Shown: in pieces, positions 1 to 64,000 of the stretch
How the letters are laid out: each line of letters opens with the position of its first letter
Position numbering within the stretch: position 1 is the first letter of the stretch
Virus record (IMG/VR): IMGVR_UViG_3300031963_011573
Coordinates: 32,001-96,000 of that record
Direction: 5' to 3' (one strand)
Length of the DNA: 64,000 nt
DNA from: a virus
The notes under the pieces: generated by a model
What the model was told of the DNA's origin: nothing
Database searches by the model: none
The model's input: only the letters and a program-made list of their open reading frames with translations
Position numbers and translations under genes: made by a program

Positions 1-2
1 AA

Positions 3-197
3 GCAGAAGATATAGTAGTTGGATATGTAGAATATCTTGATAGATTATCTCGTGTTATTGAAATTTCTGATAAAAAACTTAAACAATTAGATAGTGCAGG
101 TGCTTTTAAAGCAGATGATGAAGTGGGTTCTATTTTTAAAGGTATACAACAAATACAAGAAATATTAAATGAATTCAATGTTAGAAAATACAATTAA
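3..197 (+). CDS. 3' end of a hypothetical protein (5'-truncated by the window edge)
   Basis: Open frame from base 3 (AEDIVVGYVEYLDRLSRVIEISDKKLKQLDSAGAFKADDEVG...RKYN) to TAA at 195-197; overlaps the start of the next gene. Confidence 0.75.
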   Translation, partial: AEDIVVGYVEYLDRLSRVIEISDKKLKQLDSAGAFKADDEVGSIFKGIQQIQEILNEFNVRKYN

Positions 198-906
198 AAA
201 AACCCGCAAACCTAAAAATAAAAATTATTTCACCCAAGAAACTGAGGATGCTATTATATTATATAACAATACTTCCAACCCAGTCTTAAGGAGTAAAATA
301 TATGAGGAAAAAATCCATTTCCCATTTTTTAAACTTACCCAAAATATAATTCATACTTTTAAATTTTATCATACCGAAGTAGAAAATTTAGAACACCTTC
401 AACATGAAATTATAGTTTTTCTTTTATCTAAAATTCATTTATTCAACCCAGAGAATGGAGCTAAAGCATATTCATATTTTGGTACCATAGTTAAACGTTG
501 GTGTATTTTATATAATGAAAAAACTTATAAATCAAAAGTTAAAAAAACCTCAATTGATGAACTATCCAAAGATGATAGTTACTCTTACACTTTAGAATTA
601 TCATCCCCAGATGATAAATTATCATATTTTATAGATCAATATGTTGATTATGTAACAGAAAATATTTATTTAATTTTTCCAAAAGAAGCAGATGCTAAAA
701 TAGCAGATGCAGTATTAGAATTATTTAGAAAAAGAGACCAAATAGATATTTTCAATAAAAAAGCACTTTATATCTATATCCATGAAATGATCCCTAATGC
801 TAAAACCCCTAAAATAACCAAAATAGCAAATTCATTATACGATATATTTAAAAAGAACTATGTGTTCTATTTAGATCAAGGATATATAGATTTTCAATCC
901 TTGTAA
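169..906 (+). CDS. T4 gp55-like late-transcription sigma factor
   Basis: N-terminal KNYF and the segment HLFNPENGAKAYSYFGTIVKR resemble the gp55/sigma region-2 motif F[DN]P..S.NPFAYFTQI; start may be 169 or 178. Confidence 0.65.
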   Translation: MNSMLENTIKKTRKPKNKNYFTQETEDAIILYNNTSNPVLRSKIYEEKIHFPFFKLTQNIIHTFKFYHTEVENLEHLQHEIIVFLLSKIHLFNPENGAKAYSYFGTIVKRWCILYNEKTYKSKVKKTSIDELSKDDSYSYTLELSSPDDKLSYFIDQYVDYVTENIYLIFPKEADAKIADAVLELFRKRDQIDIFNKKALYIYIHEMIPNAKTPKITKIANSLYDIFKKNYVFYLDQGYIDFQSL

Positions 907-912
907 TTTTTC

Positions 913-921
913 ATATTTATT
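913..921 (+). promoter_or_regulatory. Putative late promoter ATATTTAT(A/T)
   Basis: One of about 25 copies of the motif found just upstream of genes. Confidence 0.6.
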
Positions 922-935
922 CCCAAAAAACTAAT

Positions 936-1274
936 ATGAGTAATTTAGAAGAAAATATTTGGGGTAAGAAAAAATTCTCCGATTTGTTAAAGGAGATATA
1001 TGAAAACTCTAAGAAAAAAGAAGCCCAAATCAATGCTTTAATAGGTGAATTAAAACCTTTAATCAATGACATAGGTGATGCTACTTTAATAGTTCCTTTA
1101 ATTAAGGAATACATGGAATTAGGTATCAAAAATGATGAACAACTTATTAAAATGGCTACTATCGCTCAACGAGCAATTGCTACTGGAAAATCAAGTGAAG
1201 AAGGATTTGGTATGACTGAAGAAGAAAAAGCTCAATTGTTAAATGAAGTTAAAAAATTTAATTCAAAAGACTAA
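936..1274 (+). CDS. Hypothetical helical protein (weak candidate for terminase small subunit)
   Basis: 112 aa, all-helical; helical-hairpin layout loosely like T4 gp16; no diagnostic motif. Confidence 0.35.
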   Translation: MSNLEENIWGKKKFSDLLKEIYENSKKKEAQINALIGELKPLINDIGDATLIVPLIKEYMELGIKNDEQLIKMATIAQRAIATGKSSEEGFGMTEEEKAQLLNEVKKFNSKD

Positions 1275-2536
1275 TGTCGCATAAATTTGGATTTCCTGCA
1301 ATGACTAATAGGGCTTTAGGGAATAAACCTAATACCCCCTCATCTCCTTCTAAAGGTGGGAAAATATTAGTTAGAATTATAGATATAATTTTAGATGAAA
1401 ATCATCCCAATTTTAATTCTAATGCAGGTCTTAACCAAATAGGACAAATCACAGCAGAAACAGTCTCAATTAATTCCTCAGTTAGACCTAGAATTTACAC
1501 AGCAACTCCTGCGTTTCCTGATAAAAAGAATTTACCATTAATAAACGAATATGTTTATGTATACCAAATTGTAAGCCCTAATTCTATAGGTGGTTCATGG
1601 GTATATGATCCACAACCTATATCATTGTATGGAATATTATCACCAAACGCAAACCCATATCCTTCATCCATATCTGATCTTAATCCATCATCACAAAAAT
1701 TAGATTATACTCAAGTTGAATTAGGAGCATCTAATATAACAGATAATCAATTAGTTGAACTTGATTTAAATTCTAAAACCAACCCAAGTCAAAATACATT
1801 TGTAGAAAAAGGAAATATTCATCCCTTAATGCCTTTTGCAGGGGATATAATTTATGAAGGAAGATGGGGGAATAGTATCCGATTAGGTTCTACAGCAAAA
1901 TCAAAAAGTAAGTATGTTAATAATTGGTCAATTGCTGGAGAAAATGGGGATCCTATTACTATTTTAAGAAATGGGCAAAATCCAAATTCTGGGGATTTTG
2001 GTGCTGAACCTATTACTGAAAATATAAGTAAAGATTTATCCTCAATATATTTAACTTCTACTCAAAAAATTCCATTTAGTTTAGCAAATGAGAATTTCAT
2101 TTCTTATACAAAACCACCTATAACCCCAGCTTCATTTACATCTCCACAAATAATTTTAAATTCAGATAGAGTAATTCTAAATGCTAAAACTGATAATGTT
2201 TTAATTAGTGGACAAAAATCAATTGGTTTATCTTCAAATGAAAGTATAAATTTAGAATCTGATAAAGTTTATATAGGGTCTAATGATATTAGATTAGGAG
2301 ATAAAAATGCTACCCAACCTGTTTTAAAAGGAGATGACACTGTAACTCTACTTAAACAAGTAATTACTGAACTTTTAAACATTTCAACAGCACTTAAAAC
2401 TATTCAAATATTCCCTGGAGGAGCACCTTCCCCAGACCCTATTATAGGCCCAACAGCTAACATAGCAGCCACTAATTTGAATACTATTCTACAACAAATA
2501 GATAAAATTAAATCTAATTTTGTAAAAACTAGTTAA
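1274..2536 (+). CDS. Baseplate hub/spike protein, gp5-like (no lysozyme domain seen)
   Basis: N-terminal OB-like region (LPLINEYV), GDIIYEGRWGNSIRLGS, beta-helix-type C-terminal half (QIILNSDRVILNAK; PVLKGD); sits upstream of the gp25 and gp6 genes. Confidence 0.6.
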   Translation: MSHKFGFPAMTNRALGNKPNTPSSPSKGGKILVRIIDIILDENHPNFNSNAGLNQIGQITAETVSINSSVRPRIYTATPAFPDKKNLPLINEYVYVYQIVSPNSIGGSWVYDPQPISLYGILSPNANPYPSSISDLNPSSQKLDYTQVELGASNITDNQLVELDLNSKTNPSQNTFVEKGNIHPLMPFAGDIIYEGRWGNSIRLGSTAKSKSKYVNNWSIAGENGDPITILRNGQNPNSGDFGAEPITENISKDLSSIYLTSTQKIPFSLANENFISYTKPPITPASFTSPQIILNSDRVILNAKTDNVLISGQKSIGLSSNESINLESDKVYIGSNDIRLGDKNATQPVLKGDDTVTLLKQVITELLNISTALKTIQIFPGGAPSPDPIIGPTANIAATNLNTILQQIDKIKSNFVKTS

Positions 2537-2539
2537 AAA

Positions 2540-3709
2540 ATGATATCCCATTCTACAGGAACTATAGTTAACATTTATTTAAACTCACCATTAGTTGGGG
2601 CTGTGGTAAGAGTTAATACATTTACTACTACTACTGATAAAAATGGAAATTTTAAAATCCCAATCTCTGAAATCCCAGAATATTCTCCTTCAATTTCTCC
2701 AAACCAAATTTCAATTTCAATACCAAACTACCAGGCTTTAAATATAACCCCCTATAAAGGAGACGGAAGTGTAAAAGAAGATATAGGGGTAATAGGATTA
2801 ACCCCTTTATTAGATAGTTTAGATGATGAAAAAATATCTTCATCCCAATTAAAAATTGAACAAATTGAAGAAATATCTTTATCAAAAAAAGACTTTAAAT
2901 ATTTTGCTCAAAAGAAATTAATTGATTTAGTTAATAATGTAAAATCAACTTTAATACCTTTAATATTAACTTTAATATCTAGGTTTGGGATATCTCAAGT
3001 AGAAAAACTTATCCAACAGAAAAAGAATAATATTAATGATATCAAAGATCAAATAATATGTCCTACCCCACAAGAATTATCTAAAATAATATCTAGAAAA
3101 AATAAAACAGTAAAACAATTAAACAATGCTATTAAAACAATAGATAAAACAACTAAAGCTTTAGGCATTACTGGAGGAGTTATAACTTCATTAGAAATAG
3201 CATTTAATATTTTAAAAAATCTTCCTATACCTTCTGCTGTTCCTCCCGGAGTAGGTCTTCCCCTTAATGTTATTTTAGGAGTCCAAGATGGAAAAGATAA
3301 AATTGGAAAAATTATAACCTCACTTAAAACAGTTAATGCTGGGTTATTAGTTATATTAGTACTTTTAAGGCAAGTTTTAACTCAAGCAGTCCAATATTTA
3401 AATTTACTTGATACCCTTATTCAACATTGTGCACCTGACTCTTATCAAGAACAAATCTCAACAGAATTAATAGCTTTAACCACTCAACAATCAAACCAAG
3501 AATCCCCAGTAGTTACAAATGTAAATGGATTTGAAATGGGAGTTGAAACAGAAACTACAACAAATCCTTTAAAACGTAGAAGAGCAATAGCTAGAAATAA
3601 AAGTGGTGTAGTTATGTTAAAAGGAGAATGGTCTTTTAGCTCAATTGATCAGATATTAATAGATGAACTTGTATTTTATATACAACAAAACAATTTAAAA
3701 GCAGATTAA
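2540..3709 (+). CDS. Baseplate-associated protein with N-terminal carboxypeptidase-regulatory-like beta-sandwich and hydrophobic helical region
   Basis: PLVGAVVRV..TTTTDKNGNFKI motif; hydrophobic segments ALGITGGVITSLEIAF and AGLLVILVLL. Confidence 0.45.
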   Translation: MISHSTGTIVNIYLNSPLVGAVVRVNTFTTTTDKNGNFKIPISEIPEYSPSISPNQISISIPNYQALNITPYKGDGSVKEDIGVIGLTPLLDSLDDEKISSSQLKIEQIEEISLSKKDFKYFAQKKLIDLVNNVKSTLIPLILTLISRFGISQVEKLIQQKKNNINDIKDQIICPTPQELSKIISRKNKTVKQLNNAIKTIDKTTKALGITGGVITSLEIAFNILKNLPIPSAVPPGVGLPLNVILGVQDGKDKIGKIITSLKTVNAGLLVILVLLRQVLTQAVQYLNLLDTLIQHCAPDSYQEQISTELIALTTQQSNQESPVVTNVNGFEMGVETETTTNPLKRRRAIARNKSGVVMLKGEWSFSSIDQILIDELVFYIQQNNLKAD

Positions 3710-3713
3710 CCCT

Positions 3714-3722
3714 ATATTTATA
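3714..3722 (+). promoter_or_regulatory. Putative late promoter ATATTTATA
   Basis: Motif 5 nt upstream of ATG 3728. Confidence 0.65.
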
Positions 3723-3727
3723 ACCAT

Positions 3728-4063
3728 ATGAAAACCGACGGATTAAAAAAAATAATTAAAGAAGCTGTACGAGAAGCAATTCAAGAAGAATTAAAAGATA
3801 TTTTACTTGAAGCTGTTCGTTCACCAAAACAAATAGTTAGAGAATCTATTCAACCTGTAGGAACCCCAAAATCATCATTTACTCAACCAACTGTGGATTT
3901 AAGACAAAAATATAAAGATGTACTAGGAGAAACAGCTTTAAGTTTCACCTCAAACGATATTCAACCAGCTTTTAGACCTCAATCAAGTGACCCAGTAAAT
4001 GGTAATTTAGGTACCGGTGAGCTAGGAATGGATCAGATTATGGGACTTTTAAATAGTAAATAA
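3728..4063 (+). CDS. Hypothetical protein with N-terminal LKKIIKE helix
   Basis: ORF track; carries the shared N-terminal motif. Confidence 0.7.
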   Translation: MKTDGLKKIIKEAVREAIQEELKDILLEAVRSPKQIVRESIQPVGTPKSSFTQPTVDLRQKYKDVLGETALSFTSNDIQPAFRPQSSDPVNGNLGTGELGMDQIMGLLNSK

Positions 4064-4467
4064 TGGCGTTTAACCCACAACAAATATATCCTATTGATTT
4101 AGATAATAGCGCTGCTGTTGGGGTAAACTTACCTTTAAATGGTCCTGCTGTTTTTATATCAAATTTTCAAACAAAGGATGCTATAAAAAATAATTTAATA
4201 AATTTTTTCTTAACTAACCCTGGAGAAAGACCATTAAATCCAACATTCGGGGGTGGATTAAGAACATTTATTTTTGAACAAATTACTACAGACAATTTAA
4301 ATTTTCTTAGAGAAGACATAAATAGTAAACTTGCCATATATTTTCCCAATATAAATATAGAAGATCTTATAGTAGCAGGACAAGAAGATTTAAATCAAAT
4401 TACTGTAACTTTAAAATATTCAGTAATTAATACTAACATAACAGATACTTTAGAAATCCAACTTTAA
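4063..4467 (+). CDS. gp25: Baseplate wedge protein, gp25/GPW family
   Basis: IKNNLINFFLTNPGERPLNPTFGGGL motif; 134 aa; directly upstream of the gp6-like gene. Confidence 0.9.
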   Translation: MAFNPQQIYPIDLDNSAAVGVNLPLNGPAVFISNFQTKDAIKNNLINFFLTNPGERPLNPTFGGGLRTFIFEQITTDNLNFLREDINSKLAIYFPNINIEDLIVAGQEDLNQITVTLKYSVINTNITDTLEIQL

Positions 4468-4468
4468 A

Positions 4469-6313
4469 ATGGCTAATACAAATAGAGATATAAAATATAT
4501 TAATCGTGATTTTTCTGATTTTAGACAACGATTAATAGAATATTCTAAAACATATTTTCCTAACACATATAACGATTTTTCCCCTGCATCACCTGGTATG
4601 ATGTTTATAGAACAATCAGCATATGTTGGAGATGTTTTAAGCTTCTATTTAGATAACCAATTACAAGAAACCTTTACTCAATATGCTCAACAAACAAATA
4701 ATATTTATGAATTAGCTTACATGTTTGGGTATAAACCAAAAGTTTCCACAGCAGCCCAAGTCACTTTAGATTTTTACCAACAATTACCAGCTAAAACAAT
4801 AAGTGGAGAAGTAGTACCTGATTTTGATTATGCTTTAACAATTGGGGAAAATACAACTATAACTTCCCAAACAGGTGCTTCTTTTATCATACAAGATAAA
4901 ATTGATTTTTCAGTTTCTAGTTCCCAAGACCCTACAGAAATTTCAGTCTACCAAATTTCAGGAAATACACCTCAATATTTTCTTTTAAAGAAAAGTAGAA
5001 ATACAATCTCTTCTACTATTAACACAACTTCATTTAATTTCACTGATCCTATTCCTTTCCAAACAATAAACATTACAGCGAATAATTTTATCAAAATTTT
5101 AGATATTATAGATTCTGATGGAAATATATGGTATGAAGTAGATAATTTAGGACAAGAAATGGTTTTAGATAGTATAAAAAATACTAATATAAATGATCCT
5201 AATGCAGGTACAGATGCTCCATATTTATTAAGACTTAAAAAAGCCCAACGTAGATTTGCTTCTCGTATATTATCAAATTCAACCATCCAACTCCAATTTG
5301 GAGCCGGCTCTCCAAATAATATTGATGAGGAAATAGTACCAAATGCTAATAATGTTGGAATTGGGTTACCTTTCATACAAGACAAACTAACAACAGCATA
5401 CTCCCCAGTAAATTTTTTATTTACTGGAACTTATGGTATATCCCCATCAAATACAACATTAAATGTTAGATATTTAACAGGTGGGGGAGTTTCATCTAAT
5501 GTAAATTCAAATACTTTAACAACAGTATCTCCAACTAATGTCAAATTTAATAATACTAATTTAAACCCAACAATTGCTAATTATATATTTAATTCATTAT
5601 CCTCAAATAACCCATTAGCTGCCTCAGGAGGTAAAGGAGGAGATACTTTAGAGGAAATCCGTCAAAATTCTTTAGCCCTTATAGCATCCCAAAAACGTTC
5701 AGTTACAGCAGATGATTATTTAATTAGAGCATTAAGTATGCCTTCACAATATGGGGCTGTATCTAAAGCATATATTGAACAACCAAAATTAACAGATAAT
5801 CAAGTTTCTACTATTGAAACTTTAAATTTATATATTTTAACCCAAAATTCTAGTGGTCAACTAGATTATGCTGGTGATGCTTTAAAAAATAATTTAAGAA
5901 CATATCTTTCCCAATATAGAATGATAGGGGATAATATTGAAATTAGGGATGCATTTATTATTAATATAGGTGTAAATTTTGAAATCACAGTATTACCAAA
6001 TTACAATAACAGTGAAGTTTTATTAGCTTGTATTTCTACTTTACAAAACTATTTTGATACAAATAAATGGCAATTAAACCAACCTATATTATTAAAAGAC
6101 TTATATATTTTACTAGACAAAACCCCAGGAATTCAAACAGTAAAAAATGTTTCTATAACAAATAAAGCAGGAACCTCCTCAGGATACTCCCAATATACCT
6201 ATGATATAGCAGGTGCAACTCAAAATCAAGTAATTTATCCTTCACTAGACCCTAGTATTTTTGAAGTAAGATACCCAAATTCTGATATAAAAGGTAAAGT
6301 AGTTCCTTTATAA
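4469..6313 (+). CDS. gp6: Baseplate wedge protein, gp6/baseplate-J family
   Basis: RDFSDFRQRL, YNDF..ASPG.MFIE..AYVGDVLSFY, ASGG...TLEEIR, RSVTADDY motifs. Confidence 0.88.
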   Translation: MANTNRDIKYINRDFSDFRQRLIEYSKTYFPNTYNDFSPASPGMMFIEQSAYVGDVLSFYLDNQLQETFTQYAQQTNNIYELAYMFGYKPKVSTAAQVTLDFYQQLPAKTISGEVVPDFDYALTIGENTTITSQTGASFIIQDKIDFSVSSSQDPTEISVYQISGNTPQYFLLKKSRNTISSTINTTSFNFTDPIPFQTINITANNFIKILDIIDSDGNIWYEVDNLGQEMVLDSIKNTNINDPNAGTDAPYLLRLKKAQRRFASRILSNSTIQLQFGAGSPNNIDEEIVPNANNVGIGLPFIQDKLTTAYSPVNFLFTGTYGISPSNTTLNVRYLTGGGVSSNVNSNTLTTVSPTNVKFNNTNLNPTIANYIFNSLSSNNPLAASGGKGGDTLEEIRQNSLALIASQKRSVTADDYLIRALSMPSQYGAVSKAYIEQPKLTDNQVSTIETLNLYILTQNSSGQLDYAGDALKNNLRTYLSQYRMIGDNIEIRDAFIINIGVNFEITVLPNYNNSEVLLACISTLQNYFDTNKWQLNQPILLKDLYILLDKTPGIQTVKNVSITNKAGTSSGYSQYTYDIAGATQNQVIYPSLDPSIFEVRYPNSDIKGKVVPL

Positions 6314-6317
6314 TTGC

Positions 6318-6326
6318 ATATTTATA
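6318..6326 (+). promoter_or_regulatory. Putative late promoter ATATTTATA
   Basis: Motif in the 27-nt gap before ATG 6341. Confidence 0.6.
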
Positions 6327-6340
6327 ATAAAACATTATAA

Positions 6341-7459
6341 ATGGCTGTTTATAAAATTTTCCCCTTACAGGATACTACTTTATATTCTAATCATCCTGTA
6401 ATGAACACAGGACTAGATGCAATATGTGAAATATTTAATATTTTAGGTATTGATGGTAATCCTGGAGTAGCAAGATATTTAACCCAATTTGACCAGGAAG
6501 AAATCAATGATGTTATAGATAATAAAATTAATGGGGCTGAATATAGCGTATATTTAAGAAATTTTATTGCTACCGCTCAAGGAATAAATTCAACAACTGC
6601 TTTTGAAGTATACCCTATAGCTCAACAATGGAATAATGGAACAGGTCATTATTTAGATTCTCCCCAAATAACAGATGGAGCTTCTTGGAAATTTTCAAAC
6701 TATTCAGGATCAGGTTTTTGGAGTTTAAGTGGTTCATATAATGGATATTCTTATACAGGTTCATATGACCCTTTTAATTCTGAACCTGGTGGAGGAAATT
6801 GGTTTAATGACCCATCTTTTCAAATTACCCAATCATATTCATTACGTGAAGTAAAAGACTTTGATTTAAACACCAGTAATATTGTTGATGCTTGGTACTC
6901 TTCTTCTATTCCTAACTATGGGTTTATAATTAAATTATCAAGCTCATTTGAATTTTCTCCTAGTCAATATGTACAGCCTATCTTAAAATATTATAGTGTT
7001 GATACAAACACAATTTACCCTCCAACACTTGAATTTAGATGGAATGATTATACCTCATCAATAACTCCTTCTTCCCCAATTATAGATACAATTGATGTTA
7101 AAATGTCTTTAGATGGAAATACTGGTGTTTTTTATCCTGACAGTGTAAACAGATTTTATATTAATGTAAGTCCTTTATACCCTACTAGAGTATATCAAAC
7201 ATCGTCATTGTATACTAATTTAAATTATTTACCAACTTCTTCATATTACGCTATAAAGGATTTGGATACTAATGAATTTGTTATTAACTTTGACGAAACA
7301 TATACTAAAATAAGTTCTGATAGTAAAGGAAATTATTTTGATATTTACATGAGTGGCTTAGAACCTGAAAGATACTATAAAATTTTAATTAAAACTGTAA
7401 TTAATGGTTCTACTTTAGTATTTGATGACAATTACTATTTTAAAGTTATTAATGAATGA
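6341..7459 (+). CDS. Putative virion (baseplate-region) protein
   Basis: Beta-rich; SGS/TGS motifs; located in the baseplate block. Confidence 0.6.
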   Translation: MAVYKIFPLQDTTLYSNHPVMNTGLDAICEIFNILGIDGNPGVARYLTQFDQEEINDVIDNKINGAEYSVYLRNFIATAQGINSTTAFEVYPIAQQWNNGTGHYLDSPQITDGASWKFSNYSGSGFWSLSGSYNGYSYTGSYDPFNSEPGGGNWFNDPSFQITQSYSLREVKDFDLNTSNIVDAWYSSSIPNYGFIIKLSSSFEFSPSQYVQPILKYYSVDTNTIYPPTLEFRWNDYTSSITPSSPIIDTIDVKMSLDGNTGVFYPDSVNRFYINVSPLYPTRVYQTSSLYTNLNYLPTSSYYAIKDLDTNEFVINFDETYTKISSDSKGNYFDIYMSGLEPERYYKILIKTVINGSTLVFDDNYYFKVINE

Positions 7460-7818
7460 ATGAAAATATAAAATTTCAAAAGCAGGTATTTAATAAGGGG
7501 GATTATTCTAAAATAATAGATACTTCTTTTAAACAACTTGGTGTTCAAACAATTCAACAACAAATTGAAGAACAACCAACTGTTGAAGATTTTTTTAATA
7601 TGTACAATGATTTATTTTACGATATACCTGAAACAGGAGAAATAAATTCACATGAATTTCTAATCAAAAAAAGTAGTGAATATATTAATTTTGACCCAAA
7701 CCAGGAAGAAATAGAAGCATTACAAGCTGAAATAGCTCAATTAAGAACAGATTTACTTGATTCACAAAAACAAGTAATAGAATTACAAACAGGAACAACA
7801 TTAGCTAACCCACAATAA
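7456..7818 (+). CDS. Hypothetical protein with C-terminal coiled coil
   Basis: EEIEALQAEIAQLRTDLLDSQKQV heptads; start and stop overlap both neighbouring genes. Confidence 0.7.
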   Translation: MNENIKFQKQVFNKGDYSKIIDTSFKQLGVQTIQQQIEEQPTVEDFFNMYNDLFYDIPETGEINSHEFLIKKSSEYINFDPNQEEIEALQAEIAQLRTDLLDSQKQVIELQTGTTLANPQ

Positions 7819-10800
7819 TGGCAGCAGAAATTATTCAAATTGATACCCAAACCTTTACTTCACAAACATATGAAGGACAAGATACAAACTTGATCCCTAC
7901 ATTTGAAGTTCCTACTAATCTTTCAGAAAATAGTTATATTGAATATTTTACATATGACAATAATCAAAATATACTAACTTCTGACTACAATTTTACCCAA
8001 TATACAATTCAAAATGATGGTCAATCCGCTGGTAATGAAGGAAATATATCTCAAATAATAGTAGATCCTGAACAAGTTTTAGTAAATAATGGATTTGATC
8101 AAGGAGAATATATTACATATTTTAATTTTTTCAACAAACAAGTAGGTTCTAATCTAGAACAACTTTATATCTCAGAAATATCTTCTGATAGAACAGAAAT
8201 TCGTTTAGATAGTACTGTTCTTTCCAATCCTGATATTGTAGAGCAAACTACAAAATTCATTAGTGAACGAGAAAACAGTGAGTATTTTTTAGATTTTTAT
8301 TTAAACTTTGGTGACAACCAACTTATCATATCAAATAATGTTGTTTTAGATAATCAAGACCCAACTAATCCAACAGTATTAATTAAACTATATGAACCAT
8401 TACCTGAAGAATTTGATATAAATTCTACATTATGGGTAGTATCTCTTGTTGAAGAACCGAGAGCATATCAAGTTACTTTTGAGGAAGAACCTATTATTTT
8501 TGTAGATACCGTTAATATTAGTGGACCTAATTTTAATTTAGATATAAAAGATCAAGTAAATAATTCAACTTTAGAATTATCATATATTGATTTAATTACT
8601 ACATCTTTAACAAGTTCTCAAAACCAATTAAATAGTTTATTAGAGGAAAAAGAAATAGATATAAACGTAGACTATACAGATTTTTCTAATTTTGTACATT
8701 TTAGTTCAGCACAAACACGTTTAGAGAATTTTTACTATAAAACCCAATTAATAGAACAATACTCTTCATCTATTGCTGTATTAAATAATACTGTTAATTC
8801 CCCATTAAATGTTAGTAGTAGTGCTGCTGTATATGAAAGTAAAATAAGTGAAATCATAACCAATTTTGATGGTTATGAATATTTCTTATACTATGAAAAT
8901 AACCCATATACTTGGCCTAAAACTAATAATCAAAAACCATATACTTTAGAAAAATCAGATAGTACAATTGTTTTATCTTGGATTGGAAGCACAAATGAAT
9001 ATAGTCCATATTATGGAGGTTTAATTTTATCTGCCTCGTTATACGATAATAACAATAAAGATAACCTTTTATTTACAATCCCTGAATATCTAAGAGACGA
9101 TCCTGAAAACAACCAATATGAATTATTTGTTCAAATGGTTGCTCAACATTATGATAATATTTGGATATATTATAAAGAGGTAACCCAAAAATATAATGCT
9201 GATAACCGTTTAGAATACGGTATTTCAAAAGATATAGTAGCGGATGCTATTCGTGATTTTGGAGTTAAATTATACCAAAACAATTTTTCAAATGATGATT
9301 TATACACCGCATTCTTAGGTATCACACCAGAAGGTGGTTTATTCCCTTTCCCAAATATAACAGGATCTTTACCTACCCCTCCAGGATTTGAATACATAAA
9401 CACTTTAATTTCAGCATCAAACGATTATATGCCGTTAGATGATGTAAATAAATCGTTATATAAACGCATTTACCATAATTTACCATACCTGCTTAAATCA
9501 AAAGGTACTTTACCTGGTTTACGTGCTTTAATTACTTCATACGGTATTCCTGATACTATTTTAAGAATTAATGAATTTGGAGGGAAAGATAAAATAAACG
9601 TAAACGATTGGGATTCATGGCAAAATGAATTTAACTATGCATTTAATACTTCAGGAAGTAATTTTATATCTTCATCATGGGAGTTAAATCCTACTTGGAA
9701 TGCTCCAAATAATGTTCCTTCAACATTGATGTTTAGATTTAAAACAGATGGTCTTCCTTCAAACAATATTCTATACTCTCAAAGTTTATGGTATGGTGAT
9801 GGAGGAAGTGCTTTAGTATTAAAATACACAGGGTCAGCATATGTAAGTGAATCATATTCTGGTTCAATAATTGACCCGTATTACCAATATGCTAATGTAA
9901 TATTTTACCCTGATGTAAATAATTCTACCCAAACAGCAAGTGTTTATTTACCATTTTATAATGGTGGATGGTGGTCTGTAATGGTTACTAAAAATTCAAA
10001 TACTTATACATTACATTCACAAAATAAAATATATGAGGGAGGGGATAATGGAACTCTTTTAGGTTTTAAAGCATCTAGTTCTATAACATATGCTTCTAGT
10101 GCTTGGACTAATACTTCTACAAGTTATTTCCCTGTTAGTTTCTCTATTTCAGGTACCATAGGATATGATATATCAGCATATGATGTTGGAGTATATGATG
10201 AGGTAGGAAATTTAGCAGGATCATTTATACCATTTGTTGGAGCTTACCAAGAAATTAGATATTATACAGTCCCAATAAGTGAAAGTGTATTCATAGACTA
10301 TACAATGAACCCACATTCAGTTGAGGGAAATTCATTAAATAGCTCTCCAGATGAATTAGCTTTTAGAGCCTCAATTGGAGGAGAACAATACACAGCTTCA
10401 ATTTCTATACATCCTAAAGTAACTGGATCTTGGCAAACAACTCATTCATTTGCCTCTGATAGTAATTTTTACTATGATACTTCACCTAATTTTATACCAA
10501 ATGTTGAATATACTTTTGCTGATCAACCTATAGCAGGTATTAAAAATATTGTAAATGATAAAATTAGAGTAGAAAATAATGTATTACCTGAGGGAGATAC
10601 TTTATCTCAATATAGATCACTTTCTCAACAAGCTAATATATCCCAAAGTTATACCCCAAGTATTAACTATTTAGAGGTAGCATTTTCACCACAAAATGAA
10701 ATTAATGAAGATATAGTTGATCAACTTGGATATTTTAACATAGGAGAATTTATTGGAGACCCTAGATTAAGATCATCATCAGCTGAGTCATACCCTGCGT

Positions 10801-13769
10801 TAGATCAATTAAGGAATGAGTATTTCACCAAATACGTCAAAAATTATAACTTAAAAGATTTTATACGTTTAATTAAGTTTTTTGACAACTCATTATTTAA
10901 AATGATTAGAGATTTTGTACCCGCACGTACAAGTCTTGCCTCTGGTATTGTTATCAAACAACATTTACTTGAAAGAAACAAATACCCACAACCTCAAATG
11001 TCTTGGGAAAACTTAGATATTTCTGGAACTTTAAAACCAACATGGAATGGGTATGAACCTGGAACAGTAGAAAATTTTGAAGGTGGAACAGGAGGTTCTT
11101 TTGAACCATTTAATCTAGCAACTAATGTATCTCAAAGTTGGTATGAAACTATTCAAACCCTTTCAGGCTCAGTAAATATATTACACAATTCACAAGATGA
11201 GTTTTATAATGGAGAATTTAGTGGCTCAACTATTTTAATTTCTGATGGGATTGTAAATGAAGCTTATCCTATAGAAAATAAAGCATTTGATTACAAACAA
11301 ATATACTATTATGGGACTTCATCTAAAGAAAGTTCTGTATTTGAAGATAATTTTTTAAACCCTAATACCTCCCCAGAGGATGGAGAAATATTGTTTTTTA
11401 GTCAAGTTAAAAGAGTAAAAGTTTCTTTAATTTTCATTAATGTTTATACTTTTAAATATTTAAAAATTGCTAAAACTGATTGTAATGGAAATAATAATGA
11501 TGTTCCGTTAAGTCAAACAAAGAAAATTTTAGTTAATACTCCACTTTCAACAGGAACTTTTGTTATAGAATATGATGTTACACTTATAGGTGAAAGTGGT
11601 AATTATTACTTATATGAAATAAGTTCTGCTAAAAAACAAGGAATCTTTACACCTTATAGTCCTTTTGGTTTCCCAAACCAAGTATTAGATTATTACGTAT
11701 CTGCTTCAAAAACCACCACAGACCCATTTTCCTCACAACCCATTAGAGTAACTAGTTGGCAATCTGAATCAGGAGATGTTCTTGGATATTTCAACCCAAT
11801 TTCAGGAATATATAATTTACAAAATACCCCCAACACACCTCTTATAATTTCAGCATCATTTAATGTATCCCAATCAGGTGCAGGAAGTGCTGGTACATGT
11901 TCTATTTCATTTTTTGATAGTATTGCTAATAAAGTATCAACCAATTTAGCTTCAGTAACTTTCCCATCAACTTTTACTGGAACAAAAACAGTATCAACTA
12001 CCTACTATGGAGTAGAAGGAGAAAATATTTGTCTTTCAATTAAAGGAGGAACCAATGTTAAATTAACTGGTTCAAATTTACTTATCACCCAAAGTAGAGC
12101 AGTAAGTTCCTCAAATTGTGAAAGTTTAATTCTTGAACCTTACATTTCTCTTCCGAATTTTTATAATAGCGATGAAAATGCTTTAATTAATAGTGTTGAT
12201 GGATTAAGAGATAGCTCTTATTATATGGATGTTGATTACACATCAGGTATAACAACCCCAGTTAATTTTAATCAATTAATAGATGGAAGTGCTACTAGAG
12301 CAAAAGTACAAGATTCGAATTATACAACTAAACGCCATATCCTTCCTAGATATGAAGGTTCAAGATCAACTTCCCAATTTTTAAACAAATGGTCCTTTAA
12401 TGATGTTGGTACTTTTGGTAAATTACCAACAATTGAAAATGTAAGTTCATTTGTTGCTTATGCTCCTAGTATTGGAGGATGGCCTCCTGAACGTATGAAT
12501 GCATCTGCTATATTTATAAAATATTTAATTGACCAAAACGGAGATGTTTTAATCCCCAATACATCTGAAAATTCACTATCAATTACTCAACAAAATTTTA
12601 GATCAGGAGATAAAGTAAGAATCACAGTTCCATCTCAAGGAAGTGGAGAAGTATCTAATTTAAGAACAATAATTAGAGGGGGTACTCGTATTGAACCTAT
12701 TTTATATACTCAATTTGGAAGTACTCCAAATGCACAATGGAATACAACAATAAATTTTGAAGATATTATTCCTTCTGATGCTGGAGTTGTAGGAAACTAC
12801 ACAGCCTTATTTAAAAAAACCAATATCCAATTCCCCATCCCTCAGAATGGTACAACTTTAATTATTTTTCAACAATCAATTTATGGAAATTCCTATTATA
12901 ATACTAATGGGTATCAAATACCTTCTTCAGCTATTATTGATGGAGTTAATTTAATATTTGAAGCCCAAGTTAAAATAGATGGTGATTTTATTGGTTTTGG
13001 TACTTACGTTGTTCAAATATTTAATTCTACTACAGGAAAGGTATTAGGTGAAGTTTCCAATAAAAATAATCCTGCTTATTCATCTCCAAATTTTAACGGA
13101 ATTTTTTATGTATCTGCAACTTTAAATAACTCCCAACTTCAAACTAATGATATTATAAAAGTTCAACTTAAAACTAGTACTGTTAATCCTTTAACTTTAA
13201 TCCAAAGTAATTCCACCTCCTTTAAAATCACTCAATACCCAGCCTATACAACCCCAATAACATCTTCAGGGGTTAATTCAATTTGGGGATATGCAGATAC
13301 AACAAATTATCCATATGTTATAACATCTTCTAATTCAACTTTAGTTGAGTTATATGACTCAAATGTTAAACAATCCAATATATCAGGATCAGGATTTAAT
13401 CCTATATCTTTACCTTGGTCTATAAAATATGGGGATGAATTTAGATTTGAGGGAAGAGAAGACTTTACATTTATTGTAGGACAAGTATTCAACCCTGCTG
13501 AAAGTGGCTCAGGACGTTTATTTGAAACAGGATCTATTGAAGTCCATTTTAGTACTAATCTCCCAGTAAGTGCTAGTTCCTCGATATTTAATTTAGACCA
13601 TTTTTTAATTAGAAGATATGTTGATGATGCTTCACAAATTTTAATTGAAGGATTCAAACCAGTAAACACAAATGGACCATACATTATAACCCCAGAATAT
13701 GTAACTGATTCATTAAACAAAAACGCTGATACATTTATTACGGATCTTACCGAAAGAGGTTTGCTCTAG
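7818..13769 (+). CDS. Very large baseplate/tail structural protein (1983 aa)
   Basis: Contains LPYLLKSKGTLPGLRALITSYG, a gp7/tail-protein-I-like KGT motif, and MIRDFVPART; many beta-rich domains. Confidence 0.65.
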   Translation: MAAEIIQIDTQTFTSQTYEGQDTNLIPTFEVPTNLSENSYIEYFTYDNNQNILTSDYNFTQYTIQNDGQSAGNEGNISQIIVDPEQVLVNNGFDQGEYITYFNFFNKQVGSNLEQLYISEISSDRTEIRLDSTVLSNPDIVEQTTKFISERENSEYFLDFYLNFGDNQLIISNNVVLDNQDPTNPTVLIKLYEPLPEEFDINSTLWVVSLVEEPRAYQVTFEEEPIIFVDTVNISGPNFNLDIKDQVNNSTLELSYIDLITTSLTSSQNQLNSLLEEKEIDINVDYTDFSNFVHFSSAQTRLENFYYKTQLIEQYSSSIAVLNNTVNSPLNVSSSAAVYESKISEIITNFDGYEYFLYYENNPYTWPKTNNQKPYTLEKSDSTIVLSWIGSTNEYSPYYGGLILSASLYDNNNKDNLLFTIPEYLRDDPENNQYELFVQMVAQHYDNIWIYYKEVTQKYNADNRLEYGISKDIVADAIRDFGVKLYQNNFSNDDLYTAFLGITPEGGLFPFPNITGSLPTPPGFEYINTLISASNDYMPLDDVNKSLYKRIYHNLPYLLKSKGTLPGLRALITSYGIPDTILRINEFGGKDKINVNDWDSWQNEFNYAFNTSGSNFISSSWELNPTWNAPNNVPSTLMFRFKTDGLPSNNILYSQSLWYGDGGSALVLKYTGSAYVSESYSGSIIDPYYQYANVIFYPDVNNSTQTASVYLPFYNGGWWSVMVTKNSNTYTLHSQNKIYEGGDNGTLLGFKASSSITYASSAWTNTSTSYFPVSFSISGTIGYDISAYDVGVYDEVGNLAGSFIPFVGAYQEIRYYTVPISESVFIDYTMNPHSVEGNSLNSSPDELAFRASIGGEQYTASISIHPKVTGSWQTTHSFASDSNFYYDTSPNFIPNVEYTFADQPIAGIKNIVNDKIRVENNVLPEGDTLSQYRSLSQQANISQSYTPSINYLEVAFSPQNEINEDIVDQLGYFNIGEFIGDPRLRSSSAESYPALDQLRNEYFTKYVKNYNLKDFIRLIKFFDNSLFKMIRDFVPARTSLASGIVIKQHLLERNKYPQPQMSWENLDISGTLKPTWNGYEPGTVENFEGGTGGSFEPFNLATNVSQSWYETIQTLSGSVNILHNSQDEFYNGEFSGSTILISDGIVNEAYPIENKAFDYKQIYYYGTSSKESSVFEDNFLNPNTSPEDGEILFFSQVKRVKVSLIFINVYTFKYLKIAKTDCNGNNNDVPLSQTKKILVNTPLSTGTFVIEYDVTLIGESGNYYLYEISSAKKQGIFTPYSPFGFPNQVLDYYVSASKTTTDPFSSQPIRVTSWQSESGDVLGYFNPISGIYNLQNTPNTPLIISASFNVSQSGAGSAGTCSISFFDSIANKVSTNLASVTFPSTFTGTKTVSTTYYGVEGENICLSIKGGTNVKLTGSNLLITQSRAVSSSNCESLILEPYISLPNFYNSDENALINSVDGLRDSSYYMDVDYTSGITTPVNFNQLIDGSATRAKVQDSNYTTKRHILPRYEGSRSTSQFLNKWSFNDVGTFGKLPTIENVSSFVAYAPSIGGWPPERMNASAIFIKYLIDQNGDVLIPNTSENSLSITQQNFRSGDKVRITVPSQGSGEVSNLRTIIRGGTRIEPILYTQFGSTPNAQWNTTINFEDIIPSDAGVVGNYTALFKKTNIQFPIPQNGTTLIIFQQSIYGNSYYNTNGYQIPSSAIIDGVNLIFEAQVKIDGDFIGFGTYVVQIFNSTTGKVLGEVSNKNNPAYSSPNFNGIFYVSATLNNSQLQTNDIIKVQLKTSTVNPLTLIQSNSTSFKITQYPAYTTPITSSGVNSIWGYADTTNYPYVITSSNSTLVELYDSNVKQSNISGSGFNPISLPWSIKYGDEFRFEGREDFTFIVGQVFNPAESGSGRLFETGSIEVHFSTNLPVSASSSIFNLDHFLIRRYVDDASQILIEGFKPVNTNGPYIITPEYVTDSLNKNADTFITDLTERGLL

Positions 13770-13771
13770 CA

Positions 13772-13780
13772 ATATTTATT
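13772..13780 (+). promoter_or_regulatory. Putative late promoter ATATTTATT
   Basis: Motif in the intergenic gap before 13810. Confidence 0.55.
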
Positions 13781-13809
13781 AGTATAATACATTTATATAA
13801 TATAAAACA

Positions 13810-14469
13810 ATGGGATATTTAAACAATACAGTCGTTACAATTGACGCTATACTAACAACAAAAGGTAGAGAACTTTTAGCTAAAAATGATGGTTCTTTTA
13901 GAATTACACAATTTTCATTAGCAGATGACGAGATAGATTATACCTTATATAATCCAAACCACCCATCAGGTTCTTCATTTTATGGAGAAGCAATTGAGAA
14001 CATGCCTTTACTTGAGGCATTTCCTCTTGAAACTCAAATCATGAAATACAAGTTAGCTACTTTACCTCGTGGAACCGCTAAACTACCTGTACTTGATTTA
14101 GGTTATTCTGCTATTACTTTAGTTCAAGGAGCTTCACTTGCAATTACTCCACAAACATTGAATTATTTAGGAAATAACCAAACATATGAAACAAGTGGAT
14201 ATTCAGCTACAATTTCAGATGTTAGATTAATGAGCACATTTACTGGAATAGGAATCAACACACCATCAGCTCAATCAGCTAATACTCAAACAACTACATT
14301 AGGTACTAATGTTTCTACAACAGTAATAGGTTCTCAAATCAACTTAAGAGCAACCACAGTAAATACATTATTTGGAACAAACACTCAACTTTCAGCTACA
14401 TTAACTGTTGTAGGTTTAGACAGTGGAGCTAGATTAACTATTCCTATTACAATCAACAAAACCCAATAA
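13810..14469 (+). CDS. Virion structural protein (baseplate/fibre-attachment type)
   Basis: DAILTTKGRELLA..ITQFSLADDEIDY N-terminus resembles tail-collar/fibre N-terminal domains. Confidence 0.6.
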   Translation: MGYLNNTVVTIDAILTTKGRELLAKNDGSFRITQFSLADDEIDYTLYNPNHPSGSSFYGEAIENMPLLEAFPLETQIMKYKLATLPRGTAKLPVLDLGYSAITLVQGASLAITPQTLNYLGNNQTYETSGYSATISDVRLMSTFTGIGINTPSAQSANTQTTTLGTNVSTTVIGSQINLRATTVNTLFGTNTQLSATLTVVGLDSGARLTIPITINKTQ

Positions 14470-14480
14470 AATAATAAACA

Positions 14481-15491
14481 ATGTCATTTAAAAGATTTGA
14501 TCCCGAAGACTTTTTAGTAAGCAGTGATTCAATTACCTCTACATTATGGTCAAACGGAGTCCCAACATTATCAACATTTTTTACTAGTTCCCTTCAACAA
14601 GCTAGTTCTGCTGGAAATTATTATGCAAGTGTTTATAATACTTCCTCAAACGAACAAGAAATTCAATTTGATATAGTATATTGTGATTCTCAAGGGAGTG
14701 GTAGTACATGGTTTAATCAAATTGTAGATTTTGCTTCCCCAACAAAAACAATGTATGGTCAATATCGTGCATTGATTTTAGAAGATGAGAATGCAAATTT
14801 CATATTTGGGAAAGGAAATAACGTTATAACAGGCTCGTATTTTTGGGTATTATCTATAGAACGTGCACGATATAAACAATCATTGTTTCCTGGGTCTTTA
14901 AATTTAACTCTTTTGGGCCCAAACAGTGAGATCATTAATTTAACAGATGACTCCCAAGACAACCCAGTAAATACATTTATTGGATCCTCTCGTGTTTACC
15001 AATTAATTTCAGGATCAAATGGAACAGCAGGATCTTTACTAAACAGTGGATATGTACCCGGATCAGGATCATATGGTTTAGTATTCCCTGATTTAGGAAC
15101 TATTATATTAAACCCATTTGCATTATCTCAATCACTTGAACTTTTTCCAAGCCGCTCAAACAATTCAGATGGAGGAAATAATGGAAGATTATTTACAGCT
15201 ATTAGTGGAGGAGCTTCATTTGCTTTAAACTCAGAAGAAACAATCACCTCAGATTATGTATTTGTTAGAGCAAGAAACAGTGAATTTAACTACTCAGAAA
15301 ATCCTTCATTTATTTCTGGTTCTACTGGTGAGGTAATTTACGATAATTTTATAAATGCCCCTCAAACATACATCACAACTGTGGGAATGTATAATGATTC
15401 AAATGAACTCTTAGCAGTAGCTAAATTATCTAGACCATTATTGAAAGATTTTACAAAAGAAGCATTGATTAGAGTAAAACTTGATTTTTAA
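14481..15491 (+). CDS. Virion structural protein, paralogue A
   Basis: C-terminal YITTVGMYNDSNELLAVAKLSRPLLK...RVKLDF. Confidence 0.65.
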   Translation: MSFKRFDPEDFLVSSDSITSTLWSNGVPTLSTFFTSSLQQASSAGNYYASVYNTSSNEQEIQFDIVYCDSQGSGSTWFNQIVDFASPTKTMYGQYRALILEDENANFIFGKGNNVITGSYFWVLSIERARYKQSLFPGSLNLTLLGPNSEIINLTDDSQDNPVNTFIGSSRVYQLISGSNGTAGSLLNSGYVPGSGSYGLVFPDLGTIILNPFALSQSLELFPSRSNNSDGGNNGRLFTAISGGASFALNSEETITSDYVFVRARNSEFNYSENPSFISGSTGEVIYDNFINAPQTYITTVGMYNDSNELLAVAKLSRPLLKDFTKEALIRVKLDF

Positions 15492-15497
15492 GAATGA

Positions 15498-16535
15498 ATG
15501 AGCGTCTACAAACCATTCATAACTTCTGACGTTATTGTCTCACCTTTTAAGGTAAATAAATCATTTACTTTTAAGGGAAATGAACTTACTGGCTCAAACG
15601 TAGAAATTGATAGATATATTGGAAGAAATATTACCTCATCTTTATGGGTTTCTGGTTCATACCCTACAGGACATATTACTACTCAAGATGAAATTCTAGT
15701 ATACCGTTCCATAAAAGAACTATACTATTCCAACTACTTAACAAACCCATCAGGTTCCCCAGCAGGCACTGCCTCATTTAATACAGATGGAACAATTACA
15801 GGACCAGCTTATACTACAAATTACTACAATTATCTTTCAACTACATTACCAACTTATAGATATATTCCTACAGAATCAAACGCTGCTATAGGTGTAATAT
15901 CTATCCCCTCAAATTTATTTGGAGAATACCTTAACCCAGGTACAGTTAGTATTTCAAACGGAAATATCACCATTACAGATGATGGTTTAGGAAATATGAT
16001 TTCCGGTTCCTTAAAATTTGGAGATGTAATTTATGAGCATGGGATTATTACTATAACTAGCACTGGAGTTACTGGTGTTGATGATGGGTATGGTTATATA
16101 ACTTATGGTTCGGGTTTATATGGTGGTGCTACTTTTAATTTTATAAACGGTTTTATAAATGGGAATAACGTAACATGTTCTTTCCAAAGCACAACCACAA
16201 TATATGAAACCCAATACAAATGCACTATCAGACAAAATGAATTTAATTTTTCACAAAACCCAACAATTTTAGGTTTACTTGATCAAGGATACGACATAGA
16301 TTACTATAATGAAGTATTAACCTATGAAGATGATGCTATATATGATGGGTATGATTCACCAACATCAACAACCGATATTTATCCTTGGGCAACAGGTTCA
16401 TATTTTACACCTTATATCACAACAGTAGGATTGTACAATAACAACAAAGAACTTTTAGCAGTAGCTAAACTTGCTCAACCTTTACCAATCTCATCAGTTA
16501 CCGATACTAACATAATAATCAATTTAGATTTATAA
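15498..16535 (+). CDS. Virion structural protein, paralogue B
   Basis: C-terminal YITTVGLYNNNKELLAVAKLAQPLP...INLDL and EFNFSQNP shared with the upstream gene. Confidence 0.65.
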   Translation: MSVYKPFITSDVIVSPFKVNKSFTFKGNELTGSNVEIDRYIGRNITSSLWVSGSYPTGHITTQDEILVYRSIKELYYSNYLTNPSGSPAGTASFNTDGTITGPAYTTNYYNYLSTTLPTYRYIPTESNAAIGVISIPSNLFGEYLNPGTVSISNGNITITDDGLGNMISGSLKFGDVIYEHGIITITSTGVTGVDDGYGYITYGSGLYGGATFNFINGFINGNNVTCSFQSTTTIYETQYKCTIRQNEFNFSQNPTILGLLDQGYDIDYYNEVLTYEDDAIYDGYDSPTSTTDIYPWATGSYFTPYITTVGLYNNNKELLAVAKLAQPLPISSVTDTNIIINLDL

Positions 16536-16543
16536 TATTTATA
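16535..16543 (+). promoter_or_regulatory. Putative late promoter ATATTTATA
   Basis: Motif 4 nt before ATG 16548. Confidence 0.6.
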
Positions 16544-16547
16544 ACAT

Positions 16548-18023
16548 ATGGCAAATACACTTACTCAAGTAGGAATTGAAACAGGAAATGCAGTTGAGGC
16601 ATATCATGTTACTCAATCAATTGATGCTTTTACTGGAGCAATAGCATATGATATTACTCTTTCAGGCTCATTTAATATGACGGGCCCCATTAATGGACAA
16701 TCAGGATTAATTAACCCATTAACCGCCTCTTATGCCATATCATCATCGCGTGCTATATCGGCTTCATTTGTAACCAGTGCTTCATATGCTTTAAGTTCTT
16801 CACGTGCTATATCGGCTTCATTTGTAACTAGTGCTTCATATGCTTTAAGTTCATCTTACGCGGTAACAGCTTCTCATGTACCGAACACATTTGTACAGAA
16901 TGGAAATAGTTTTGGTACAACCGCAACACTTGGAACCAATGATACTCAACCTTTAATATTTGAAACAAATAATACTCAAAGAATTTACATATCTAGCTCA
17001 GGTAACATTGGAATCAACACTATTTTACCTACAGCTCGTCTCTTTATTTCAGAATCTACTAGCCAAATTGCATTGAGAATTTCCCAAGCAGGTACAGGTA
17101 ATGCATTGCAAATAGAAGACGCTGCATCAGATACTTCTCCATTTATAGTAGACCAAAATGGTAATGCTGCTATAGGAAAAACTTCAGTTGATTCTTATGG
17201 TACAAATCCTTACAAACTACAAGTTAGTGGAAGTACAAATCTTTCCTCACCCCAATCTTTTACAACTAGTCAACCTCCAGTATTATCTATTACTAATCTT
17301 TTTGATGGTTTTAATAGAATGATTGAATATGCTACTAGAATCTCTGGTTCTGCAACATATGTTAAAAGAATAATATCTAATGGTGGGTATCATGCAAATA
17401 ATCCTGTATTTCATAACTATGCTTGTGATATAATTGGTGAATCTAATAATCCTACTAGCGGATTAAACAATAATATAGATTATACTCTAGGTTGGAGATG
17501 GGGAACATTCAACTCGAGTAATTATCAGATATACATGCAGCTAAATTCTAGTGGATCTAAAGCTGGAAATTTAGGTTTAGGCTTAGGATCTTTTGGTGAT
17601 CCTAATTATTTAATTCATTTAGGAGCAGATTCTGCAGGTAAACCAGGTGGAGGAAGCTGGACAGATAGTTCAGATGAACGACTTAAAGAAAACATTGAAT
17701 TAGCAGATTTAGATATATGCTATAATGTTGTTAAAAATTTACCACTTAAAAGATATCGTTGGAAAAATAATTCATACACAGATGAACAGATAGTAGATAG
17801 AAATGTTGTTGGGTGGATAGCACAAGATGTTGCAGATGTCTTTCCAAAAGCTGTTAATTTAAAACCATTTACTCAAGTAGATGGAACAGTTTTAGAGGAT
17901 TGTCTATCTCTTAACGAAACAATGATCAACAGAACGTTATATGGTGCTGTACAAAAACTTATACAAGAAAATGAAACGTTAAAATCTGAAATAGAGGCAA
18001 TTAAAACACACTTAGGTTTATAA
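16548..18023 (+). CDS. Tail fibre/spike with C-terminal peptidase S74 intramolecular chaperone
   Basis: SSDERLKENI cleavage motif, GWIAQDV, terminal coiled coil; GNIGIN beta repeats; TASYA repeats. Confidence 0.85.
   Translation: MANTLTQVGIETGNAVEAYHVTQSIDAFTGAIAYDITLSGSFNMTGPINGQSGLINPLTASYAISSSRAISASFVTSASYALSSSRAISASFVTSASYALSSSYAVTASHVPNTFVQNGNSFGTTATLGTNDTQPLIFETNNTQRIYISSSGNIGINTILPTARLFISESTSQIALRISQAGTGNALQIEDAASDTSPFIVDQNGNAAIGKTSVDSYGTNPYKLQVSGSTNLSSPQSFTTSQPPVLSITNLFDGFNRMIEYATRISGSATYVKRIISNGGYHANNPVFHNYACDIIGESNNPTSGLNNNIDYTLGWRWGTFNSSNYQIYMQLNSSGSKAGNLGLGLGSFGDPNYLIHLGADSAGKPGGGSWTDSSDERLKENIELADLDICYNVVKNLPLKRYRWKNNSYTDEQIVDRNVVGWIAQDVADVFPKAVNLKPFTQVDGTVLEDCLSLNETMINRTLYGAVQKLIQENETLKSEIEAIKTHLGL
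16749..16852 (+). repeat. Near-perfect 54-bp tandem duplication (SRAISASFVTSASYALSS x2)
   Basis: cgtgctatatcggcttcatttgtaacYagtgcttcatatgctttaagttc at 16749 and 16803. Confidence 0.9.
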
Positions 18024-18033
18024 TTTACATTTT

Positions 18034-18483
18034 ATGTCAAATTGGTTATACAAAAATAAAGAGATATCCTCAATAGAGGATATACCTCAAAACACATTCG
18101 GTTTCATATATATTACAACTCATACTCCAACCGGTAAAAAATACTTAGGTAAAAAATCTATTTACCATAACGTAAAGAAAAAACTTACCAAAAAGGAACT
18201 TGCCGAACAACCTGTAACTAGAGGTAGAAAATCTACTACCACTACAATCCAAAAAGAATCAGATTGGAAAACATATTATGGTTCAGAGGAATTTATCAAA
18301 CAAAAAATAAAAGATAAAAAACAAGAAGAATTCACTCGAGAAATACTGTTTTTTGTTCCAAATAAAAAACTTTTAACCTACTACGAGTGTAAATACCAAT
18401 TTGTTTATGGTGTATTAGAGTCTGATGAATGGCTTAATACTAATATCTTAGGTAAATTCTATTCAAAAGACTTTGTTGCTTAA
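18034..18483 (+). CDS. Small GIY-YIG-family nuclease
   Basis: FGFIYITT...KKYLGKK and ESDWKTYYGS motifs, typical of the short GIY-YIG family of T4-like phages. Confidence 0.75.
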   Translation: MSNWLYKNKEISSIEDIPQNTFGFIYITTHTPTGKKYLGKKSIYHNVKKKLTKKELAEQPVTRGRKSTTTTIQKESDWKTYYGSEEFIKQKIKDKKQEEFTREILFFVPNKKLLTYYECKYQFVYGVLESDEWLNTNILGKFYSKDFVA

Positions 18484-18502
18484 GGTTTTTTTCTTATATT
18501 AC
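18472..18502 (+). promoter_or_regulatory. Bacteroidota-type housekeeping promoter (-33 TTTG / -7 TATATTAC)
   Basis: TTTG at 18472-75, 19-nt spacer, TATATTAC at 18495-502, upstream of the primase gene. Confidence 0.55.
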
Positions 18503-18507
18503 CATAT

Positions 18508-19437
18508 ATGGTAAACGAACTGCTAGTTAATTTAGTAAATTCTGTTTTAGGGGTAGGAAAACGAACAGCAAGAGGAAATCAAGCATATACATGTCCTTTT
18601 TGCCATCATCATAAGCCAAAACTTGAAGTTAATTTTACTGAAAACAAAGAAGGAAATAATCCTTGGGCGTGTTGGACTTGTGGTAAAAAAGGCAAAACAG
18701 TTAAAAGTTTATTTAAACAAATTCAAGTTGATGCAAGTTATTTTCAAGAATTGAGTAAACTTGTAAAAAATGTTTCTATAGAAGACATAGGAGAAATAAA
18801 ACAATCTTTACTTGAATTACCAAAAGAATTCAAAACCTTTATCAACAACAAAGATATTATAGCAAAACATGCTTTAGCATACCTTAAAAAACGAAACCTT
18901 ACCAAACAAGATATTTTAAAATATAACATTGGTTATTGTGATTCAGGTCAATATAATAATATGGTAGTTATACCTTCATATGATAACAACGGTAAATTAA
19001 ATTATTTTACCGCGAGATCATTTGAGAAAGATCCTTATGTCAAATACCGCAACCCCGAAACGTCTCGCGATATAATACCGTTTGAATTGTTTGTTAATTG
19101 GGATTTACCTATTATATTATGTGAGGGCCCATTTGATGCAATAGCAATTAAACGTAATGTTATACCGTTATTTGGTAAAAATATACAACCAACTTTAATG
19201 AAAAAGTTAGTAGAATCAAAAGTTCAAAAAATATACATTGCATTAGATACTGATGCTTTAAAACAAGCCCTTGGTTTTTGTGAACAGCTTTTAGACATTG
19301 GAAAAGAAGTTTATCTTGTAGAAATGCAAGGAAAAGATCCAAGTGAAATGGGTTTTGAAAACTTTACTAAACTTATACAAACAGTTTCTCCTTTAACACA
19401 ATATAATTTAATGGAGAAAAAATTATATACCATATGA
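18508..19437 (+). CDS. DNA primase (Zn finger + TOPRIM)
   Basis: CPFC...CWTC zinc finger, EGPFDA, ALDTDA, KDPSE motifs. Confidence 0.9.
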   Translation: MVNELLVNLVNSVLGVGKRTARGNQAYTCPFCHHHKPKLEVNFTENKEGNNPWACWTCGKKGKTVKSLFKQIQVDASYFQELSKLVKNVSIEDIGEIKQSLLELPKEFKTFINNKDIIAKHALAYLKKRNLTKQDILKYNIGYCDSGQYNNMVVIPSYDNNGKLNYFTARSFEKDPYVKYRNPETSRDIIPFELFVNWDLPIILCEGPFDAIAIKRNVIPLFGKNIQPTLMKKLVESKVQKIYIALDTDALKQALGFCEQLLDIGKEVYLVEMQGKDPSEMGFENFTKLIQTVSPLTQYNLMEKKLYTI

Positions 19438-20198
19438 TCATTAAAAAACAATACCAACGTATACTCCAAATTTCTGAAGATTCTAAACAAATCACACTCC
19501 CTGATTCACGTTATTATTTACGAAATGGAGAATATTACCCCTCAATTACTTATATTTTACAGTACTACCCTAAAGGGAAACATTTTGAAGATTGGTTAAA
19601 ACAAGTAGGTAATAATGCTGATTATATTGTTAGAAAAGCAGCTGATGAAGGAACCCAAGTACATAATTTATGTGAATTATACTTAAAAAATGAAGAATTA
19701 AACTTCCTCTCCCCGTCAGGTGACCCTAAATATGATGTTAATATTTGGCAAATGTTTTTACGTTTTGTTGAATTTTGGGAGACTTTTAATCCTATACTTA
19801 TAGAAACAGAAGTACTTTTATTTTCTGATGAATGGAAAGTAGCAGGTACTTGTGATTTAGTAGTTGAAATTGGAGGGAAGATATGGGTATTAGATATTAA
19901 AACATCTAATCATTTACATACTATATATGATTTTCAAACAGCAGTATATGGAAAATGTTATGAAGAATGTTTTAATAAAAAAATAGATCACCGTGGTATT
20001 TTATGGCTTAAATCAGCTAAAAGAGGAGCTAAAAAAGATAAAATGCAAGGAAAAGGATGGGAAATAGTTGAATCTGCTCGTACATACGAGGAAGATTTAA
20101 ATTTATTTAAAACAGTAAAAACTATATTTGATTTAGAAAATCCTAACCATTCCCCGTCATTTACTGAATTTAGAACCACGGTTAAAAAAGAATCATAA
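19434..20198 (+). CDS. PD-(D/E)XK exonuclease
   Basis: YPSITYIL, GTQVH, AGTCDLV, LDIKTS, Q.AVY motifs. Confidence 0.85.
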   Translation: MIIKKQYQRILQISEDSKQITLPDSRYYLRNGEYYPSITYILQYYPKGKHFEDWLKQVGNNADYIVRKAADEGTQVHNLCELYLKNEELNFLSPSGDPKYDVNIWQMFLRFVEFWETFNPILIETEVLLFSDEWKVAGTCDLVVEIGGKIWVLDIKTSNHLHTIYDFQTAVYGKCYEECFNKKIDHRGILWLKSAKRGAKKDKMQGKGWEIVESARTYEEDLNLFKTVKTIFDLENPNHSPSFTEFRTTVKKES

Positions 20199-20206
20199 TA
20201 TGTATA
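20198..20206 (+). promoter_or_regulatory. Putative late promoter variant ATATGTATA
   Basis: Motif 3 nt before ATG 20210. Confidence 0.55.
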
Positions 20207-20209
20207 ATC

Positions 20210-20635
20210 ATGGTAAAATTATCTCAACTACTAAAAGAAATATATGCTGAACCTAATAAATTTAATTATCCCCCATTAATTAAATCTCTTACAGAATATA
20301 TGTTGGGAAAAGGAATGAATATTCGTCCTTTACCTAAAGTAAAATTTGTTGATGATGATATTGAAAATTCCCAAAATTTCTTTGGAAAAACAGCATATTA
20401 TAACCCGAATGAAAAATCAATAGTTTTATACACTTATGGGCGTCACCCAAAAGATATAATGCGTTCGTTTGCTCATGAAATGATTCACCATGAACAAAAT
20501 TGTGAAGGGCGTTTAGGTAATACTCCTACTACTAATATCAATGAAGATGATTATCTATATGAATTAGAAAAAGAAGCTAATACATTAGGAACCATGATAT
20601 TTAGAGAATGGACAGACAAAATAACAAATAATTAA
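20210..20635 (+). CDS. HExxH zinc-metallopeptidase-like protein with N-terminal KLSQLLKE motif
   Basis: AHEMIHHEQ followed by LEKEAN as third-ligand motif. Confidence 0.7.
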   Translation: MVKLSQLLKEIYAEPNKFNYPPLIKSLTEYMLGKGMNIRPLPKVKFVDDDIENSQNFFGKTAYYNPNEKSIVLYTYGRHPKDIMRSFAHEMIHHEQNCEGRLGNTPTTNINEDDYLYELEKEANTLGTMIFREWTDKITNN

Positions 20636-20636
20636 T

Positions 20637-21209
20637 ATGTCAGATAACGTTTTAAAAAAACAATTCCAAAAAAACGACGTAGAACGCCTACGTAACCTTA
20701 TTAAAGGTAAACACGGTGACCGAACCACAGTAGGAATTGGTTATAACGGAGAAATAATAGAAGACCATAAAGAAGGTGATATTTGGGAACAAGGAGGTAA
20801 AACTTGGACTATTCGAGATGGAATTAAAGAAAATATCACTAAACTAGATAAATTTAAAAAAGTAGCAGTTCCTTTATTTTGCCCTGATTGCAAACAAATT
20901 ATGGATAAACAATTAGATCCACATTATTTTAAATCATATGGTCATTGTCTAGATTGTAGAACAAAATTTGAAACTCAACTTAAACTAGAAGGCAAATGGG
21001 AGGAATACACTAATTCTACATTCAATGCCGAAATAGATAAACAAATAGAAGAATATAAAGGTTATTTTGAATCACTCCTTTCAGAAGGAAACCAAGACTA
21101 TGTTTCCGAAAATGGTGAAATTCAAAAATGGGTTGGTGGAATAGATAAAGAGCGTGCTCAAAACGCTTTAGATGAGATGGTTAAACACTTAAATTCTTTA
21201 AAAAAATAA
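20637..21209 (+). CDS. Hypothetical Zn-finger protein
   Basis: CPDC...CLDC. Confidence 0.7.
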   Translation: MSDNVLKKQFQKNDVERLRNLIKGKHGDRTTVGIGYNGEIIEDHKEGDIWEQGGKTWTIRDGIKENITKLDKFKKVAVPLFCPDCKQIMDKQLDPHYFKSYGHCLDCRTKFETQLKLEGKWEEYTNSTFNAEIDKQIEEYKGYFESLLSEGNQDYVSENGEIQKWVGGIDKERAQNALDEMVKHLNSLKK

Positions 21210-21832
21210 TGGAAACTTTTACAATGATAACAACTGTCTTAGTAGCACTAATTACAGCTGTTGTAGGACCTATAATTGTTAATTGGTTTAAAATTAAAAT
21301 GGAAAAAAAAGATACCTCTACTCCAATGAGAGATGCTCTTGAAACCTCTACTTTAATTGACACCCAATTAGAACAAATAATGGATGAATTAGAAAGTGAT
21401 CGTATTTGGATAGCCCAATTCCATAATGGAGGCTATTTTTACCCTACAGGCAGATCAATCCAAAAATTCTCCATATTTTATGAAAAATGTACCCCAGAAA
21501 CACCTACCATCCAGAATACATTCCAAAACATTCCTGTATCTTTATTTCCTAGAGTATTATCCAAAATATACAAAGATAATGAATTATCAATTGAGGATGT
21601 AGATATAGAAGAAGATACATATGGTTTAGAATATATAACAACACAATTTGGTACTAAATCAATTTGTATGGTTGGTTTACATAGTTTAGATAATCATTTA
21701 ATAGGTGTATTAGCTATTTCCTTTCAAAACCCACACCATATTACAAAAGATGAATGGATTTATATAAGACAAAAAGTAGGAGTTGTAGGAACACTACTTT
21801 CCGAATATTTATACACGACAACAAAAAAATAA
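21209..21832 (+). CDS. Single-TM protein with GAF-like domain; candidate T4 T-type holin
   Basis: N-terminal TM helix, then DRIWIAQFHNG...SICMVGL...LIGVLAISF GAF-like strands. Confidence 0.55.
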   Translation: METFTMITTVLVALITAVVGPIIVNWFKIKMEKKDTSTPMRDALETSTLIDTQLEQIMDELESDRIWIAQFHNGGYFYPTGRSIQKFSIFYEKCTPETPTIQNTFQNIPVSLFPRVLSKIYKDNELSIEDVDIEEDTYGLEYITTQFGTKSICMVGLHSLDNHLIGVLAISFQNPHHITKDEWIYIRQKVGVVGTLLSEYLYTTTKK

Positions 21833-21834
21833 AA

Positions 21835-22374
21835 ATGGACAATTTTGACTTAAAAAAATTCTTAAAAGAAAGTAAAGCTCTAGAGAATTTAAACCCTATA
21901 CTAAAAAAAGAAAACCTTAGTGAAGGTAACATGCGTGGTAAAATCCGCGAAATGATTTTAGCTGAATTGGGAAACCCAGATGACTATGATTATGATCCAA
22001 ATGATGATTACGGGGATGATGAATCTAGTTATTTTCCTCATATGCAAGGTTTAGAAGATGAACCTGAAAGTGAATTAGAGGAAGCTAAAAAGAAAAAAGA
22101 CGAAGAAGTAGAAGATGTTGAAACAACTGATACTGAAACAACTGATACAACTGAAGAAATGCCTGCTGAGGAAGCGCCTGCTGAAGATGCACCTGCTGAT
22201 GGAGGTGGTTTAGAAGATGTAGCTGCAAACATGGAAGGTACTGAAGGTGAATTAATGGACCATTTAATGAGTGCATTTAAAATTGCTAAAGGTATGAACA
22301 ATGAAAAACTTGAAACACAAGTTGGAAACACACTTAAATTTTTCGTTAGCGAATATATTGGTGGAGGAGAATAG
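21835..22374 (+). CDS. Acidic hypothetical protein (start corrected to 21835, MDNFDLKKFLKE)
   Basis: ATG 2 nt after the previous stop; late motif at 21805-21813; N-terminus matches the 29413 ORF. Confidence 0.75.
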   Translation: MDNFDLKKFLKESKALENLNPILKKENLSEGNMRGKIREMILAELGNPDDYDYDPNDDYGDDESSYFPHMQGLEDEPESELEEAKKKKDEEVEDVETTDTETTDTTEEMPAEEAPAEDAPADGGGLEDVAANMEGTEGELMDHLMSAFKIAKGMNNEKLETQVGNTLKFFVSEYIGGGE

Positions 22375-22405
22375 TAATTAATTAAATCTATATAAAATAA
22401 AATCT

Positions 22406-22579
22406 ATGAACACAACAGAAATTTTAGAAGCAATCAAAGTTGCTGTAGCTGATTTAGAGGCAAACCATGCTAAATCTTCAAAAGCAGCTCGTGGTAGAGC
22501 ACGTAGTGCAGCTAACACAATTAAAAAACTAGCAGCTGAATTTAAAAAGACTTCAACTGCAGAAGACAAAGAAGCATAA
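22406..22579 (+). CDS. Histone H1-like (Hc1-family) small protein, 57 aa (missing from ORF track)
   Basis: MNTTEILEAIKVAVADLEANHAKSSKAARGRARSAANTIKKLAAEFKKTSTAEDKEA; KAA..RAR......K...EF[RK]K.S pattern of Hc1-like proteins. Confidence 0.75.
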   Translation: MNTTEILEAIKVAVADLEANHAKSSKAARGRARSAANTIKKLAAEFKKTSTAEDKEA

Positions 22580-22580
22580 A

Positions 22581-23462
22581 ATGCAAAAAAAAAGAACCGA
22601 AAATTCAATTGAAAAATCCAACGGAACTTCCGTTGGATCTTTTGGTTCTTTAACTGAAGGATTTATCCCAACACCTGAACAATCAAAGGAAATAGTAGAT
22701 AAATTCAAATCCATTATCAACACTCGTTTAGATAAACTATATGATACTAGAGGAGCAGATGGAGAATTATACGCTTATGGCATTGCTGTTAATCAAGTAA
22801 AGAAAAAAGCAGAATCGGGTGCTGAAACACCTGAAGAAACACCAACAGAAGAACCAATGGATAAAGAAACTAAATTAAAAGAAATGATTCAAGCGGCTTT
22901 ATCTAAGCCTTTAAATGAAAAGAAAAAATCTTTCCCTGATTTGACAGGTGATGGTAAAGTAACTCAAGCTGATATTTTAAAAGCACGAGGGGTTGAATTA
23001 GAGGAAGACCTTGATTTAGGTCACCAAGATGATGAACCACACATGCTTAAATCTGATTTATATGATATTGGGAAATATGCTATAGAACTTTATAAAATAG
23101 TTGATCAATTTGAAGGTGAACAAGAAGTTGATTTCCCACACTGGTGGCAAGCAAAAATTGTTAAAGCCAAAGAACTTATATCTTCAGCAAAACATTATCT
23201 TGAATTTGAGATAAAAGAACCTCAAATCGATGCTATGGTAGATGTAGTTTCTGAAGAAGATGTAATTGATGAAAAATTAAAACCTTCTATGGGTGCAGGA
23301 GCATATGTTAAAGATTTTGAAAAATCTGAAGCACCTCAATTTAAAGGTAAATCTGAAAAGAAAAAACAAAAAATGGCGGTAGCTGCTTATCTGTCTGCTA
23401 AAGATAAAACTAAGAAAAAAATAAAAGAAGCTATTTTAGCTAAATTTAAAAATAAACAATGA
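22581..23462 (+). CDS. Hypothetical modular protein with an EF-hand/dockerin-like loop
   Basis: DLTGDGKVTQADIL loop; modules separated by LxE sites; start uncertain. Confidence 0.6.
   Translation: MQKKRTENSIEKSNGTSVGSFGSLTEGFIPTPEQSKEIVDKFKSIINTRLDKLYDTRGADGELYAYGIAVNQVKKKAESGAETPEETPTEEPMDKETKLKEMIQAALSKPLNEKKKSFPDLTGDGKVTQADILKARGVELEEDLDLGHQDDEPHMLKSDLYDIGKYAIELYKIVDQFEGEQEVDFPHWWQAKIVKAKELISSAKHYLEFEIKEPQIDAMVDVVSEEDVIDEKLKPSMGAGAYVKDFEKSEAPQFKGKSEKKKQKMAVAAYLSAKDKTKKKIKEAILAKFKNKQ
22616..22643 (+). terminator. Strong hairpin/terminator downstream of the Hc1-like gene
   Basis: ATCCAACGGA-ACT-TCCGTTGGAT, a perfect 10-bp stem followed by CTTTT. Confidence 0.55.
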
Positions 23463-23923
23463 CCCGCAACCAACTAAAAGATAGAATTAGAAACCTAGTA
23501 AAACAATCATATTCCCAACAAACTATTACCCCAGAGGAAGCTGTTCAATATGATGAGTTAACTAAATTTCCTGAACTGAAAAAAGTTATAGTTGATTTAT
23601 TGACAAACGAATATGATAATTTTTTGGAATCTATTGATTGGGTTGCTCCACGTCCTACTACATTTAGAATTAACTTAAAAAACGGACAAGAATTTTATCT
23701 AATTTATGGTAAACGCAGTTGGATTGCCCAAATAGAAGGCAAAAAATATTATCTAAAAAACCTCCCAGAAGAACAACGTGCGGCAGAATCTATAGCTCAA
23801 ATTTTGAGATATGGAACCCCTGAGAAAAAATCTGAAGAAGAATTTGAACCAGAAGCTGGAGCAGAAACTCCACCTGCTGAAGAAACACCACCAGCTGAAG
23901 AAACACCACCAACAGAAGCATAA
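23459..23923 (+). CDS. Hypothetical protein with ETPPAE x3 tail
   Basis: ORF track; 18-bp tandem repeats near 23864-23917. Confidence 0.75.
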   Translation: MTRNQLKDRIRNLVKQSYSQQTITPEEAVQYDELTKFPELKKVIVDLLTNEYDNFLESIDWVAPRPTTFRINLKNGQEFYLIYGKRSWIAQIEGKKYYLKNLPEEQRAAESIAQILRYGTPEKKSEEEFEPEAGAETPPAEETPPAEETPPTEA

Positions 23924-24810
23924 TGGATATTTTAGAAAAATTTTTAAATAGTATAGCTTACAAGTTTCCTAAAGGATATCCTGATATGAAGGATCCTAAC
24001 GATGTTGAATTGCTTCATAAGTTATTAAATGAAGTAATTGATTTAGAAGAATTAAAAACCAAACCTCATTGGGATGAACGAATTAAGGAAAGAGGTACTA
24101 TATTAGATATAATTAGTTTTCCTAAAGATTATCCTTTATCTAAACAAGAAGTTATTAAACAAATTGAAGATGAACTTAATAGGAGAGCTATCAATTTAGA
24201 AAAACTTAAAGAAGTTCCATTATCTCTTCCATATAAAATAGGATACAAATTATTCAAACCACTACTTAATTATAACGGGAAAAATATATCTCTTGATTTA
24301 AAAGTTGAATATACTGTTAAAGGTATTAAAAAAATAGGAATAGGGAACTCATTTGTGGCTGTAATAAATAATGATACATTAATTACTTTACTATTATTAC
24401 CAAGTGATGATAATCCTACTATAGAATTATCTTTAGAAAAGCACGAAGAAAGAGAATATGGAAAACCTAAACCAATAAAAATAATTTCTTCAAGTAATTA
24501 TGAATTTATCATTACTCCTAAACCAGAAAGCTCTCAATTAATTAAAATTACAGATCTACCATATAAAGTAAAAACTTCATATCGTCCTGGAACAACTTTT
24601 ACTCATGACAAATATGGAACTGGAACTATTATAGCAGCAGCCTCCGCTGGGACTAGATCAGGTGAGCCTGATAGTAGAGGAATAGTCGATTGGGTTGAAG
24701 TAGATTTTGGTAAACCATATGTTTTAGGCGGGCAATTTAAAAAAACAAGAACTATAAAAGACGTATATACTTCAATTTCTCCTGACTTAGACTCCCCAGC
24801 AGCTGAATAA
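23923..24810 (+). CDS. Hypothetical protein (N-terminal YKFPKGYPD module)
   Basis: ORF track; ends in PAAE. Confidence 0.75.
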   Translation: MDILEKFLNSIAYKFPKGYPDMKDPNDVELLHKLLNEVIDLEELKTKPHWDERIKERGTILDIISFPKDYPLSKQEVIKQIEDELNRRAINLEKLKEVPLSLPYKIGYKLFKPLLNYNGKNISLDLKVEYTVKGIKKIGIGNSFVAVINNDTLITLLLLPSDDNPTIELSLEKHEEREYGKPKPIKIISSSNYEFIITPKPESSQLIKITDLPYKVKTSYRPGTTFTHDKYGTGTIIAAASAGTRSGEPDSRGIVDWVEVDFGKPYVLGGQFKKTRTIKDVYTSISPDLDSPAAE

Positions 24811-24813
24811 GTA

Positions 24814-24845
24814 TTTGGTTTTATAAAAAACTTTTCTTATATTTA
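24814..24845 (+). promoter_or_regulatory. Bacteroidota-type housekeeping promoter
   Basis: TTTG at 24814-17, 20-nt spacer, TATATTTA at 24838-45. Confidence 0.6.
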
Positions 24846-24866
24846 AATCAAACTTCAAAATAAATT

Positions 24867-25964
24867 ATGGAAGAAAACTCAAAAGTTATATCATCAGAAA
24901 TTACTAATCGTGTAATTACAGTAGAAGATCTTTTAAATATATATAATGTATCTTTAGATAAATGGGAAATTGAAAAACAAATCCTCAACACATGGGAAGT
25001 TGGTGCGAAAGGACCAGATAATAAAATTGTTACTACTCCTTTATTTCAAGTAAAAGTTTGGTTAAAAAATAAACAAACTGAAATATTAAAAAATATTCGA
25101 GAAGAATTTATTGAAGATATTAAAAAATTATCTCCTAAAGTTGAAAAAATAAACTATAAACAAAAAGTAGATAAATACCCATTATTATTAGAAATTAATA
25201 TATTTGATTTACATTTAGGTAAAATAGCATGGTCTGAAGAAACTAACCATGATTATAATTTAGAAATAGCAAGTACTATATTTAACCAATGTATAAATGA
25301 ATTTATTGAAGAAACATCTAATAAAAATATAGACCGTATAGTTTTCCCTGTAGGAAATGATTTTTTTAACTCAGACAGATCTCATCCTTTTAATAGTACA
25401 ACTAAAGGCACACCACAAGAAGAAGACGCTAGATGGCAAAAAACATTTAGGTTAGGACGTCAATTATTAGTAGAAGCTATAAATAAACTTCAATATATTG
25501 CCCCTGTAGATGTGATTATGATTCCTGGTAATCATGATTTTGAAAGGAATTTTTATTTAGGTGATTCATTAGAAAGTTGGTTTTACAACAATGAAAATGT
25601 AACTGTAGATAATTCTGCAAATCCTAGAAAATATTATAAATACGGTGAAGTATTAATTGGTTATACGCATGGTAATGAAGAGAAAATAACTGATTTACCT
25701 TTAATTATGGCTAATGAAAAACCAACAGATTGGGCATTATCAACTTATAGAGAATTCCATTTAGGTCACTTACACCATAAAAAAGAAATTAAATTCAAAT
25801 CCACAGAAGAATACCAAGGAGTAATCATTAGATATTTCAATTCATTATCAGGTTCCGACTCATGGCATCATAAAAAAGGATACGTTGGAGCTAAACGTTC
25901 TGCTGAAGCATTACTCTGGGATAAAACTAAAGGTTTAAAAAATAATATCTATTTTACTTTATGA
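24867..25964 (+). CDS. Calcineurin-like metallophosphoesterase
   Basis: DLHLG, GNDFF, GNHD, HG, GHLH motifs in canonical order. Confidence 0.88.
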   Translation: MEENSKVISSEITNRVITVEDLLNIYNVSLDKWEIEKQILNTWEVGAKGPDNKIVTTPLFQVKVWLKNKQTEILKNIREEFIEDIKKLSPKVEKINYKQKVDKYPLLLEINIFDLHLGKIAWSEETNHDYNLEIASTIFNQCINEFIEETSNKNIDRIVFPVGNDFFNSDRSHPFNSTTKGTPQEEDARWQKTFRLGRQLLVEAINKLQYIAPVDVIMIPGNHDFERNFYLGDSLESWFYNNENVTVDNSANPRKYYKYGEVLIGYTHGNEEKITDLPLIMANEKPTDWALSTYREFHLGHLHHKKEIKFKSTEEYQGVIIRYFNSLSGSDSWHHKKGYVGAKRSAEALLWDKTKGLKNNIYFTL

Positions 25965-26473
25965 AACCAGCAGATTTAGTTACACCTGAATTAATTCAAT
26001 ATTGTATTCAATTTAACACAATAGTGGTTTTAGGTTACACTAAAACAGGTAAACTTCCAATAGCTAAAAAAATTGCCCAAGAATTAGATCGTCCTTTATT
26101 TATTTCTGATGAGTATTTAGAATTAAAAGATCCATTAGATGCTTTTATGAGTGATGTTACTTGGCATCAAAGAAGAGGAAATCAAATAGTAATTGAAGGT
26201 ACTTTATGTTTTAGATTATTAAGAAAAGGTTTAGAATTATCTAATTTTAATACTGATTTAATTATCAAAACTAAATGTAATGATGAAACAATAAAACATT
26301 TTTATAGAATAGATGGTGAGGAATCTAAAATTAAACGAGCTCTCTCATTTAATCAAGGTTTAAATAAAATATGGGATGAATATAGAGGAATATTACAAAC
26401 TAAAACATATAATGAAATCCCTAAATTTATAGAATTAGAAACCACACTCCCTGAATATTCGTATTTCTCATAA
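25961..26473 (+). CDS. P-loop kinase-like protein
   Basis: VVLGYTKTGKL degenerate Walker A; IVIEG strand typical of NMP-kinase folds. Confidence 0.55.
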   Translation: MKPADLVTPELIQYCIQFNTIVVLGYTKTGKLPIAKKIAQELDRPLFISDEYLELKDPLDAFMSDVTWHQRRGNQIVIEGTLCFRLLRKGLELSNFNTDLIIKTKCNDETIKHFYRIDGEESKIKRALSFNQGLNKIWDEYRGILQTKTYNEIPKFIELETTLPEYSYFS

Positions 26474-26481
26474 TATTTATT
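26473..26481 (+). promoter_or_regulatory. Putative late promoter ATATTTATT
   Basis: Motif 8 nt before ATG 26490. Confidence 0.6.
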
Positions 26482-26489
26482 AACATATT

Positions 26490-26948
26490 ATGATTAAATT
26501 AATTAATTTACTCAAAGAAATTACTGGGTTCTCAAATTGGAAAATACCTTCCTCGTCTCAACTTAAACAAGAGTTTAAGATAGAACAAGAAATGAAGGGT
26601 AATGAATTTTGGGAAGATGAAGAAGCTTTTTTAAATGCTGTTAAAAACGGTAAAATTGTAACTGTTACTCCTTCTGAAGATCAAGATATAGATTATAGAA
26701 GCGGAACCGAATCATATGAAGAACTTTTAGGTCTTATTAAATCATATCGATCATATCCTGAATTTAGAAATGAAAAAACATTGCAATCTATTTATGATGG
26801 ATTTAAAAATAATTCTCCTATGGATTTACCGATAATTATAGAAGACGATAACGGGTATAGAAGAATTTTTTCTGGGAATACAAGAATGGATATAGCTTTT
26901 CAATTAGGTATAAACCCGAAAGTATTACTCATTAAAGGAGATTTATGA
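26490..26948 (+). CDS. ParB/sulfiredoxin-like domain protein with N-terminal KLINLLKE motif
   Basis: LPIIIE...RRIFSGNTRMDIAFQLG matches the ParB-N P-I-I-V...[DS]G[HN]xR pattern. Confidence 0.6.
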   Translation: MIKLINLLKEITGFSNWKIPSSSQLKQEFKIEQEMKGNEFWEDEEAFLNAVKNGKIVTVTPSEDQDIDYRSGTESYEELLGLIKSYRSYPEFRNEKTLQSIYDGFKNNSPMDLPIIIEDDNGYRRIFSGNTRMDIAFQLGINPKVLLIKGDL

Positions 26949-27514
26949 TTAGATTAGTAGATTTATTAAAAGAAATAAACGAGGCCAAACAAGTAGGAGA
27001 CATCTATCATTTTACTGATACTGATACTATAACCTCTATGATCAAAGATTATGGAGGCATAACCTTAGACCCTTCATTCTCTAGCTTTGCAGCAGATAAG
27101 TACTATTCCTTTACCAGAAACCCCAACTTAGGCACTCTTTCAGAAGAAAAACACCACGTTAGAATAAAACTTAATGGAGATAAAATGTCCAATAAATATA
27201 AATTTGAGCCATATGCTGATTTAGAAAGTGGTGAAGATTTATACTCTAAAAACGCTCCTAATTATGAATCTGAAGAACGAATTAATTCTAAAAAATATGG
27301 AGAAATAAATTTAACTCCATATATTGAAGAAATAACTATCATTAGTCCTGATAGTTTTAAAGAATATCTTGAAAGTTATCATTCTGGTACTAAATATTAT
27401 GATGAAATATTAAATGATTATAATTTTGTTTTAGATTGGATTAAATCTAAAAATATACCTCTTAAATTCTCCCAAGCTAGATCCACATCCTCCATTAGGA
27501 GAGCAGCTGAATAA
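26945..27514 (+). CDS. ADP-ribosyltransferase-fold candidate with N-terminal RLVDLLKE motif
   Basis: IYHFT, YSFTR and ESEER motifs in the order of ART strands 1, 2 and 5. Confidence 0.45.
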   Translation: MIRLVDLLKEINEAKQVGDIYHFTDTDTITSMIKDYGGITLDPSFSSFAADKYYSFTRNPNLGTLSEEKHHVRIKLNGDKMSNKYKFEPYADLESGEDLYSKNAPNYESEERINSKKYGEINLTPYIEEITIISPDSFKEYLESYHSGTKYYDEILNDYNFVLDWIKSKNIPLKFSQARSTSSIRRAAE

Positions 27515-27525
27515 TATTTATTAAT

Positions 27526-28635
27526 ATGGAACGTTTACGACAACTTATAAAAGAAGTACTTTCAACTCCACCTAAAAAAGATAGCTGTAATTGTGGTTGT
27601 CATGATTGTGATAATGTAGGTAATACTGGTGTAGTATTAAATGAAAGTTTAGTTAAAAAAGATATATTGTCGGAAAATCTGCGTTATCACGTGGATAATA
27701 AACTACCACTAACTGAAAACACATTCCGTTATGGTTCTCAAGCATTCCTTGATTTATGGTCGGAAGCTCGTTATTTATATTTACGTGAAATAATTCATGT
27801 AAATGATGATGATAAAGAAATTTTACTTGAAACTAATTTAGGTGAATATGGAATGTATGAAGGTAACAAAGTACCTTTAGATTTACCTATGTTAGAGGAA
27901 AACCAATACCAACCTATCTTAGAAGATATTAAGATGTATGGTAAAATATACGAGGCTGTAAATATAGAAAATTCCTACAAACTAGATGATATTAAATCAA
28001 ACGAAGTAGGAAATGAATTTATTTTTACAGATAAACATGGTATTAAACGTAAATTGATGTTTTTAAGAGGAAATAGCGTTAAATTGTTATGGTTTAACCC
28101 CACCACTCAAGAATGGACAACAGACGATATTCCTAGTAAATATGAAGATGAAAAAGTAATGAATACTTTTGGTATGTTATTAGTTAAAGTAATATTACCA
28201 AAATATGGTTCATTTAATTTTCAAGCTTTAAATGCCGCTCGTTACCGTTTATTTAGAGCATTAATCTATAATAATTTAGACACTTCAAAATATGAAATGG
28301 ATTATGACGATGAAAACAAATCAATTGAAGTTCATCAAATAGATACATTAACAGAAGAAGATAAAAAGAAAACTCCACCAATTGGAAAACCAAAACGTGG
28401 TGGATCTAAAAAATTCTACGTTTATGTTAGAAATAAAGGTAAAGTTAAAAAAGTATCTTTTGGACAAGTAGGAATGTCTGCTAAAATAAATGACCCTAAA
28501 GCACGCAGAGCATTTGCTGCACGTCACGATTGTAAAAATAAAACAGATAGAACTAAACCTTCATATTGGAGTTGTAGGCTTCCAAGGTACGCATCTTTAT
28601 TAGGTCTAAAAAGTTCTTTTAGCGGTTTCTGGTAA
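27526..28635 (+). CDS. Modular hypothetical protein with basic C-terminal domain (KKFYVYV..VSFG..RRAFAARHDC..YWSC)
   Basis: Late motif at 27514-22; N-terminal RLRQLIKE; CNCGCHDC cluster; several LxE sites. Confidence 0.75.
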   Translation: MERLRQLIKEVLSTPPKKDSCNCGCHDCDNVGNTGVVLNESLVKKDILSENLRYHVDNKLPLTENTFRYGSQAFLDLWSEARYLYLREIIHVNDDDKEILLETNLGEYGMYEGNKVPLDLPMLEENQYQPILEDIKMYGKIYEAVNIENSYKLDDIKSNEVGNEFIFTDKHGIKRKLMFLRGNSVKLLWFNPTTQEWTTDDIPSKYEDEKVMNTFGMLLVKVILPKYGSFNFQALNAARYRLFRALIYNNLDTSKYEMDYDDENKSIEVHQIDTLTEEDKKKTPPIGKPKRGGSKKFYVYVRNKGKVKKVSFGQVGMSAKINDPKARRAFAARHDCKNKTDRTKPSYWSCRLPRYASLLGLKSSFSGFW

Positions 28636-28650
28636 TAAAAAATTAAATTT

Positions 28651-28809
28651 ATGAAAAAATCTGAATTAAAACAACTTATCAAAGAAGAAATTATCCAACA
28701 AAAACTTTTAGAGGAAAAAAATAAAAAAGCCTCTAAAATTAACCAGAATCTTTCAAATTTGATAGAAAAAATGAAAAAAGACTTCAATATAGAAGATGAG
28801 CGATTTTGA
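28651..28809 (+). CDS. Small 52-aa protein beginning MKKSELKQLIKEEI (missing from ORF track)
   Basis: Manual translation to TGA 28807-09; A-rich leader; carries the shared N-terminal motif. Confidence 0.7.
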   Translation: MKKSELKQLIKEEIIQQKLLEEKNKKASKINQNLSNLIEKMKKDFNIEDERF

Positions 28810-29410
28810 TAAAATAAAACCTTTACAAAATAAAATAGATACTCTTTTACTAGATATAAAAGATGTAAAACCTAATCTATATGAAGACTATTCAAACATA
28901 GTTGATTATTCTATAAATGGTTTTATTGATTTGGGAGCTGAATATATTAAAAACAACCCACAAGAATTTGAAATTTTTCTAAAAAAATTAAATGACATTA
29001 TTAAAATATTAATATTTATTAAAACTAAAGAAAACATTCAAGAGGAAAAAGAAAAACGCGATAGGTGTTTACGTATTGCAGATCGCAAATACGATAAACC
29101 ATCCGCTTACAAATCTGGTGCTGTTGTTAAGTGTCGTAAAGGTATGATTTGGAAAGGTTTAAAAGAAGAAGTAATTCTTGAAAAAGTAAAAGAAACCCTC
29201 CGCACTTGGTTTTCCCGTAAAGGAACACCTGGTAAAAAAGGTGGATGGGTTGATTGTAATGCACCTATTAAAAAAGATGGCAAAATAACAGGATATAAAT
29301 CATGCGGTAGAGAAGAAGGAGAAAAACGCTCAAAATACCCTTCATGTCGTCCTACACCTTCACAATGTAAAACACCTGGTAAAGGTACTAAATGGGGTAA
29401 AACAAAATAG
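28796..29410 (+). CDS. Hypothetical protein with two Cys-containing basic modules
   Basis: DRC..PSAYKSGAVVKCRK and LRTWF..GWVDC..SCGR..KYPSCRP modules. Confidence 0.7.
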   Translation: MSDFDKIKPLQNKIDTLLLDIKDVKPNLYEDYSNIVDYSINGFIDLGAEYIKNNPQEFEIFLKKLNDIIKILIFIKTKENIQEEKEKRDRCLRIADRKYDKPSAYKSGAVVKCRKGMIWKGLKEEVILEKVKETLRTWFSRKGTPGKKGGWVDCNAPIKKDGKITGYKSCGREEGEKRSKYPSCRPTPSQCKTPGKGTKWGKTK

Positions 29411-29412
29411 AT

Positions 29413-29853
29413 ATGGATAACTTTGATTTAAGAAAATATTTAGCTGAAGGTAAATTATATGAAGCAGCTATGGCTTGTCCTTTACCTACCCAAGATTTAG
29501 AACTTAACACCAAAAATAGAGACTCAGCTATTAAAGCAGATTATATTAAATATGGTCCTTTAAATGTTGATGAACCTGGAGATTATTGGGACGAATTAGC
29601 AGAACATTGGGATACAACAGTTGAAGCTGCTAAACAATCTTTATGTGCAAATTGTGCAGCATTTGATATTTCCCCAAGAATGGAAGATTGTATGCCTGGA
29701 CCATTACAAGATGAAGATGGAAAATTAGGATATTGTTGGATGCATAGTTTTAAGTGCCATTCAGCTCGTACTTGTAGGACATGGGCTAAAGGTGGTCCTA
29801 TTACACAAGATAGTATATCTTATGATTGGCAAGAGCGTAAAGAAAGTGAGTAA
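29413..29853 (+). CDS. Cys-rich (metal-binding) protein with MDNFDLRKYLAE N-terminus
   Basis: CANCAAF...GYC.....C....TC..W. Confidence 0.75.
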   Translation: MDNFDLRKYLAEGKLYEAAMACPLPTQDLELNTKNRDSAIKADYIKYGPLNVDEPGDYWDELAEHWDTTVEAAKQSLCANCAAFDISPRMEDCMPGPLQDEDGKLGYCWMHSFKCHSARTCRTWAKGGPITQDSISYDWQERKESE

Positions 29854-30109
29854 ACCATACATTGACATAGAAGTTACAGACAAATATATTATTCGTGAGT
29901 TTAACGAAAATATAGATCCAATTGAATTAAAATGGCATAGGGATTTAGAGAGTCGTACTGTTGAAATTTTAGAAGATACAGATTGGAAACTTCAATTAGA
30001 TAATAGCTTGCCTACCTCACTAAAAGAACATATATTTATACCTGCATTAGAATGGCATCGTGTAATAAAAGGAACAGGAACATTAAAGTTAAAAATACAT
30101 AAATTATGA
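29846..30109 (+). CDS. Small cupin-like protein (probable GTG start at 29846)
   Basis: LKWHRD.E and IFIP..EWHRVIKG cupin-like motifs. Confidence 0.65.
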   Translation: MSKPYIDIEVTDKYIIREFNENIDPIELKWHRDLESRTVEILEDTDWKLQLDNSLPTSLKEHIFIPALEWHRVIKGTGTLKLKIHKL

Positions 30110-30387
30110 AAAAAACTGATTTAAAAAATACAATCAAAGAGGAAATTAAAAAAGTATTAATGGAGGAAACGAGTAGAACATCTATACCTCTTATCCGTGG
30201 AGCTCTTAATCAAATAGAAGAGAATGGTAAAATAGAAACTATGAATGCTATGCTTAGAAATCTTACAGATGAAGAAGCTAGACAATTCAATTTACTTGTT
30301 CAAAAAGGAATAGGAAAAGAAATTAAAAGGATCCCAACTAATTCCCCAGCAGCTGATCCTCGTTTAACCCCAGGAACAACAGATTAA
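30106..30387 (+). CDS. Hypothetical protein with N-terminal DLKNTIKEEIKKVLME motif
   Basis: ORF track; shared N-terminal motif. Confidence 0.7.
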   Translation: MKKTDLKNTIKEEIKKVLMEETSRTSIPLIRGALNQIEENGKIETMNAMLRNLTDEEARQFNLLVQKGIGKEIKRIPTNSPAADPRLTPGTTD

Positions 30388-30439
30388 CATTTAGAGCAGA
30401 TCTATAGCCTGTTCGTTTAAAAAATATTTTTGGAGTTGT

Positions 30440-30468
30440 AGCCCGATCTTTGGATTCGGGCTTTTTTT
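30440..30468 (+). terminator. Rho-independent terminator overlapping a host-type promoter
   Basis: AGCCCGA...TCGGGCT stem followed by a T-run. Confidence 0.75.
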
Positions 30469-30480
30469 ATTATATATTTA
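30449..30480 (+). promoter_or_regulatory. Bacteroidota-type housekeeping promoter
   Basis: TTTG at 30449-52, 20-nt spacer, TATATTTA at 30473-80. Confidence 0.55.
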
Positions 30481-30496
30481 AAACAAAATAAGAGTT

Positions 30497-30970
30497 ATGA
30501 ATATATTTTATATCAATGAAAATCCGATTATTGCTGCTCGTGAATTAACGGATGATCATATTAGAAAAATGCAAATTGAAAGTGCACAAATGTGTAGTAC
30601 TGCTCATTGGGTAAGTGGTTCAACTGCCCCTTACAAACAATCACATACTAACCACCCATCAGCAAAATGGACAAGAGAATCTATACAACATTATAGATGG
30701 TTAGTTCAACATGGTTTAGAAATATGTGATGAATTTGAAAAACGATATGGTAAAAGACATAAAACAAAAGATGTACTTGAATGGTTACAAAATAACGAAC
30801 CTAATATCCCTGATACCGGATTTGTTAACCCTCCTCAGTGTATGCCCGATCAATATAAATTAGAAGATACTGTGGAAGCGTATAAGAATTTTTATGTTAA
30901 TGACAAGGTAAAAGTAAAAAAATTAGATTGGAAAAAATTAAACAATAAACCAAGATGGATAAACGAATAG
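30497..30970 (+). CDS. Pyrimidine-dimer DNA glycosylase (DenV-related) family protein
   Basis: MNIFY...AA....D.H..KM.IESAQM; YK..H.NHPS.KW; PPQCMPD.YK motifs. Confidence 0.75.
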   Translation: MNIFYINENPIIAARELTDDHIRKMQIESAQMCSTAHWVSGSTAPYKQSHTNHPSAKWTRESIQHYRWLVQHGLEICDEFEKRYGKRHKTKDVLEWLQNNEPNIPDTGFVNPPQCMPDQYKLEDTVEAYKNFYVNDKVKVKKLDWKKLNNKPRWINE

Positions 30971-32256
30971 TAATAGTAGGAGCCGGTGTGGCAGGTGTAA
31001 ATGCTGCAACTAAGTTAGTAGATAATGGATATCCTGGAGAATTAATTACATTAATTGATATGGGTAAAGATCCATATAACCGTAAACCTGAAGAAGTAAT
31101 GACAGGTTTTTTAGGTGCTGGAGGTTGGTCTGATGGTAAATTAACTTACCATACAGCAATTGGAGGACAATTATCAAAATACTGTGGTGAGGATAAAGCA
31201 ATGGAATTAATGGATCAAGTGATTACTAATTTCAAACGTTTTCACCCTAAACCAGAGGAAGTACAATGCTCAAATCCTGAAGCAGAACCTGAATTTATTA
31301 AACCATATTTTGGTTTACGTTTATTTCCTGTATGGCACGTAGGAACAGATTATCTATCTGAAATTGCTAAAAATTGGTATGATTATTTAGTGTCTAAAGG
31401 TGTTAATTTTATTTGGGAAAATAAAGTTCATGATATTAATGCTGAACTTAATTTAGTTCTTTACTATGATCCAATTACAGCCGTTGGTAAAGGAATTTCA
31501 TATGATGAACTTATCTTTGCAGTAGGCAAATCAGGCATTGACTTTGCCCAACAATTAGCTAATAAATATAAACTCCCAGATGAACCAAAATCAGTTCAAA
31601 TTGGTGTTCGATTTGAGGCACCACAAGAACACTTCCAAAAACTAATCGATATATCATATGACTTTAAGTTATATAGAAAATTTGATGATGAAGGTGTTTC
31701 GTTACGTTCATTTTGTACAAACAATAATGCAGCTTATGTTGCTGTAGAGGAAACATATGGAGATCATAGCTACAATGGACATGCAAAGAAAGATGAAGCA
31801 TATAGAAATAATATGACTAACTTTGGTATCTTAATGGAAATTAATGGTATTGAAGATCCATTTAAGTGGTCACGTGATGTAGTAAACAAATTACAATTTA
31901 ACGGAACAGGTTTATATTATAGTCCATCTCGTACACCTTCAACCACATCAGAAGGTAATAACGTAACATCTTTCCAAATTGAATTTTTAGATGGTGTAAG
32001 AGAGATAATGGGTGGTTACTTTAAATATGTAGAGGATTTTATTGAAGATATGAAAAAAGTATTCCCTACATTAGGAGATGATTGGGGGATTTATATACCT
32101 GAGGTAAAATATCTTTCACCTGAGGTTAAAGTAAACTATGAAAACCTTAGTTTGATTGATTATCCTAACGTATATTTTGTAGGTGATGCTTTAAGTGCAC
32201 GTGGTATTACAGTATCAGGAGCCCAAGCGATTTATGTAGCTGAATCATTGCTATAA
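30955..32256 (+). CDS. FAD-dependent oxidoreductase (COG2509-like)
   Basis: IVGAGVAG, GAGGWSDGKL, IGVRFE, RSFCTN, PEVKY, VYFVGD. Confidence 0.85.
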   Translation: MDKRIVIVGAGVAGVNAATKLVDNGYPGELITLIDMGKDPYNRKPEEVMTGFLGAGGWSDGKLTYHTAIGGQLSKYCGEDKAMELMDQVITNFKRFHPKPEEVQCSNPEAEPEFIKPYFGLRLFPVWHVGTDYLSEIAKNWYDYLVSKGVNFIWENKVHDINAELNLVLYYDPITAVGKGISYDELIFAVGKSGIDFAQQLANKYKLPDEPKSVQIGVRFEAPQEHFQKLIDISYDFKLYRKFDDEGVSLRSFCTNNNAAYVAVEETYGDHSYNGHAKKDEAYRNNMTNFGILMEINGIEDPFKWSRDVVNKLQFNGTGLYYSPSRTPSTTSEGNNVTSFQIEFLDGVREIMGGYFKYVEDFIEDMKKVFPTLGDDWGIYIPEVKYLSPEVKVNYENLSLIDYPNVYFVGDALSARGITVSGAQAIYVAESLL

Positions 32257-32274
32257 TATTTATAATAAAATATA

Positions 32275-32757
32275 ATGGCTAAAATAGTACTTTTAAGTTG
32301 CACTAAATCTAAAACACCATATAAAGCACCAGCTCAAGAATTATATTCTGCTTCTCCTATGTTTCAAAAAACGTTAGAATATGGGAAAACACTTAAACCT
32401 GATAAAATGTTTATTTTATCTGCTAAACATCATTTAGTTAATTTAAACCAAGAGTTAGCTCCTTATGATTTAACTTTAAAAGATTTTAACAAAGATGAAA
32501 AAGAAAGATGGGGTGAAGAAGTTTATAAGGAAATAAAACAACGTGGTATAAATCCTGAAAAAAATAAATTTATATTTTTAGCTGGAAATGAATATATTAA
32601 ACCATTATTAAAATATATTCCTGAATCTAATATTGAAAACCCAATGGGTGGTAGAAGATTTGGTGAGAGACTAAAATGGTTAAACAGCCAATTAAATAAA
32701 TTACAAGAAGCATTTAATAAAATTAAAAACTACATATATGAAATTCTCCAAAGATAA
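32275..32757 (+). CDS. DUF6884-like protein
   Basis: IVLLSCTKSK...PAQELY.S..F; FILSAKHHL; PYDLTL; LAG.EY; late motif at 32256-64. Confidence 0.7.
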   Translation: MAKIVLLSCTKSKTPYKAPAQELYSASPMFQKTLEYGKTLKPDKMFILSAKHHLVNLNQELAPYDLTLKDFNKDEKERWGEEVYKEIKQRGINPEKNKFIFLAGNEYIKPLLKYIPESNIENPMGGRRFGERLKWLNSQLNKLQEAFNKIKNYIYEILQR

Positions 32758-33169
32758 AATAAATGAATATATAACATTATATTTAAATGACCTCTCAGAT
32801 TATGGAGATGATGGAGAACATGAATTAGCAGAGTCTATTTTAAACCCATTTAAATCAACTATAGATGAATCCGAAGAGGATGTTTACGGTTTATTAAAAG
32901 AAACAGCTAAAAACTCCCCAGAACATAAACAAATTGTAGTAGAATTTTTAGAATATTTAAAAGAAGTCTCAGGTAATAATAATATTGAAATCAAAAATAT
33001 AGATTATTATCAACAATTGTTAGATATGAATAGGTATTCTTTATCTCAAAGAAAATATCTTCAAGGAATTATCAATTATGCTAAAAAACAAAATGGTTTG
33101 GTAACTCCAAAACAATTTGATATATTACAACGCCTTAAAACAGGGGATTTCAATTACGGTAAAAAATAA
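32738..33169 (+). CDS. Hypothetical protein
   Basis: ORF track. Confidence 0.7.
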   Translation: MKFSKDKINEYITLYLNDLSDYGDDGEHELAESILNPFKSTIDESEEDVYGLLKETAKNSPEHKQIVVEFLEYLKEVSGNNNIEIKNIDYYQQLLDMNRYSLSQRKYLQGIINYAKKQNGLVTPKQFDILQRLKTGDFNYGKK

Positions 33170-33172
33170 TTT

Positions 33173-33703
33173 ATGAAAATAGGTTTTTGTGGAACAATGT
33201 CTGTAGGTAAAACCACTTTAGTTAATGCTTTAAAAGAACTACCAGAATTTAACGATTTTTATTTTGCAACAGAACGTTCAAAATATTTACGTGATTTAGG
33301 TATTCCATTAAATACTGATTCAACAATAAAAGGCCAATTTATATTTTTAGCTGAACGCGCATCTGAGTTACTTAGGGATAAAGTCATAACAGATCGCACA
33401 GTTATAGATGTAATGGCTTTTACACGTTTAGCTGAATCGATTCCATACTATATAGCAGATGAGATATGTCAAGCGGCTTCATATTTAATAGGTGAATATG
33501 ATTATATATTCTACATTTCCCCTGAAGGTGTAGAAATAGAGGATAATGGTGTTAGAACAACAAACTCAGAATATAGAAAAGACGTTGATTTAGAGATTCA
33601 AGGTTTGTTAAGAAAATATCCTCATAAAATAAAAAATTTCACAATTTTAACAGGCAATGTTGAGGAAAGAATACAAAAAGTTAAACAGACGCTATTTTCG
33701 TAA
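33173..33703 (+). CDS. NadR/Ttd14-type AAA_28 ATPase/kinase
   Basis: GTMSVGKTT Walker A, ITDRTVID, EDNGVR motifs. Confidence 0.82.
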   Translation: MKIGFCGTMSVGKTTLVNALKELPEFNDFYFATERSKYLRDLGIPLNTDSTIKGQFIFLAERASELLRDKVITDRTVIDVMAFTRLAESIPYYIADEICQAASYLIGEYDYIFYISPEGVEIEDNGVRTTNSEYRKDVDLEIQGLLRKYPHKIKNFTILTGNVEERIQKVKQTLFS

Positions 33704-33727
33704 TATTTATAAATAAACTATATTAAA

Positions 33728-34630
33728 ATGAAAAAAACTCGTTTACTTGAAATTATACGTGAAGAAATATCTAGTGCTCTAAGAGAAGGTGAAGCTGAAG
33801 AAAAAGCAGCTAAAGCGGCTGCACTTAAAGCTACTGATTTAGAAATTAAAGCTTTGCAAAAGAAAAAAGCTGACATGATGAGAACTGGTGTAGCTGAAGC
33901 TACACTTGAAGAAGATCTTTTAAATGAAACCCCAATCTATGATGTATCTGACATGGAAGGTTTTAAATCAGCTTTAGATAAATTTAGAGATGAGAATGTA
34001 TCAAAAAGTAAAGCTCTTAATCTTTTATTAACTAAATTAGAAGATGAAGGTACAGTTGATACTAATCAATTAAGTAAAGATATGGGGGTTGATACAGCTG
34101 CATTCAATAACCAGGAAATTAGAAAATTTTTAAATCGCCCTGAAGATGAATTTTTTGAAAATCCTAAAACTGGAGAAGAATTACTTGATTTTACACCATA
34201 TTTAACTAAAGCAGATAAAAAAAGAGGTAGAGCAGCAGGCGAAAAAACAACTACTGAACCTAAAATATCAGCTAAATCAAAAAGCACAACATCAACAGGA
34301 ACTAAAGAACCTAAAAAAGCTACTTTAACTAAAGGGGATGATGGATTTGATGATGTAACTTACTCTAAACCTGAAACAACTACTAAACCAAAAGCTACAG
34401 AAACGGACAAAGCAGATGCTGCTGCTTCTAAAACTCCTAAATTAGATAAATTAGCTAATAACCAAGATGCTCTTTTAAAAGCTCAAAAAGAAACCCAAAG
34501 TAAAATGAAAGAACTAGCTGGTAAGATTAGAGGAGCTGAAGGGGCTGAAAGAGAAAATTTAATGGGCGAACTTAAAAAATTAAATAAATTAAATGGAGAA
34601 ATTCAATCTAAATTGGATAAACTATTTTAA
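33728..34630 (+). CDS. Charged hypothetical protein with N-terminal RLLEIIREEISSALRE motif
   Basis: Late motif at 33703-11; K/E/T-rich linker; C-terminal coiled coil. Confidence 0.75.
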   Translation: MKKTRLLEIIREEISSALREGEAEEKAAKAAALKATDLEIKALQKKKADMMRTGVAEATLEEDLLNETPIYDVSDMEGFKSALDKFRDENVSKSKALNLLLTKLEDEGTVDTNQLSKDMGVDTAAFNNQEIRKFLNRPEDEFFENPKTGEELLDFTPYLTKADKKRGRAAGEKTTTEPKISAKSKSTTSTGTKEPKKATLTKGDDGFDDVTYSKPETTTKPKATETDKADAAASKTPKLDKLANNQDALLKAQKETQSKMKELAGKIRGAEGAERENLMGELKKLNKLNGEIQSKLDKLF

Positions 34631-34668
34631 TTTATGAAGTTTTTTTACTACTACATTAACATAATCAT

Positions 34669-34703
34669 GTGTCTGCTTTAATATATGGCAGACACTTTTT
34701 TTT
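34669..34703 (+). terminator. Rho-independent terminator
   Basis: GTGTCTGC-11 nt-GCAGACAC followed by T8. Confidence 0.75.
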
Positions 34704-34710
34704 AAAAATT

Positions 34711-35277
34711 ATGACTATAAAAACTAAAATAATACTCGGACTATCAGCTATATTAACAATATGTTTAATAGCATTATATGGTTTATTTAAATTGTATCAA
34801 CATGAAAAAGAAGAAAGAAAACGATACAATAACAACATGATTGCTCTTGTAGAAGATAAAAGTAAACAACAATCACTCACGTTAAATGAACTTAAAAAGT
34901 TATACCCAAAATATGATTCTTTAGCTAAAGTGCTTAATATCAAAACTAAAAATATTACTGATATAGTAGAAACTAGATACCGTTTTAAAGATTCTATTTT
35001 AACATCTACTATATTAAAAAAAGATAGTATATCTGAAAAAGCATATTTTGCATTAACTGAAAAATGTTATAAATTTTCGGGGTTTATTAAAAAAGATTCC
35101 ATATCATTCACCAATAAAGAATTTAAAGATAATTTAACAACATTTTTATACAAAGATTGGGAGAAAAAATATTTATGGGGACTGTTAAAATTTAACCCAT
35201 TTTATACTTCCAAAGTATATAGTGAATGCATGCAAGATACAATTGCAGTCATTAACAATATAAAAATTAAAAAATAA
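34711..35277 (+). CDS. Membrane-anchored coiled-coil protein, possible inner spanin (start corrected to 34711)
   Basis: N-terminal TM (IILGLSAILTICLIALYGLF) then coiled coil; the ORF-track start falls inside the terminator. Confidence 0.5.
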   Translation: MTIKTKIILGLSAILTICLIALYGLFKLYQHEKEERKRYNNNMIALVEDKSKQQSLTLNELKKLYPKYDSLAKVLNIKTKNITDIVETRYRFKDSILTSTILKKDSISEKAYFALTEKCYKFSGFIKKDSISFTNKEFKDNLTTFLYKDWEKKYLWGLLKFNPFYTSKVYSECMQDTIAVINNIKIKK

Positions 35278-36869
35278 TGGGCCAAGACCTAAAACAGGCA
35301 ATAAGAGAAGAATACATAAAATGCGCTTCATCCCCAGCATATTTTATGAAAAGATACTGCTACATCCAACATCCAAAACGTGGCCGCATTCAATTTAACT
35401 TATACCCATTCCAAGAACGCGTTTTAACTTTATTTCAAGAAAATCCATATTCAATTGTTTTAAAATCTAGACAGCTAGGTATTTCAACACTATCGGCGGG
35501 TTATTCTTTATGGTTGATGATGTTTCACCAAGATAAAAATGTACTTTGTATTGCAACAAAACAAGAAACTGCTAAAAACATGGTTACAAAGGTTAAGTTT
35601 ATGTATAATAACTTACCATCTTGGCTTAAATTTCCAAACAAACCAGAAGAAGAAAATAAATTAACACTTCGATTACCAAACGGTTCCCAAATTAAAGCAA
35701 CTTCAGCCTCTAGTGATGCAGGTCGTTCAGAAGCCGTTTCTTTATTGATAATAGATGAGGCTGCTTTTATTAACAATATAGGTGAGATATGGGCCTCAGC
35801 TCAACAAACATTAGCAACTGGTGGTGGTTGTATTGCATTATCTACACCTTATGGTACAGGTAACTGGTTCCATAAAACATGGGTTGCTGCTGAATTAAGT
35901 GAAAATAGCTTTTTACCTATCCGTTTACCCTGGAGTGTGCATCCTGAAAGAGACCAATCATGGAGAGACCAGCAAGATGCTGATTTAGGTCCTAAAATGG
36001 CTGCTCAAGAATGTGACTGTGATTTTTCCACCTCAGGTGATACTGTATTTTTGGCAGATGAAATAGAATTTTACGAAAAAACATTTATTACAGACCCAAT
36101 CGAAAAACGTGGAATTGATCAAAATTTATGGATCTGGGAACCAGCTGATTATTCAAAAAACTATTTAATTACAGCGGATGTTGCTCGAGGTGATGGAGCG
36201 GATTACTCTACATTTCATATTTTAGATATTGAAACATACAAGCAAGTAGGAGAATATAAAGGACAAATCAGTACAAAAGATTTTGGACATTTACTGGTTG
36301 CAATTGCAACAGAATATAATAATGCTTTACTTGCTCCTGAAAATTCTAGTATAGCTTGGTCAACTATTCAAACTATCCTTGATAGAGGGTACCATAATTT
36401 GTATTATTCACCCAAAAGCAATGCTTTAACAGTTGATAGTTATTTTGACCCATACATGGATCATAGTAAAATGACACCTGGATTTACAATGTCCTCAGCT
36501 ACTAGACCTATTTCAATAGGTAAATTTCAAGAAGCTGTTCGAGATAGAGGTGTTATTATCCAATCAGCTAGACTGATAGAGGAAATGAAGGTATTTATAT
36601 GGAGAAATGGCAGACCAGAAGCACAACCTGGATACAATGATGATTTAATTATGGCATTTGCAATCATGTCTTTTTTACGAGAAACAGCATTTAAACTAAG
36701 ACAAAATGGTATGGAAATGACCAAAAGTATGCTTAACAGTATCCATACTAATAATACAACATATTCGGGAGGTTATTCAAATGCCCAACCAAATAAATAC
36801 AATAACAACCCATTTAAAATAGATAACCCTTATTCAAACGGTCAAGAAGATATTTCATGGCTAATCTAA
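35277..36869 (+). CDS. terL: Terminase large subunit (T4 gp17-like)
   Basis: LKSRQLGIS Walker A, IIDEAAF Walker B, STPYG, QECDCDF, ADVARG and DDLIMA RNase H motifs. Confidence 0.95.
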   Translation: MGQDLKQAIREEYIKCASSPAYFMKRYCYIQHPKRGRIQFNLYPFQERVLTLFQENPYSIVLKSRQLGISTLSAGYSLWLMMFHQDKNVLCIATKQETAKNMVTKVKFMYNNLPSWLKFPNKPEEENKLTLRLPNGSQIKATSASSDAGRSEAVSLLIIDEAAFINNIGEIWASAQQTLATGGGCIALSTPYGTGNWFHKTWVAAELSENSFLPIRLPWSVHPERDQSWRDQQDADLGPKMAAQECDCDFSTSGDTVFLADEIEFYEKTFITDPIEKRGIDQNLWIWEPADYSKNYLITADVARGDGADYSTFHILDIETYKQVGEYKGQISTKDFGHLLVAIATEYNNALLAPENSSIAWSTIQTILDRGYHNLYYSPKSNALTVDSYFDPYMDHSKMTPGFTMSSATRPISIGKFQEAVRDRGVIIQSARLIEEMKVFIWRNGRPEAQPGYNDDLIMAFAIMSFLRETAFKLRQNGMEMTKSMLNSIHTNNTTYSGGYSNAQPNKYNNNPFKIDNPYSNGQEDISWLI

Positions 36870-36879
36870 AAATATAAAC

Positions 36880-38772
36880 ATGGCAGATACTAGATTATTC
36901 TCAAGATTAAAACGATTGTTTTCAACAGACGTAATCATTCGAAATGAAGGAGGTGAGTTGAAAGTAATGGATATTAATAAAATCCAACAATCAGGTGATT
37001 ATGAAACAAATGCCTTAGTTGATAGATTTAACCGAATATACACTAACTCACATACCTCAATTTATGGTTACCAAAGCAGCTTTAACTATCAAACTCTACG
37101 CCCCACTCTTTACTCAGAATATGATGCTATGGACACAGATGCTATCGTTGCCTCTGCGTTAGATATTTTAGCTGATGAATGTACTTTACGTAATGATATG
37201 GGTGAAGTACTCCAAATTAGAAGTTCAGACGAGGATGTTCAACGTGCTTTATATAATTTGTTCTATGATGTATTGAACGTTGAATTTAACTTATGGCCTT
37301 GGATTCGTAATATGTTGAAATACGGTGATTTCTTTTTAAAACTAGAAATTTCCGAAAAATTTGGTGTATATAATGTAATTCCTTACAATGCATTTCATAT
37401 TGAAAGACAAGACGGATATGATAAAGATCATCCAAATGATATAAGATTCAGATTTGATCCAGATGGAATTTCATCCCCATCAAATTATGGATACTATAAC
37501 GTACCAAACTCTGCAAATCAATCAAACGATATATATTTTGACAATTACGAAATGGCTCATTTCCGTTTATTAACGGACACTAACTTTTTACCTTATGGTA
37601 GATCATATCTTGAACCAGGCCGTAAGTTATTTAAGCAATATACGATGATGGAAGATGCGATGTTAATTCACCGTATCGTTAGAGCACCTGAAAAACGTAT
37701 ATTCTCAATTAATGTTGGTAATATTGCTCCTGCTGAAGTAGAAAACTTTATGCAGAAAACAATATCCAAAATGAAACGTACTCCATATATTGATCAACAA
37801 ACAGGTGATTATAACTTAAAGTACAATATGCAAAACTTGCTTGAGGACTTTTACATCCCAGTTAGAGGAAACGATCAAGCAACCAAAATTGATACTTTAG
37901 GTGGTTTACAATACGATGGTATTACAGATGTAGAATATTTAAGAGACAAATTATTTGCTGCCCTTAAAGTTCCAAAAGCGTTTATGGGGTATGAAAAAGA
38001 TTTAACTGGTAAGGCAACATTAGCTGCTGAAGACATTCGTTTTGCTCGTACAATTGAACGCATTCAACGTATTGTTGTATCTGAATTAACTAAAATTGCT
38101 CTAGTTCATTTATATACTCAAGGATACACTGATGAGAATTTAACTAATTTTGAACTTTCATTAACTACACCTTCAATCATATATGACCAAGAAAGAGTAG
38201 CATTGATGAAAGAAAAAACAGAATTAGCTATCTCAATGATAGAAAATAAATTGATGCCTTCTGATTGGATATATGAAAATTTATTCCATTTAAGTGAAGA
38301 TCAATACGATGAATATAGAGACTTGATTCTTCAAGATGCTAAACGTAAATTCCGTGTAACTCAAATTGAAAACGAAGGTAATGATCCACTTGAAACAGGT
38401 AAATCTTACGGTACACCACATGATTTAGCTTCTTTATATGGAAGAGGAAGATATGAAGGCGAAGTACCTGAAGGATATGATGAAAAAGAACCATTAGGAA
38501 GACCAAAAGAAAAAGTAACAGATCGAAACACTCAAGATAGTGTTTTTGGAAAAGATAGAATAGGAGCTATAGGAGCTAAAGTAGATGGAGATGAATCAAA
38601 CTCAACTAAACCAGAATATAAAGGTGGATCTCCATTAGCACTTGAAACTAAAATTAAACGAAACAAAAATAGTAAAATGTTTAATAACATTAAAAATCAA
38701 AAGAAACAAATTATTTTTGAATCGGATATTAGAGGAAATTCATTGTTAGATGAATCACAAATACGAGAGTAA
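36880..38772 (+). CDS. gp20: Portal protein (T4 gp20-like)
   Basis: MMEDAMLIHRIVRAPEKRIF.INVGN, EDFYIP.R, IDTL.G, LKVPK motifs. Confidence 0.93.
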   Translation: MADTRLFSRLKRLFSTDVIIRNEGGELKVMDINKIQQSGDYETNALVDRFNRIYTNSHTSIYGYQSSFNYQTLRPTLYSEYDAMDTDAIVASALDILADECTLRNDMGEVLQIRSSDEDVQRALYNLFYDVLNVEFNLWPWIRNMLKYGDFFLKLEISEKFGVYNVIPYNAFHIERQDGYDKDHPNDIRFRFDPDGISSPSNYGYYNVPNSANQSNDIYFDNYEMAHFRLLTDTNFLPYGRSYLEPGRKLFKQYTMMEDAMLIHRIVRAPEKRIFSINVGNIAPAEVENFMQKTISKMKRTPYIDQQTGDYNLKYNMQNLLEDFYIPVRGNDQATKIDTLGGLQYDGITDVEYLRDKLFAALKVPKAFMGYEKDLTGKATLAAEDIRFARTIERIQRIVVSELTKIALVHLYTQGYTDENLTNFELSLTTPSIIYDQERVALMKEKTELAISMIENKLMPSDWIYENLFHLSEDQYDEYRDLILQDAKRKFRVTQIENEGNDPLETGKSYGTPHDLASLYGRGRYEGEVPEGYDEKEPLGRPKEKVTDRNTQDSVFGKDRIGAIGAKVDGDESNSTKPEYKGGSPLALETKIKRNKNSKMFNNIKNQKKQIIFESDIRGNSLLDESQIRE

Positions 38773-38806
38773 CAAATTTTTATATATTTATAAATAAACA
38801 AACATT

Positions 38807-38914
38807 ATGGCTTATATTTATAGACATGTTACTTCTGAAAATATTCCTTTTTATATAGGAATTGGGAGTGATAAAAAATATAAAAGAGCATACAAATACA
38901 TTTGGAAAAAATAA
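38807..38914 (+). pseudogene. Internally deleted GIY-YIG homing-endonuclease remnant (35 aa)
   Basis: MAYIYRHVTSENIPFYIGIGSDKKYKRAYKYIWKK*: a GIY-YIG-type start joined to a NUMOD1-like terminal AY.YIWK. Confidence 0.6.
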
Positions 38915-38917
38915 AAT

Positions 38918-39775
38918 ATGTTAATTCGTCATTCAAAATATAAAAATACGGGTATACTTTTTGAACTTTTAGTTCGTCAAATTACCACTGATACACTAGA
39001 CGGTAAAGATTCCCCTGCAAAAGATATACTTAAAAAATATTTCGTTAAAACGGAATTGGGTCGTGAATATAGGTTATATGAAACGTTACTTAAAAAAACA
39101 TCCCTTACAGAAACTAAAGCAAATATTGTAGTTTCTACTTTAACTGAATCATCTAAAAGTTTAAATAGAGGGGTAATTAAAAGACAAAAATATAATTTGA
39201 TTAGTGAAATTCAAAAACATTATGATTTAAATGAATTTTTTAATCATAAACTTCCTAATTACAAAGTATATGCTGCTTTTTATACATTGTTAGAAATTAC
39301 CCATTCTCAAACCTCTATTAATCCTGAACAAACTATCACAAATAAAGTTACTATTTTAGAGCATTTAACAGCTGCTCAAATTAAAGAAAGTGCTGTTCGT
39401 GATGAAGTTTTAACAGAACTAGACAACTCAGATAAAGATGTTAAGTTTCTTGCATATAAAATATTAATGGAGAAATTTAATAACAAATACGATGATTTAA
39501 GCCTAAACCAAAAAATCATCCTTAAAGAATACATCAATTCAGTAGATAATACATCTCGCTTAAAAGAATTTTACACAGATAAAATAAACGAGATTAAAGT
39601 TGAATTAAAAAAATTAAACAACAAAACAAACAACCCAGTTACAAAAATTAAAATTAACGAGATTATCTCTGTTATCAATCCACCAGCAAAAAATGCTAAA
39701 ATAACAGATAATGATTTAGTTGATTTACTACAGTATTGTGATTTAATCAATGAATTAGAAACTGTAAATGGATAA
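38918..39775 (+). CDS. Hypothetical head-module protein
   Basis: HSKYKNTGILFELLVRQIT start; lies between portal and protease. Confidence 0.7.
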   Translation: MLIRHSKYKNTGILFELLVRQITTDTLDGKDSPAKDILKKYFVKTELGREYRLYETLLKKTSLTETKANIVVSTLTESSKSLNRGVIKRQKYNLISEIQKHYDLNEFFNHKLPNYKVYAAFYTLLEITHSQTSINPEQTITNKVTILEHLTAAQIKESAVRDEVLTELDNSDKDVKFLAYKILMEKFNNKYDDLSLNQKIILKEYINSVDNTSRLKEFYTDKINEIKVELKKLNNKTNNPVTKIKINEIISVINPPAKNAKITDNDLVDLLQYCDLINELETVNG

Positions 39776-40223
39776 GTTAAAAGAAATAATCCGTAAAAAA
39801 CTCAAAGAAATGAGTGCTACCAATGTTGGTGGTGCTACTGCTTCCCCTGGTGAAGGTATAGGAATGGCTACTAAACCCGCGTTTAATAAAAATAAAAACG
39901 CTAAAGGTGCTAAAAATATATACTATTACAAGTTAGGATTTAAAAATGTCCCAAACATTAAACCAAAATCTTACGATAAGAAAAAATTATGGGAAGAAGA
40001 TAAAGAACCATCCGCAGCAAAAAAATTTCAAAACGAAAGAATTGACGAATTTACTCAAATTGAAAATCTTTTAAAAGACTTATCCCCTCTTGTATCAAAT
40101 GCTAAAAATGATACTTTAGAATACTACGCAGCTAACCCAGGTTCATTTGATATTTATAAACCGTCTTCAATGGTTTTAGCATATATTCAAAAAGCAGTAG
40201 ATTTATTAAAACAAAAACAATGA
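39768..40223 (+). CDS. Hypothetical head-module protein with KLKEIIRKKLKE N-terminus
   Basis: ORF track; shared N-terminal motif. Confidence 0.7.
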   Translation: MDKLKEIIRKKLKEMSATNVGGATASPGEGIGMATKPAFNKNKNAKGAKNIYYYKLGFKNVPNIKPKSYDKKKLWEEDKEPSAAKKFQNERIDEFTQIENLLKDLSPLVSNAKNDTLEYYAANPGSFDIYKPSSMVLAYIQKAVDLLKQKQ

Positions 40224-42040
40224 AAAAAACATTACAAGATCAGTATTTATTAATCAAAGAAGGTAAAGGACATAAAGGTGTTTTTCTTACTGAAGCTAAA
40301 CGTAATTTTCCTCATATAGTACCAAATTCTGCTACATTTGAGGAAGCAGCTGCATCTCTTAAAACTAAAAACATAATTTCAGAAAATGTGATTGGTTTGA
40401 CTGCTGTTGCTGGATATGAGCCTAAGAAAAAAGAGTCATACGAAACTGCGTTTGAGGCATTTTTAGTTGAAGCTAAAAAGAAAAAAGAAAATGAAGACGA
40501 GAAAGTAAAAGCAGAAGAGAAAAAAGTATCTAAACCTGTTGAAAAAGATCTTGAAAAACAATACGATAAAATAGACGATAAAACCCCAGACAATTTGATC
40601 TTTGATCAAATTATGATGGGTTATTATGCTGAAATGAAAGATCCTAAAAATGCTGATAAAACAATGCAACAATTGAAAGATATTGTGTTGAAAAACTTAT
40701 CAAAAGATCCAATTCACTATACAAAAGATGGTCAATTTGGTGTAAAAGATTTAGGATATGTAACTGAACATCCTGGTTTAGGCACCCCAAAAGAAGCTAC
40801 TGGAAAATACAAATCATCTGGATACGGTAATTTAAATGAAAATAAAGAACTTAACGTTGGTGATACTGTAAAATATAAAGGAATTAAAGTTACAGTAGAA
40901 AAAAAAGACGAAGTAGGTAATTTAGTATTGAAATCTGAAAGTGGTAAAACAATTAGAGCAAATAAAGCACAATTTAAAGAATATGGTTCTTTAGAAGAAG
41001 AAAAACTTCGTAAAGCTATCCGTGAAATGATTGATGCTGAGTTAGAAGAAGTTAAAGGTGGTGGCAATTATGGAATGATGACCATCAACACTGCTAATAT
41101 TGAAAAAGGAGAACAAAAAATCCCAACATACTATATTTTAACATCCGAAGTTAGAAAAGAATTTAACCTTTTAAATCCAGGCCTTAATGCTCCTTCATAT
41201 GATGAATCATTAAAAATCCCTCATATCCGAATTACTCCTGACAATACTATCTTTATATCAGATTTACTTTATGTTACTTTAGGAGGAATGGAAAAAGGTA
41301 GAGGCACTAGAGAAAAACAAATTGAAGATAACAAAAACCGCCTTAAAGTTATCACTAATGAAATTTCAGATAGATATTGGCCAATGGTTAGAGCATTACT
41401 TAAAAAATATGCTGAATCAAAGACAACTATATACCCTGTACTAGGAAAAGATGTTTTATACCATCAAATTAGATTTAAAGAAAATGGGTATAAAGTAGAA
41501 AAATTAGAAGATTGGATTGGGAAAAAAATAAAAGAAATTAATGCTAAACTAGCACAAGCATCTTCTGGGGAAGTACGAAGAGGTCGTCCTATAAATGTTG
41601 AAGCTTTAATGAGATTTAAGAAGCAATTAGAAGATATGGAACCCAATGCTAAAGGTGGTGTAGCAATAATTCCTCCTCCGTTTCCGATGGGAGAATCTTT
41701 AATGGAAAGTGTAGAAAAAGATCTTGCCGCAATTAACAAAGAAGCAGAACATGAAACTTTACAATCTAAATTAGATAAAATCCAAGAATTAATTGATAAA
41801 AAACAATCTCAACTTAGTAAACTTGATGAGGATGAAGATATGAAAGCTTTAACTGATACTAAGAAAGTTAAAGAAATTCAAAAAGATATCAAAGCTTTAG
41901 AAAAAGCAAAATCTAAAGTTGAAAAAATGATGTCTAAATTTAAAGGTAAAATTAAAAAAACAGAAGTAATTGATGAAACAGACGACATGTTAGAAGACAA
42001 CATAATGGGTGAAGAAATGTCATATGACGAAAATTACTAA
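40220..42040 (+). CDS. Large modular prohead-core/internal protein candidate
   Basis: K/E-rich; many [LI]xE sites; C-terminal coiled coil; directly upstream of the protease. Confidence 0.6.
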   Translation: MKKTLQDQYLLIKEGKGHKGVFLTEAKRNFPHIVPNSATFEEAAASLKTKNIISENVIGLTAVAGYEPKKKESYETAFEAFLVEAKKKKENEDEKVKAEEKKVSKPVEKDLEKQYDKIDDKTPDNLIFDQIMMGYYAEMKDPKNADKTMQQLKDIVLKNLSKDPIHYTKDGQFGVKDLGYVTEHPGLGTPKEATGKYKSSGYGNLNENKELNVGDTVKYKGIKVTVEKKDEVGNLVLKSESGKTIRANKAQFKEYGSLEEEKLRKAIREMIDAELEEVKGGGNYGMMTINTANIEKGEQKIPTYYILTSEVRKEFNLLNPGLNAPSYDESLKIPHIRITPDNTIFISDLLYVTLGGMEKGRGTREKQIEDNKNRLKVITNEISDRYWPMVRALLKKYAESKTTIYPVLGKDVLYHQIRFKENGYKVEKLEDWIGKKIKEINAKLAQASSGEVRRGRPINVEALMRFKKQLEDMEPNAKGGVAIIPPPFPMGESLMESVEKDLAAINKEAEHETLQSKLDKIQELIDKKQSQLSKLDEDEDMKALTDTKKVKEIQKDIKALEKAKSKVEKMMSKFKGKIKKTEVIDETDDMLEDNIMGEEMSYDENY

Positions 42041-42042
42041 AC

Positions 42043-42675
42043 ATGAACAAACAACTTTTAATAGAAACCAGACATTTTGTTCCCCAACCGGTTCGCCTTT
42101 TAGAAGGGCTAAAAGGTAATGGAAACATTTTTGTTGAAGGTATTTTAGCTACCGTTGAGGTAAAAAATGGTAACGGAAGATACTACAAACGTGAGTTGTG
42201 GGAACGTGAAATTAATAATTTCCAACAAAAAATAAACCAAAAAACAACCGAAACATGTGGTGAATTAGATCATCCTGATTCTCAAGTTATAAACCTAAAA
42301 AACGCTTCACATTCTATCCGTAAAATATGGTGGGATGGTGATGAAGTATGGGGCCAAGTAGAAATATTTTCAGACCTAGGACCAAAAGGAACTGTATCTG
42401 GCCGTATAGCAGGTGCTTTAGTTAACAATGGTTTAACAATTGGTATTTCATCTCGCGGAATGGGCTCATTAAAACAAATGGGTGAGGTAATGGAAGTACA
42501 AGATGATTTTGAATTACTTACTTTTGATTTAGTTTCAAACCCTTCTAATCCTGACTCTTGGATGCGTAATGGACAATTAAACGAATCTAGAACAACATAT
42601 CTAGATCCTTACGCACGCACAAACTCAATTATAACTGAAATTTTATGTGCTAAAGGCACATGCCCGATATTTTAA
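42043..42675 (+). CDS. gp21: Prohead protease (T4 gp21-like)
   Basis: KNGNGRYY, GELDHP, ASH, GISSRGMGSL, FDLVSNPS motifs. Confidence 0.95.
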   Translation: MNKQLLIETRHFVPQPVRLLEGLKGNGNIFVEGILATVEVKNGNGRYYKRELWEREINNFQQKINQKTTETCGELDHPDSQVINLKNASHSIRKIWWDGDEVWGQVEIFSDLGPKGTVSGRIAGALVNNGLTIGISSRGMGSLKQMGEVMEVQDDFELLTFDLVSNPSNPDSWMRNGQLNESRTTYLDPYARTNSIITEILCAKGTCPIF

Positions 42676-42699
42676 AATATGCAAACCGGTACAAGAATT

Positions 42700-42722
42700 G
42701 CTCTCATTTGAGAGCTTTTTTT
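42700..42722 (+). terminator. Rho-independent terminator
   Basis: GCTCTCA-TT-TGAGAGC followed by T7. Confidence 0.7.
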
Positions 42723-42863
42723 GTCTTTTGCGACTTTGACAAAATTTGCATATACATATAACAGAATATACCACCACCCTCAATCCATGTGGTATCAATT
42801 AAATGAATTCTATTACGTTTTAAAATAAACGTACTTTCCCAACAAAATTAAATTTAGGAAAAA

Positions 42864-44279
42864 ATGGCAACTAACAGAGAAATGCTTAAAGAAGCAATCG
42901 CTGAAGCTAAAGCTGTAAAAGAAATGGCTATAGCAAATGCAAAAGCAGCTCTAGAAGAGTCCTTTACACCTCAACTTAAATCTATGTTATCTTTAAAACT
43001 TCAAGAAATGGAAAAAGAAGATCTTGAAGAAGAAGGATATGGTAAAATGGACGCAGAACCTGAAACAGGATTCAGCTCAATGGGCGAAAAAGCTCTTGAT
43101 GAAGAAGAAATGGAAGAAGGAGAAGGCGAAAACATGTACGAAGTTGATTTGGAAGAACTTTTAGCAGAGCTAGAAATGGAAGAAGGTGAAGTTGAAGAAA
43201 ACATCAACGAAGCCGAAGAAGGTGAAGAAGAGGAAGGTGAAGAGGAAGAAGAAGGTGAAGAAGAAAACTCAGAAATGGAAGACCTTTCAGACGACGAATT
43301 GAAAGAAATGATTGAAGACGTAATCGCACAAATGATTAAAGACGGTGAGTTACAAGCAGGATCTGAATTCGAAGGTGAAGAAGAAGGTGAAGAAATGGAA
43401 ATGGGTGATGAGGAAGAAGAAGTAGATTTAGCAGAACTTTTAAGAGAAATTGAAGAAATGGAAGAAGAAAATGAATACTCCACTAATGAAATATTTGATC
43501 CATCTGCACCAATAGTATTAGCAGCAGGATTGGGTACTTTAGGAGGTTTAATTGCATTAGGTACAGCTTATTTCTATAGTAAAGGAGCTGCAAAAGAAGA
43601 AGAGTTAAAAAGAAGAATAACTAATTTAATTCTTTCTAAGCAAAAAGGAACATTGGATAAAGAATGGGAGACTATGAAAAAAGATATGGAAAGTAACCCC
43701 CAACTAAAACAAAAAGTCCTAGATAACTTAAATACTATCCAGAAATTAGGTCTTAGCCTTGATGAAGCAGAAACAACAAGTAATCCTATGTTAGCTGCTT
43801 TAAAAAATGTAGCTGCAGACCAAGATATTTCTATAGGTAATATCGTTAAAGCAAGTGAAAAAGTTGAAGATGAAGTAGAAAAAGTAAAAAAATCAGTTGA
43901 AGAAACAGAAGAAACAATGGATGAAATGAAAGCTGAATTAGATGAAGCTCTTTCTACAATCGAAACTTTAAAAGCTGAACTTAACGAAATCAACCTTTTA
44001 AACGCTAAACTTCTTTATTCAAACAAAATCTTCAAAGCTAAAAATTTGAACGAAAACCAAAAAGTGAAGGTATTAAGTTCGTTTGACAAAGCTAAAAACG
44101 TAGGTGAAGTAAAAATGGTATATGAAACTTTAAACGAGGGAATTAAAGTTAAAAAAGAAACCATTAAAGAAAACCTAGGTAGAGCTTCTAAAGCAACTAC
44201 TACCCCAACTGCAAAACAACCAATCGTAGAGTCAAACGATGTATTTAAAAGAATGCAAAAATTGGCTGGAATTATTTAA
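42864..44279 (+). CDS. Prohead scaffold/core protein (gp22 analogue)
   Basis: Extremely Glu-rich coiled coil between protease and capsid genes; C-terminal RMQKLAGI. Confidence 0.8.
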   Translation: MATNREMLKEAIAEAKAVKEMAIANAKAALEESFTPQLKSMLSLKLQEMEKEDLEEEGYGKMDAEPETGFSSMGEKALDEEEMEEGEGENMYEVDLEELLAELEMEEGEVEENINEAEEGEEEEGEEEEEGEEENSEMEDLSDDELKEMIEDVIAQMIKDGELQAGSEFEGEEEGEEMEMGDEEEEVDLAELLREIEEMEEENEYSTNEIFDPSAPIVLAAGLGTLGGLIALGTAYFYSKGAAKEEELKRRITNLILSKQKGTLDKEWETMKKDMESNPQLKQKVLDNLNTIQKLGLSLDEAETTSNPMLAALKNVAADQDISIGNIVKASEKVEDEVEKVKKSVEETEETMDEMKAELDEALSTIETLKAELNEINLLNAKLLYSNKIFKAKNLNENQKVKVLSSFDKAKNVGEVKMVYETLNEGIKVKKETIKENLGRASKATTTPTAKQPIVESNDVFKRMQKLAGII

Positions 44280-44304
44280 TTTAAAAACTAAAAAAAAACA
44301 AAAA

Positions 44305-45984
44305 ATGTCAAGTATTAATTCATTACTAGAAAGCTCTGCAAACGGATGGAGAAACATGCAGAGTGATGCTGCTAGAATGGCATCAAAATGGTCTAAAACA
44401 GGCCTATTAGAAGGACTTGGAAGCGAAGTTGAAAAAAACAACATGGCTTTGATCCTTGAAAACCAAGCAAAACAACTTGTTGTTGAGCAATCTTCTACTC
44501 AAGTAGGAGGCTCTAACTTTGTTGTAGGACAAGGTGAGCAATGGGCTGGTGTAGCTCTTCCATTGGTACGTAAAGTATTTGGTTCTTTATCAACTAAAGA
44601 ATTCATGTCAGTACAACCAATGAATCTACCTTCAGGTCTTGTATTCTTCTTGGATTTCCAATATGGTGCTTCAGCTAAAGCTGGATCTCCAACAACATTT
44701 GGTCCAGGTTCAGATGTTTATGCTGCTTCATCTTCAATGTACGGTAACACAAACCCAGGAGCTAATTTAGATCCATCTAGCGGTTTATACGGTGCTGGTA
44801 GATTTGCTTATTCAATCAACCAATTCTCTGCTTCTGTAGGTGTAACTGTAGCAACAGCATCTTGGGCTCAATTAGATTACGCAGCTGAATTAGCTTCTAC
44901 AACAGGTAGCTATACAGCTGTAACTGTAACTGGACAATTAACTCGTCCTGATTATAAAGGTGTTAGAGCATTTGTATTGGCTTCAGGTTCAACTTTAACT
45001 TCAGCTACTGCAGCTAAATTGTTACCACAATACACTTCTACAAACGGTACTAACGCAATCACATTTATTTATAGTGGTTCTGTAGGTACATCTGATATCC
45101 CAGCTGCAGGTGTTTCTTCATCTGTCTTCTACAACATGCAACCTGCTGATAATTTTAGAGGTGATTTTGAAGATAACAGCGGTGCTGGTTATCCAAATGC
45201 TGAATCAACTTCTGCTGATGCATTAGCTATTCCACAAATCAACATTCAAATGAAATCTGAAGCTATTGTTGCTAAAACACGTAAGTTAAAAGCACAATGG
45301 ACACCAGAATTTGCTCAAGATTTGAATGCTTACCAATCATTAGATGCTGAAGCTGAATTGACTTCAATCATGTCTGAGTATATTGCTCTAGAAATCGATC
45401 TAGAAAACTTAGATATGTTGATCCAAGATGCTTCTGCTGCAGATGAATACTGGTCAGCTAAAAACAACAATTACTTGAATGCAGGTAAAACAGCTTGGGC
45501 TGCTGATTTAGACTTCTACAACACACAAGGTCAGTGGTTCCAAACTTTAGGTACTAAAATGCAGAAAGTTTCTAACAAAATCCACCAAAAGACTTTACGT
45601 GGTGGAGCTAACTTCTTAGTATGTTCTCCTTCAGTTGCAACTGTCCTTGAATCAATCCCAGGATTTGCTTCAACTTCTGATGGTGATGTAACTAAAGCAA
45701 GCTATGCATTTGGTATCCAAAAATCAGGTAACTTAAACAACCGTTATACAGTATACAAAAACCCATACATGACTGAAAACGTTATTTTGATGGGTTATAG
45801 AGGATCTCAATTCCTTGAAACTGGTGCTGTATTTGCTCCATATGTGCCTCTAATCATGACTCCATTAGTGTACGATCCAGACACTTTCACACCAAGAAAA
45901 GGTCTATTGACTCGTTACGCTAAGAAAATGATCCGTCCTGAATTCTACGGTCGTATCTTCGTTAATGATTTGAACACTCTATAA
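44305..45984 (+). CDS. gp23: Major capsid protein (T4 gp23-like), start corrected to 44305
   Basis: KW...GLLEG, ILENQ, PLVR, VQPM..PSGLVF, AKTRKLKAQWT.E.AQDL, YVPL, TRY motifs. Confidence 0.95.
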   Translation: MSSINSLLESSANGWRNMQSDAARMASKWSKTGLLEGLGSEVEKNNMALILENQAKQLVVEQSSTQVGGSNFVVGQGEQWAGVALPLVRKVFGSLSTKEFMSVQPMNLPSGLVFFLDFQYGASAKAGSPTTFGPGSDVYAASSSMYGNTNPGANLDPSSGLYGAGRFAYSINQFSASVGVTVATASWAQLDYAAELASTTGSYTAVTVTGQLTRPDYKGVRAFVLASGSTLTSATAAKLLPQYTSTNGTNAITFIYSGSVGTSDIPAAGVSSSVFYNMQPADNFRGDFEDNSGAGYPNAESTSADALAIPQINIQMKSEAIVAKTRKLKAQWTPEFAQDLNAYQSLDAEAELTSIMSEYIALEIDLENLDMLIQDASAADEYWSAKNNNYLNAGKTAWAADLDFYNTQGQWFQTLGTKMQKVSNKIHQKTLRGGANFLVCSPSVATVLESIPGFASTSDGDVTKASYAFGIQKSGNLNNRYTVYKNPYMTENVILMGYRGSQFLETGAVFAPYVPLIMTPLVYDPDTFTPRKGLLTRYAKKMIRPEFYGRIFVNDLNTL

Positions 45985-46005
45985 GAGTAACGGTCAACCG
46001 AAAAT

Positions 46006-46043
46006 AAAGAGCCTCGCTTATAAAGCGGGGCTTTTTTATTTTT
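46006..46043 (+). terminator. Rho-independent terminator after the capsid gene
   Basis: GCCTCGCTT-ATA-AAGCGGGGC followed by a T-run. Confidence 0.85.
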
Positions 46044-46075
46044 TTATGATGTGGTAATATGTATAATAAAATTAA

Positions 46076-46561
46076 ATGGCTAATTTATATGTAACCATTA
46101 CTGAAGAAATTACCCTTCCTAACCAAAACCAGGAAAAAACTCATAATCTAGTAACAATCCCTAACATTAATCAAATAGTTAGACGTATTGATACTATTCC
46201 AACCACATTTAGTGGTTCAGGGGTTGAAATTTTACGTTTTGTTGATAGTGAGGAAGAACAAACAGGTGGGGCATTTGTAAAATCTTCTGTAAAATATGTT
46301 AGATTAACTAACTTATCTAAAACAAATAGTGCCCAAATATATCTAATTGTAACTGGACAAGAAAGTACATTATTTAATTTAGGTGCTGGAAAATCAATCA
46401 TGCTAAATGATGCAGATATTAATGCATCCTCAGCAAATGATTATGTAGTAGAAAATTATGTAGATGAAACTTACTATAGTGTATTTCACTCAGTAGATTC
46501 AATAAAAGCAAAAGCTAGTGGCTCAAACATTTCTTTAGAATATTTTGTAGCTTCTTTATAA
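46076..46561 (+). CDS. Putative virion protein
   Basis: Beta-rich; late-motif variant ATATGTATA at 46057-65. Confidence 0.65.
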   Translation: MANLYVTITEEITLPNQNQEKTHNLVTIPNINQIVRRIDTIPTTFSGSGVEILRFVDSEEEQTGGAFVKSSVKYVRLTNLSKTNSAQIYLIVTGQESTLFNLGAGKSIMLNDADINASSANDYVVENYVDETYYSVFHSVDSIKAKASGSNISLEYFVASL

Positions 46562-46588
46562 TACGTATAATAAAAAAACAAACGACAA

Positions 46589-47203
46589 ATGGCAAATTTA
46601 ACTTTAAGATCAGTAAAAGGTTCCGCTCTTACTATCGCTGAAATGGACGAAAATTTTGAATATTTCACAGGTTCATATACAAACACAGGAACAATTACAG
46701 CTACAGGATTTGTAGGTGATGTAACAGGAAGCGTATCTGGTAGTGTAACTGGTAATGCTGATACTGCAACAACTGCTTCTTACGTAGCTGGTGCTGATGT
46801 AGACGGGTACGTAGCTTTAGCAACAGATGCTGATTTAGCAACAACTGCTTCATATGTTGACGGAGCAAACGTTGATGGATATGTAGCTTTAGCAACTAAC
46901 GCTGACAATGCTGCAACAGCATCTTACGTAGAAAATGCTCAAACAGCATCATATGTTGAAACAGCTCAAACTGCTTCTTATGTAGAAAATGCTCAAACTG
47001 CTTCATATGTTGCTGGTGCAAATGTAGATGGTGATGTAGCAACTGCAACTACCGCTTATAATGTAGATGCAACGTCTGGATCAATAACAATAGGAAGTGG
47101 TGTTCTTGTATCACCATTAACAGGTTCAATATATTTTGATGCTACTGTTGCTAAATTTTATATTTGGGATGGTAATGCTTGGAGAACAGGATCTTTAAGC
47201 TAA
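46589..47203 (+). CDS. Short fibre/decoration protein with TASYVENAQ repeats
   Basis: LTLRSVKGSALTIAEMDENF N-terminus, 9-residue repeats, GSIYFD..FYIWDG..W C-terminus; motif ATACGTATA at 46561-69. Confidence 0.7.
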   Translation: MANLTLRSVKGSALTIAEMDENFEYFTGSYTNTGTITATGFVGDVTGSVSGSVTGNADTATTASYVAGADVDGYVALATDADLATTASYVDGANVDGYVALATNADNAATASYVENAQTASYVETAQTASYVENAQTASYVAGANVDGDVATATTAYNVDATSGSITIGSGVLVSPLTGSIYFDATVAKFYIWDGNAWRTGSLS

Positions 47204-47228
47204 TAAGATCGATAATATATTCTAGAAG

Positions 47229-47255
47229 GAGTCTCTTAATGAGACTCTTTTTTTT
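47229..47255 (+). terminator. Rho-independent terminator
   Basis: GAGTCTC-TTAAT-GAGACTC followed by T8. Confidence 0.8.
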
Positions 47256-47280
47256 CATATTTATAATAAACTAAAATACC

Positions 47281-48426
47281 ATGAACATTCCTATTTGGCC
47301 TGGTTCAAGCTCTTTTCAACCCGGAGCAACACCGTTTGGATTTTACGATAATGATATTCAATTTCAACAAGACGCTGATAAATTTGCTAAATTTGCTGCT
47401 CAACGTTTAGGATACCCTTTAACAGAAATTGAACTCCAGGACATAAACTTTTACACAGCATTAGAAGATGCAGTAACAACTTACGGAAACGAATTGTATG
47501 CTTATCAAGTAGCAGATAATTTACTATCATTCCAAGGAAATCCCACCACAATAGGGTCAGCTAATGGTGAATTGGTTCAAGAAAATTTAAGTAATATAAT
47601 TTTACTTTCAAATCAATATGGAACAGAAGCAGGTGTTGGAGGTACAGTTACTTACCACACAGGCTCTATCCCTTTACAAGCAGGAGTTCAAAATTATGAT
47701 ATGAACGAATGGGCAGTTTCTCAAAGTATCCAAGGGCGCATTGAAATCAGACGCATATTTTATGAATCTCCCCCAGCAATAACACGTTATTTTGACCCAT
47801 ATGCTGGAACTGGTGTAGGAATGATGCAAATGCTAGATTCATTTGGGTGGGGTTCATATTCACCCGCAATTAACTTTATGTTAATGCCCGTAAACTATGA
47901 TTTGCAAAAAATACAAGCTATAGAATTTAACGATCAAATTAGAAAATCTCAATATACCTTTGAATTGGTAAATAACCAATTGAGAATATTCCCTATTCCA
48001 ACTGGTTTAAGATATATGAGATTTGAATATATGATATTGGATGAAAAAAACAATCCATATGTTGACAGAAATGGTAGAAGCATAATCACAAACCCTTCAA
48101 ATGTACCATATGAAAATCCAATTTATACCAATATTAACTCAATTGGACGTTCATGGGTATTTGAATATGCTTTAGCCATTGTAAAAGAAATACTAGGATA
48201 TGTCAGAGGAAAATACCAATCTGTTCCTATCCCAGGTTCTGAAATCACATTAAACCAATCAGATTTAATTGCTGCTGCAACCTCTGAAAAACAAGCTTTA
48301 ATTGAGCGTTTAAGAGCATATTTAGATTCAACTTCACGTAAAGCGTTGTTAGAGAAAAAAGCAGCAGAATCTGAAGCTCAAAGACAAACAATTAGTAATA
48401 TACCAATGGTTATATACATCGGTTAA
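47281..48426 (+). CDS. Neck/head-completion protein (T4 gp13-like)
   Basis: RLGYP..EIEL N-terminus; WVFEYALAIVKEILG.VRGKY..VPIPG..ITLN C-terminus. Confidence 0.75.
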   Translation: MNIPIWPGSSSFQPGATPFGFYDNDIQFQQDADKFAKFAAQRLGYPLTEIELQDINFYTALEDAVTTYGNELYAYQVADNLLSFQGNPTTIGSANGELVQENLSNIILLSNQYGTEAGVGGTVTYHTGSIPLQAGVQNYDMNEWAVSQSIQGRIEIRRIFYESPPAITRYFDPYAGTGVGMMQMLDSFGWGSYSPAINFMLMPVNYDLQKIQAIEFNDQIRKSQYTFELVNNQLRIFPIPTGLRYMRFEYMILDEKNNPYVDRNGRSIITNPSNVPYENPIYTNINSIGRSWVFEYALAIVKEILGYVRGKYQSVPIPGSEITLNQSDLIAAATSEKQALIERLRAYLDSTSRKALLEKKAAESEAQRQTISNIPMVIYIG

Positions 48427-48438
48427 AAAAATAATTTT

Positions 48439-49155
48439 ATGATAGTATATTGTACTACAAATTTAATCAATGGGAAAAAATATATTGGTTCAAATTCCAC
48501 TAATGACCCTAATTATTATGGGTCTGGTACTTATATAAAAAAATCTATAAAAAAATATGGAAAGAAAAATTTTATTAAAACCATACTGGCAGAAGTAAAC
48601 GATATTAATTTAATGAAAGAATTAGAAGAGTATTGGATTGATTATTTTGATGCATATGATAATCCACTTTTTTACAATGCTACCAAATATTCATCTGGTA
48701 TATCTTCATTTCCAAAAGAAAAAATAATAAATATTCAAAATGCCAATAAAGGAAATAAATACCATTTAGGTTTTTCTCAAAGTGATTATCAAAAATCTCA
48801 AACTAGTAAAGCTAATAAAGGAAGAAAACATTCTGTTGAATCTAACTTAAAAAAAAGACAACATAAATTAGGAAATAAATACGCATTAGGTAATAAACTT
48901 TCTTTAGAAACCAAACAAAAAATTTCCCAAAAGAAAATAGGCCATGTTTGTTACCAGAATGATGAAAGAAACCAGAAAATAAGAGAAAAAAACAGTAAAT
49001 CTGTCCTTCAATATTCTAAAGAAGGAATATTTATAAAAGAATGGAAAAGTGCTAAAGAAGCATGTACTTATCTAGGTATAACTAGTATCCATAGATCTTT
49101 ACAAAATTGGAAAAATAATAGTAAAGGATATAAATGGAAATTTAAAACACAATAA
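48439..49155 (+). mobile_element. Free-standing GIY-YIG homing endonuclease (Seg-like, NUMOD3/NUMOD1-type tail)
   Basis: IVY.TTN.INGKKYIGS, YYGSG, GRKHS.ES and LS.ETKQKIS repeats, VLQYS.EG.FIKEW.S..EA...GYKWKF. Confidence 0.88.
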
Positions 49156-49158
49156 ATT

Positions 49159-49671
49159 ATGTGCGCATTATTTGGTTCATCACGTGACGTTTCATTATTT
49201 AGGCACCTTAACAGGGAACTGCTATGGGATGTTATTACACAACAATGTGTATTTTATCAACTCAAAACAGCTGAAACAAAGGTAAACATATATGGTGAAG
49301 CAGCTGGTGCAAGATTATATGCAGAACCTGTTCTATTAAACGTATTAATTGATAGAGGAGATGCTTCCCAACCAGTTGATGATTTTGGTGTGTCTTATGA
49401 TAGACCAATGACATTTAAATTTTTACGTGATGATTTAGTTGACGCTAATGTATTACCTGAATCAGGAGATATAATAATGTGGTATGAATCATATTGGGAA
49501 ATTAATAATGTAAATGATAATCAACTTGTAGTTGGAAAAGACCCAGCTTACCCATATAACACAAACCCATTAAACCCAGGACTGGAAAATTTTGGCTCCA
49601 ATTGGTCAATTATTTGCACAGCACATTATGTACCTGCAGATAAAGTTCAAATCTCAAAAGAAAGAATATAA
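49159..49671 (+). CDS. Neck/head-closure protein (gp14-like)
   Basis: Follows the gp13-like gene; NIYGE, DDFG and PESGDII..YWEI beta-barrel pattern. Confidence 0.6.
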   Translation: MCALFGSSRDVSLFRHLNRELLWDVITQQCVFYQLKTAETKVNIYGEAAGARLYAEPVLLNVLIDRGDASQPVDDFGVSYDRPMTFKFLRDDLVDANVLPESGDIIMWYESYWEINNVNDNQLVVGKDPAYPYNTNPLNPGLENFGSNWSIICTAHYVPADKVQISKERI

Positions 49672-50376
49672 ATGGCCGAAAAAATTTCTTCAACCCCAGT
49701 ATATTTAAACCAATTTAAAAACAGAACTATCATAACTACTGTTGTATCGCAACCAACTGCTGATATTGATGCTATAACCCAAGCAATAAATCAAATAGCA
49801 GGATCTATTACTTTAGTTACACAATCACTTGGGCAAATTTCTCAATCTTTAACAACTCAAAGTATTCAAATAGATGGTTTATCTTCAACAGCAAATGCTT
49901 TAAATGCATCCAAAATATTTGTAAATAAAGAAACCCCATCCGGCTCAATCGATGGTGTAAACACAATATATGTTTTAGAACATACTCCAACCTTAGGCAG
50001 TGAACATTTATATTTAAATGGTTTGTTAATTGATAGTAGATCATCTACAGACTATTCAATTTCGGGTTCAATTATAACGTTTGATCAGCCTTTACTTCCG
50101 GGAATGAAATTAAATTGCACATACTATTATGTAGATAACACTCCTGTAAAAGTATTTAAAGACAAAGAAACTTTATCTGGTGTAATTGATGGGATAAATA
50201 AAGTATTTACCCTACAGTATCCCCCAGTAGAGGATAGTGAACATATATATTTGAATGGTTTGCTTCAAGAAAGTGGGATTAATGGGGATTATCAAGTATC
50301 TGACTCAACTATTACATTTAAAGAAGCTCCCCCAACAGATACAAACCTTCGTTGCACCTATTACCATTTGTTATAG
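49672..50376 (+). CDS. Protein with two tandem fibre-associated beta domains
   Basis: KET.SG.IDG.N..F.L...P...SEH.YLNGLL.....DY..S.S.ITF occurs twice; the same domain ends the 50786 ORF. Confidence 0.7.
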   Translation: MAEKISSTPVYLNQFKNRTIITTVVSQPTADIDAITQAINQIAGSITLVTQSLGQISQSLTTQSIQIDGLSSTANALNASKIFVNKETPSGSIDGVNTIYVLEHTPTLGSEHLYLNGLLIDSRSSTDYSISGSIITFDQPLLPGMKLNCTYYYVDNTPVKVFKDKETLSGVIDGINKVFTLQYPPVEDSEHIYLNGLLQESGINGDYQVSDSTITFKEAPPTDTNLRCTYYHLL

Positions 50377-50450
50377 GATAAAAAAATATTTAGATTTTCC
50401 TTTATATTTTTAAAAAATCCTGCATACGTATAATCAAACCCAATATTTAG

Positions 50451-50684
50451 ATGAACTCAGAGAATTTATATTCAACTTCAGATTTATATTTAACAGCATA
50501 CCTTAAGATCAAGGGGCATAAATTTACAGTAGAAAAAACTACAAAAAAATCTACGTTTATTTTCCCATCTAGCCCCGAACTATTATCCGATGTAGATGCA
50601 TATTTAACGGAAACGGGTTCATGCGAACCTTTGGCTTACACAAATGCCATAAAGAACTTGAAAAACCTTTTATTTAACAAGTAA
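50451..50684 (+). CDS. DUF5659-like small protein
   Basis: YSTSDLYLTAYL..KG.KF.....K..FIF pattern; motif ATACGTATA at 50424-32. Confidence 0.6.
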   Translation: MNSENLYSTSDLYLTAYLKIKGHKFTVEKTTKKSTFIFPSSPELLSDVDAYLTETGSCEPLAYTNAIKNLKNLLFNK

Positions 50685-50785
50685 AATTCTATTTCTAGAG
50701 TAGTAATTGATGTTACTTAAATGGAGACATTCTGGTTCACCCTTATTCATTTATAAACAATTTAATTTAATTTAATTTAAAACTT

Positions 50786-53368
50786 ATGTCAACTACAAAA
50801 ATCGTCTTAAATAGACAATCTGACTTAATTTTAGATAATGCACAAATCACCGCTCCAGTTGGTATTGTTGTTGCAGATATCGATGGTTTACAATCAGCGA
50901 TTACCTCAATTGACAATAATATCTCAACTGAAGTTTCAAGTGAAGTTTCTTCACGTGTATCTGGTGATGCTTCTGTTGCGGCTAGCCTTTCAACTGAGGT
51001 TTCTGCTCGTGAAGCTGCAGTATCTACTGAAATTTCAAACCGCGTTGCTGGTGATGAATCACTTGCCGCAAACTTATCTACTGAAGTTGCTAACCGTGAA
51101 GCAGACGTTGATGCTGAGGAATCTCGCGCAATGGTAGCTGAAACTTCATTACAAAACAACATCGATGCTGAAGCATCTTTACGTGTTGTTGGTGATGAAA
51201 GTTTAGAAGCTGCGATGTCAACTGCTGATGCTTCTTTGGATACTAAAGTATCTAATGAAACTGCACGTGCAGAATCAGCTGAATCTTCATTGGAAGACCG
51301 AATTGATTACATCGTCTCAAACGTTGATCCTGCAGCTTTAGATTCATTAACTGAAATCGTTGGTGCATTCCAATCTGCTGATGGTGACTTAAACGGTGCT
51401 ATCACTTCATTGGCAACAGCTGCTGGTGCTTCTTTAAGCGCTGAGGCATCTCGTGCAACATCTGCTGAAGCATCTTTAGCTTCTGATTTATCAACTGAAG
51501 TTGCTGATAGAGAAGCTGCTATCTCATTAGAGGAAGCCGCTCGTATTTCAGGTGACGCTTCTGTTGTTGCTGACTTGTCAACTGAAACTGCAAATCGTCA
51601 AGCTGCCGTATCGACCGAAACATCTGCAAGAGTTGCTGGTGATAACAGTTTAGAAACTAAAATTTCTGCTGACTTATCAACTGCTAATGCTTCTATCGAA
51701 GGTGCTTTATCAACTGAAATTTCAGAAAGAATCGCTGACGTTGATGCTGAAGAATCAAGAGCAATGAGTGTTGAGGTTGTATTAAGTGATGAGTTGTCTT
51801 CTGAAACATCTGCAAGACAAGCAGAAGATAATTGGTTATCTGGTGAATTATCCATTGCAGTTTCAGATCTTAATGCAAATGATGAGGCTGAAGCTTCAGC
51901 TCGTTTAGCTGCTGATGAATCATTAGCTGCTGATTTGTCAACTGAAACTTCACAGAGAGTTGAGGATCAAATCTATTATGATGGAATTATATCATCTGAA
52001 GTTTCAAATAGAGAATTAGCAGATAATAGTTTATCAACTGAAATTGAAAATGAAGCTTCAACACGTTTAGCTGCTGATGAATCATTAGCTTCTGATTTAT
52101 CAACAGGACTATCAACAGAAGAATCTAACCGTACTGTAGCAATTGATAACGAAGCTTCTATTCGTTTATCTGCTGATGAAAGTTTATCAACAAAAATATC
52201 AGGTGAAATTTCTCGAGAAGATGATGCTCGTACATCAGCTGATACATCTTTAGCAACATCAATTACTAACGAAGCTTCTATCCGTTTGGCTGCTGACCAA
52301 TCTTTGGCAACTGCAGTATCTGCTGAAGCATCTCGTATTGATGTCATCCTTGATGGTTCAGATGTTGATTTAGATCAATTTGCTGAAATCGTTGATTTCG
52401 TTAACGGAATTGATTTAGAGAACGATAACGCATTGTTGAGTGCTGTAACTTCAATTGGTTTAGATATCGATGCTGAAGAGTCAAGAGCAACATCTGCTGA
52501 AGCATCTTTGAACTCTGCATTGTCAACAGAAACTTCCGCAAGAATCGCTGACGTTGACGCTGAAGAGTCTGCAAGAGTATCTGCAATTGACAACGAAGCT
52601 TCTATTCGTTTGGCTGCTGACCAGTCTTTAGCTACTGATCTATCTACTGAAACTTCAGCTCGTATTGCTGACGTTGATGCTGAAGAATCTCGTGCAATGA
52701 GTGCAGAAGCTTCATTAACAGATGCAATCTCTACAGAAATCTCAAGAGCAGAAGCTGCTGAAGCATCTTTAGCTACTGAATTGTCTGAAGAAGTATCTTA
52801 CTTGATTGCAAACACTGACTTAACTTCAATTGACTCATTTGCTGAAGTATCAACAGAATTGTCAAATGAAATCTCTACAAGAGAATCAGCTGACTTCTCA
52901 CTTGAAGCATATGTTTCAAGTGAAATTGATGGTTTAGCTGCAACTGATGAAGCAACTATTGAACTTGACACTGTTGGAAACGTAATTCGTTTGAAAGAAA
53001 CAATTGCTGCTCCTGCAAGTGGAACAAGAACATTCGAAGGTAATGTTGAAGTATCTGGTGAATTGACAGTTGATGGTGTGAATGTAATGGATGAAATCAG
53101 CACAGAAGTATCTCGTGCAGAATCTGCTGAAGCATCTTTAGCATACGATTTCACTAACATTTATTTCAGAAATGCTGGTGTAGTTGAAACTGCTAATGGT
53201 TCACGTACTGAATTTACATTCAATAACGAACTTAGAGCTGGTTCACAGGCAGTTTACTTGAATGGTCTATTACAAGATGCTGGTGATTATTCAATCACTA
53301 CAACATCTGTAACATTCAACGATGCTCCTTTAGCTGGTGATAAAGTTGCTGTTTACGGTATGTATTAA
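50786..53368 (+). CDS. Long acidic Ser/Thr/Ala-rich coiled-coil fibre (860 aa)
   Basis: Repeats LSTE.S.R...D.SL, ADVDAEESRA.SAEASL and LD[SQ][LF].E[IV] stalk breaks; C-terminal VYLNGLLQ domain. Confidence 0.75.
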   Translation: MSTTKIVLNRQSDLILDNAQITAPVGIVVADIDGLQSAITSIDNNISTEVSSEVSSRVSGDASVAASLSTEVSAREAAVSTEISNRVAGDESLAANLSTEVANREADVDAEESRAMVAETSLQNNIDAEASLRVVGDESLEAAMSTADASLDTKVSNETARAESAESSLEDRIDYIVSNVDPAALDSLTEIVGAFQSADGDLNGAITSLATAAGASLSAEASRATSAEASLASDLSTEVADREAAISLEEAARISGDASVVADLSTETANRQAAVSTETSARVAGDNSLETKISADLSTANASIEGALSTEISERIADVDAEESRAMSVEVVLSDELSSETSARQAEDNWLSGELSIAVSDLNANDEAEASARLAADESLAADLSTETSQRVEDQIYYDGIISSEVSNRELADNSLSTEIENEASTRLAADESLASDLSTGLSTEESNRTVAIDNEASIRLSADESLSTKISGEISREDDARTSADTSLATSITNEASIRLAADQSLATAVSAEASRIDVILDGSDVDLDQFAEIVDFVNGIDLENDNALLSAVTSIGLDIDAEESRATSAEASLNSALSTETSARIADVDAEESARVSAIDNEASIRLAADQSLATDLSTETSARIADVDAEESRAMSAEASLTDAISTEISRAEAAEASLATELSEEVSYLIANTDLTSIDSFAEVSTELSNEISTRESADFSLEAYVSSEIDGLAATDEATIELDTVGNVIRLKETIAAPASGTRTFEGNVEVSGELTVDGVNVMDEISTEVSRAESAEASLAYDFTNIYFRNAGVVETANGSRTEFTFNNELRAGSQAVYLNGLLQDAGDYSITTTSVTFNDAPLAGDKVAVYGMY

Positions 53369-53383
53369 TAGTTAAAATTTATG

Positions 53384-53405
53384 GGGAGGATGAAATACTC
53401 CTCCC
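53384..53405 (+). terminator. GC-rich hairpin after the fibre gene (no U-tract), directly before a late motif
   Basis: GGGAGGA-8 nt-TCCTCCC; ATATTTATA at 53407-15. Confidence 0.5.
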
Positions 53406-53454
53406 TATATTTATACAAAAACATTTTAATAAACTTTAAAAACAAAATAAAACT

Positions 53455-54168
53455 ATGGCAACTTTTATAACATCCAAATCAATAGGAGAAACAATTACAA
53501 TTAATGTTCCAACATCTACTGGATATTGGAAATATAATCATGATGGAGCAGATTCAAGTGTATTTGAAAATGGAGAACAAATTATCACAATAACAAATGC
53601 AAACGGAGAATTTACTCTGATTTCATGCGATAGTGAAGGTAATGTAAGTGGTGATATAGTTGATTTAGGTTTAGTTAATAACCAAATAACATCATTTGAT
53701 GGGACTGGTTTAATTAATCTAACAGGTTTAAATTTAAATTCTAACTTATTAACTTCATTTGACGGAACAGATTTATCAGCATTAACTTATTTATTTATTT
53801 ATAATAATCAATTAACTTCATTTAATGGGTCTGGATTATCCACATTAAATGATTTAACTTTACAAAATAACCAATTAACATCATTTGATGCTACAGGTTT
53901 AAATAATCTTCAATTTTTAAATATATCTAATAACCTATTGACAAATCCAACTTCAACTAACAATTCACTTCTATCACTTCTAGCAGCAAATGAATTAGCA
54001 AACGATTGGGACTCTGGTGAATTTTACACAACTGGAGGAAGAACATCCGCCGGAACTGCAGATTATGATTACTTGATTGCAAATAATTGGGTAGTTGATG
54101 GTGCTGATTTAGTTCCCGTTGTAACAGGTAAATTACGTGTTAAAGGTGTTGGACAGATCAATCCATAA
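53455..54168 (+). CDS. Leucine-rich-repeat protein, copy 1
   Basis: 21-residue LxxLxLxNNQLTSFDxTGL repeats. Confidence 0.85.
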   Translation: MATFITSKSIGETITINVPTSTGYWKYNHDGADSSVFENGEQIITITNANGEFTLISCDSEGNVSGDIVDLGLVNNQITSFDGTGLINLTGLNLNSNLLTSFDGTDLSALTYLFIYNNQLTSFNGSGLSTLNDLTLQNNQLTSFDATGLNNLQFLNISNNLLTNPTSTNNSLLSLLAANELANDWDSGEFYTTGGRTSAGTADYDYLIANNWVVDGADLVPVVTGKLRVKGVGQINP

Positions 54169-54203
54169 CATAAAATTATAAACTTTAAAAACGAAAAAAA
54201 ATT

Positions 54204-54917
54204 ATGGCAACTTTTATAACATCCAAATCAGTTGGAGAAACAATTTCAATTTATGCTGAAACATCTACTGGATATTGGAAATACAACCACGATGGTACAG
54301 ATTCAAGCGTATTTGATCAAAATAATGGTGCTCAAACCATAACAGTAGCAAATGCAAATGGAGAATTTACACTCATTCCATGTTTATCTGATGGTACACC
54401 AAGTGGTGATATAACATTATTAGGATTAGGTGGTAACCAACTAACTTCATTTGATGGAACAGGTTTAACATCATTGAATGAATTAGGTTTAGGTGACAAC
54501 CAATTAACATCTTTTGATGCAACCGATTTAACATCTGTTACTAATTTAGTGGTAAGTAGTAATTTATTAATATCAATTGATGTATCAAGTTTAACCAACT
54601 TAAATATTTTAACTTTACAAAATAACCAATTAACATCACTTGACATCACAGGCTTACTAAACCTTCAATATTTGAGTGTTGAGAATAACCCATTTACTAA
54701 CTCAACTTTAACAAACAATTCACTTTTAGCAAAATTAGCAGCAAATGAATTGGCAAATGATTGGGATACTGGTGAACTTTACACATCAGGTGGAAGAACA
54801 TCTGCTGGAACCACAGACTACGATTATTTAATTGCAAATAATTGGGAGATTTTTGGTGCTGATTTGATTCCAACAGGAACAGGCAAACTACGTGTTAAAG
54901 GTATCGGACAATTGTAA
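54204..54917 (+). CDS. Leucine-rich-repeat protein, copy 2 (tandem paralogue)
   Basis: Same length (237 aa); near-identical N- and C-caps; LRR repeats. Confidence 0.85.
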   Translation: MATFITSKSVGETISIYAETSTGYWKYNHDGTDSSVFDQNNGAQTITVANANGEFTLIPCLSDGTPSGDITLLGLGGNQLTSFDGTGLTSLNELGLGDNQLTSFDATDLTSVTNLVVSSNLLISIDVSSLTNLNILTLQNNQLTSLDITGLLNLQYLSVENNPFTNSTLTNNSLLAKLAANELANDWDTGELYTSGGRTSAGTTDYDYLIANNWEIFGADLIPTGTGKLRVKGIGQL

Positions 54918-54942
54918 TCCAATATATTTAACCAAACACAAC

Positions 54943-54970
54943 AAAAGGGACTCAAAAGGTCCCTTTTTTT
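54943..54970. terminator. Bidirectional terminator between convergent genes
   Basis: AAAAGGGAC-7 nt-GTCCCTTTTTTT. Confidence 0.8.
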
Positions 54971-54987
54971 ATTCCTATAGACAACAT

Positions 54988-56172
54988 TTATTTATATAGG
55001 TTAGTAGTAGGATCATATATCAAATCCTTATTTCCACCATTAAATACACCCTCAATCAAACGATCATACGTTTCAATAACGTCTGTATTTTCAATATGGT
55101 AGCGTTGTAACACAACATCATTGCGTTGATTATATCCGTCAATATCTTTATCGTGTTCTGTTAATATATGATTTAACATTTTAGCGGCCTCAACTGTATC
55201 TGAACCCTCGTAATAGTAACCCAAATCTTTACACATTGGAGCATTATGTAAAACTGGATACCCTAAATAAGCGGCATCCAAATACAAATAATTTAATGGA
55301 TTTAACAACTGGTGGCAAATCAACACATCCAAATGTTGAGTTAACATGTAAGCTGTTTGATAACGTGATTCAGCCGATATCTTACCTTCCCTAAACAAAT
55401 CAAATGTTTGAATTATGGACATAAACTCTCGATGTTTTGAAACTACCGTTCCATTTGTAATACGAAGTTTTTCAATGTGTTTTCGGCCTGTAATAGTGCG
55501 ATATGATTCCTCAGCAATCATAGCTGGAATCAAACAAAACTTAACAATGTTGAGGTTTGGCTCCATGATACCAATTATCTTTTTTTCTTTGGTATTGTCG
55601 TACTGCCAATCTTTTGTGTATTTTCCTGCTTTGAACCCTTTATGTATTTCTCTAACCGCCTCAAATAAAAACTTTTCAGACCATATAAAAGGAACCGCAA
55701 AGGCATTTGTACGATATAGTGTTTTATACAAACCAGAATTTACCTCATCTTGTTGTGGAACATACCATATTTCATCATATTGACGTTCATATTGAAACTT
55801 CTTATCCTCACTTGGACGAAACAAAATATTTTCCATATGGATCACATAGTTGTTTCCACATTTATAAGATACAACTTTTTTATTATCTCCAGAACGTTTA
55901 AATGTTTCAAGTTGATAGTCAAATATTTGTGCACCCATTACAATCAACAGATCCATCTCCAAAAACTTATCGTTAAAGTAGTGAATGTCTATTCCATCAA
56001 GATATGAAGGACGTTCTGTAAAATCTACATTCATAGAATTTAAAATACAAACATCGTATTTTTTCTTTGAATTTTTTAGCAGGTGTACAAGCATCAAAAC
56101 GTTTTGTTTGATACCGTTTGTCCAAATGGATTCTTTGTTGTCTTTTAAGCCGAGTGTGATTCCTATTTTCAT
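54988..56172 (-). CDS. DUF2827-family protein (putative glycosyltransferase fold)
   Basis: SIWTNGI.QN, CGNNY, P.IWS, MEPNLNIVK, HQ..N.LNYLY.D....GYP.LHN, GYYY motifs. Confidence 0.75.
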   Translation of the reverse strand: MKIGITLGLKDNKESIWTNGIKQNVLMLVHLLKNSKKKYDVCILNSMNVDFTERPSYLDGIDIHYFNDKFLEMDLLIVMGAQIFDYQLETFKRSGDNKKVVSYKCGNNYVIHMENILFRPSEDKKFQYERQYDEIWYVPQQDEVNSGLYKTLYRTNAFAVPFIWSEKFLFEAVREIHKGFKAGKYTKDWQYDNTKEKKIIGIMEPNLNIVKFCLIPAMIAEESYRTITGRKHIEKLRITNGTVVSKHREFMSIIQTFDLFREGKISAESRYQTAYMLTQHLDVLICHQLLNPLNYLYLDAAYLGYPVLHNAPMCKDLGYYYEGSDTVEAAKMLNHILTEHDKDIDGYNQRNDVVLQRYHIENTDVIETYDRLIEGVFNGGNKDLIYDPTTNLYK

Positions 56173-56729
56173 ATACTGTTTCCGTGTTTATTTACAAATT
56201 GATCTACTAGTTTCTGTTTTTCCTCATCTGTTGCGGCATGCGCATATAACCATATGAATGAATTTTCAATATTTTTAAGCTTGTCCTTTTTTTCGTTTAT
56301 ACGTATTTTTAAAATATCTTTATCTTCACCATCTATTGAGTGAGATATATTAAGTTGTGAGCATATTTCATATAAAGTATACAAATCAAATTCCTCAGAT
56401 GCCGTAGTAGCTTTAACATACAGTTCAGTATGCTCATCTGTTTTTGCTTTATCTGGATGAGTGATTTTAGCAATTTCCCTATACAACTTTTTAACTTTTT
56501 CTCTAGTGGACTTGTCCACTGTGTTTGGGTCTATTTTTTTCTTTGGTAGTTGTTCTTGAGGGGTTTGAGGGGGAGGTGGAGGTGTCTCACCACGTGCCTC
56601 TCTTATTTTATTTAAAAATTCCTCCTTGTTAGAGTCTATAACCTCGTTTTTGTATTCTTCATCCAACAATAGAAAACTATATTCTTGCAACAATTTTTTT
56701 ACTTCAAGTTGTTCTAGTCGTTTACTCAT
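56169..56729 (-). CDS. J-domain (DnaJ-like) co-chaperone
   Basis: VKKLYREIAKITHPDK helix-II/HPD signature. Confidence 0.8.
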   Translation of the reverse strand: MSKRLEQLEVKKLLQEYSFLLLDEEYKNEVIDSNKEEFLNKIREARGETPPPPPQTPQEQLPKKKIDPNTVDKSTREKVKKLYREIAKITHPDKAKTDEHTELYVKATTASEEFDLYTLYEICSQLNISHSIDGEDKDILKIRINEKKDKLKNIENSFIWLYAHAATDEEKQKLVDQFVNKHGNSI

Positions 56730-56732
56730 ACC

Positions 56733-56763
56733 TATAAATATTTATCATAGACCTATATTTATA
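56733..56763. promoter_or_regulatory. Back-to-back divergent late promoters
   Basis: Minus-strand ATATTTATA at 56741-56733 (3 nt from ATG 56729) and plus-strand ATATTTATA at 56755-63 (5 nt from ATG 56769). Confidence 0.7.
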
Positions 56764-56768
56764 GAGAC

Positions 56769-58031
56769 ATGCCAAGAACAAGAAAACCAAACCCAAAATC
56801 TCAACGTCAAATTTCAAACGAACAAATTGAGCCGTATGTTAACCCTGAAAATGGAGAAACTATAGGTAATCCAAACATTCCCTCTAATTTTGATCAATTT
56901 ACAGCAAATGAACAAAATGGAATTGAATTTAACCGCTCAGAAAAACTTTCATTTAGGGGAGATACTACAAAACCATTCACTATAGGATTTGAAGATATTG
57001 ATGAGGCAATCCACTACTATTTTTCAAATGTGATTCGCCCTTCAGTTACACAAAACAACATGCGAATCCCTGTTCCCATAATATATGGTTCACCTGAACG
57101 TTGGAAATCTACACAAAAGGATGGATATTACAAAGACAAGAATGGTGCAATTATGGCTCCTCTTATCATGTTCAAACGAGATAGTATAGATAAGAATCGC
57201 TCTTTGGGTAATAAAATGGATGCAAATTCTCCAAACTTGTACACAACATGGAAAAAAGTATATGATCCAAAAAATGCATATTCAAATTTTAACACCTTAA
57301 ACAACCGTAAACCAGTAGAGCAATTTATAGTAAATGTAATCCCAGATTATGTTACTATATCATATACTTGTGCTATACAAACATATTATGTGTCTCAATT
57401 AAACAAAATAGTTGAGGCTATCAACTATGCTTCCGACACATATTGGGGAGAAAAAGATCGTTTCAAATTCTATGCTACAATTAGCTCATTTGATACTCCA
57501 ATTGAAATAACAGATAATTCAAACAGAATAGCTAAAGCAACATTTACCTTAACTATTAAAGGATACGTCATACCTGACAGTATTCAAAAACAATTAACAT
57601 CTATCAAAAAATATAATAGTAAAGCCCAAGTTATAATTGAAATGGAAGCAGTTAGTTCGCTAGATGATCCAAAACCAAAACCACTTAAAACCACATCCCC
57701 TATATTTATAGACAACCAAAAACCAGTAATAAACTATATCTCTCAAGACGTGCTAGTATATTTAAACACCAACATACAAAAACTTGGAACATATGTAAAT
57801 TCAACAACAGTAACATTTAATTCTGGTTGGATTCAAGCTCCAAATAGTTTACCACCAACTTCTATCGTAAACTTTACATTCTTTGTAAACGGTACATTGG
57901 TAGAAAGTGCAGCTATAGTTTCTTTTACCCAAAATGCAGGCATTTCAACTCTTGTAATTGACCCTACCGAATTAGGCTACTCAATCTCCCCTTCAGATGA
58001 AATAGTAGCTATTGGGAAATTTAGTAATTGA
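56769..58031 (+). CDS. Tail-completion/sheath-stabiliser protein (gp15-like) with C-terminal extension
   Basis: IPVPIIYGSPERW, P.I...R.SI, PDYVTISY, QLNKIVE motifs. Confidence 0.65.
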   Translation: MPRTRKPNPKSQRQISNEQIEPYVNPENGETIGNPNIPSNFDQFTANEQNGIEFNRSEKLSFRGDTTKPFTIGFEDIDEAIHYYFSNVIRPSVTQNNMRIPVPIIYGSPERWKSTQKDGYYKDKNGAIMAPLIMFKRDSIDKNRSLGNKMDANSPNLYTTWKKVYDPKNAYSNFNTLNNRKPVEQFIVNVIPDYVTISYTCAIQTYYVSQLNKIVEAINYASDTYWGEKDRFKFYATISSFDTPIEITDNSNRIAKATFTLTIKGYVIPDSIQKQLTSIKKYNSKAQVIIEMEAVSSLDDPKPKPLKTTSPIFIDNQKPVINYISQDVLVYLNTNIQKLGTYVNSTTVTFNSGWIQAPNSLPPTSIVNFTFFVNGTLVESAAIVSFTQNAGISTLVIDPTELGYSISPSDEIVAIGKFSN

Positions 58032-58048
58032 TTTATATTTATAATAAA

Positions 58049-58195
58049 ATGGCAGCTAAAGTAAAAACATCAGCAACTTCATTGTTTAACAAAAAACCTA
58101 AAGTTAAACGTCCTGGAGTTCATGCAAAAAGCAAAACAAGCAAAAATAAAACAAGCAAAAACTACGTTAAACAATACGTAGCCCAAGGAAAATAA
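58049..58195 (+). CDS. Small highly basic protein, 48 aa (missing from ORF track)
   Basis: MAAKVKTSATSLFNKKPKVKRPGVHAKSKTSKNKTSKNYVKQYVAQGK; late motif at 58035-43. Confidence 0.75.
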   Translation: MAAKVKTSATSLFNKKPKVKRPGVHAKSKTSKNKTSKNYVKQYVAQGK

Positions 58196-58196
58196 A

Positions 58197-60599
58197 ATGG
58201 CTCTAATCAAACCCGAACAATTACGCTCAGGGTCCTATAGTATAACGGGTTCCTTTAGTGGCTCATTTTATGGGGATGGTAGTAATCTGAATAATTTACC
58301 TATACCCTCCATTGATACTGGTTCACTTGTTACCACATCCTCTTTCAATAATTTTACATCTAGCTACTATACTGATAGTAGTTCATTTGAGGGAAGAGTA
58401 ACAGATCTAGAAAACTTTAGCTCTAGTTTAGATGCTAGCTTTGTATCAGAGGTTGAGTTTTCATCTTTTACAAGTTCATACAATACTGGATCTTTTACTG
58501 GATCTTTTACAGGTGACTTGACAGGAAATGCTAATAGTGCCACAAGTGCCTCATATGCTTTAACAGCATCTTATGCAGCAAATGTTCCATTAACATCCTC
58601 TTATGCTTTAAATGCTGAAAGTTCCTCATATGCTCAAACTGCATCCTACATAGAAAACGCTCAAACAGCCTCATATGTAGAAAATGCTCAAACAGCTTCT
58701 TATGTTGAAACAGCCCAAACAGCCTCATATTATCAAGAAACAGACCCTGTATTTACAGCAGTATCTGGTACATTTACTACAACTGCTTCATTTAATAGTT
58801 TTACAGCTAGTTACTACATTGATAGTGCCTCTATTGTAAATGAATTTGCTGGTTTAGCTGAAACAGACGAACAAACCATTGAACTTGATACGTTAACTAA
58901 CAAAATACGTTTAAAAGAAACGGTAGCTGCCCCTATTTCTGGGACACGCACGTTTGAAGGAAATATTATAGTAACGGGCTCTTTAAATGTTTTAGATTTT
59001 ATAACAGGCAGTTTAAATGGCACTGCTTCATGGGCAGAAAATTCTATAACTGCTTCGTATATAGAAAACGCTCAAACTGCATCATATGTTGAAAATGCTG
59101 TAAGTGCCTCATATTCTTCTACTTCAAGTTATGTAGAAAATGCTCAAACGGCCTCGTACGTAGAAAACGCACAAACAGCCTCTTATGTAACTTTAGCCCA
59201 AACCGCCAGTTATGTTGAAAACGCACAAACAGCATCTTATGTTTTACAGTCGGTAAGTTCCTCATTTGCCTCAACCGCATCATATGTTAACACATTAAAC
59301 CAAGATGTTTTAATTACGGGTAGTTTAACAGTATTGCAAGGTGCAACAATTTATGGTTCATCTTCATTTACGTATGTTACCGCATCTCAACTTGCAGTTT
59401 CTGCTTCATTTATTTCTGTAAATGTATTTGAGCCTGCTCAACGTTTTGGTGGTTTAATAGTATATGATTCTGGATCTTCTTTAGCAACTGCATCACTTGC
59501 TTGGGATTCATTACACAATCATTGGGTTTACCAAAATGTAAGTGGAGCTACTTATACTGGAGGTATGCTACTTTCAGGTCCTCGTAATACAGGATCTTTA
59601 GGTGATGAACCTACTTTAACACAATGGTTTATTCCACGTTCAGATGGTGGAGACCATTTAGATGACTCACAAATATACAGTTCAGGTTCAATACATATTG
59701 TAACAGGGTCTTTAACTGTAACAAATGGTATTACAGGTAGTTTAAGTGGAAGTGCTTTATTTGCCACAAGTGCTTCTTATACTTTAACAGCATCGTACGT
59801 TGAAAACGCTCAAACCGCATCATTTGTAAGTGGATCTATTGTAGCACCAGGATTACCTACTCAAATTTTATATAATAGTGCAAGTATAATTGCAGCTTCT
59901 TCTGAATTCGTTTTAAGTGGAAGTAGTGTTGGAATCGGAACTTCAACGCCAACATCATCCATGAAATTAGATGTAAGTGGTTCTGCTAGATTTACAACAG
60001 CCATCACTATTGGTCAATTAGGTAATAATGGCGAAATAAGCTTAGTTAGGAGTAGTACCGGTACCGTTACCGCTGGGATTAGAGCATCAGCCGGCGGTGT
60101 TGAAATTGGCGCTAACAGCTATATTAATTCTATTATACTTACCAACGGTGCAACTGGTATGCAGTTTAATACGTTCACAACAGGCACATCTCGTGCTGAA
60201 CGAATGCGTATTACTGATGGTGCTTTAGGTGTGGGCGGTAACGTTCTAATTGGTACAACTGCAGAAACAGGCCATCGTCTTGTGGTAAGCGGTTCTAGTA
60301 GCTCCGGCTCAGTTAACCTAGATAACACACTTTATGTAAGTGGAAGTAGAGTTGGAATTGGAAAAACAATCTTAAATTCTAGTTTAGATATTTCCGGATC
60401 TGCAATTATAACGGGTTCGCTTACCGTAACAGATGGTATAACAGGTTCTTTATTTGGTACTTCTAGTTGGGCAAATAATGCAACGACTGCTTCATATGTT
60501 CAAACAGCTCAAACAGCATCTTATGTTTTAAATGCTATATCTGCTAGTTATTCTACATTTGCAGTATCTGCATCATATATTGACGGAGGATTTTATTGA
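58197..60599 (+). CDS. Fibre protein with TASYVENAQ and [ST]GS repeats (800 aa)
   Basis: Many 9-residue repeats, VGIGT beta repeats, C-terminal IDGGFY. Confidence 0.75.
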   Translation: MALIKPEQLRSGSYSITGSFSGSFYGDGSNLNNLPIPSIDTGSLVTTSSFNNFTSSYYTDSSSFEGRVTDLENFSSSLDASFVSEVEFSSFTSSYNTGSFTGSFTGDLTGNANSATSASYALTASYAANVPLTSSYALNAESSSYAQTASYIENAQTASYVENAQTASYVETAQTASYYQETDPVFTAVSGTFTTTASFNSFTASYYIDSASIVNEFAGLAETDEQTIELDTLTNKIRLKETVAAPISGTRTFEGNIIVTGSLNVLDFITGSLNGTASWAENSITASYIENAQTASYVENAVSASYSSTSSYVENAQTASYVENAQTASYVTLAQTASYVENAQTASYVLQSVSSSFASTASYVNTLNQDVLITGSLTVLQGATIYGSSSFTYVTASQLAVSASFISVNVFEPAQRFGGLIVYDSGSSLATASLAWDSLHNHWVYQNVSGATYTGGMLLSGPRNTGSLGDEPTLTQWFIPRSDGGDHLDDSQIYSSGSIHIVTGSLTVTNGITGSLSGSALFATSASYTLTASYVENAQTASFVSGSIVAPGLPTQILYNSASIIAASSEFVLSGSSVGIGTSTPTSSMKLDVSGSARFTTAITIGQLGNNGEISLVRSSTGTVTAGIRASAGGVEIGANSYINSIILTNGATGMQFNTFTTGTSRAERMRITDGALGVGGNVLIGTTAETGHRLVVSGSSSSGSVNLDNTLYVSGSRVGIGKTILNSSLDISGSAIITGSLTVTDGITGSLFGTSSWANNATTASYVQTAQTASYVLNAISASYSTFAVSASYIDGGFY

Positions 60600-60628
60600 T
60601 GTATATTTATATAAAAATGAAGTAAAAC

Positions 60629-61225
60629 ATGTCTACTAGAACTATACACTGGACTGAAGATACTAAAACGATGATGATTCGAACGGATATTCCGAATTTT
60701 TTCATCGAGTTTAGCAATCAAATGGTTTATCGTATAAAAAATGAAACAGGTACAACTTTATCACCTGGAACAGTTGTGCGATTTGCAGGTTCTGATGTGT
60801 TTCCAACTGTTGAACTAGCAGATTACACATCATATATAACTTCTGAAGGTACATTAGGTTTATGCGGGCATTCAATTCCAAACAACACAGAAGGATATGT
60901 AGTAATATCTGGTATACTTAGAAACATAAACTTATCCAGTTTTTCAGACGGTGATGCAATTTATCTTCATTCATCTGGCTCATTTACCTCAACACGTCCC
61001 ACAGCACCTCTACCAGAGGTGTATTTAGGTACAGTAATGAAATCAGGTAGTGCTGGAATACTTAACGTAAACATTGAGTTAGGGTTTGAAATAGAGGAAC
61101 TACACAATGTTAAAATCAACAACCTTACTGATGGTGATGAATTGAGATGGGATTCAACTCAACAAGTTTGGAGAAATTTACCAAAATCAAACTTTTCCTC
61201 TTCAATTGATGGTGGAACATATTAA
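60629..61225 (+). CDS. Putative virion decoration/fibre-associated protein
   Basis: GTVV...GYVVISG...GDAIYL..G cement-like domain, LHNV...DG..LRWD...W repeat unit, IDGGTY end. Confidence 0.55.
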   Translation: MSTRTIHWTEDTKTMMIRTDIPNFFIEFSNQMVYRIKNETGTTLSPGTVVRFAGSDVFPTVELADYTSYITSEGTLGLCGHSIPNNTEGYVVISGILRNINLSSFSDGDAIYLHSSGSFTSTRPTAPLPEVYLGTVMKSGSAGILNVNIELGFEIEELHNVKINNLTDGDELRWDSTQQVWRNLPKSNFSSSIDGGTY

Positions 61226-61240
61226 TATTTATAAATAGAA

Positions 61241-62830
61241 ATGGCAGATAAAATATTACATAAACGCAGTTTAACCCCAGGAAGCATACCAACAACCTCA
61301 TCTTTAGATATAGGTGAATTGGCAATTAATGTAAATGATGGTAAACTATATTTACACCAATCAGGTAGCATTGCAGAAAAAATAATCACTGTAGGAGAAA
61401 GTGCCTCATATGCTAGTACAGCTTCATATGTTGAAACAGCTCAAACGGCTTCATATGTTTTAAATGCGGTAAGTTCTAGTTTTGCTGCAAGTTCTTCATT
61501 TGCTTTAACAGCATCTTATGTAGCGAATGCTTCAAGTTTTCCATTTACAGGAAGTGCTTTAATTACTGGTTCATTAGGTGTAACTGGTTCATTAACAGCA
61601 ACCCAAATTGGAGCTGGAGCTGCACCAAGTGGTTCAATTAGATTAGATGTAAGAGCATCAAGTTCGGCTGCAACTGATGTTGCATTTAGAGTTAGGAATA
61701 GTAATGATACTGAGAATATATTTGAGATATTAGGAACTGGGAAAACACAGTTATGCAAATTTGGAAATGGTGTAGGATATGCTATGCCTAATACTGCTGG
61801 TGTTGAAGGATTTTTAATTACAACAGAAAATACCTCTGTAAATCCAGCTGCATTTACAAGAAGTCATGTTTTATTAAATTCAACTGAAGTATGGATAAGG
61901 GGAGCAACTGATAATACAGCAAGAAATGTTGTTAAATTTGGTGCAGAAAATTATGGAGGAACTTTTGTAGATTGGAGTATTAGATCAATAGCTATTAATG
62001 ATGGTGCTTTATATTTTAATGGCGGAACAAGTACTGTAAGCAGGAGAATGTTTTTAACTGATTCTGCAACATTGAACATAGGAAAAGATTCTATGTTAAA
62101 TGTAAATAGTGGAACAAATCAATTAAGAATATTAAATGGAACTGCCCCAAGTTCATTAGCAGCAGATACATTTGCTTTATATTCAACAGATAGAAATGGA
62201 ATAGCCGGCAAAGCATCACCCCATTTCAGAACAGAAGACGGTACAATTGTATGGTTAGGAGATGAATCACGTTTATTTAACGTAACAGCATCTCGCACAA
62301 TTATATCAAGTTCACAAAATACTGCATCCGGTTCTTCATTAACCGTTTATGGTTCTGGTTCAGCCCAACCAGTATTTACAGTACAAGGTTCACAAGGTGA
62401 ATTGTTCTCTGTAACAGATAGTTTAAGCGGATCTTTATTTTCAGTAAACGATATTTCTGGTTTACCAATACTAGAGGTATTTTCCGATAATACAACACTC
62501 ATTGGGAACTATTTAGACCCAATGTTAATCACAACAGCAAAAGTAACCCAAACAAACTCAGGTTCTTTTGTGATGTACTCTTTACCTACCGCTTCATACG
62601 ATACAGCATTCTTTGAATACTCAGTTAAATCAGGTTCAAATGCTAGAGCGGGTACAATCATGGCTATCCAATCAGGATCTGCGGTTAATTTCACAGAAAC
62701 TACTACAACAGACTTTGGAAACACAAGTGCTATTTCGTTTACTGTAATAGTGACAGGTTCAAATATAGCTTTAACTGGATCATCCACAACTGGTTCATGG
62801 ACTATAAAAACAATTGTAAGAGGTTTATGA
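61241..62830 (+). CDS. Fibre protein with Mtd/hyaluronidase-type N-terminal domain
   Basis: KRS...IP...L.IGELAIN..DGKLY N-terminus; TASY repeats; dense SGS/TGS. Confidence 0.7.
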   Translation: MADKILHKRSLTPGSIPTTSSLDIGELAINVNDGKLYLHQSGSIAEKIITVGESASYASTASYVETAQTASYVLNAVSSSFAASSSFALTASYVANASSFPFTGSALITGSLGVTGSLTATQIGAGAAPSGSIRLDVRASSSAATDVAFRVRNSNDTENIFEILGTGKTQLCKFGNGVGYAMPNTAGVEGFLITTENTSVNPAAFTRSHVLLNSTEVWIRGATDNTARNVVKFGAENYGGTFVDWSIRSIAINDGALYFNGGTSTVSRRMFLTDSATLNIGKDSMLNVNSGTNQLRILNGTAPSSLAADTFALYSTDRNGIAGKASPHFRTEDGTIVWLGDESRLFNVTASRTIISSSQNTASGSSLTVYGSGSAQPVFTVQGSQGELFSVTDSLSGSLFSVNDISGLPILEVFSDNTTLIGNYLDPMLITTAKVTQTNSGSFVMYSLPTASYDTAFFEYSVKSGSNARAGTIMAIQSGSAVNFTETTTTDFGNTSAISFTVIVTGSNIALTGSSTTGSWTIKTIVRGL

Positions 62831-62831
62831 T

Positions 62832-63530
62832 ATGAGTTTTTCGTTTAGCCCAAAAATAGTTACAGATGGTTTAGTGTTGTATTTAGATGCAGCAAACACT
62901 CGTTCATATCCTGGAAGTGGTACTACTTGGAGTGATTTATCACGTAGTGGAAATAATGGAACATTAGTAAATGGACCGACGTTTAATGGTGCAAATGGTG
63001 GAAGTATAGTGTTTGATGGAACAAATGATTATGTTGCAACTAATTTAGGAACATTAAGAAGTTTAACAGGGACTAGAAGTACTTTAAATATTTGGTTTAG
63101 AACTGTAAATAGCAGTACTAGACAAGTGTTATTAGCTGATTGGAATTCAGCTGGTGCTCTAGAAACTGCTCGTTTAGAAATAAGTGGTTTTAATATATCA
63201 CCAAATAAAGTTGGGGGAACTATTAATGGGATTTCCAACTCAACCCCAGTACAATCAACAACTTCCATTCAAAATAACACGTGGTATTGGGTAACAATAC
63301 TCTATAATGGTACTAATACTCAACTTTACTTAAATGGACAACTAGAACAAAGTTTAGCAACAACTGAAAGAGGAAGTGATAGTACAGGCCATGTTGCTAT
63401 TGGAAGAGCTGGTGATTTTAATGGATTATATTGGAATGGAAACATTGCTAATATTCAAATCTACAACCGTGCCCTTTCCGCAACAGAAATCCTACAAAAC
63501 TATAACGCAACTAAAAACAGATATTTATAA
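62832..63530 (+). CDS. LamG/concanavalin-A-like domain protein
   Basis: PKIVTDGLVLYLDA..SYPGSGTTW.DLS, FDGTNDY, LYLNG, IYNRALS..EI.QNY. Confidence 0.85.
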   Translation: MSFSFSPKIVTDGLVLYLDAANTRSYPGSGTTWSDLSRSGNNGTLVNGPTFNGANGGSIVFDGTNDYVATNLGTLRSLTGTRSTLNIWFRTVNSSTRQVLLADWNSAGALETARLEISGFNISPNKVGGTINGISNSTPVQSTTSIQNNTWYWVTILYNGTNTQLYLNGQLEQSLATTERGSDSTGHVAIGRAGDFNGLYWNGNIANIQIYNRALSATEILQNYNATKNRYL

Positions 63531-63533
63531 TAT

Positions 63534-63794
63534 ATGGAAACACAATACCCAAACAGAGAATTCATGATATTCAACGTATCAGAATTACCACAAATTGATT
63601 TCACCCAAGTACATGAAACATCGGTAGACACAGTACGCAAATCCATCGATGAAACTCGTACATTTGTAAAATGGGATAGTGAAACACCTTCAAGTGTTGC
63701 TGCTTTAACAACTGCAGAAGGTCCTTACACGTACGAGGAAATATTAACTATTTTAGCGGGTCCTGAGTGGACAAGTAATGAGCCAATGCTATGA
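63534..63794 (+). CDS. Small acidic hypothetical protein
   Basis: ORF track; late motif at 63521-29. Confidence 0.75.
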   Translation: METQYPNREFMIFNVSELPQIDFTQVHETSVDTVRKSIDETRTFVKWDSETPSSVAALTTAEGPYTYEEILTILAGPEWTSNEPML

Positions 63795-64000
63795 GTACAG
63801 TACAAGGAAGTTGGAGAGGACCAAACATAGTACGAGATGGTTTAGTTTTATACCTAGATGCTGGGTCACCAAATTCATTTCCTTTAGTTAATCAAAGTAC
63901 AACGTGGAAAGATATTTCTGGGAATGCAAATAATGGTACCTTAACAAATGGTCCTACGTTTAATTCTGCAAATGGAGGTGGAATAGTATTAGATGGAGTT
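63791..64000 (+). CDS. Second LamG-type paralogue (3'-truncated by the window edge)
   Basis: MSTVQGSWRGPNIVRDGLVLYLDAGSPNSF...TTWKDISGNANNGTLTNGPTF. Confidence 0.8.
   Translation, partial: MSTVQGSWRGPNIVRDGLVLYLDAGSPNSFPLVNQSTTWKDISGNANNGTLTNGPTFNSANGGGIVLDGV

Follow-up and report, generated by a model that had tools for sequence, protein, structure and literature searches.

An N-terminal helix shared by otherwise unrelated late proteins of an uncultured T4-like phage: a probable capsid-targeting and processing leader

Tagged genes and the T4-type head module

The window (the whole 64,000-nucleotide stretch of DNA that was analysed) comes from an uncultured, T4-like phage of the Flavobacterium type, in which about 12 otherwise unrelated late proteins begin with a short, swappable helix. 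The initial annotation had read this helix as a capsid-targeting tag, and all 12 N-termini that it cited (12/12) were present in the DNA at the positions given. Genes are named here by their start positions, and all described below lie on the + strand; in the case of 21835, relatives start at the in-frame ATG at 21835 and not at that at 21754. At its shortest, the common leader comprises about 10 residues, and it is found on at least 12 ORFs without body similarity. Its core is hydrophobic-x-x-hydrophobic-hydrophobic-x-Glu with the Glu at position 10, 12 or 14. The tag ends in [LIV]-x-Glu, and many leaders have a second site 3-8 residues downstream.

Four genes carry class C tags (Glu10). The protein encoded by 20210 (20210..20635, 141 aa) is a zincin-like metallopeptidase with an HExxH motif, of which H89, E90 and H93 are invariant across homologues, themselves tagged or untagged. 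In its AF2 model the motif lies on helix 80-98 of a small alpha/beta fold; the body has a pLDDT above 90 and the tag helix (residues 4-11) one of ~62-66. All Foldseek matches were zincins (selecase, IrrE/PprI, Wss1), although weak (E 0.07 or worse). The 152-aa protein of 26490 (26490..26948) may be ParB/sulfiredoxin-like, which we treat as a lead only. Gene 26945 (26945..27514) encodes a predicted ADP-ribosyltransferase (ART)-fold protein of 189 aa with Glu10 and Glu13, and 27526 (27526..28635) a protein of 369 aa whose N-terminal part has a cluster of Cys and whose C-terminal domain resembles DUF5754/phrog_7595.

Class B tags (Glu12) were found on a very acidic protein of 179 aa (21835..22374; pI 4.1; MDNFDL..FL.E), which is tagged by the strict pattern in 38 of 61 relatives, and on a Cys-rich protein of 146 aa (29413..29853) whose family occurs in viruses only. 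Class A tags, again with Glu12, begin a 52-aa ORF (28651..28809; MKKSEL..LIKE), a 93-aa ORF (30106..30387; second site Glu20) and a low-complexity protein of 300 aa with a hypervariable body (33728..34630; second site Glu20). The 111-aa ORF 3728 (3728..4063) has a class A-like tag with Glu12 and further [LIV]xE sites at 16, 20 and 28; its orthologue immuto_156, from the cultured relative immuto, has a leader of the same kind. This gene adjoins baseplate genes, a location that counts against a capsid role. The same is true of the helix in the 23459 family, which is similar except that Gln replaces Glu. ORF 936..1274 is a doubtful candidate, with LLKEIY at residues 17-22, away from its start.

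The head module is of the T4 type. It comprises a gp20-type portal protein (36880..38772; PF07230, E 1.2e-67), a prohead protease of the Peptidase_S77 or T4 gp21 family (42043..42675; PF03420, E 1.6e-26), an acidic gp22-like scaffold (42864..44279; pI 4.2) and a gp23-type major capsid protein (44305..45984; PF07068, E 1.9e-73), which we aligned with T4 gp23 and whose likely start is 44305 (MSSINSLLE). In the alignment of the protease with T4 gp21 the N-terminal QLLIET is kept, as are GEL-HP and SSRG-GS, the His and Ser catalytic blocks. The N-termini of scaffold, protease and capsid protein bear tag-like sites, as had been claimed for them: an LIE site in the protease and Glu10, 14 and 20 in the scaffold. 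The scaffold's C-terminal peptide is conserved, ends in MQKLAGII and is reused in relatives at the N-terminus of other proteins.

Two further tagged genes separate the portal gene from the protease gene, the position of gp67/gp68 in T4. The first (39768..40223) encodes a basic protein of 151 aa (pI 9.6) with a leader ending at Glu14, and the second (40220..42040) a conserved head-module protein of 606 aa with a leader ending in LIKE (Glu14), followed by Gly-Lys. The leaders of both orthologues in immuto differ, and the joins are identical (Glu then Met-Ser, and Glu/Gly-Lys). By tblastn, the 40220 protein had no match in cultured phages. Both may be assembly proteins instead of cargo.

Enrichment and late-type context of the tag

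The motif [LI][KRA]E occurred within residues 1-15 of 15/66 ORFs of the window, compared with 3.0% of internal 15-residue segments (binomial P 1e-9), and between 20 and 42 kb in 12/31 ORFs. With the stricter pattern [LIVMFY][LI][KR]E the values were 11/66 and 0.7% (P 1e-12). These motifs were picked post hoc from the data, and they replicate in independent genomes: in 160 related metagenomic loci the general form of the tag stood at the N-terminus of 19.7% of 2631 ORFs vs 1.4% of internal segments. The initial observation held, with an enrichment 7-14-fold above internal segments of the same proteins. As a control, ~85 small early ORFs of equal base composition, from the initial 32 kb of this virus record, gave five weak motif matches, and none of these ORFs had a tag of the LxxLLKE type. 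In the complete immuto genome, a stricter pattern was found in 1 of ~145 ORFs of the first 80 kb, and matches concentrate at 80-135 kb. The large terminase (35277) also fits the loose pattern, probably by chance; terminase is not head-internal, and its match counts against the capsid reading.

Synonymous codons differ among the tags (TTA/CTA/CTT/CTC, ATA/ATT/ATC, AAA/AGA/CGT) and the DNA upstream of the tagged genes is unrelated, which indicates that the tag is conserved at the protein level. An all-against-all BLASTP comparison revealed no paralogy beyond the tag among the tagged proteins.

The initial annotation had also remarked on promoters. Indeed, a late-like motif, ATAT[TG]TATWA, precedes the ATG of the tagged genes 3728, 20210, 26490, 27526 and 33728 by 3-16 nt, with exact copies at 3714-3723, 26473-26482, 27514-27523 and 33703-33712 for 3728, 26490, 27526 and 33728. 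The sequence TTG-N17-21-TATATT was found upstream of the untagged genes 18508, 24867, 30497 and 33173. The late-like motif precedes untagged tail genes as well, and the tag therefore does not simply come along with the late leader. From the promoter motif only, late timing of the tagged genes appears plausible.

Modularity of the tag and the ADP-ribosyltransferase-fold family

Orthologous proteins swap tag classes or go without a tag, and the body joins directly after the Glu. Leaders of class C or class A occur in the 26945 family and leaders of class B or class C in the 29413 family; a GGNVF protein is tagged in locus L145 and untagged in immuto. In individual genomes, runs of unrelated neighbouring genes carry a genome-specific tag type (seven genes in L235, six in L248). 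Clustering of the bodies in relatives gave ~49 separate tagged clusters, and the tagged proteins there include a zeta-toxin-like kinase and nucleotidyltransferases. Over 26 related contigs, the tag of 33728 was 86-100% identical and its body 23-35%, compared with 81-96% for the protease. Internal proteins of T-even phages are known for the same combination of a conserved tag with a divergent body (PMC3012670, PMC12373910).

The body of 26945 was modelled with a pLDDT of 86.6. Its top Foldseek matches were Tpt1 (7yw4, E 9e-5), DarT chains, KptA, Scabin and Arr, with TM scores of 0.45-0.68; matches to Pfam Tox-ART-HYD1, DarT and Tpt1 were weak, and the profile match to DarT1 had an E of 0.028. 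We assign the modelled body to the ART fold (Tpt1/DarT-like superfamily). Throughout 60 sequences H22, S55, R58 and E110 do not vary, which makes them candidate equivalents of the catalytic residues. We surveyed the leaders of 128 homologues that were pairwise at most 50% identical. A Glu stands two residues ahead of the conserved core in 125/128, preceded there as hydrophobic-x-Glu in 119/128, and the residue after it is Ala, Gly or Ser in 104/128. Leader length peaks at 11 and 14 residues, and some leaders are close to those of T4, e.g. MKTYNEFINE. Each phage's copy bears that phage's own tag type. An S77 protease was encoded by 3/3 records with the tagged family that were at least 95% complete and by 9/12 overall. 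The family-wide Glu could be a structural residue of the core instead of a cut site, which counts against the capsid reading.

Capsid targeting and alternative explanations

In T4, gp21 cleaves after L/I-x-E (PMC9026906); residues 4 and 7 of the leader serve targeting and residues 8 and 10 processing. In the T4 record (NC_000866) IPII and IPIII begin with MKTYQEFIAE and gp24 with MAKINELLRE, hydrophobic at 4, 7 and 8 and with Glu at 10. The class C tags match this layout position for position, and classes A and B match it when offset by two residues. The tags are thus like the T4 capsid-targeting sequence (CTS) of IPI, IPII and IPIII and the propeptides removed by gp21 from gp24, Alt, gp67 and gp68, being leaders of about 10 residues that end in L/I-x-E. 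The two phages also share a leader common to otherwise unrelated, fast-evolving proteins, a gp21-family protease accompanied by gp20, gp22-like and gp23 head genes, and an ADP-ribosyltransferase as cargo (a candidate here, 26945; in T4, Alt, which is packaged). Because the helix ends in the cut site of a T4-type head protease, the tagged proteins are probably loaded into the capsid like T4 internal proteins. We conclude that the helix is probably a T4-type capsid-targeting and processing leader, in a system with more cargo than that of T4.

The differences from T4 are considerable. None of the tagged proteins has sequence homology to a T4 internal protein, and the leaders fall into three interchangeable classes with Glu at 10, 12 or 14. 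At least 12 tagged genes occur in these 64 kb, whereas T4 has three IPs and a few more, and they are dispersed among replication and metabolism genes. The predicted cargo includes folded enzymes, and the host belongs to the Bacteroidota. A load of 12-15 cargo species, among which relatives have enzymes of cytoplasmic appearance, is far above T4's handful and counts against capsid targeting. A literature search found no virion mass-spectrometry paper or proteome for this phage lineage.

Of the alternatives, the strongest holds that the leader is an oligomerisation helix or docks with a common cytoplasmic partner (chaperonin, polymerase or membrane site), with the Glu as part of the helix and the capsid uninvolved. 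The leader is amphipathic and generic in character, the terminase fits the pattern as well, immuto encodes GroES/GroEL, and the kinases and nucleotidyltransferases among tagged relatives could act in the cytoplasm. We nevertheless regard this explanation as unlikely: the layout is that of the T4 CTS and gp24 leaders, and the same sites recur at the N-termini of this phage's protease, scaffold and capsid protein. Moreover, bodies are joined after the Glu, mostly with Ala, Gly or Ser as the next residue, as at gp21 sites. The low-confidence helix in the 20210 model is detached from the body, and in two genomes tags are essentially lacking among ~230 early and metabolic ORFs.

Alternatively, the leaders might target the prohead core and be cut there, but most of the proteins behind them would help in assembly or in the core and would share the fate of the scaffold, degraded or expelled and not injected. 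The gp67/gp68 position of 39768 and 40220 would fit; these T4 core proteins have N-terminal L/I-x-E sites too, and small size, low complexity or a coiled-coil-like character marks several of the tagged proteins. We consider this quite improbable, given that no role in assembly is obvious for the enzyme-like folded bodies (ART fold, zincin) and that a hypervariable body behind a conserved tag is the arms-race signature of host-directed proteins, as in T4 Ip1-3.

The likeness could also stem from AT-rich composition, from selection on the 5' coding region for translation initiation where the host lacks Shine-Dalgarno sequences, or from recombination cassettes of promoter plus start. The genome has ~30% G+C, with Lys, Ile, Leu and Glu frequent, and late motifs lie just ahead of the ATG. 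The controls have largely refuted this possibility, which we hold to be very remote: the enrichment is absent from early genes of equal composition, codons vary behind unrelated upstream DNA, untagged tail genes share the late motif, and the tag persists between phages with just 67% DNA identity. That the proteins are divergent paralogues of one family, with the N-terminus merely the best-conserved part, is hardly credible: some pairs agree at 12/12 starting residues (21835 and 29413) and 28651 aligns weakly with 30106, but the bodies lack BLASTP similarity, differ in predicted fold (ART, zincin), form ~49 separate clusters in relatives and exchange leaders between orthologues.

Other systems resemble the proposed capsid-targeting leader in part. 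In T-even phages, hyperplastic internal-protein loci (Repoila et al. 1994, cited in PMC12373910 and PMC9026906) combine a conserved leader with diverse bodies, which are replaced even among close relatives, much like the body of 33728; in coliphages they encode small GmrSD inhibitors, whereas the bodies here are of other kinds. Polyvalent proteins (Iyer et al. 2017, PMC5512222) likewise contain zincin peptidase, ART, ParB-like and kinase domains, for which entry into the host along with the DNA is predicted. These domains are the typical predicted-injected repertoire (PMC5512222), which counts in favour of the capsid reading. The window proteins differ in that each small, separate protein has one domain and its own address tag, and we rejected their classification as polyvalent; only some distant 26945 homologues are multi-domain (1200-1800 aa with 5-6 domain copies).

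In the giant phages phiKZ, 201phi2-1 and SPN3US, a gp21-related protease cleaves many head proteins behind a Glu, at redundant propeptide sites. Their propeptides are long and do not amount to a common short tag, and cleavage there follows S/A/G-x-E. The present lineage is not known to have an inner body. Encapsulin cargo-loading peptides and the C-terminal coat-binding helix of the P22 scaffold also direct cargo inside an HK97-fold shell by a short peptide; such peptides mostly lie at the C-terminus and are not known to undergo proteolytic removal.

Taken together, the gp21-family protease, the T4-type head module, the CTS layout, the modular tags joined after the Glu and the late-type genes support the proposed capsid targeting. 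The suggested "varied set of enzymes" stands in part: enzyme-like folds were found for 3/12 cargos (20210, 26945 and, as a lead only, 26490), and the others are small, low-complexity, Cys-rich or without an assigned fold. We infer core binding, cleavage, head retention and injection of the tagged proteins as follows. The tagged genes would be transcribed alongside the late structural genes, and the amphipathic leader of 10-14 residues would bind the scaffold core while the prohead assembles. Inside the prohead, the active S77/gp21-type protease (42043-42675) would then cut after the Glu of [LIV]-x-Glu, and upon degradation of the scaffold the mature tagged protein would remain in the head. The proposed cargo, comprising the zincin peptidase, the ART-fold protein, a possible ParB-like protein, small acidic or basic proteins and the hypervariable 300-aa protein, would exit together with the DNA when the next cell is infected and may act ahead of any phage gene expression.

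Leader classes and the head module

The leaders of the tagged ORFs, which are designated by their start positions in the window, fall into three classes. Class C (M-[IV]-[KR]-L-x-x-L-[LI]-K-E; Glu10) was found on 20210, 26490, 26945 and 27526, and class B (MDNFDL[KR]K[FY]LxE; Glu12) on 21835 and 29413. Class A (MKK[ST]xLxx[LI]I[KR]EE; Glu12) is carried by 28651, 30106, 33728 and 3728, often with another [AV]-L-x-E some eight residues further on. All N-termini that the initial annotation had quoted from sequence alone were found in the window. A core of hydrophobic-x-x-hydrophobic-hydrophobic-x-Glu is common to the three classes. In the T4 record, the leaders of the internal proteins IPII and IPIII (MKTYQEFIAE) and of gp24 (MAKINELLRE) are laid out identically: positions 4, 7 and 8 are hydrophobic and position 10 is Glu. 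Replacing the Glu by Asp in T4 stops processing and leaves targeting intact. In the T4 capsid targeting sequence (CTS), residues 4 and 7 serve targeting and residues 8 and 10 processing, and the prohead protease gp21 cleaves after L/I-x-E (PMC9026906). The conserved 23459-23923 family opens with an amphipathic helix that resembles the tags but has Gln in place of Glu (L-V-K-Q-V-Y-S); this helix may be an uncuttable tag variant or else unrelated.

The window covers bases 32001-96000 of an IMG/VR virus record that is 106 kb long and, by estimate, 63% complete. Its G+C content is ~30%, the + strand holds nearly all genes, and no Shine-Dalgarno sequences were found in it. Among cultured phages, the closest relatives of the window phage are the 160-kb Flavobacterium myophages vB_FspM_immuto, which share 67% DNA identity with it across terminase and portal. 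Judged by sequence, the head module is T4-type, with the large terminase at 35277, the gp20 portal at 36880 (PF07230), a 285-aa gene at 38918, the Peptidase_S77 protease (gp21) at 42043, a strongly acidic scaffold at 42864 and the gp23 capsid protein with its probable true start at 44305. Two tagged genes, 39768 and 40220, lie downstream of the portal and upstream of the protease; in the T4 gene order, gp67 and gp68 sit between portal and protease. Alignment with T4 gp21 showed that the protease retains the His and Ser blocks and begins with MNKQLLIET (T4: MNEPQLLIET). The scaffold and capsid protein N-termini have the same kind of site as the tags, and the earlier remark that all three starts resemble the tag was thus borne out. 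The immuto gene immuto_203 (L001:26574-27815), labelled 'DNA polymerase phi-like protein' in GenBank, is a gp22-like scaffold as judged by position, composition and termini. The window also contains neighbouring 237-aa paralogues at 53455-54168 and 54204-54917 (69% identical).

By analogy with T4, we consider it probable that the tags direct proteins into the head. The tagged proteins would be synthesized late, the leader would bind the scaffolding core, and the S77 protease would cut it off after Glu; the mature protein would be kept in the head and later ejected along with the DNA. A caveat to this capsid-address reading is the tagged 3728, which is located among baseplate genes. That the leader is a cytoplasmic docking helix appears unlikely, and we give similarly little credence to the tagged proteins being core accessories that are degraded instead of injected.

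Origin of the shared N-termini

The motif [LI][KRA]E occurred within the first 15 residues of 15/66 window ORFs, compared with 3% of internal windows (P ~1e-9), and 12 of the 31 ORFs in the 20-42 kb region carried it. The first 32 kb of the virus record, an early region, had no leader of the LxxLLKE type. The enrichment over background and early genes expected from the initial annotation was therefore confirmed. In the complete immuto genome, tags were concentrated at 80-135 kb, and the first 80 kb yielded only one match in ~145 ORFs. Across 160 related metagenomic loci, the general tag was present at the N-terminus of 19.7% of ORFs vs 1.4% of internal windows. The tag codons differ synonymously and the DNA upstream of tagged ORFs is unlike, which argues that selection acts on the peptide.

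It is thus highly improbable that the shared starts reflect composition, translation or cassette effects: comparison with internal windows and with early genes, in two genomes, ruled out composition bias, and the varied codons and unrelated upstream DNA ruled out an RNA-level or recombination-cassette origin. Paralogy of the tagged proteins is just as improbable and was ruled out by all-against-all BLASTP, in which similarity was confined to the tag, and by body-based clustering. The large terminase N-terminus (35277-35320, L-K-Q-A-I-R-E-E), conserved in relatives, also fits the loose tag pattern. Being continuous with the conserved TerL N-terminus, it was set aside as a probable chance match; it restricts the specificity of the loose pattern.

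A late-like motif, ATAT[TG]TATWA, is located 3-16 nt upstream of the ATG of the tagged 3728, 20210, 26490, 27526 and 33728 (motif positions include 3714, 20198, 26473 and 27514). The host-type TTG-N-TATATT lies upstream of the untagged 18508, 24867, 30497 and 33173. The division noted earlier between late motifs before tagged genes and host-type promoters before untagged genes accordingly held for these five and four ORFs. The late-like motif also precedes the untagged tail genes 6341, 16548, 47281, 61241 and 63534 (with motif positions at 16535, 61225 and 63521), so the tags accompany presumed late genes and are not a by-product of a late leader. From its sequence, the motif ATATTTATAA is the presumed source of late expression. 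Since it ends just 3-16 nt ahead of the ATG, late mRNAs may be leaderless or almost so.

Exchange of leaders between protein bodies

In several families, leaders varied independently of the bodies that they precede. The Cys-rich 29413 family has a class B or a class C leader on one CP[LI]PTQ body, and the 26945 family has either a class C or a class A leader. A GGNVF protein is tagged in the related locus L145 and begins directly at GGNVF in immuto, and the HExxH family of 20210 has tagged and untagged members. Leader and body are joined after Glu in all four families. In immuto, the orthologues of 39768 and 40220 carry other leaders with identical joins. Across 26 related contigs, identity was 81-96% for the protease and 86-100% for the 33728 tag, with only 23-35% for the 33728 body.

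A full HMMER search with 26945 yielded 463 representative clusters. Among the best 150 of these, 128 had a short leader ahead of the conserved KQVG-x-LYHFT core, with length peaks at 11 and 14 residues. Glu was found two residues upstream of the KQVG core in 125 of these 128, as part of hydrophobic-x-Glu in 119, and was followed by Ala, Gly or Ser in 104. This Glu could be structural rather than a cut site. The leaders were of distinct types, some near-T4 (MKTYNEFINE, MKTFKEFINE); tblastn with a homologue tagged in this near-T4 manner detected one jumbo phage only. Each genome used a single tag type on runs of unrelated adjacent genes, such as MIKLKDIL-x-E on seven consecutive genes of L235 and MKTFKQHLQE-like starts on six genes of L248, and the 26945 homologue in either locus bears that genome's own type. 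In a falsification attempt, the S77 protease was present in 9/12 records with the tagged family, including 3/3 records at least 95% complete; the three S77-less records were 27-42% complete. Taken together, these patterns suggest that the tag serves as a modular address with a predicted cut site at its end.

The scaffold C-terminal peptide (44247-44276), F-x-R-M-Q-K-L-A-G-I-I, is conserved in immuto and across 77 related scaffolds. Eleven other proteins of relatives have it close to their N-terminus, with [LI]-[IL]-x-E after it (e.g. L003:11368-11760), and a few more have it close to their C-terminus. This peptide may represent a second kind of head address copied from the scaffold's own end.

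Predicted cargo and its significance

The AF2 model of 26945 was confident (pLDDT 86.6) and its top structural matches (Tpt1, DarT, KptA, Scabin and Arr) all have ADP-ribosyltransferase (ART) folds; weak Pfam and PDB profile matches pointed in the same direction. On this model, 26945 is an ART-fold protein, and T4 likewise packages an ART (Alt). Some homologues from other metagenomic sequences (P0129, P0131 and P0135) contain five to six ART-fold domains within single proteins of 1200-1800 residues and may be polyproteins or polyvalent proteins. The 23923-24810 family has an N-terminal module (Y-K-F-P-K-G-Y-P-D-M) that is fused upstream of the ART domain in other phages (P0124, P0166), with an [LI]-x-E site between module and KQVG core.

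The model of 20210 is that of a small HExxH zincin (body pLDDT >90), joined by a linker to the tag helix (pLDDT ~62-66). For 26490 we have a ParB/sulfiredoxin-like lead. The protein 21835 is very acidic (pI 4.1) and 39768 basic. The protein 27526 combines a Cys cluster with a DUF5754-like domain, which podophages also have without a tag. Its relatives retain the tagged N-terminus and the C-terminal domain around a variable or missing middle, and this domain occurs on its own in pelagiphage and roseophage podoviruses and a Nitrosopumilaceae spindle-shaped virus. Pfam and PHROG scans gave no match for most tagged proteins, tblastn of 40220 against cultured phages gave none, and an Atlas search with 29413 yielded no function; for the remaining tagged proteins, Pfam, PHROG and Atlas gave no assignable function. 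In relatives, tags also occur on a zeta-toxin/AAA_33-like kinase and on nucleotidyltransferases. The domain repertoire of proteins predicted to accompany phage DNA into the host typically includes zincin, ART, ParB-like and kinase domains (PMC5512222).

The CTS and leader-based recognition of internal-protein genes are established in T-even coliphages (PMC9026906, PMC3012670, PMC12373910). We found no paper extending the CTS to Flavobacterium or other marine T4-like phages or to cyanophages, and no virion proteome for this lineage. In contrast to the T-even system, the window phage belongs to another lineage; its leaders come in three interchangeable classes, its tagged genes number a dozen or more, and its cargos are predicted to include enzymes. 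To date, capsid targeting has been studied in coliphages with three to ~ten small cargo proteins. The cultured Flavobacterium phage immuto (host strain LMO8) carries the same tags, on immuto_175-178, 188, 190, 193, 194, 198, 199 and 201, which makes the claim directly testable.

If the tags act as in T4, a simple N-terminal rule would find proteins injected before gene expression in a large group of abundant aquatic phages. Such proteins, otherwise hidden as 'hypothetical proteins', would be prime candidates for anti-defence and host takeover, and the T4 mechanism would be ancient and widely expanded. The tags would also provide natural interchangeable addresses for putting foreign proteins into non-coli phage heads. 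More tentatively, environmental T4-like phages may possess a programmable address code, in which each lineage would have its own tag type co-evolving with the scaffold core, the window lineage would reuse the scaffold peptide ending in MQKLAGII, and any gene gaining a 10-14-residue leader would become an injected effector. The pre-packaged first-strike proteome of uncultured phages would then be readable straight from sequence, and would here include an ART-fold enzyme, a zincin peptidase and ParB-like, DNA-mimic-like acidic and hypervariable proteins.
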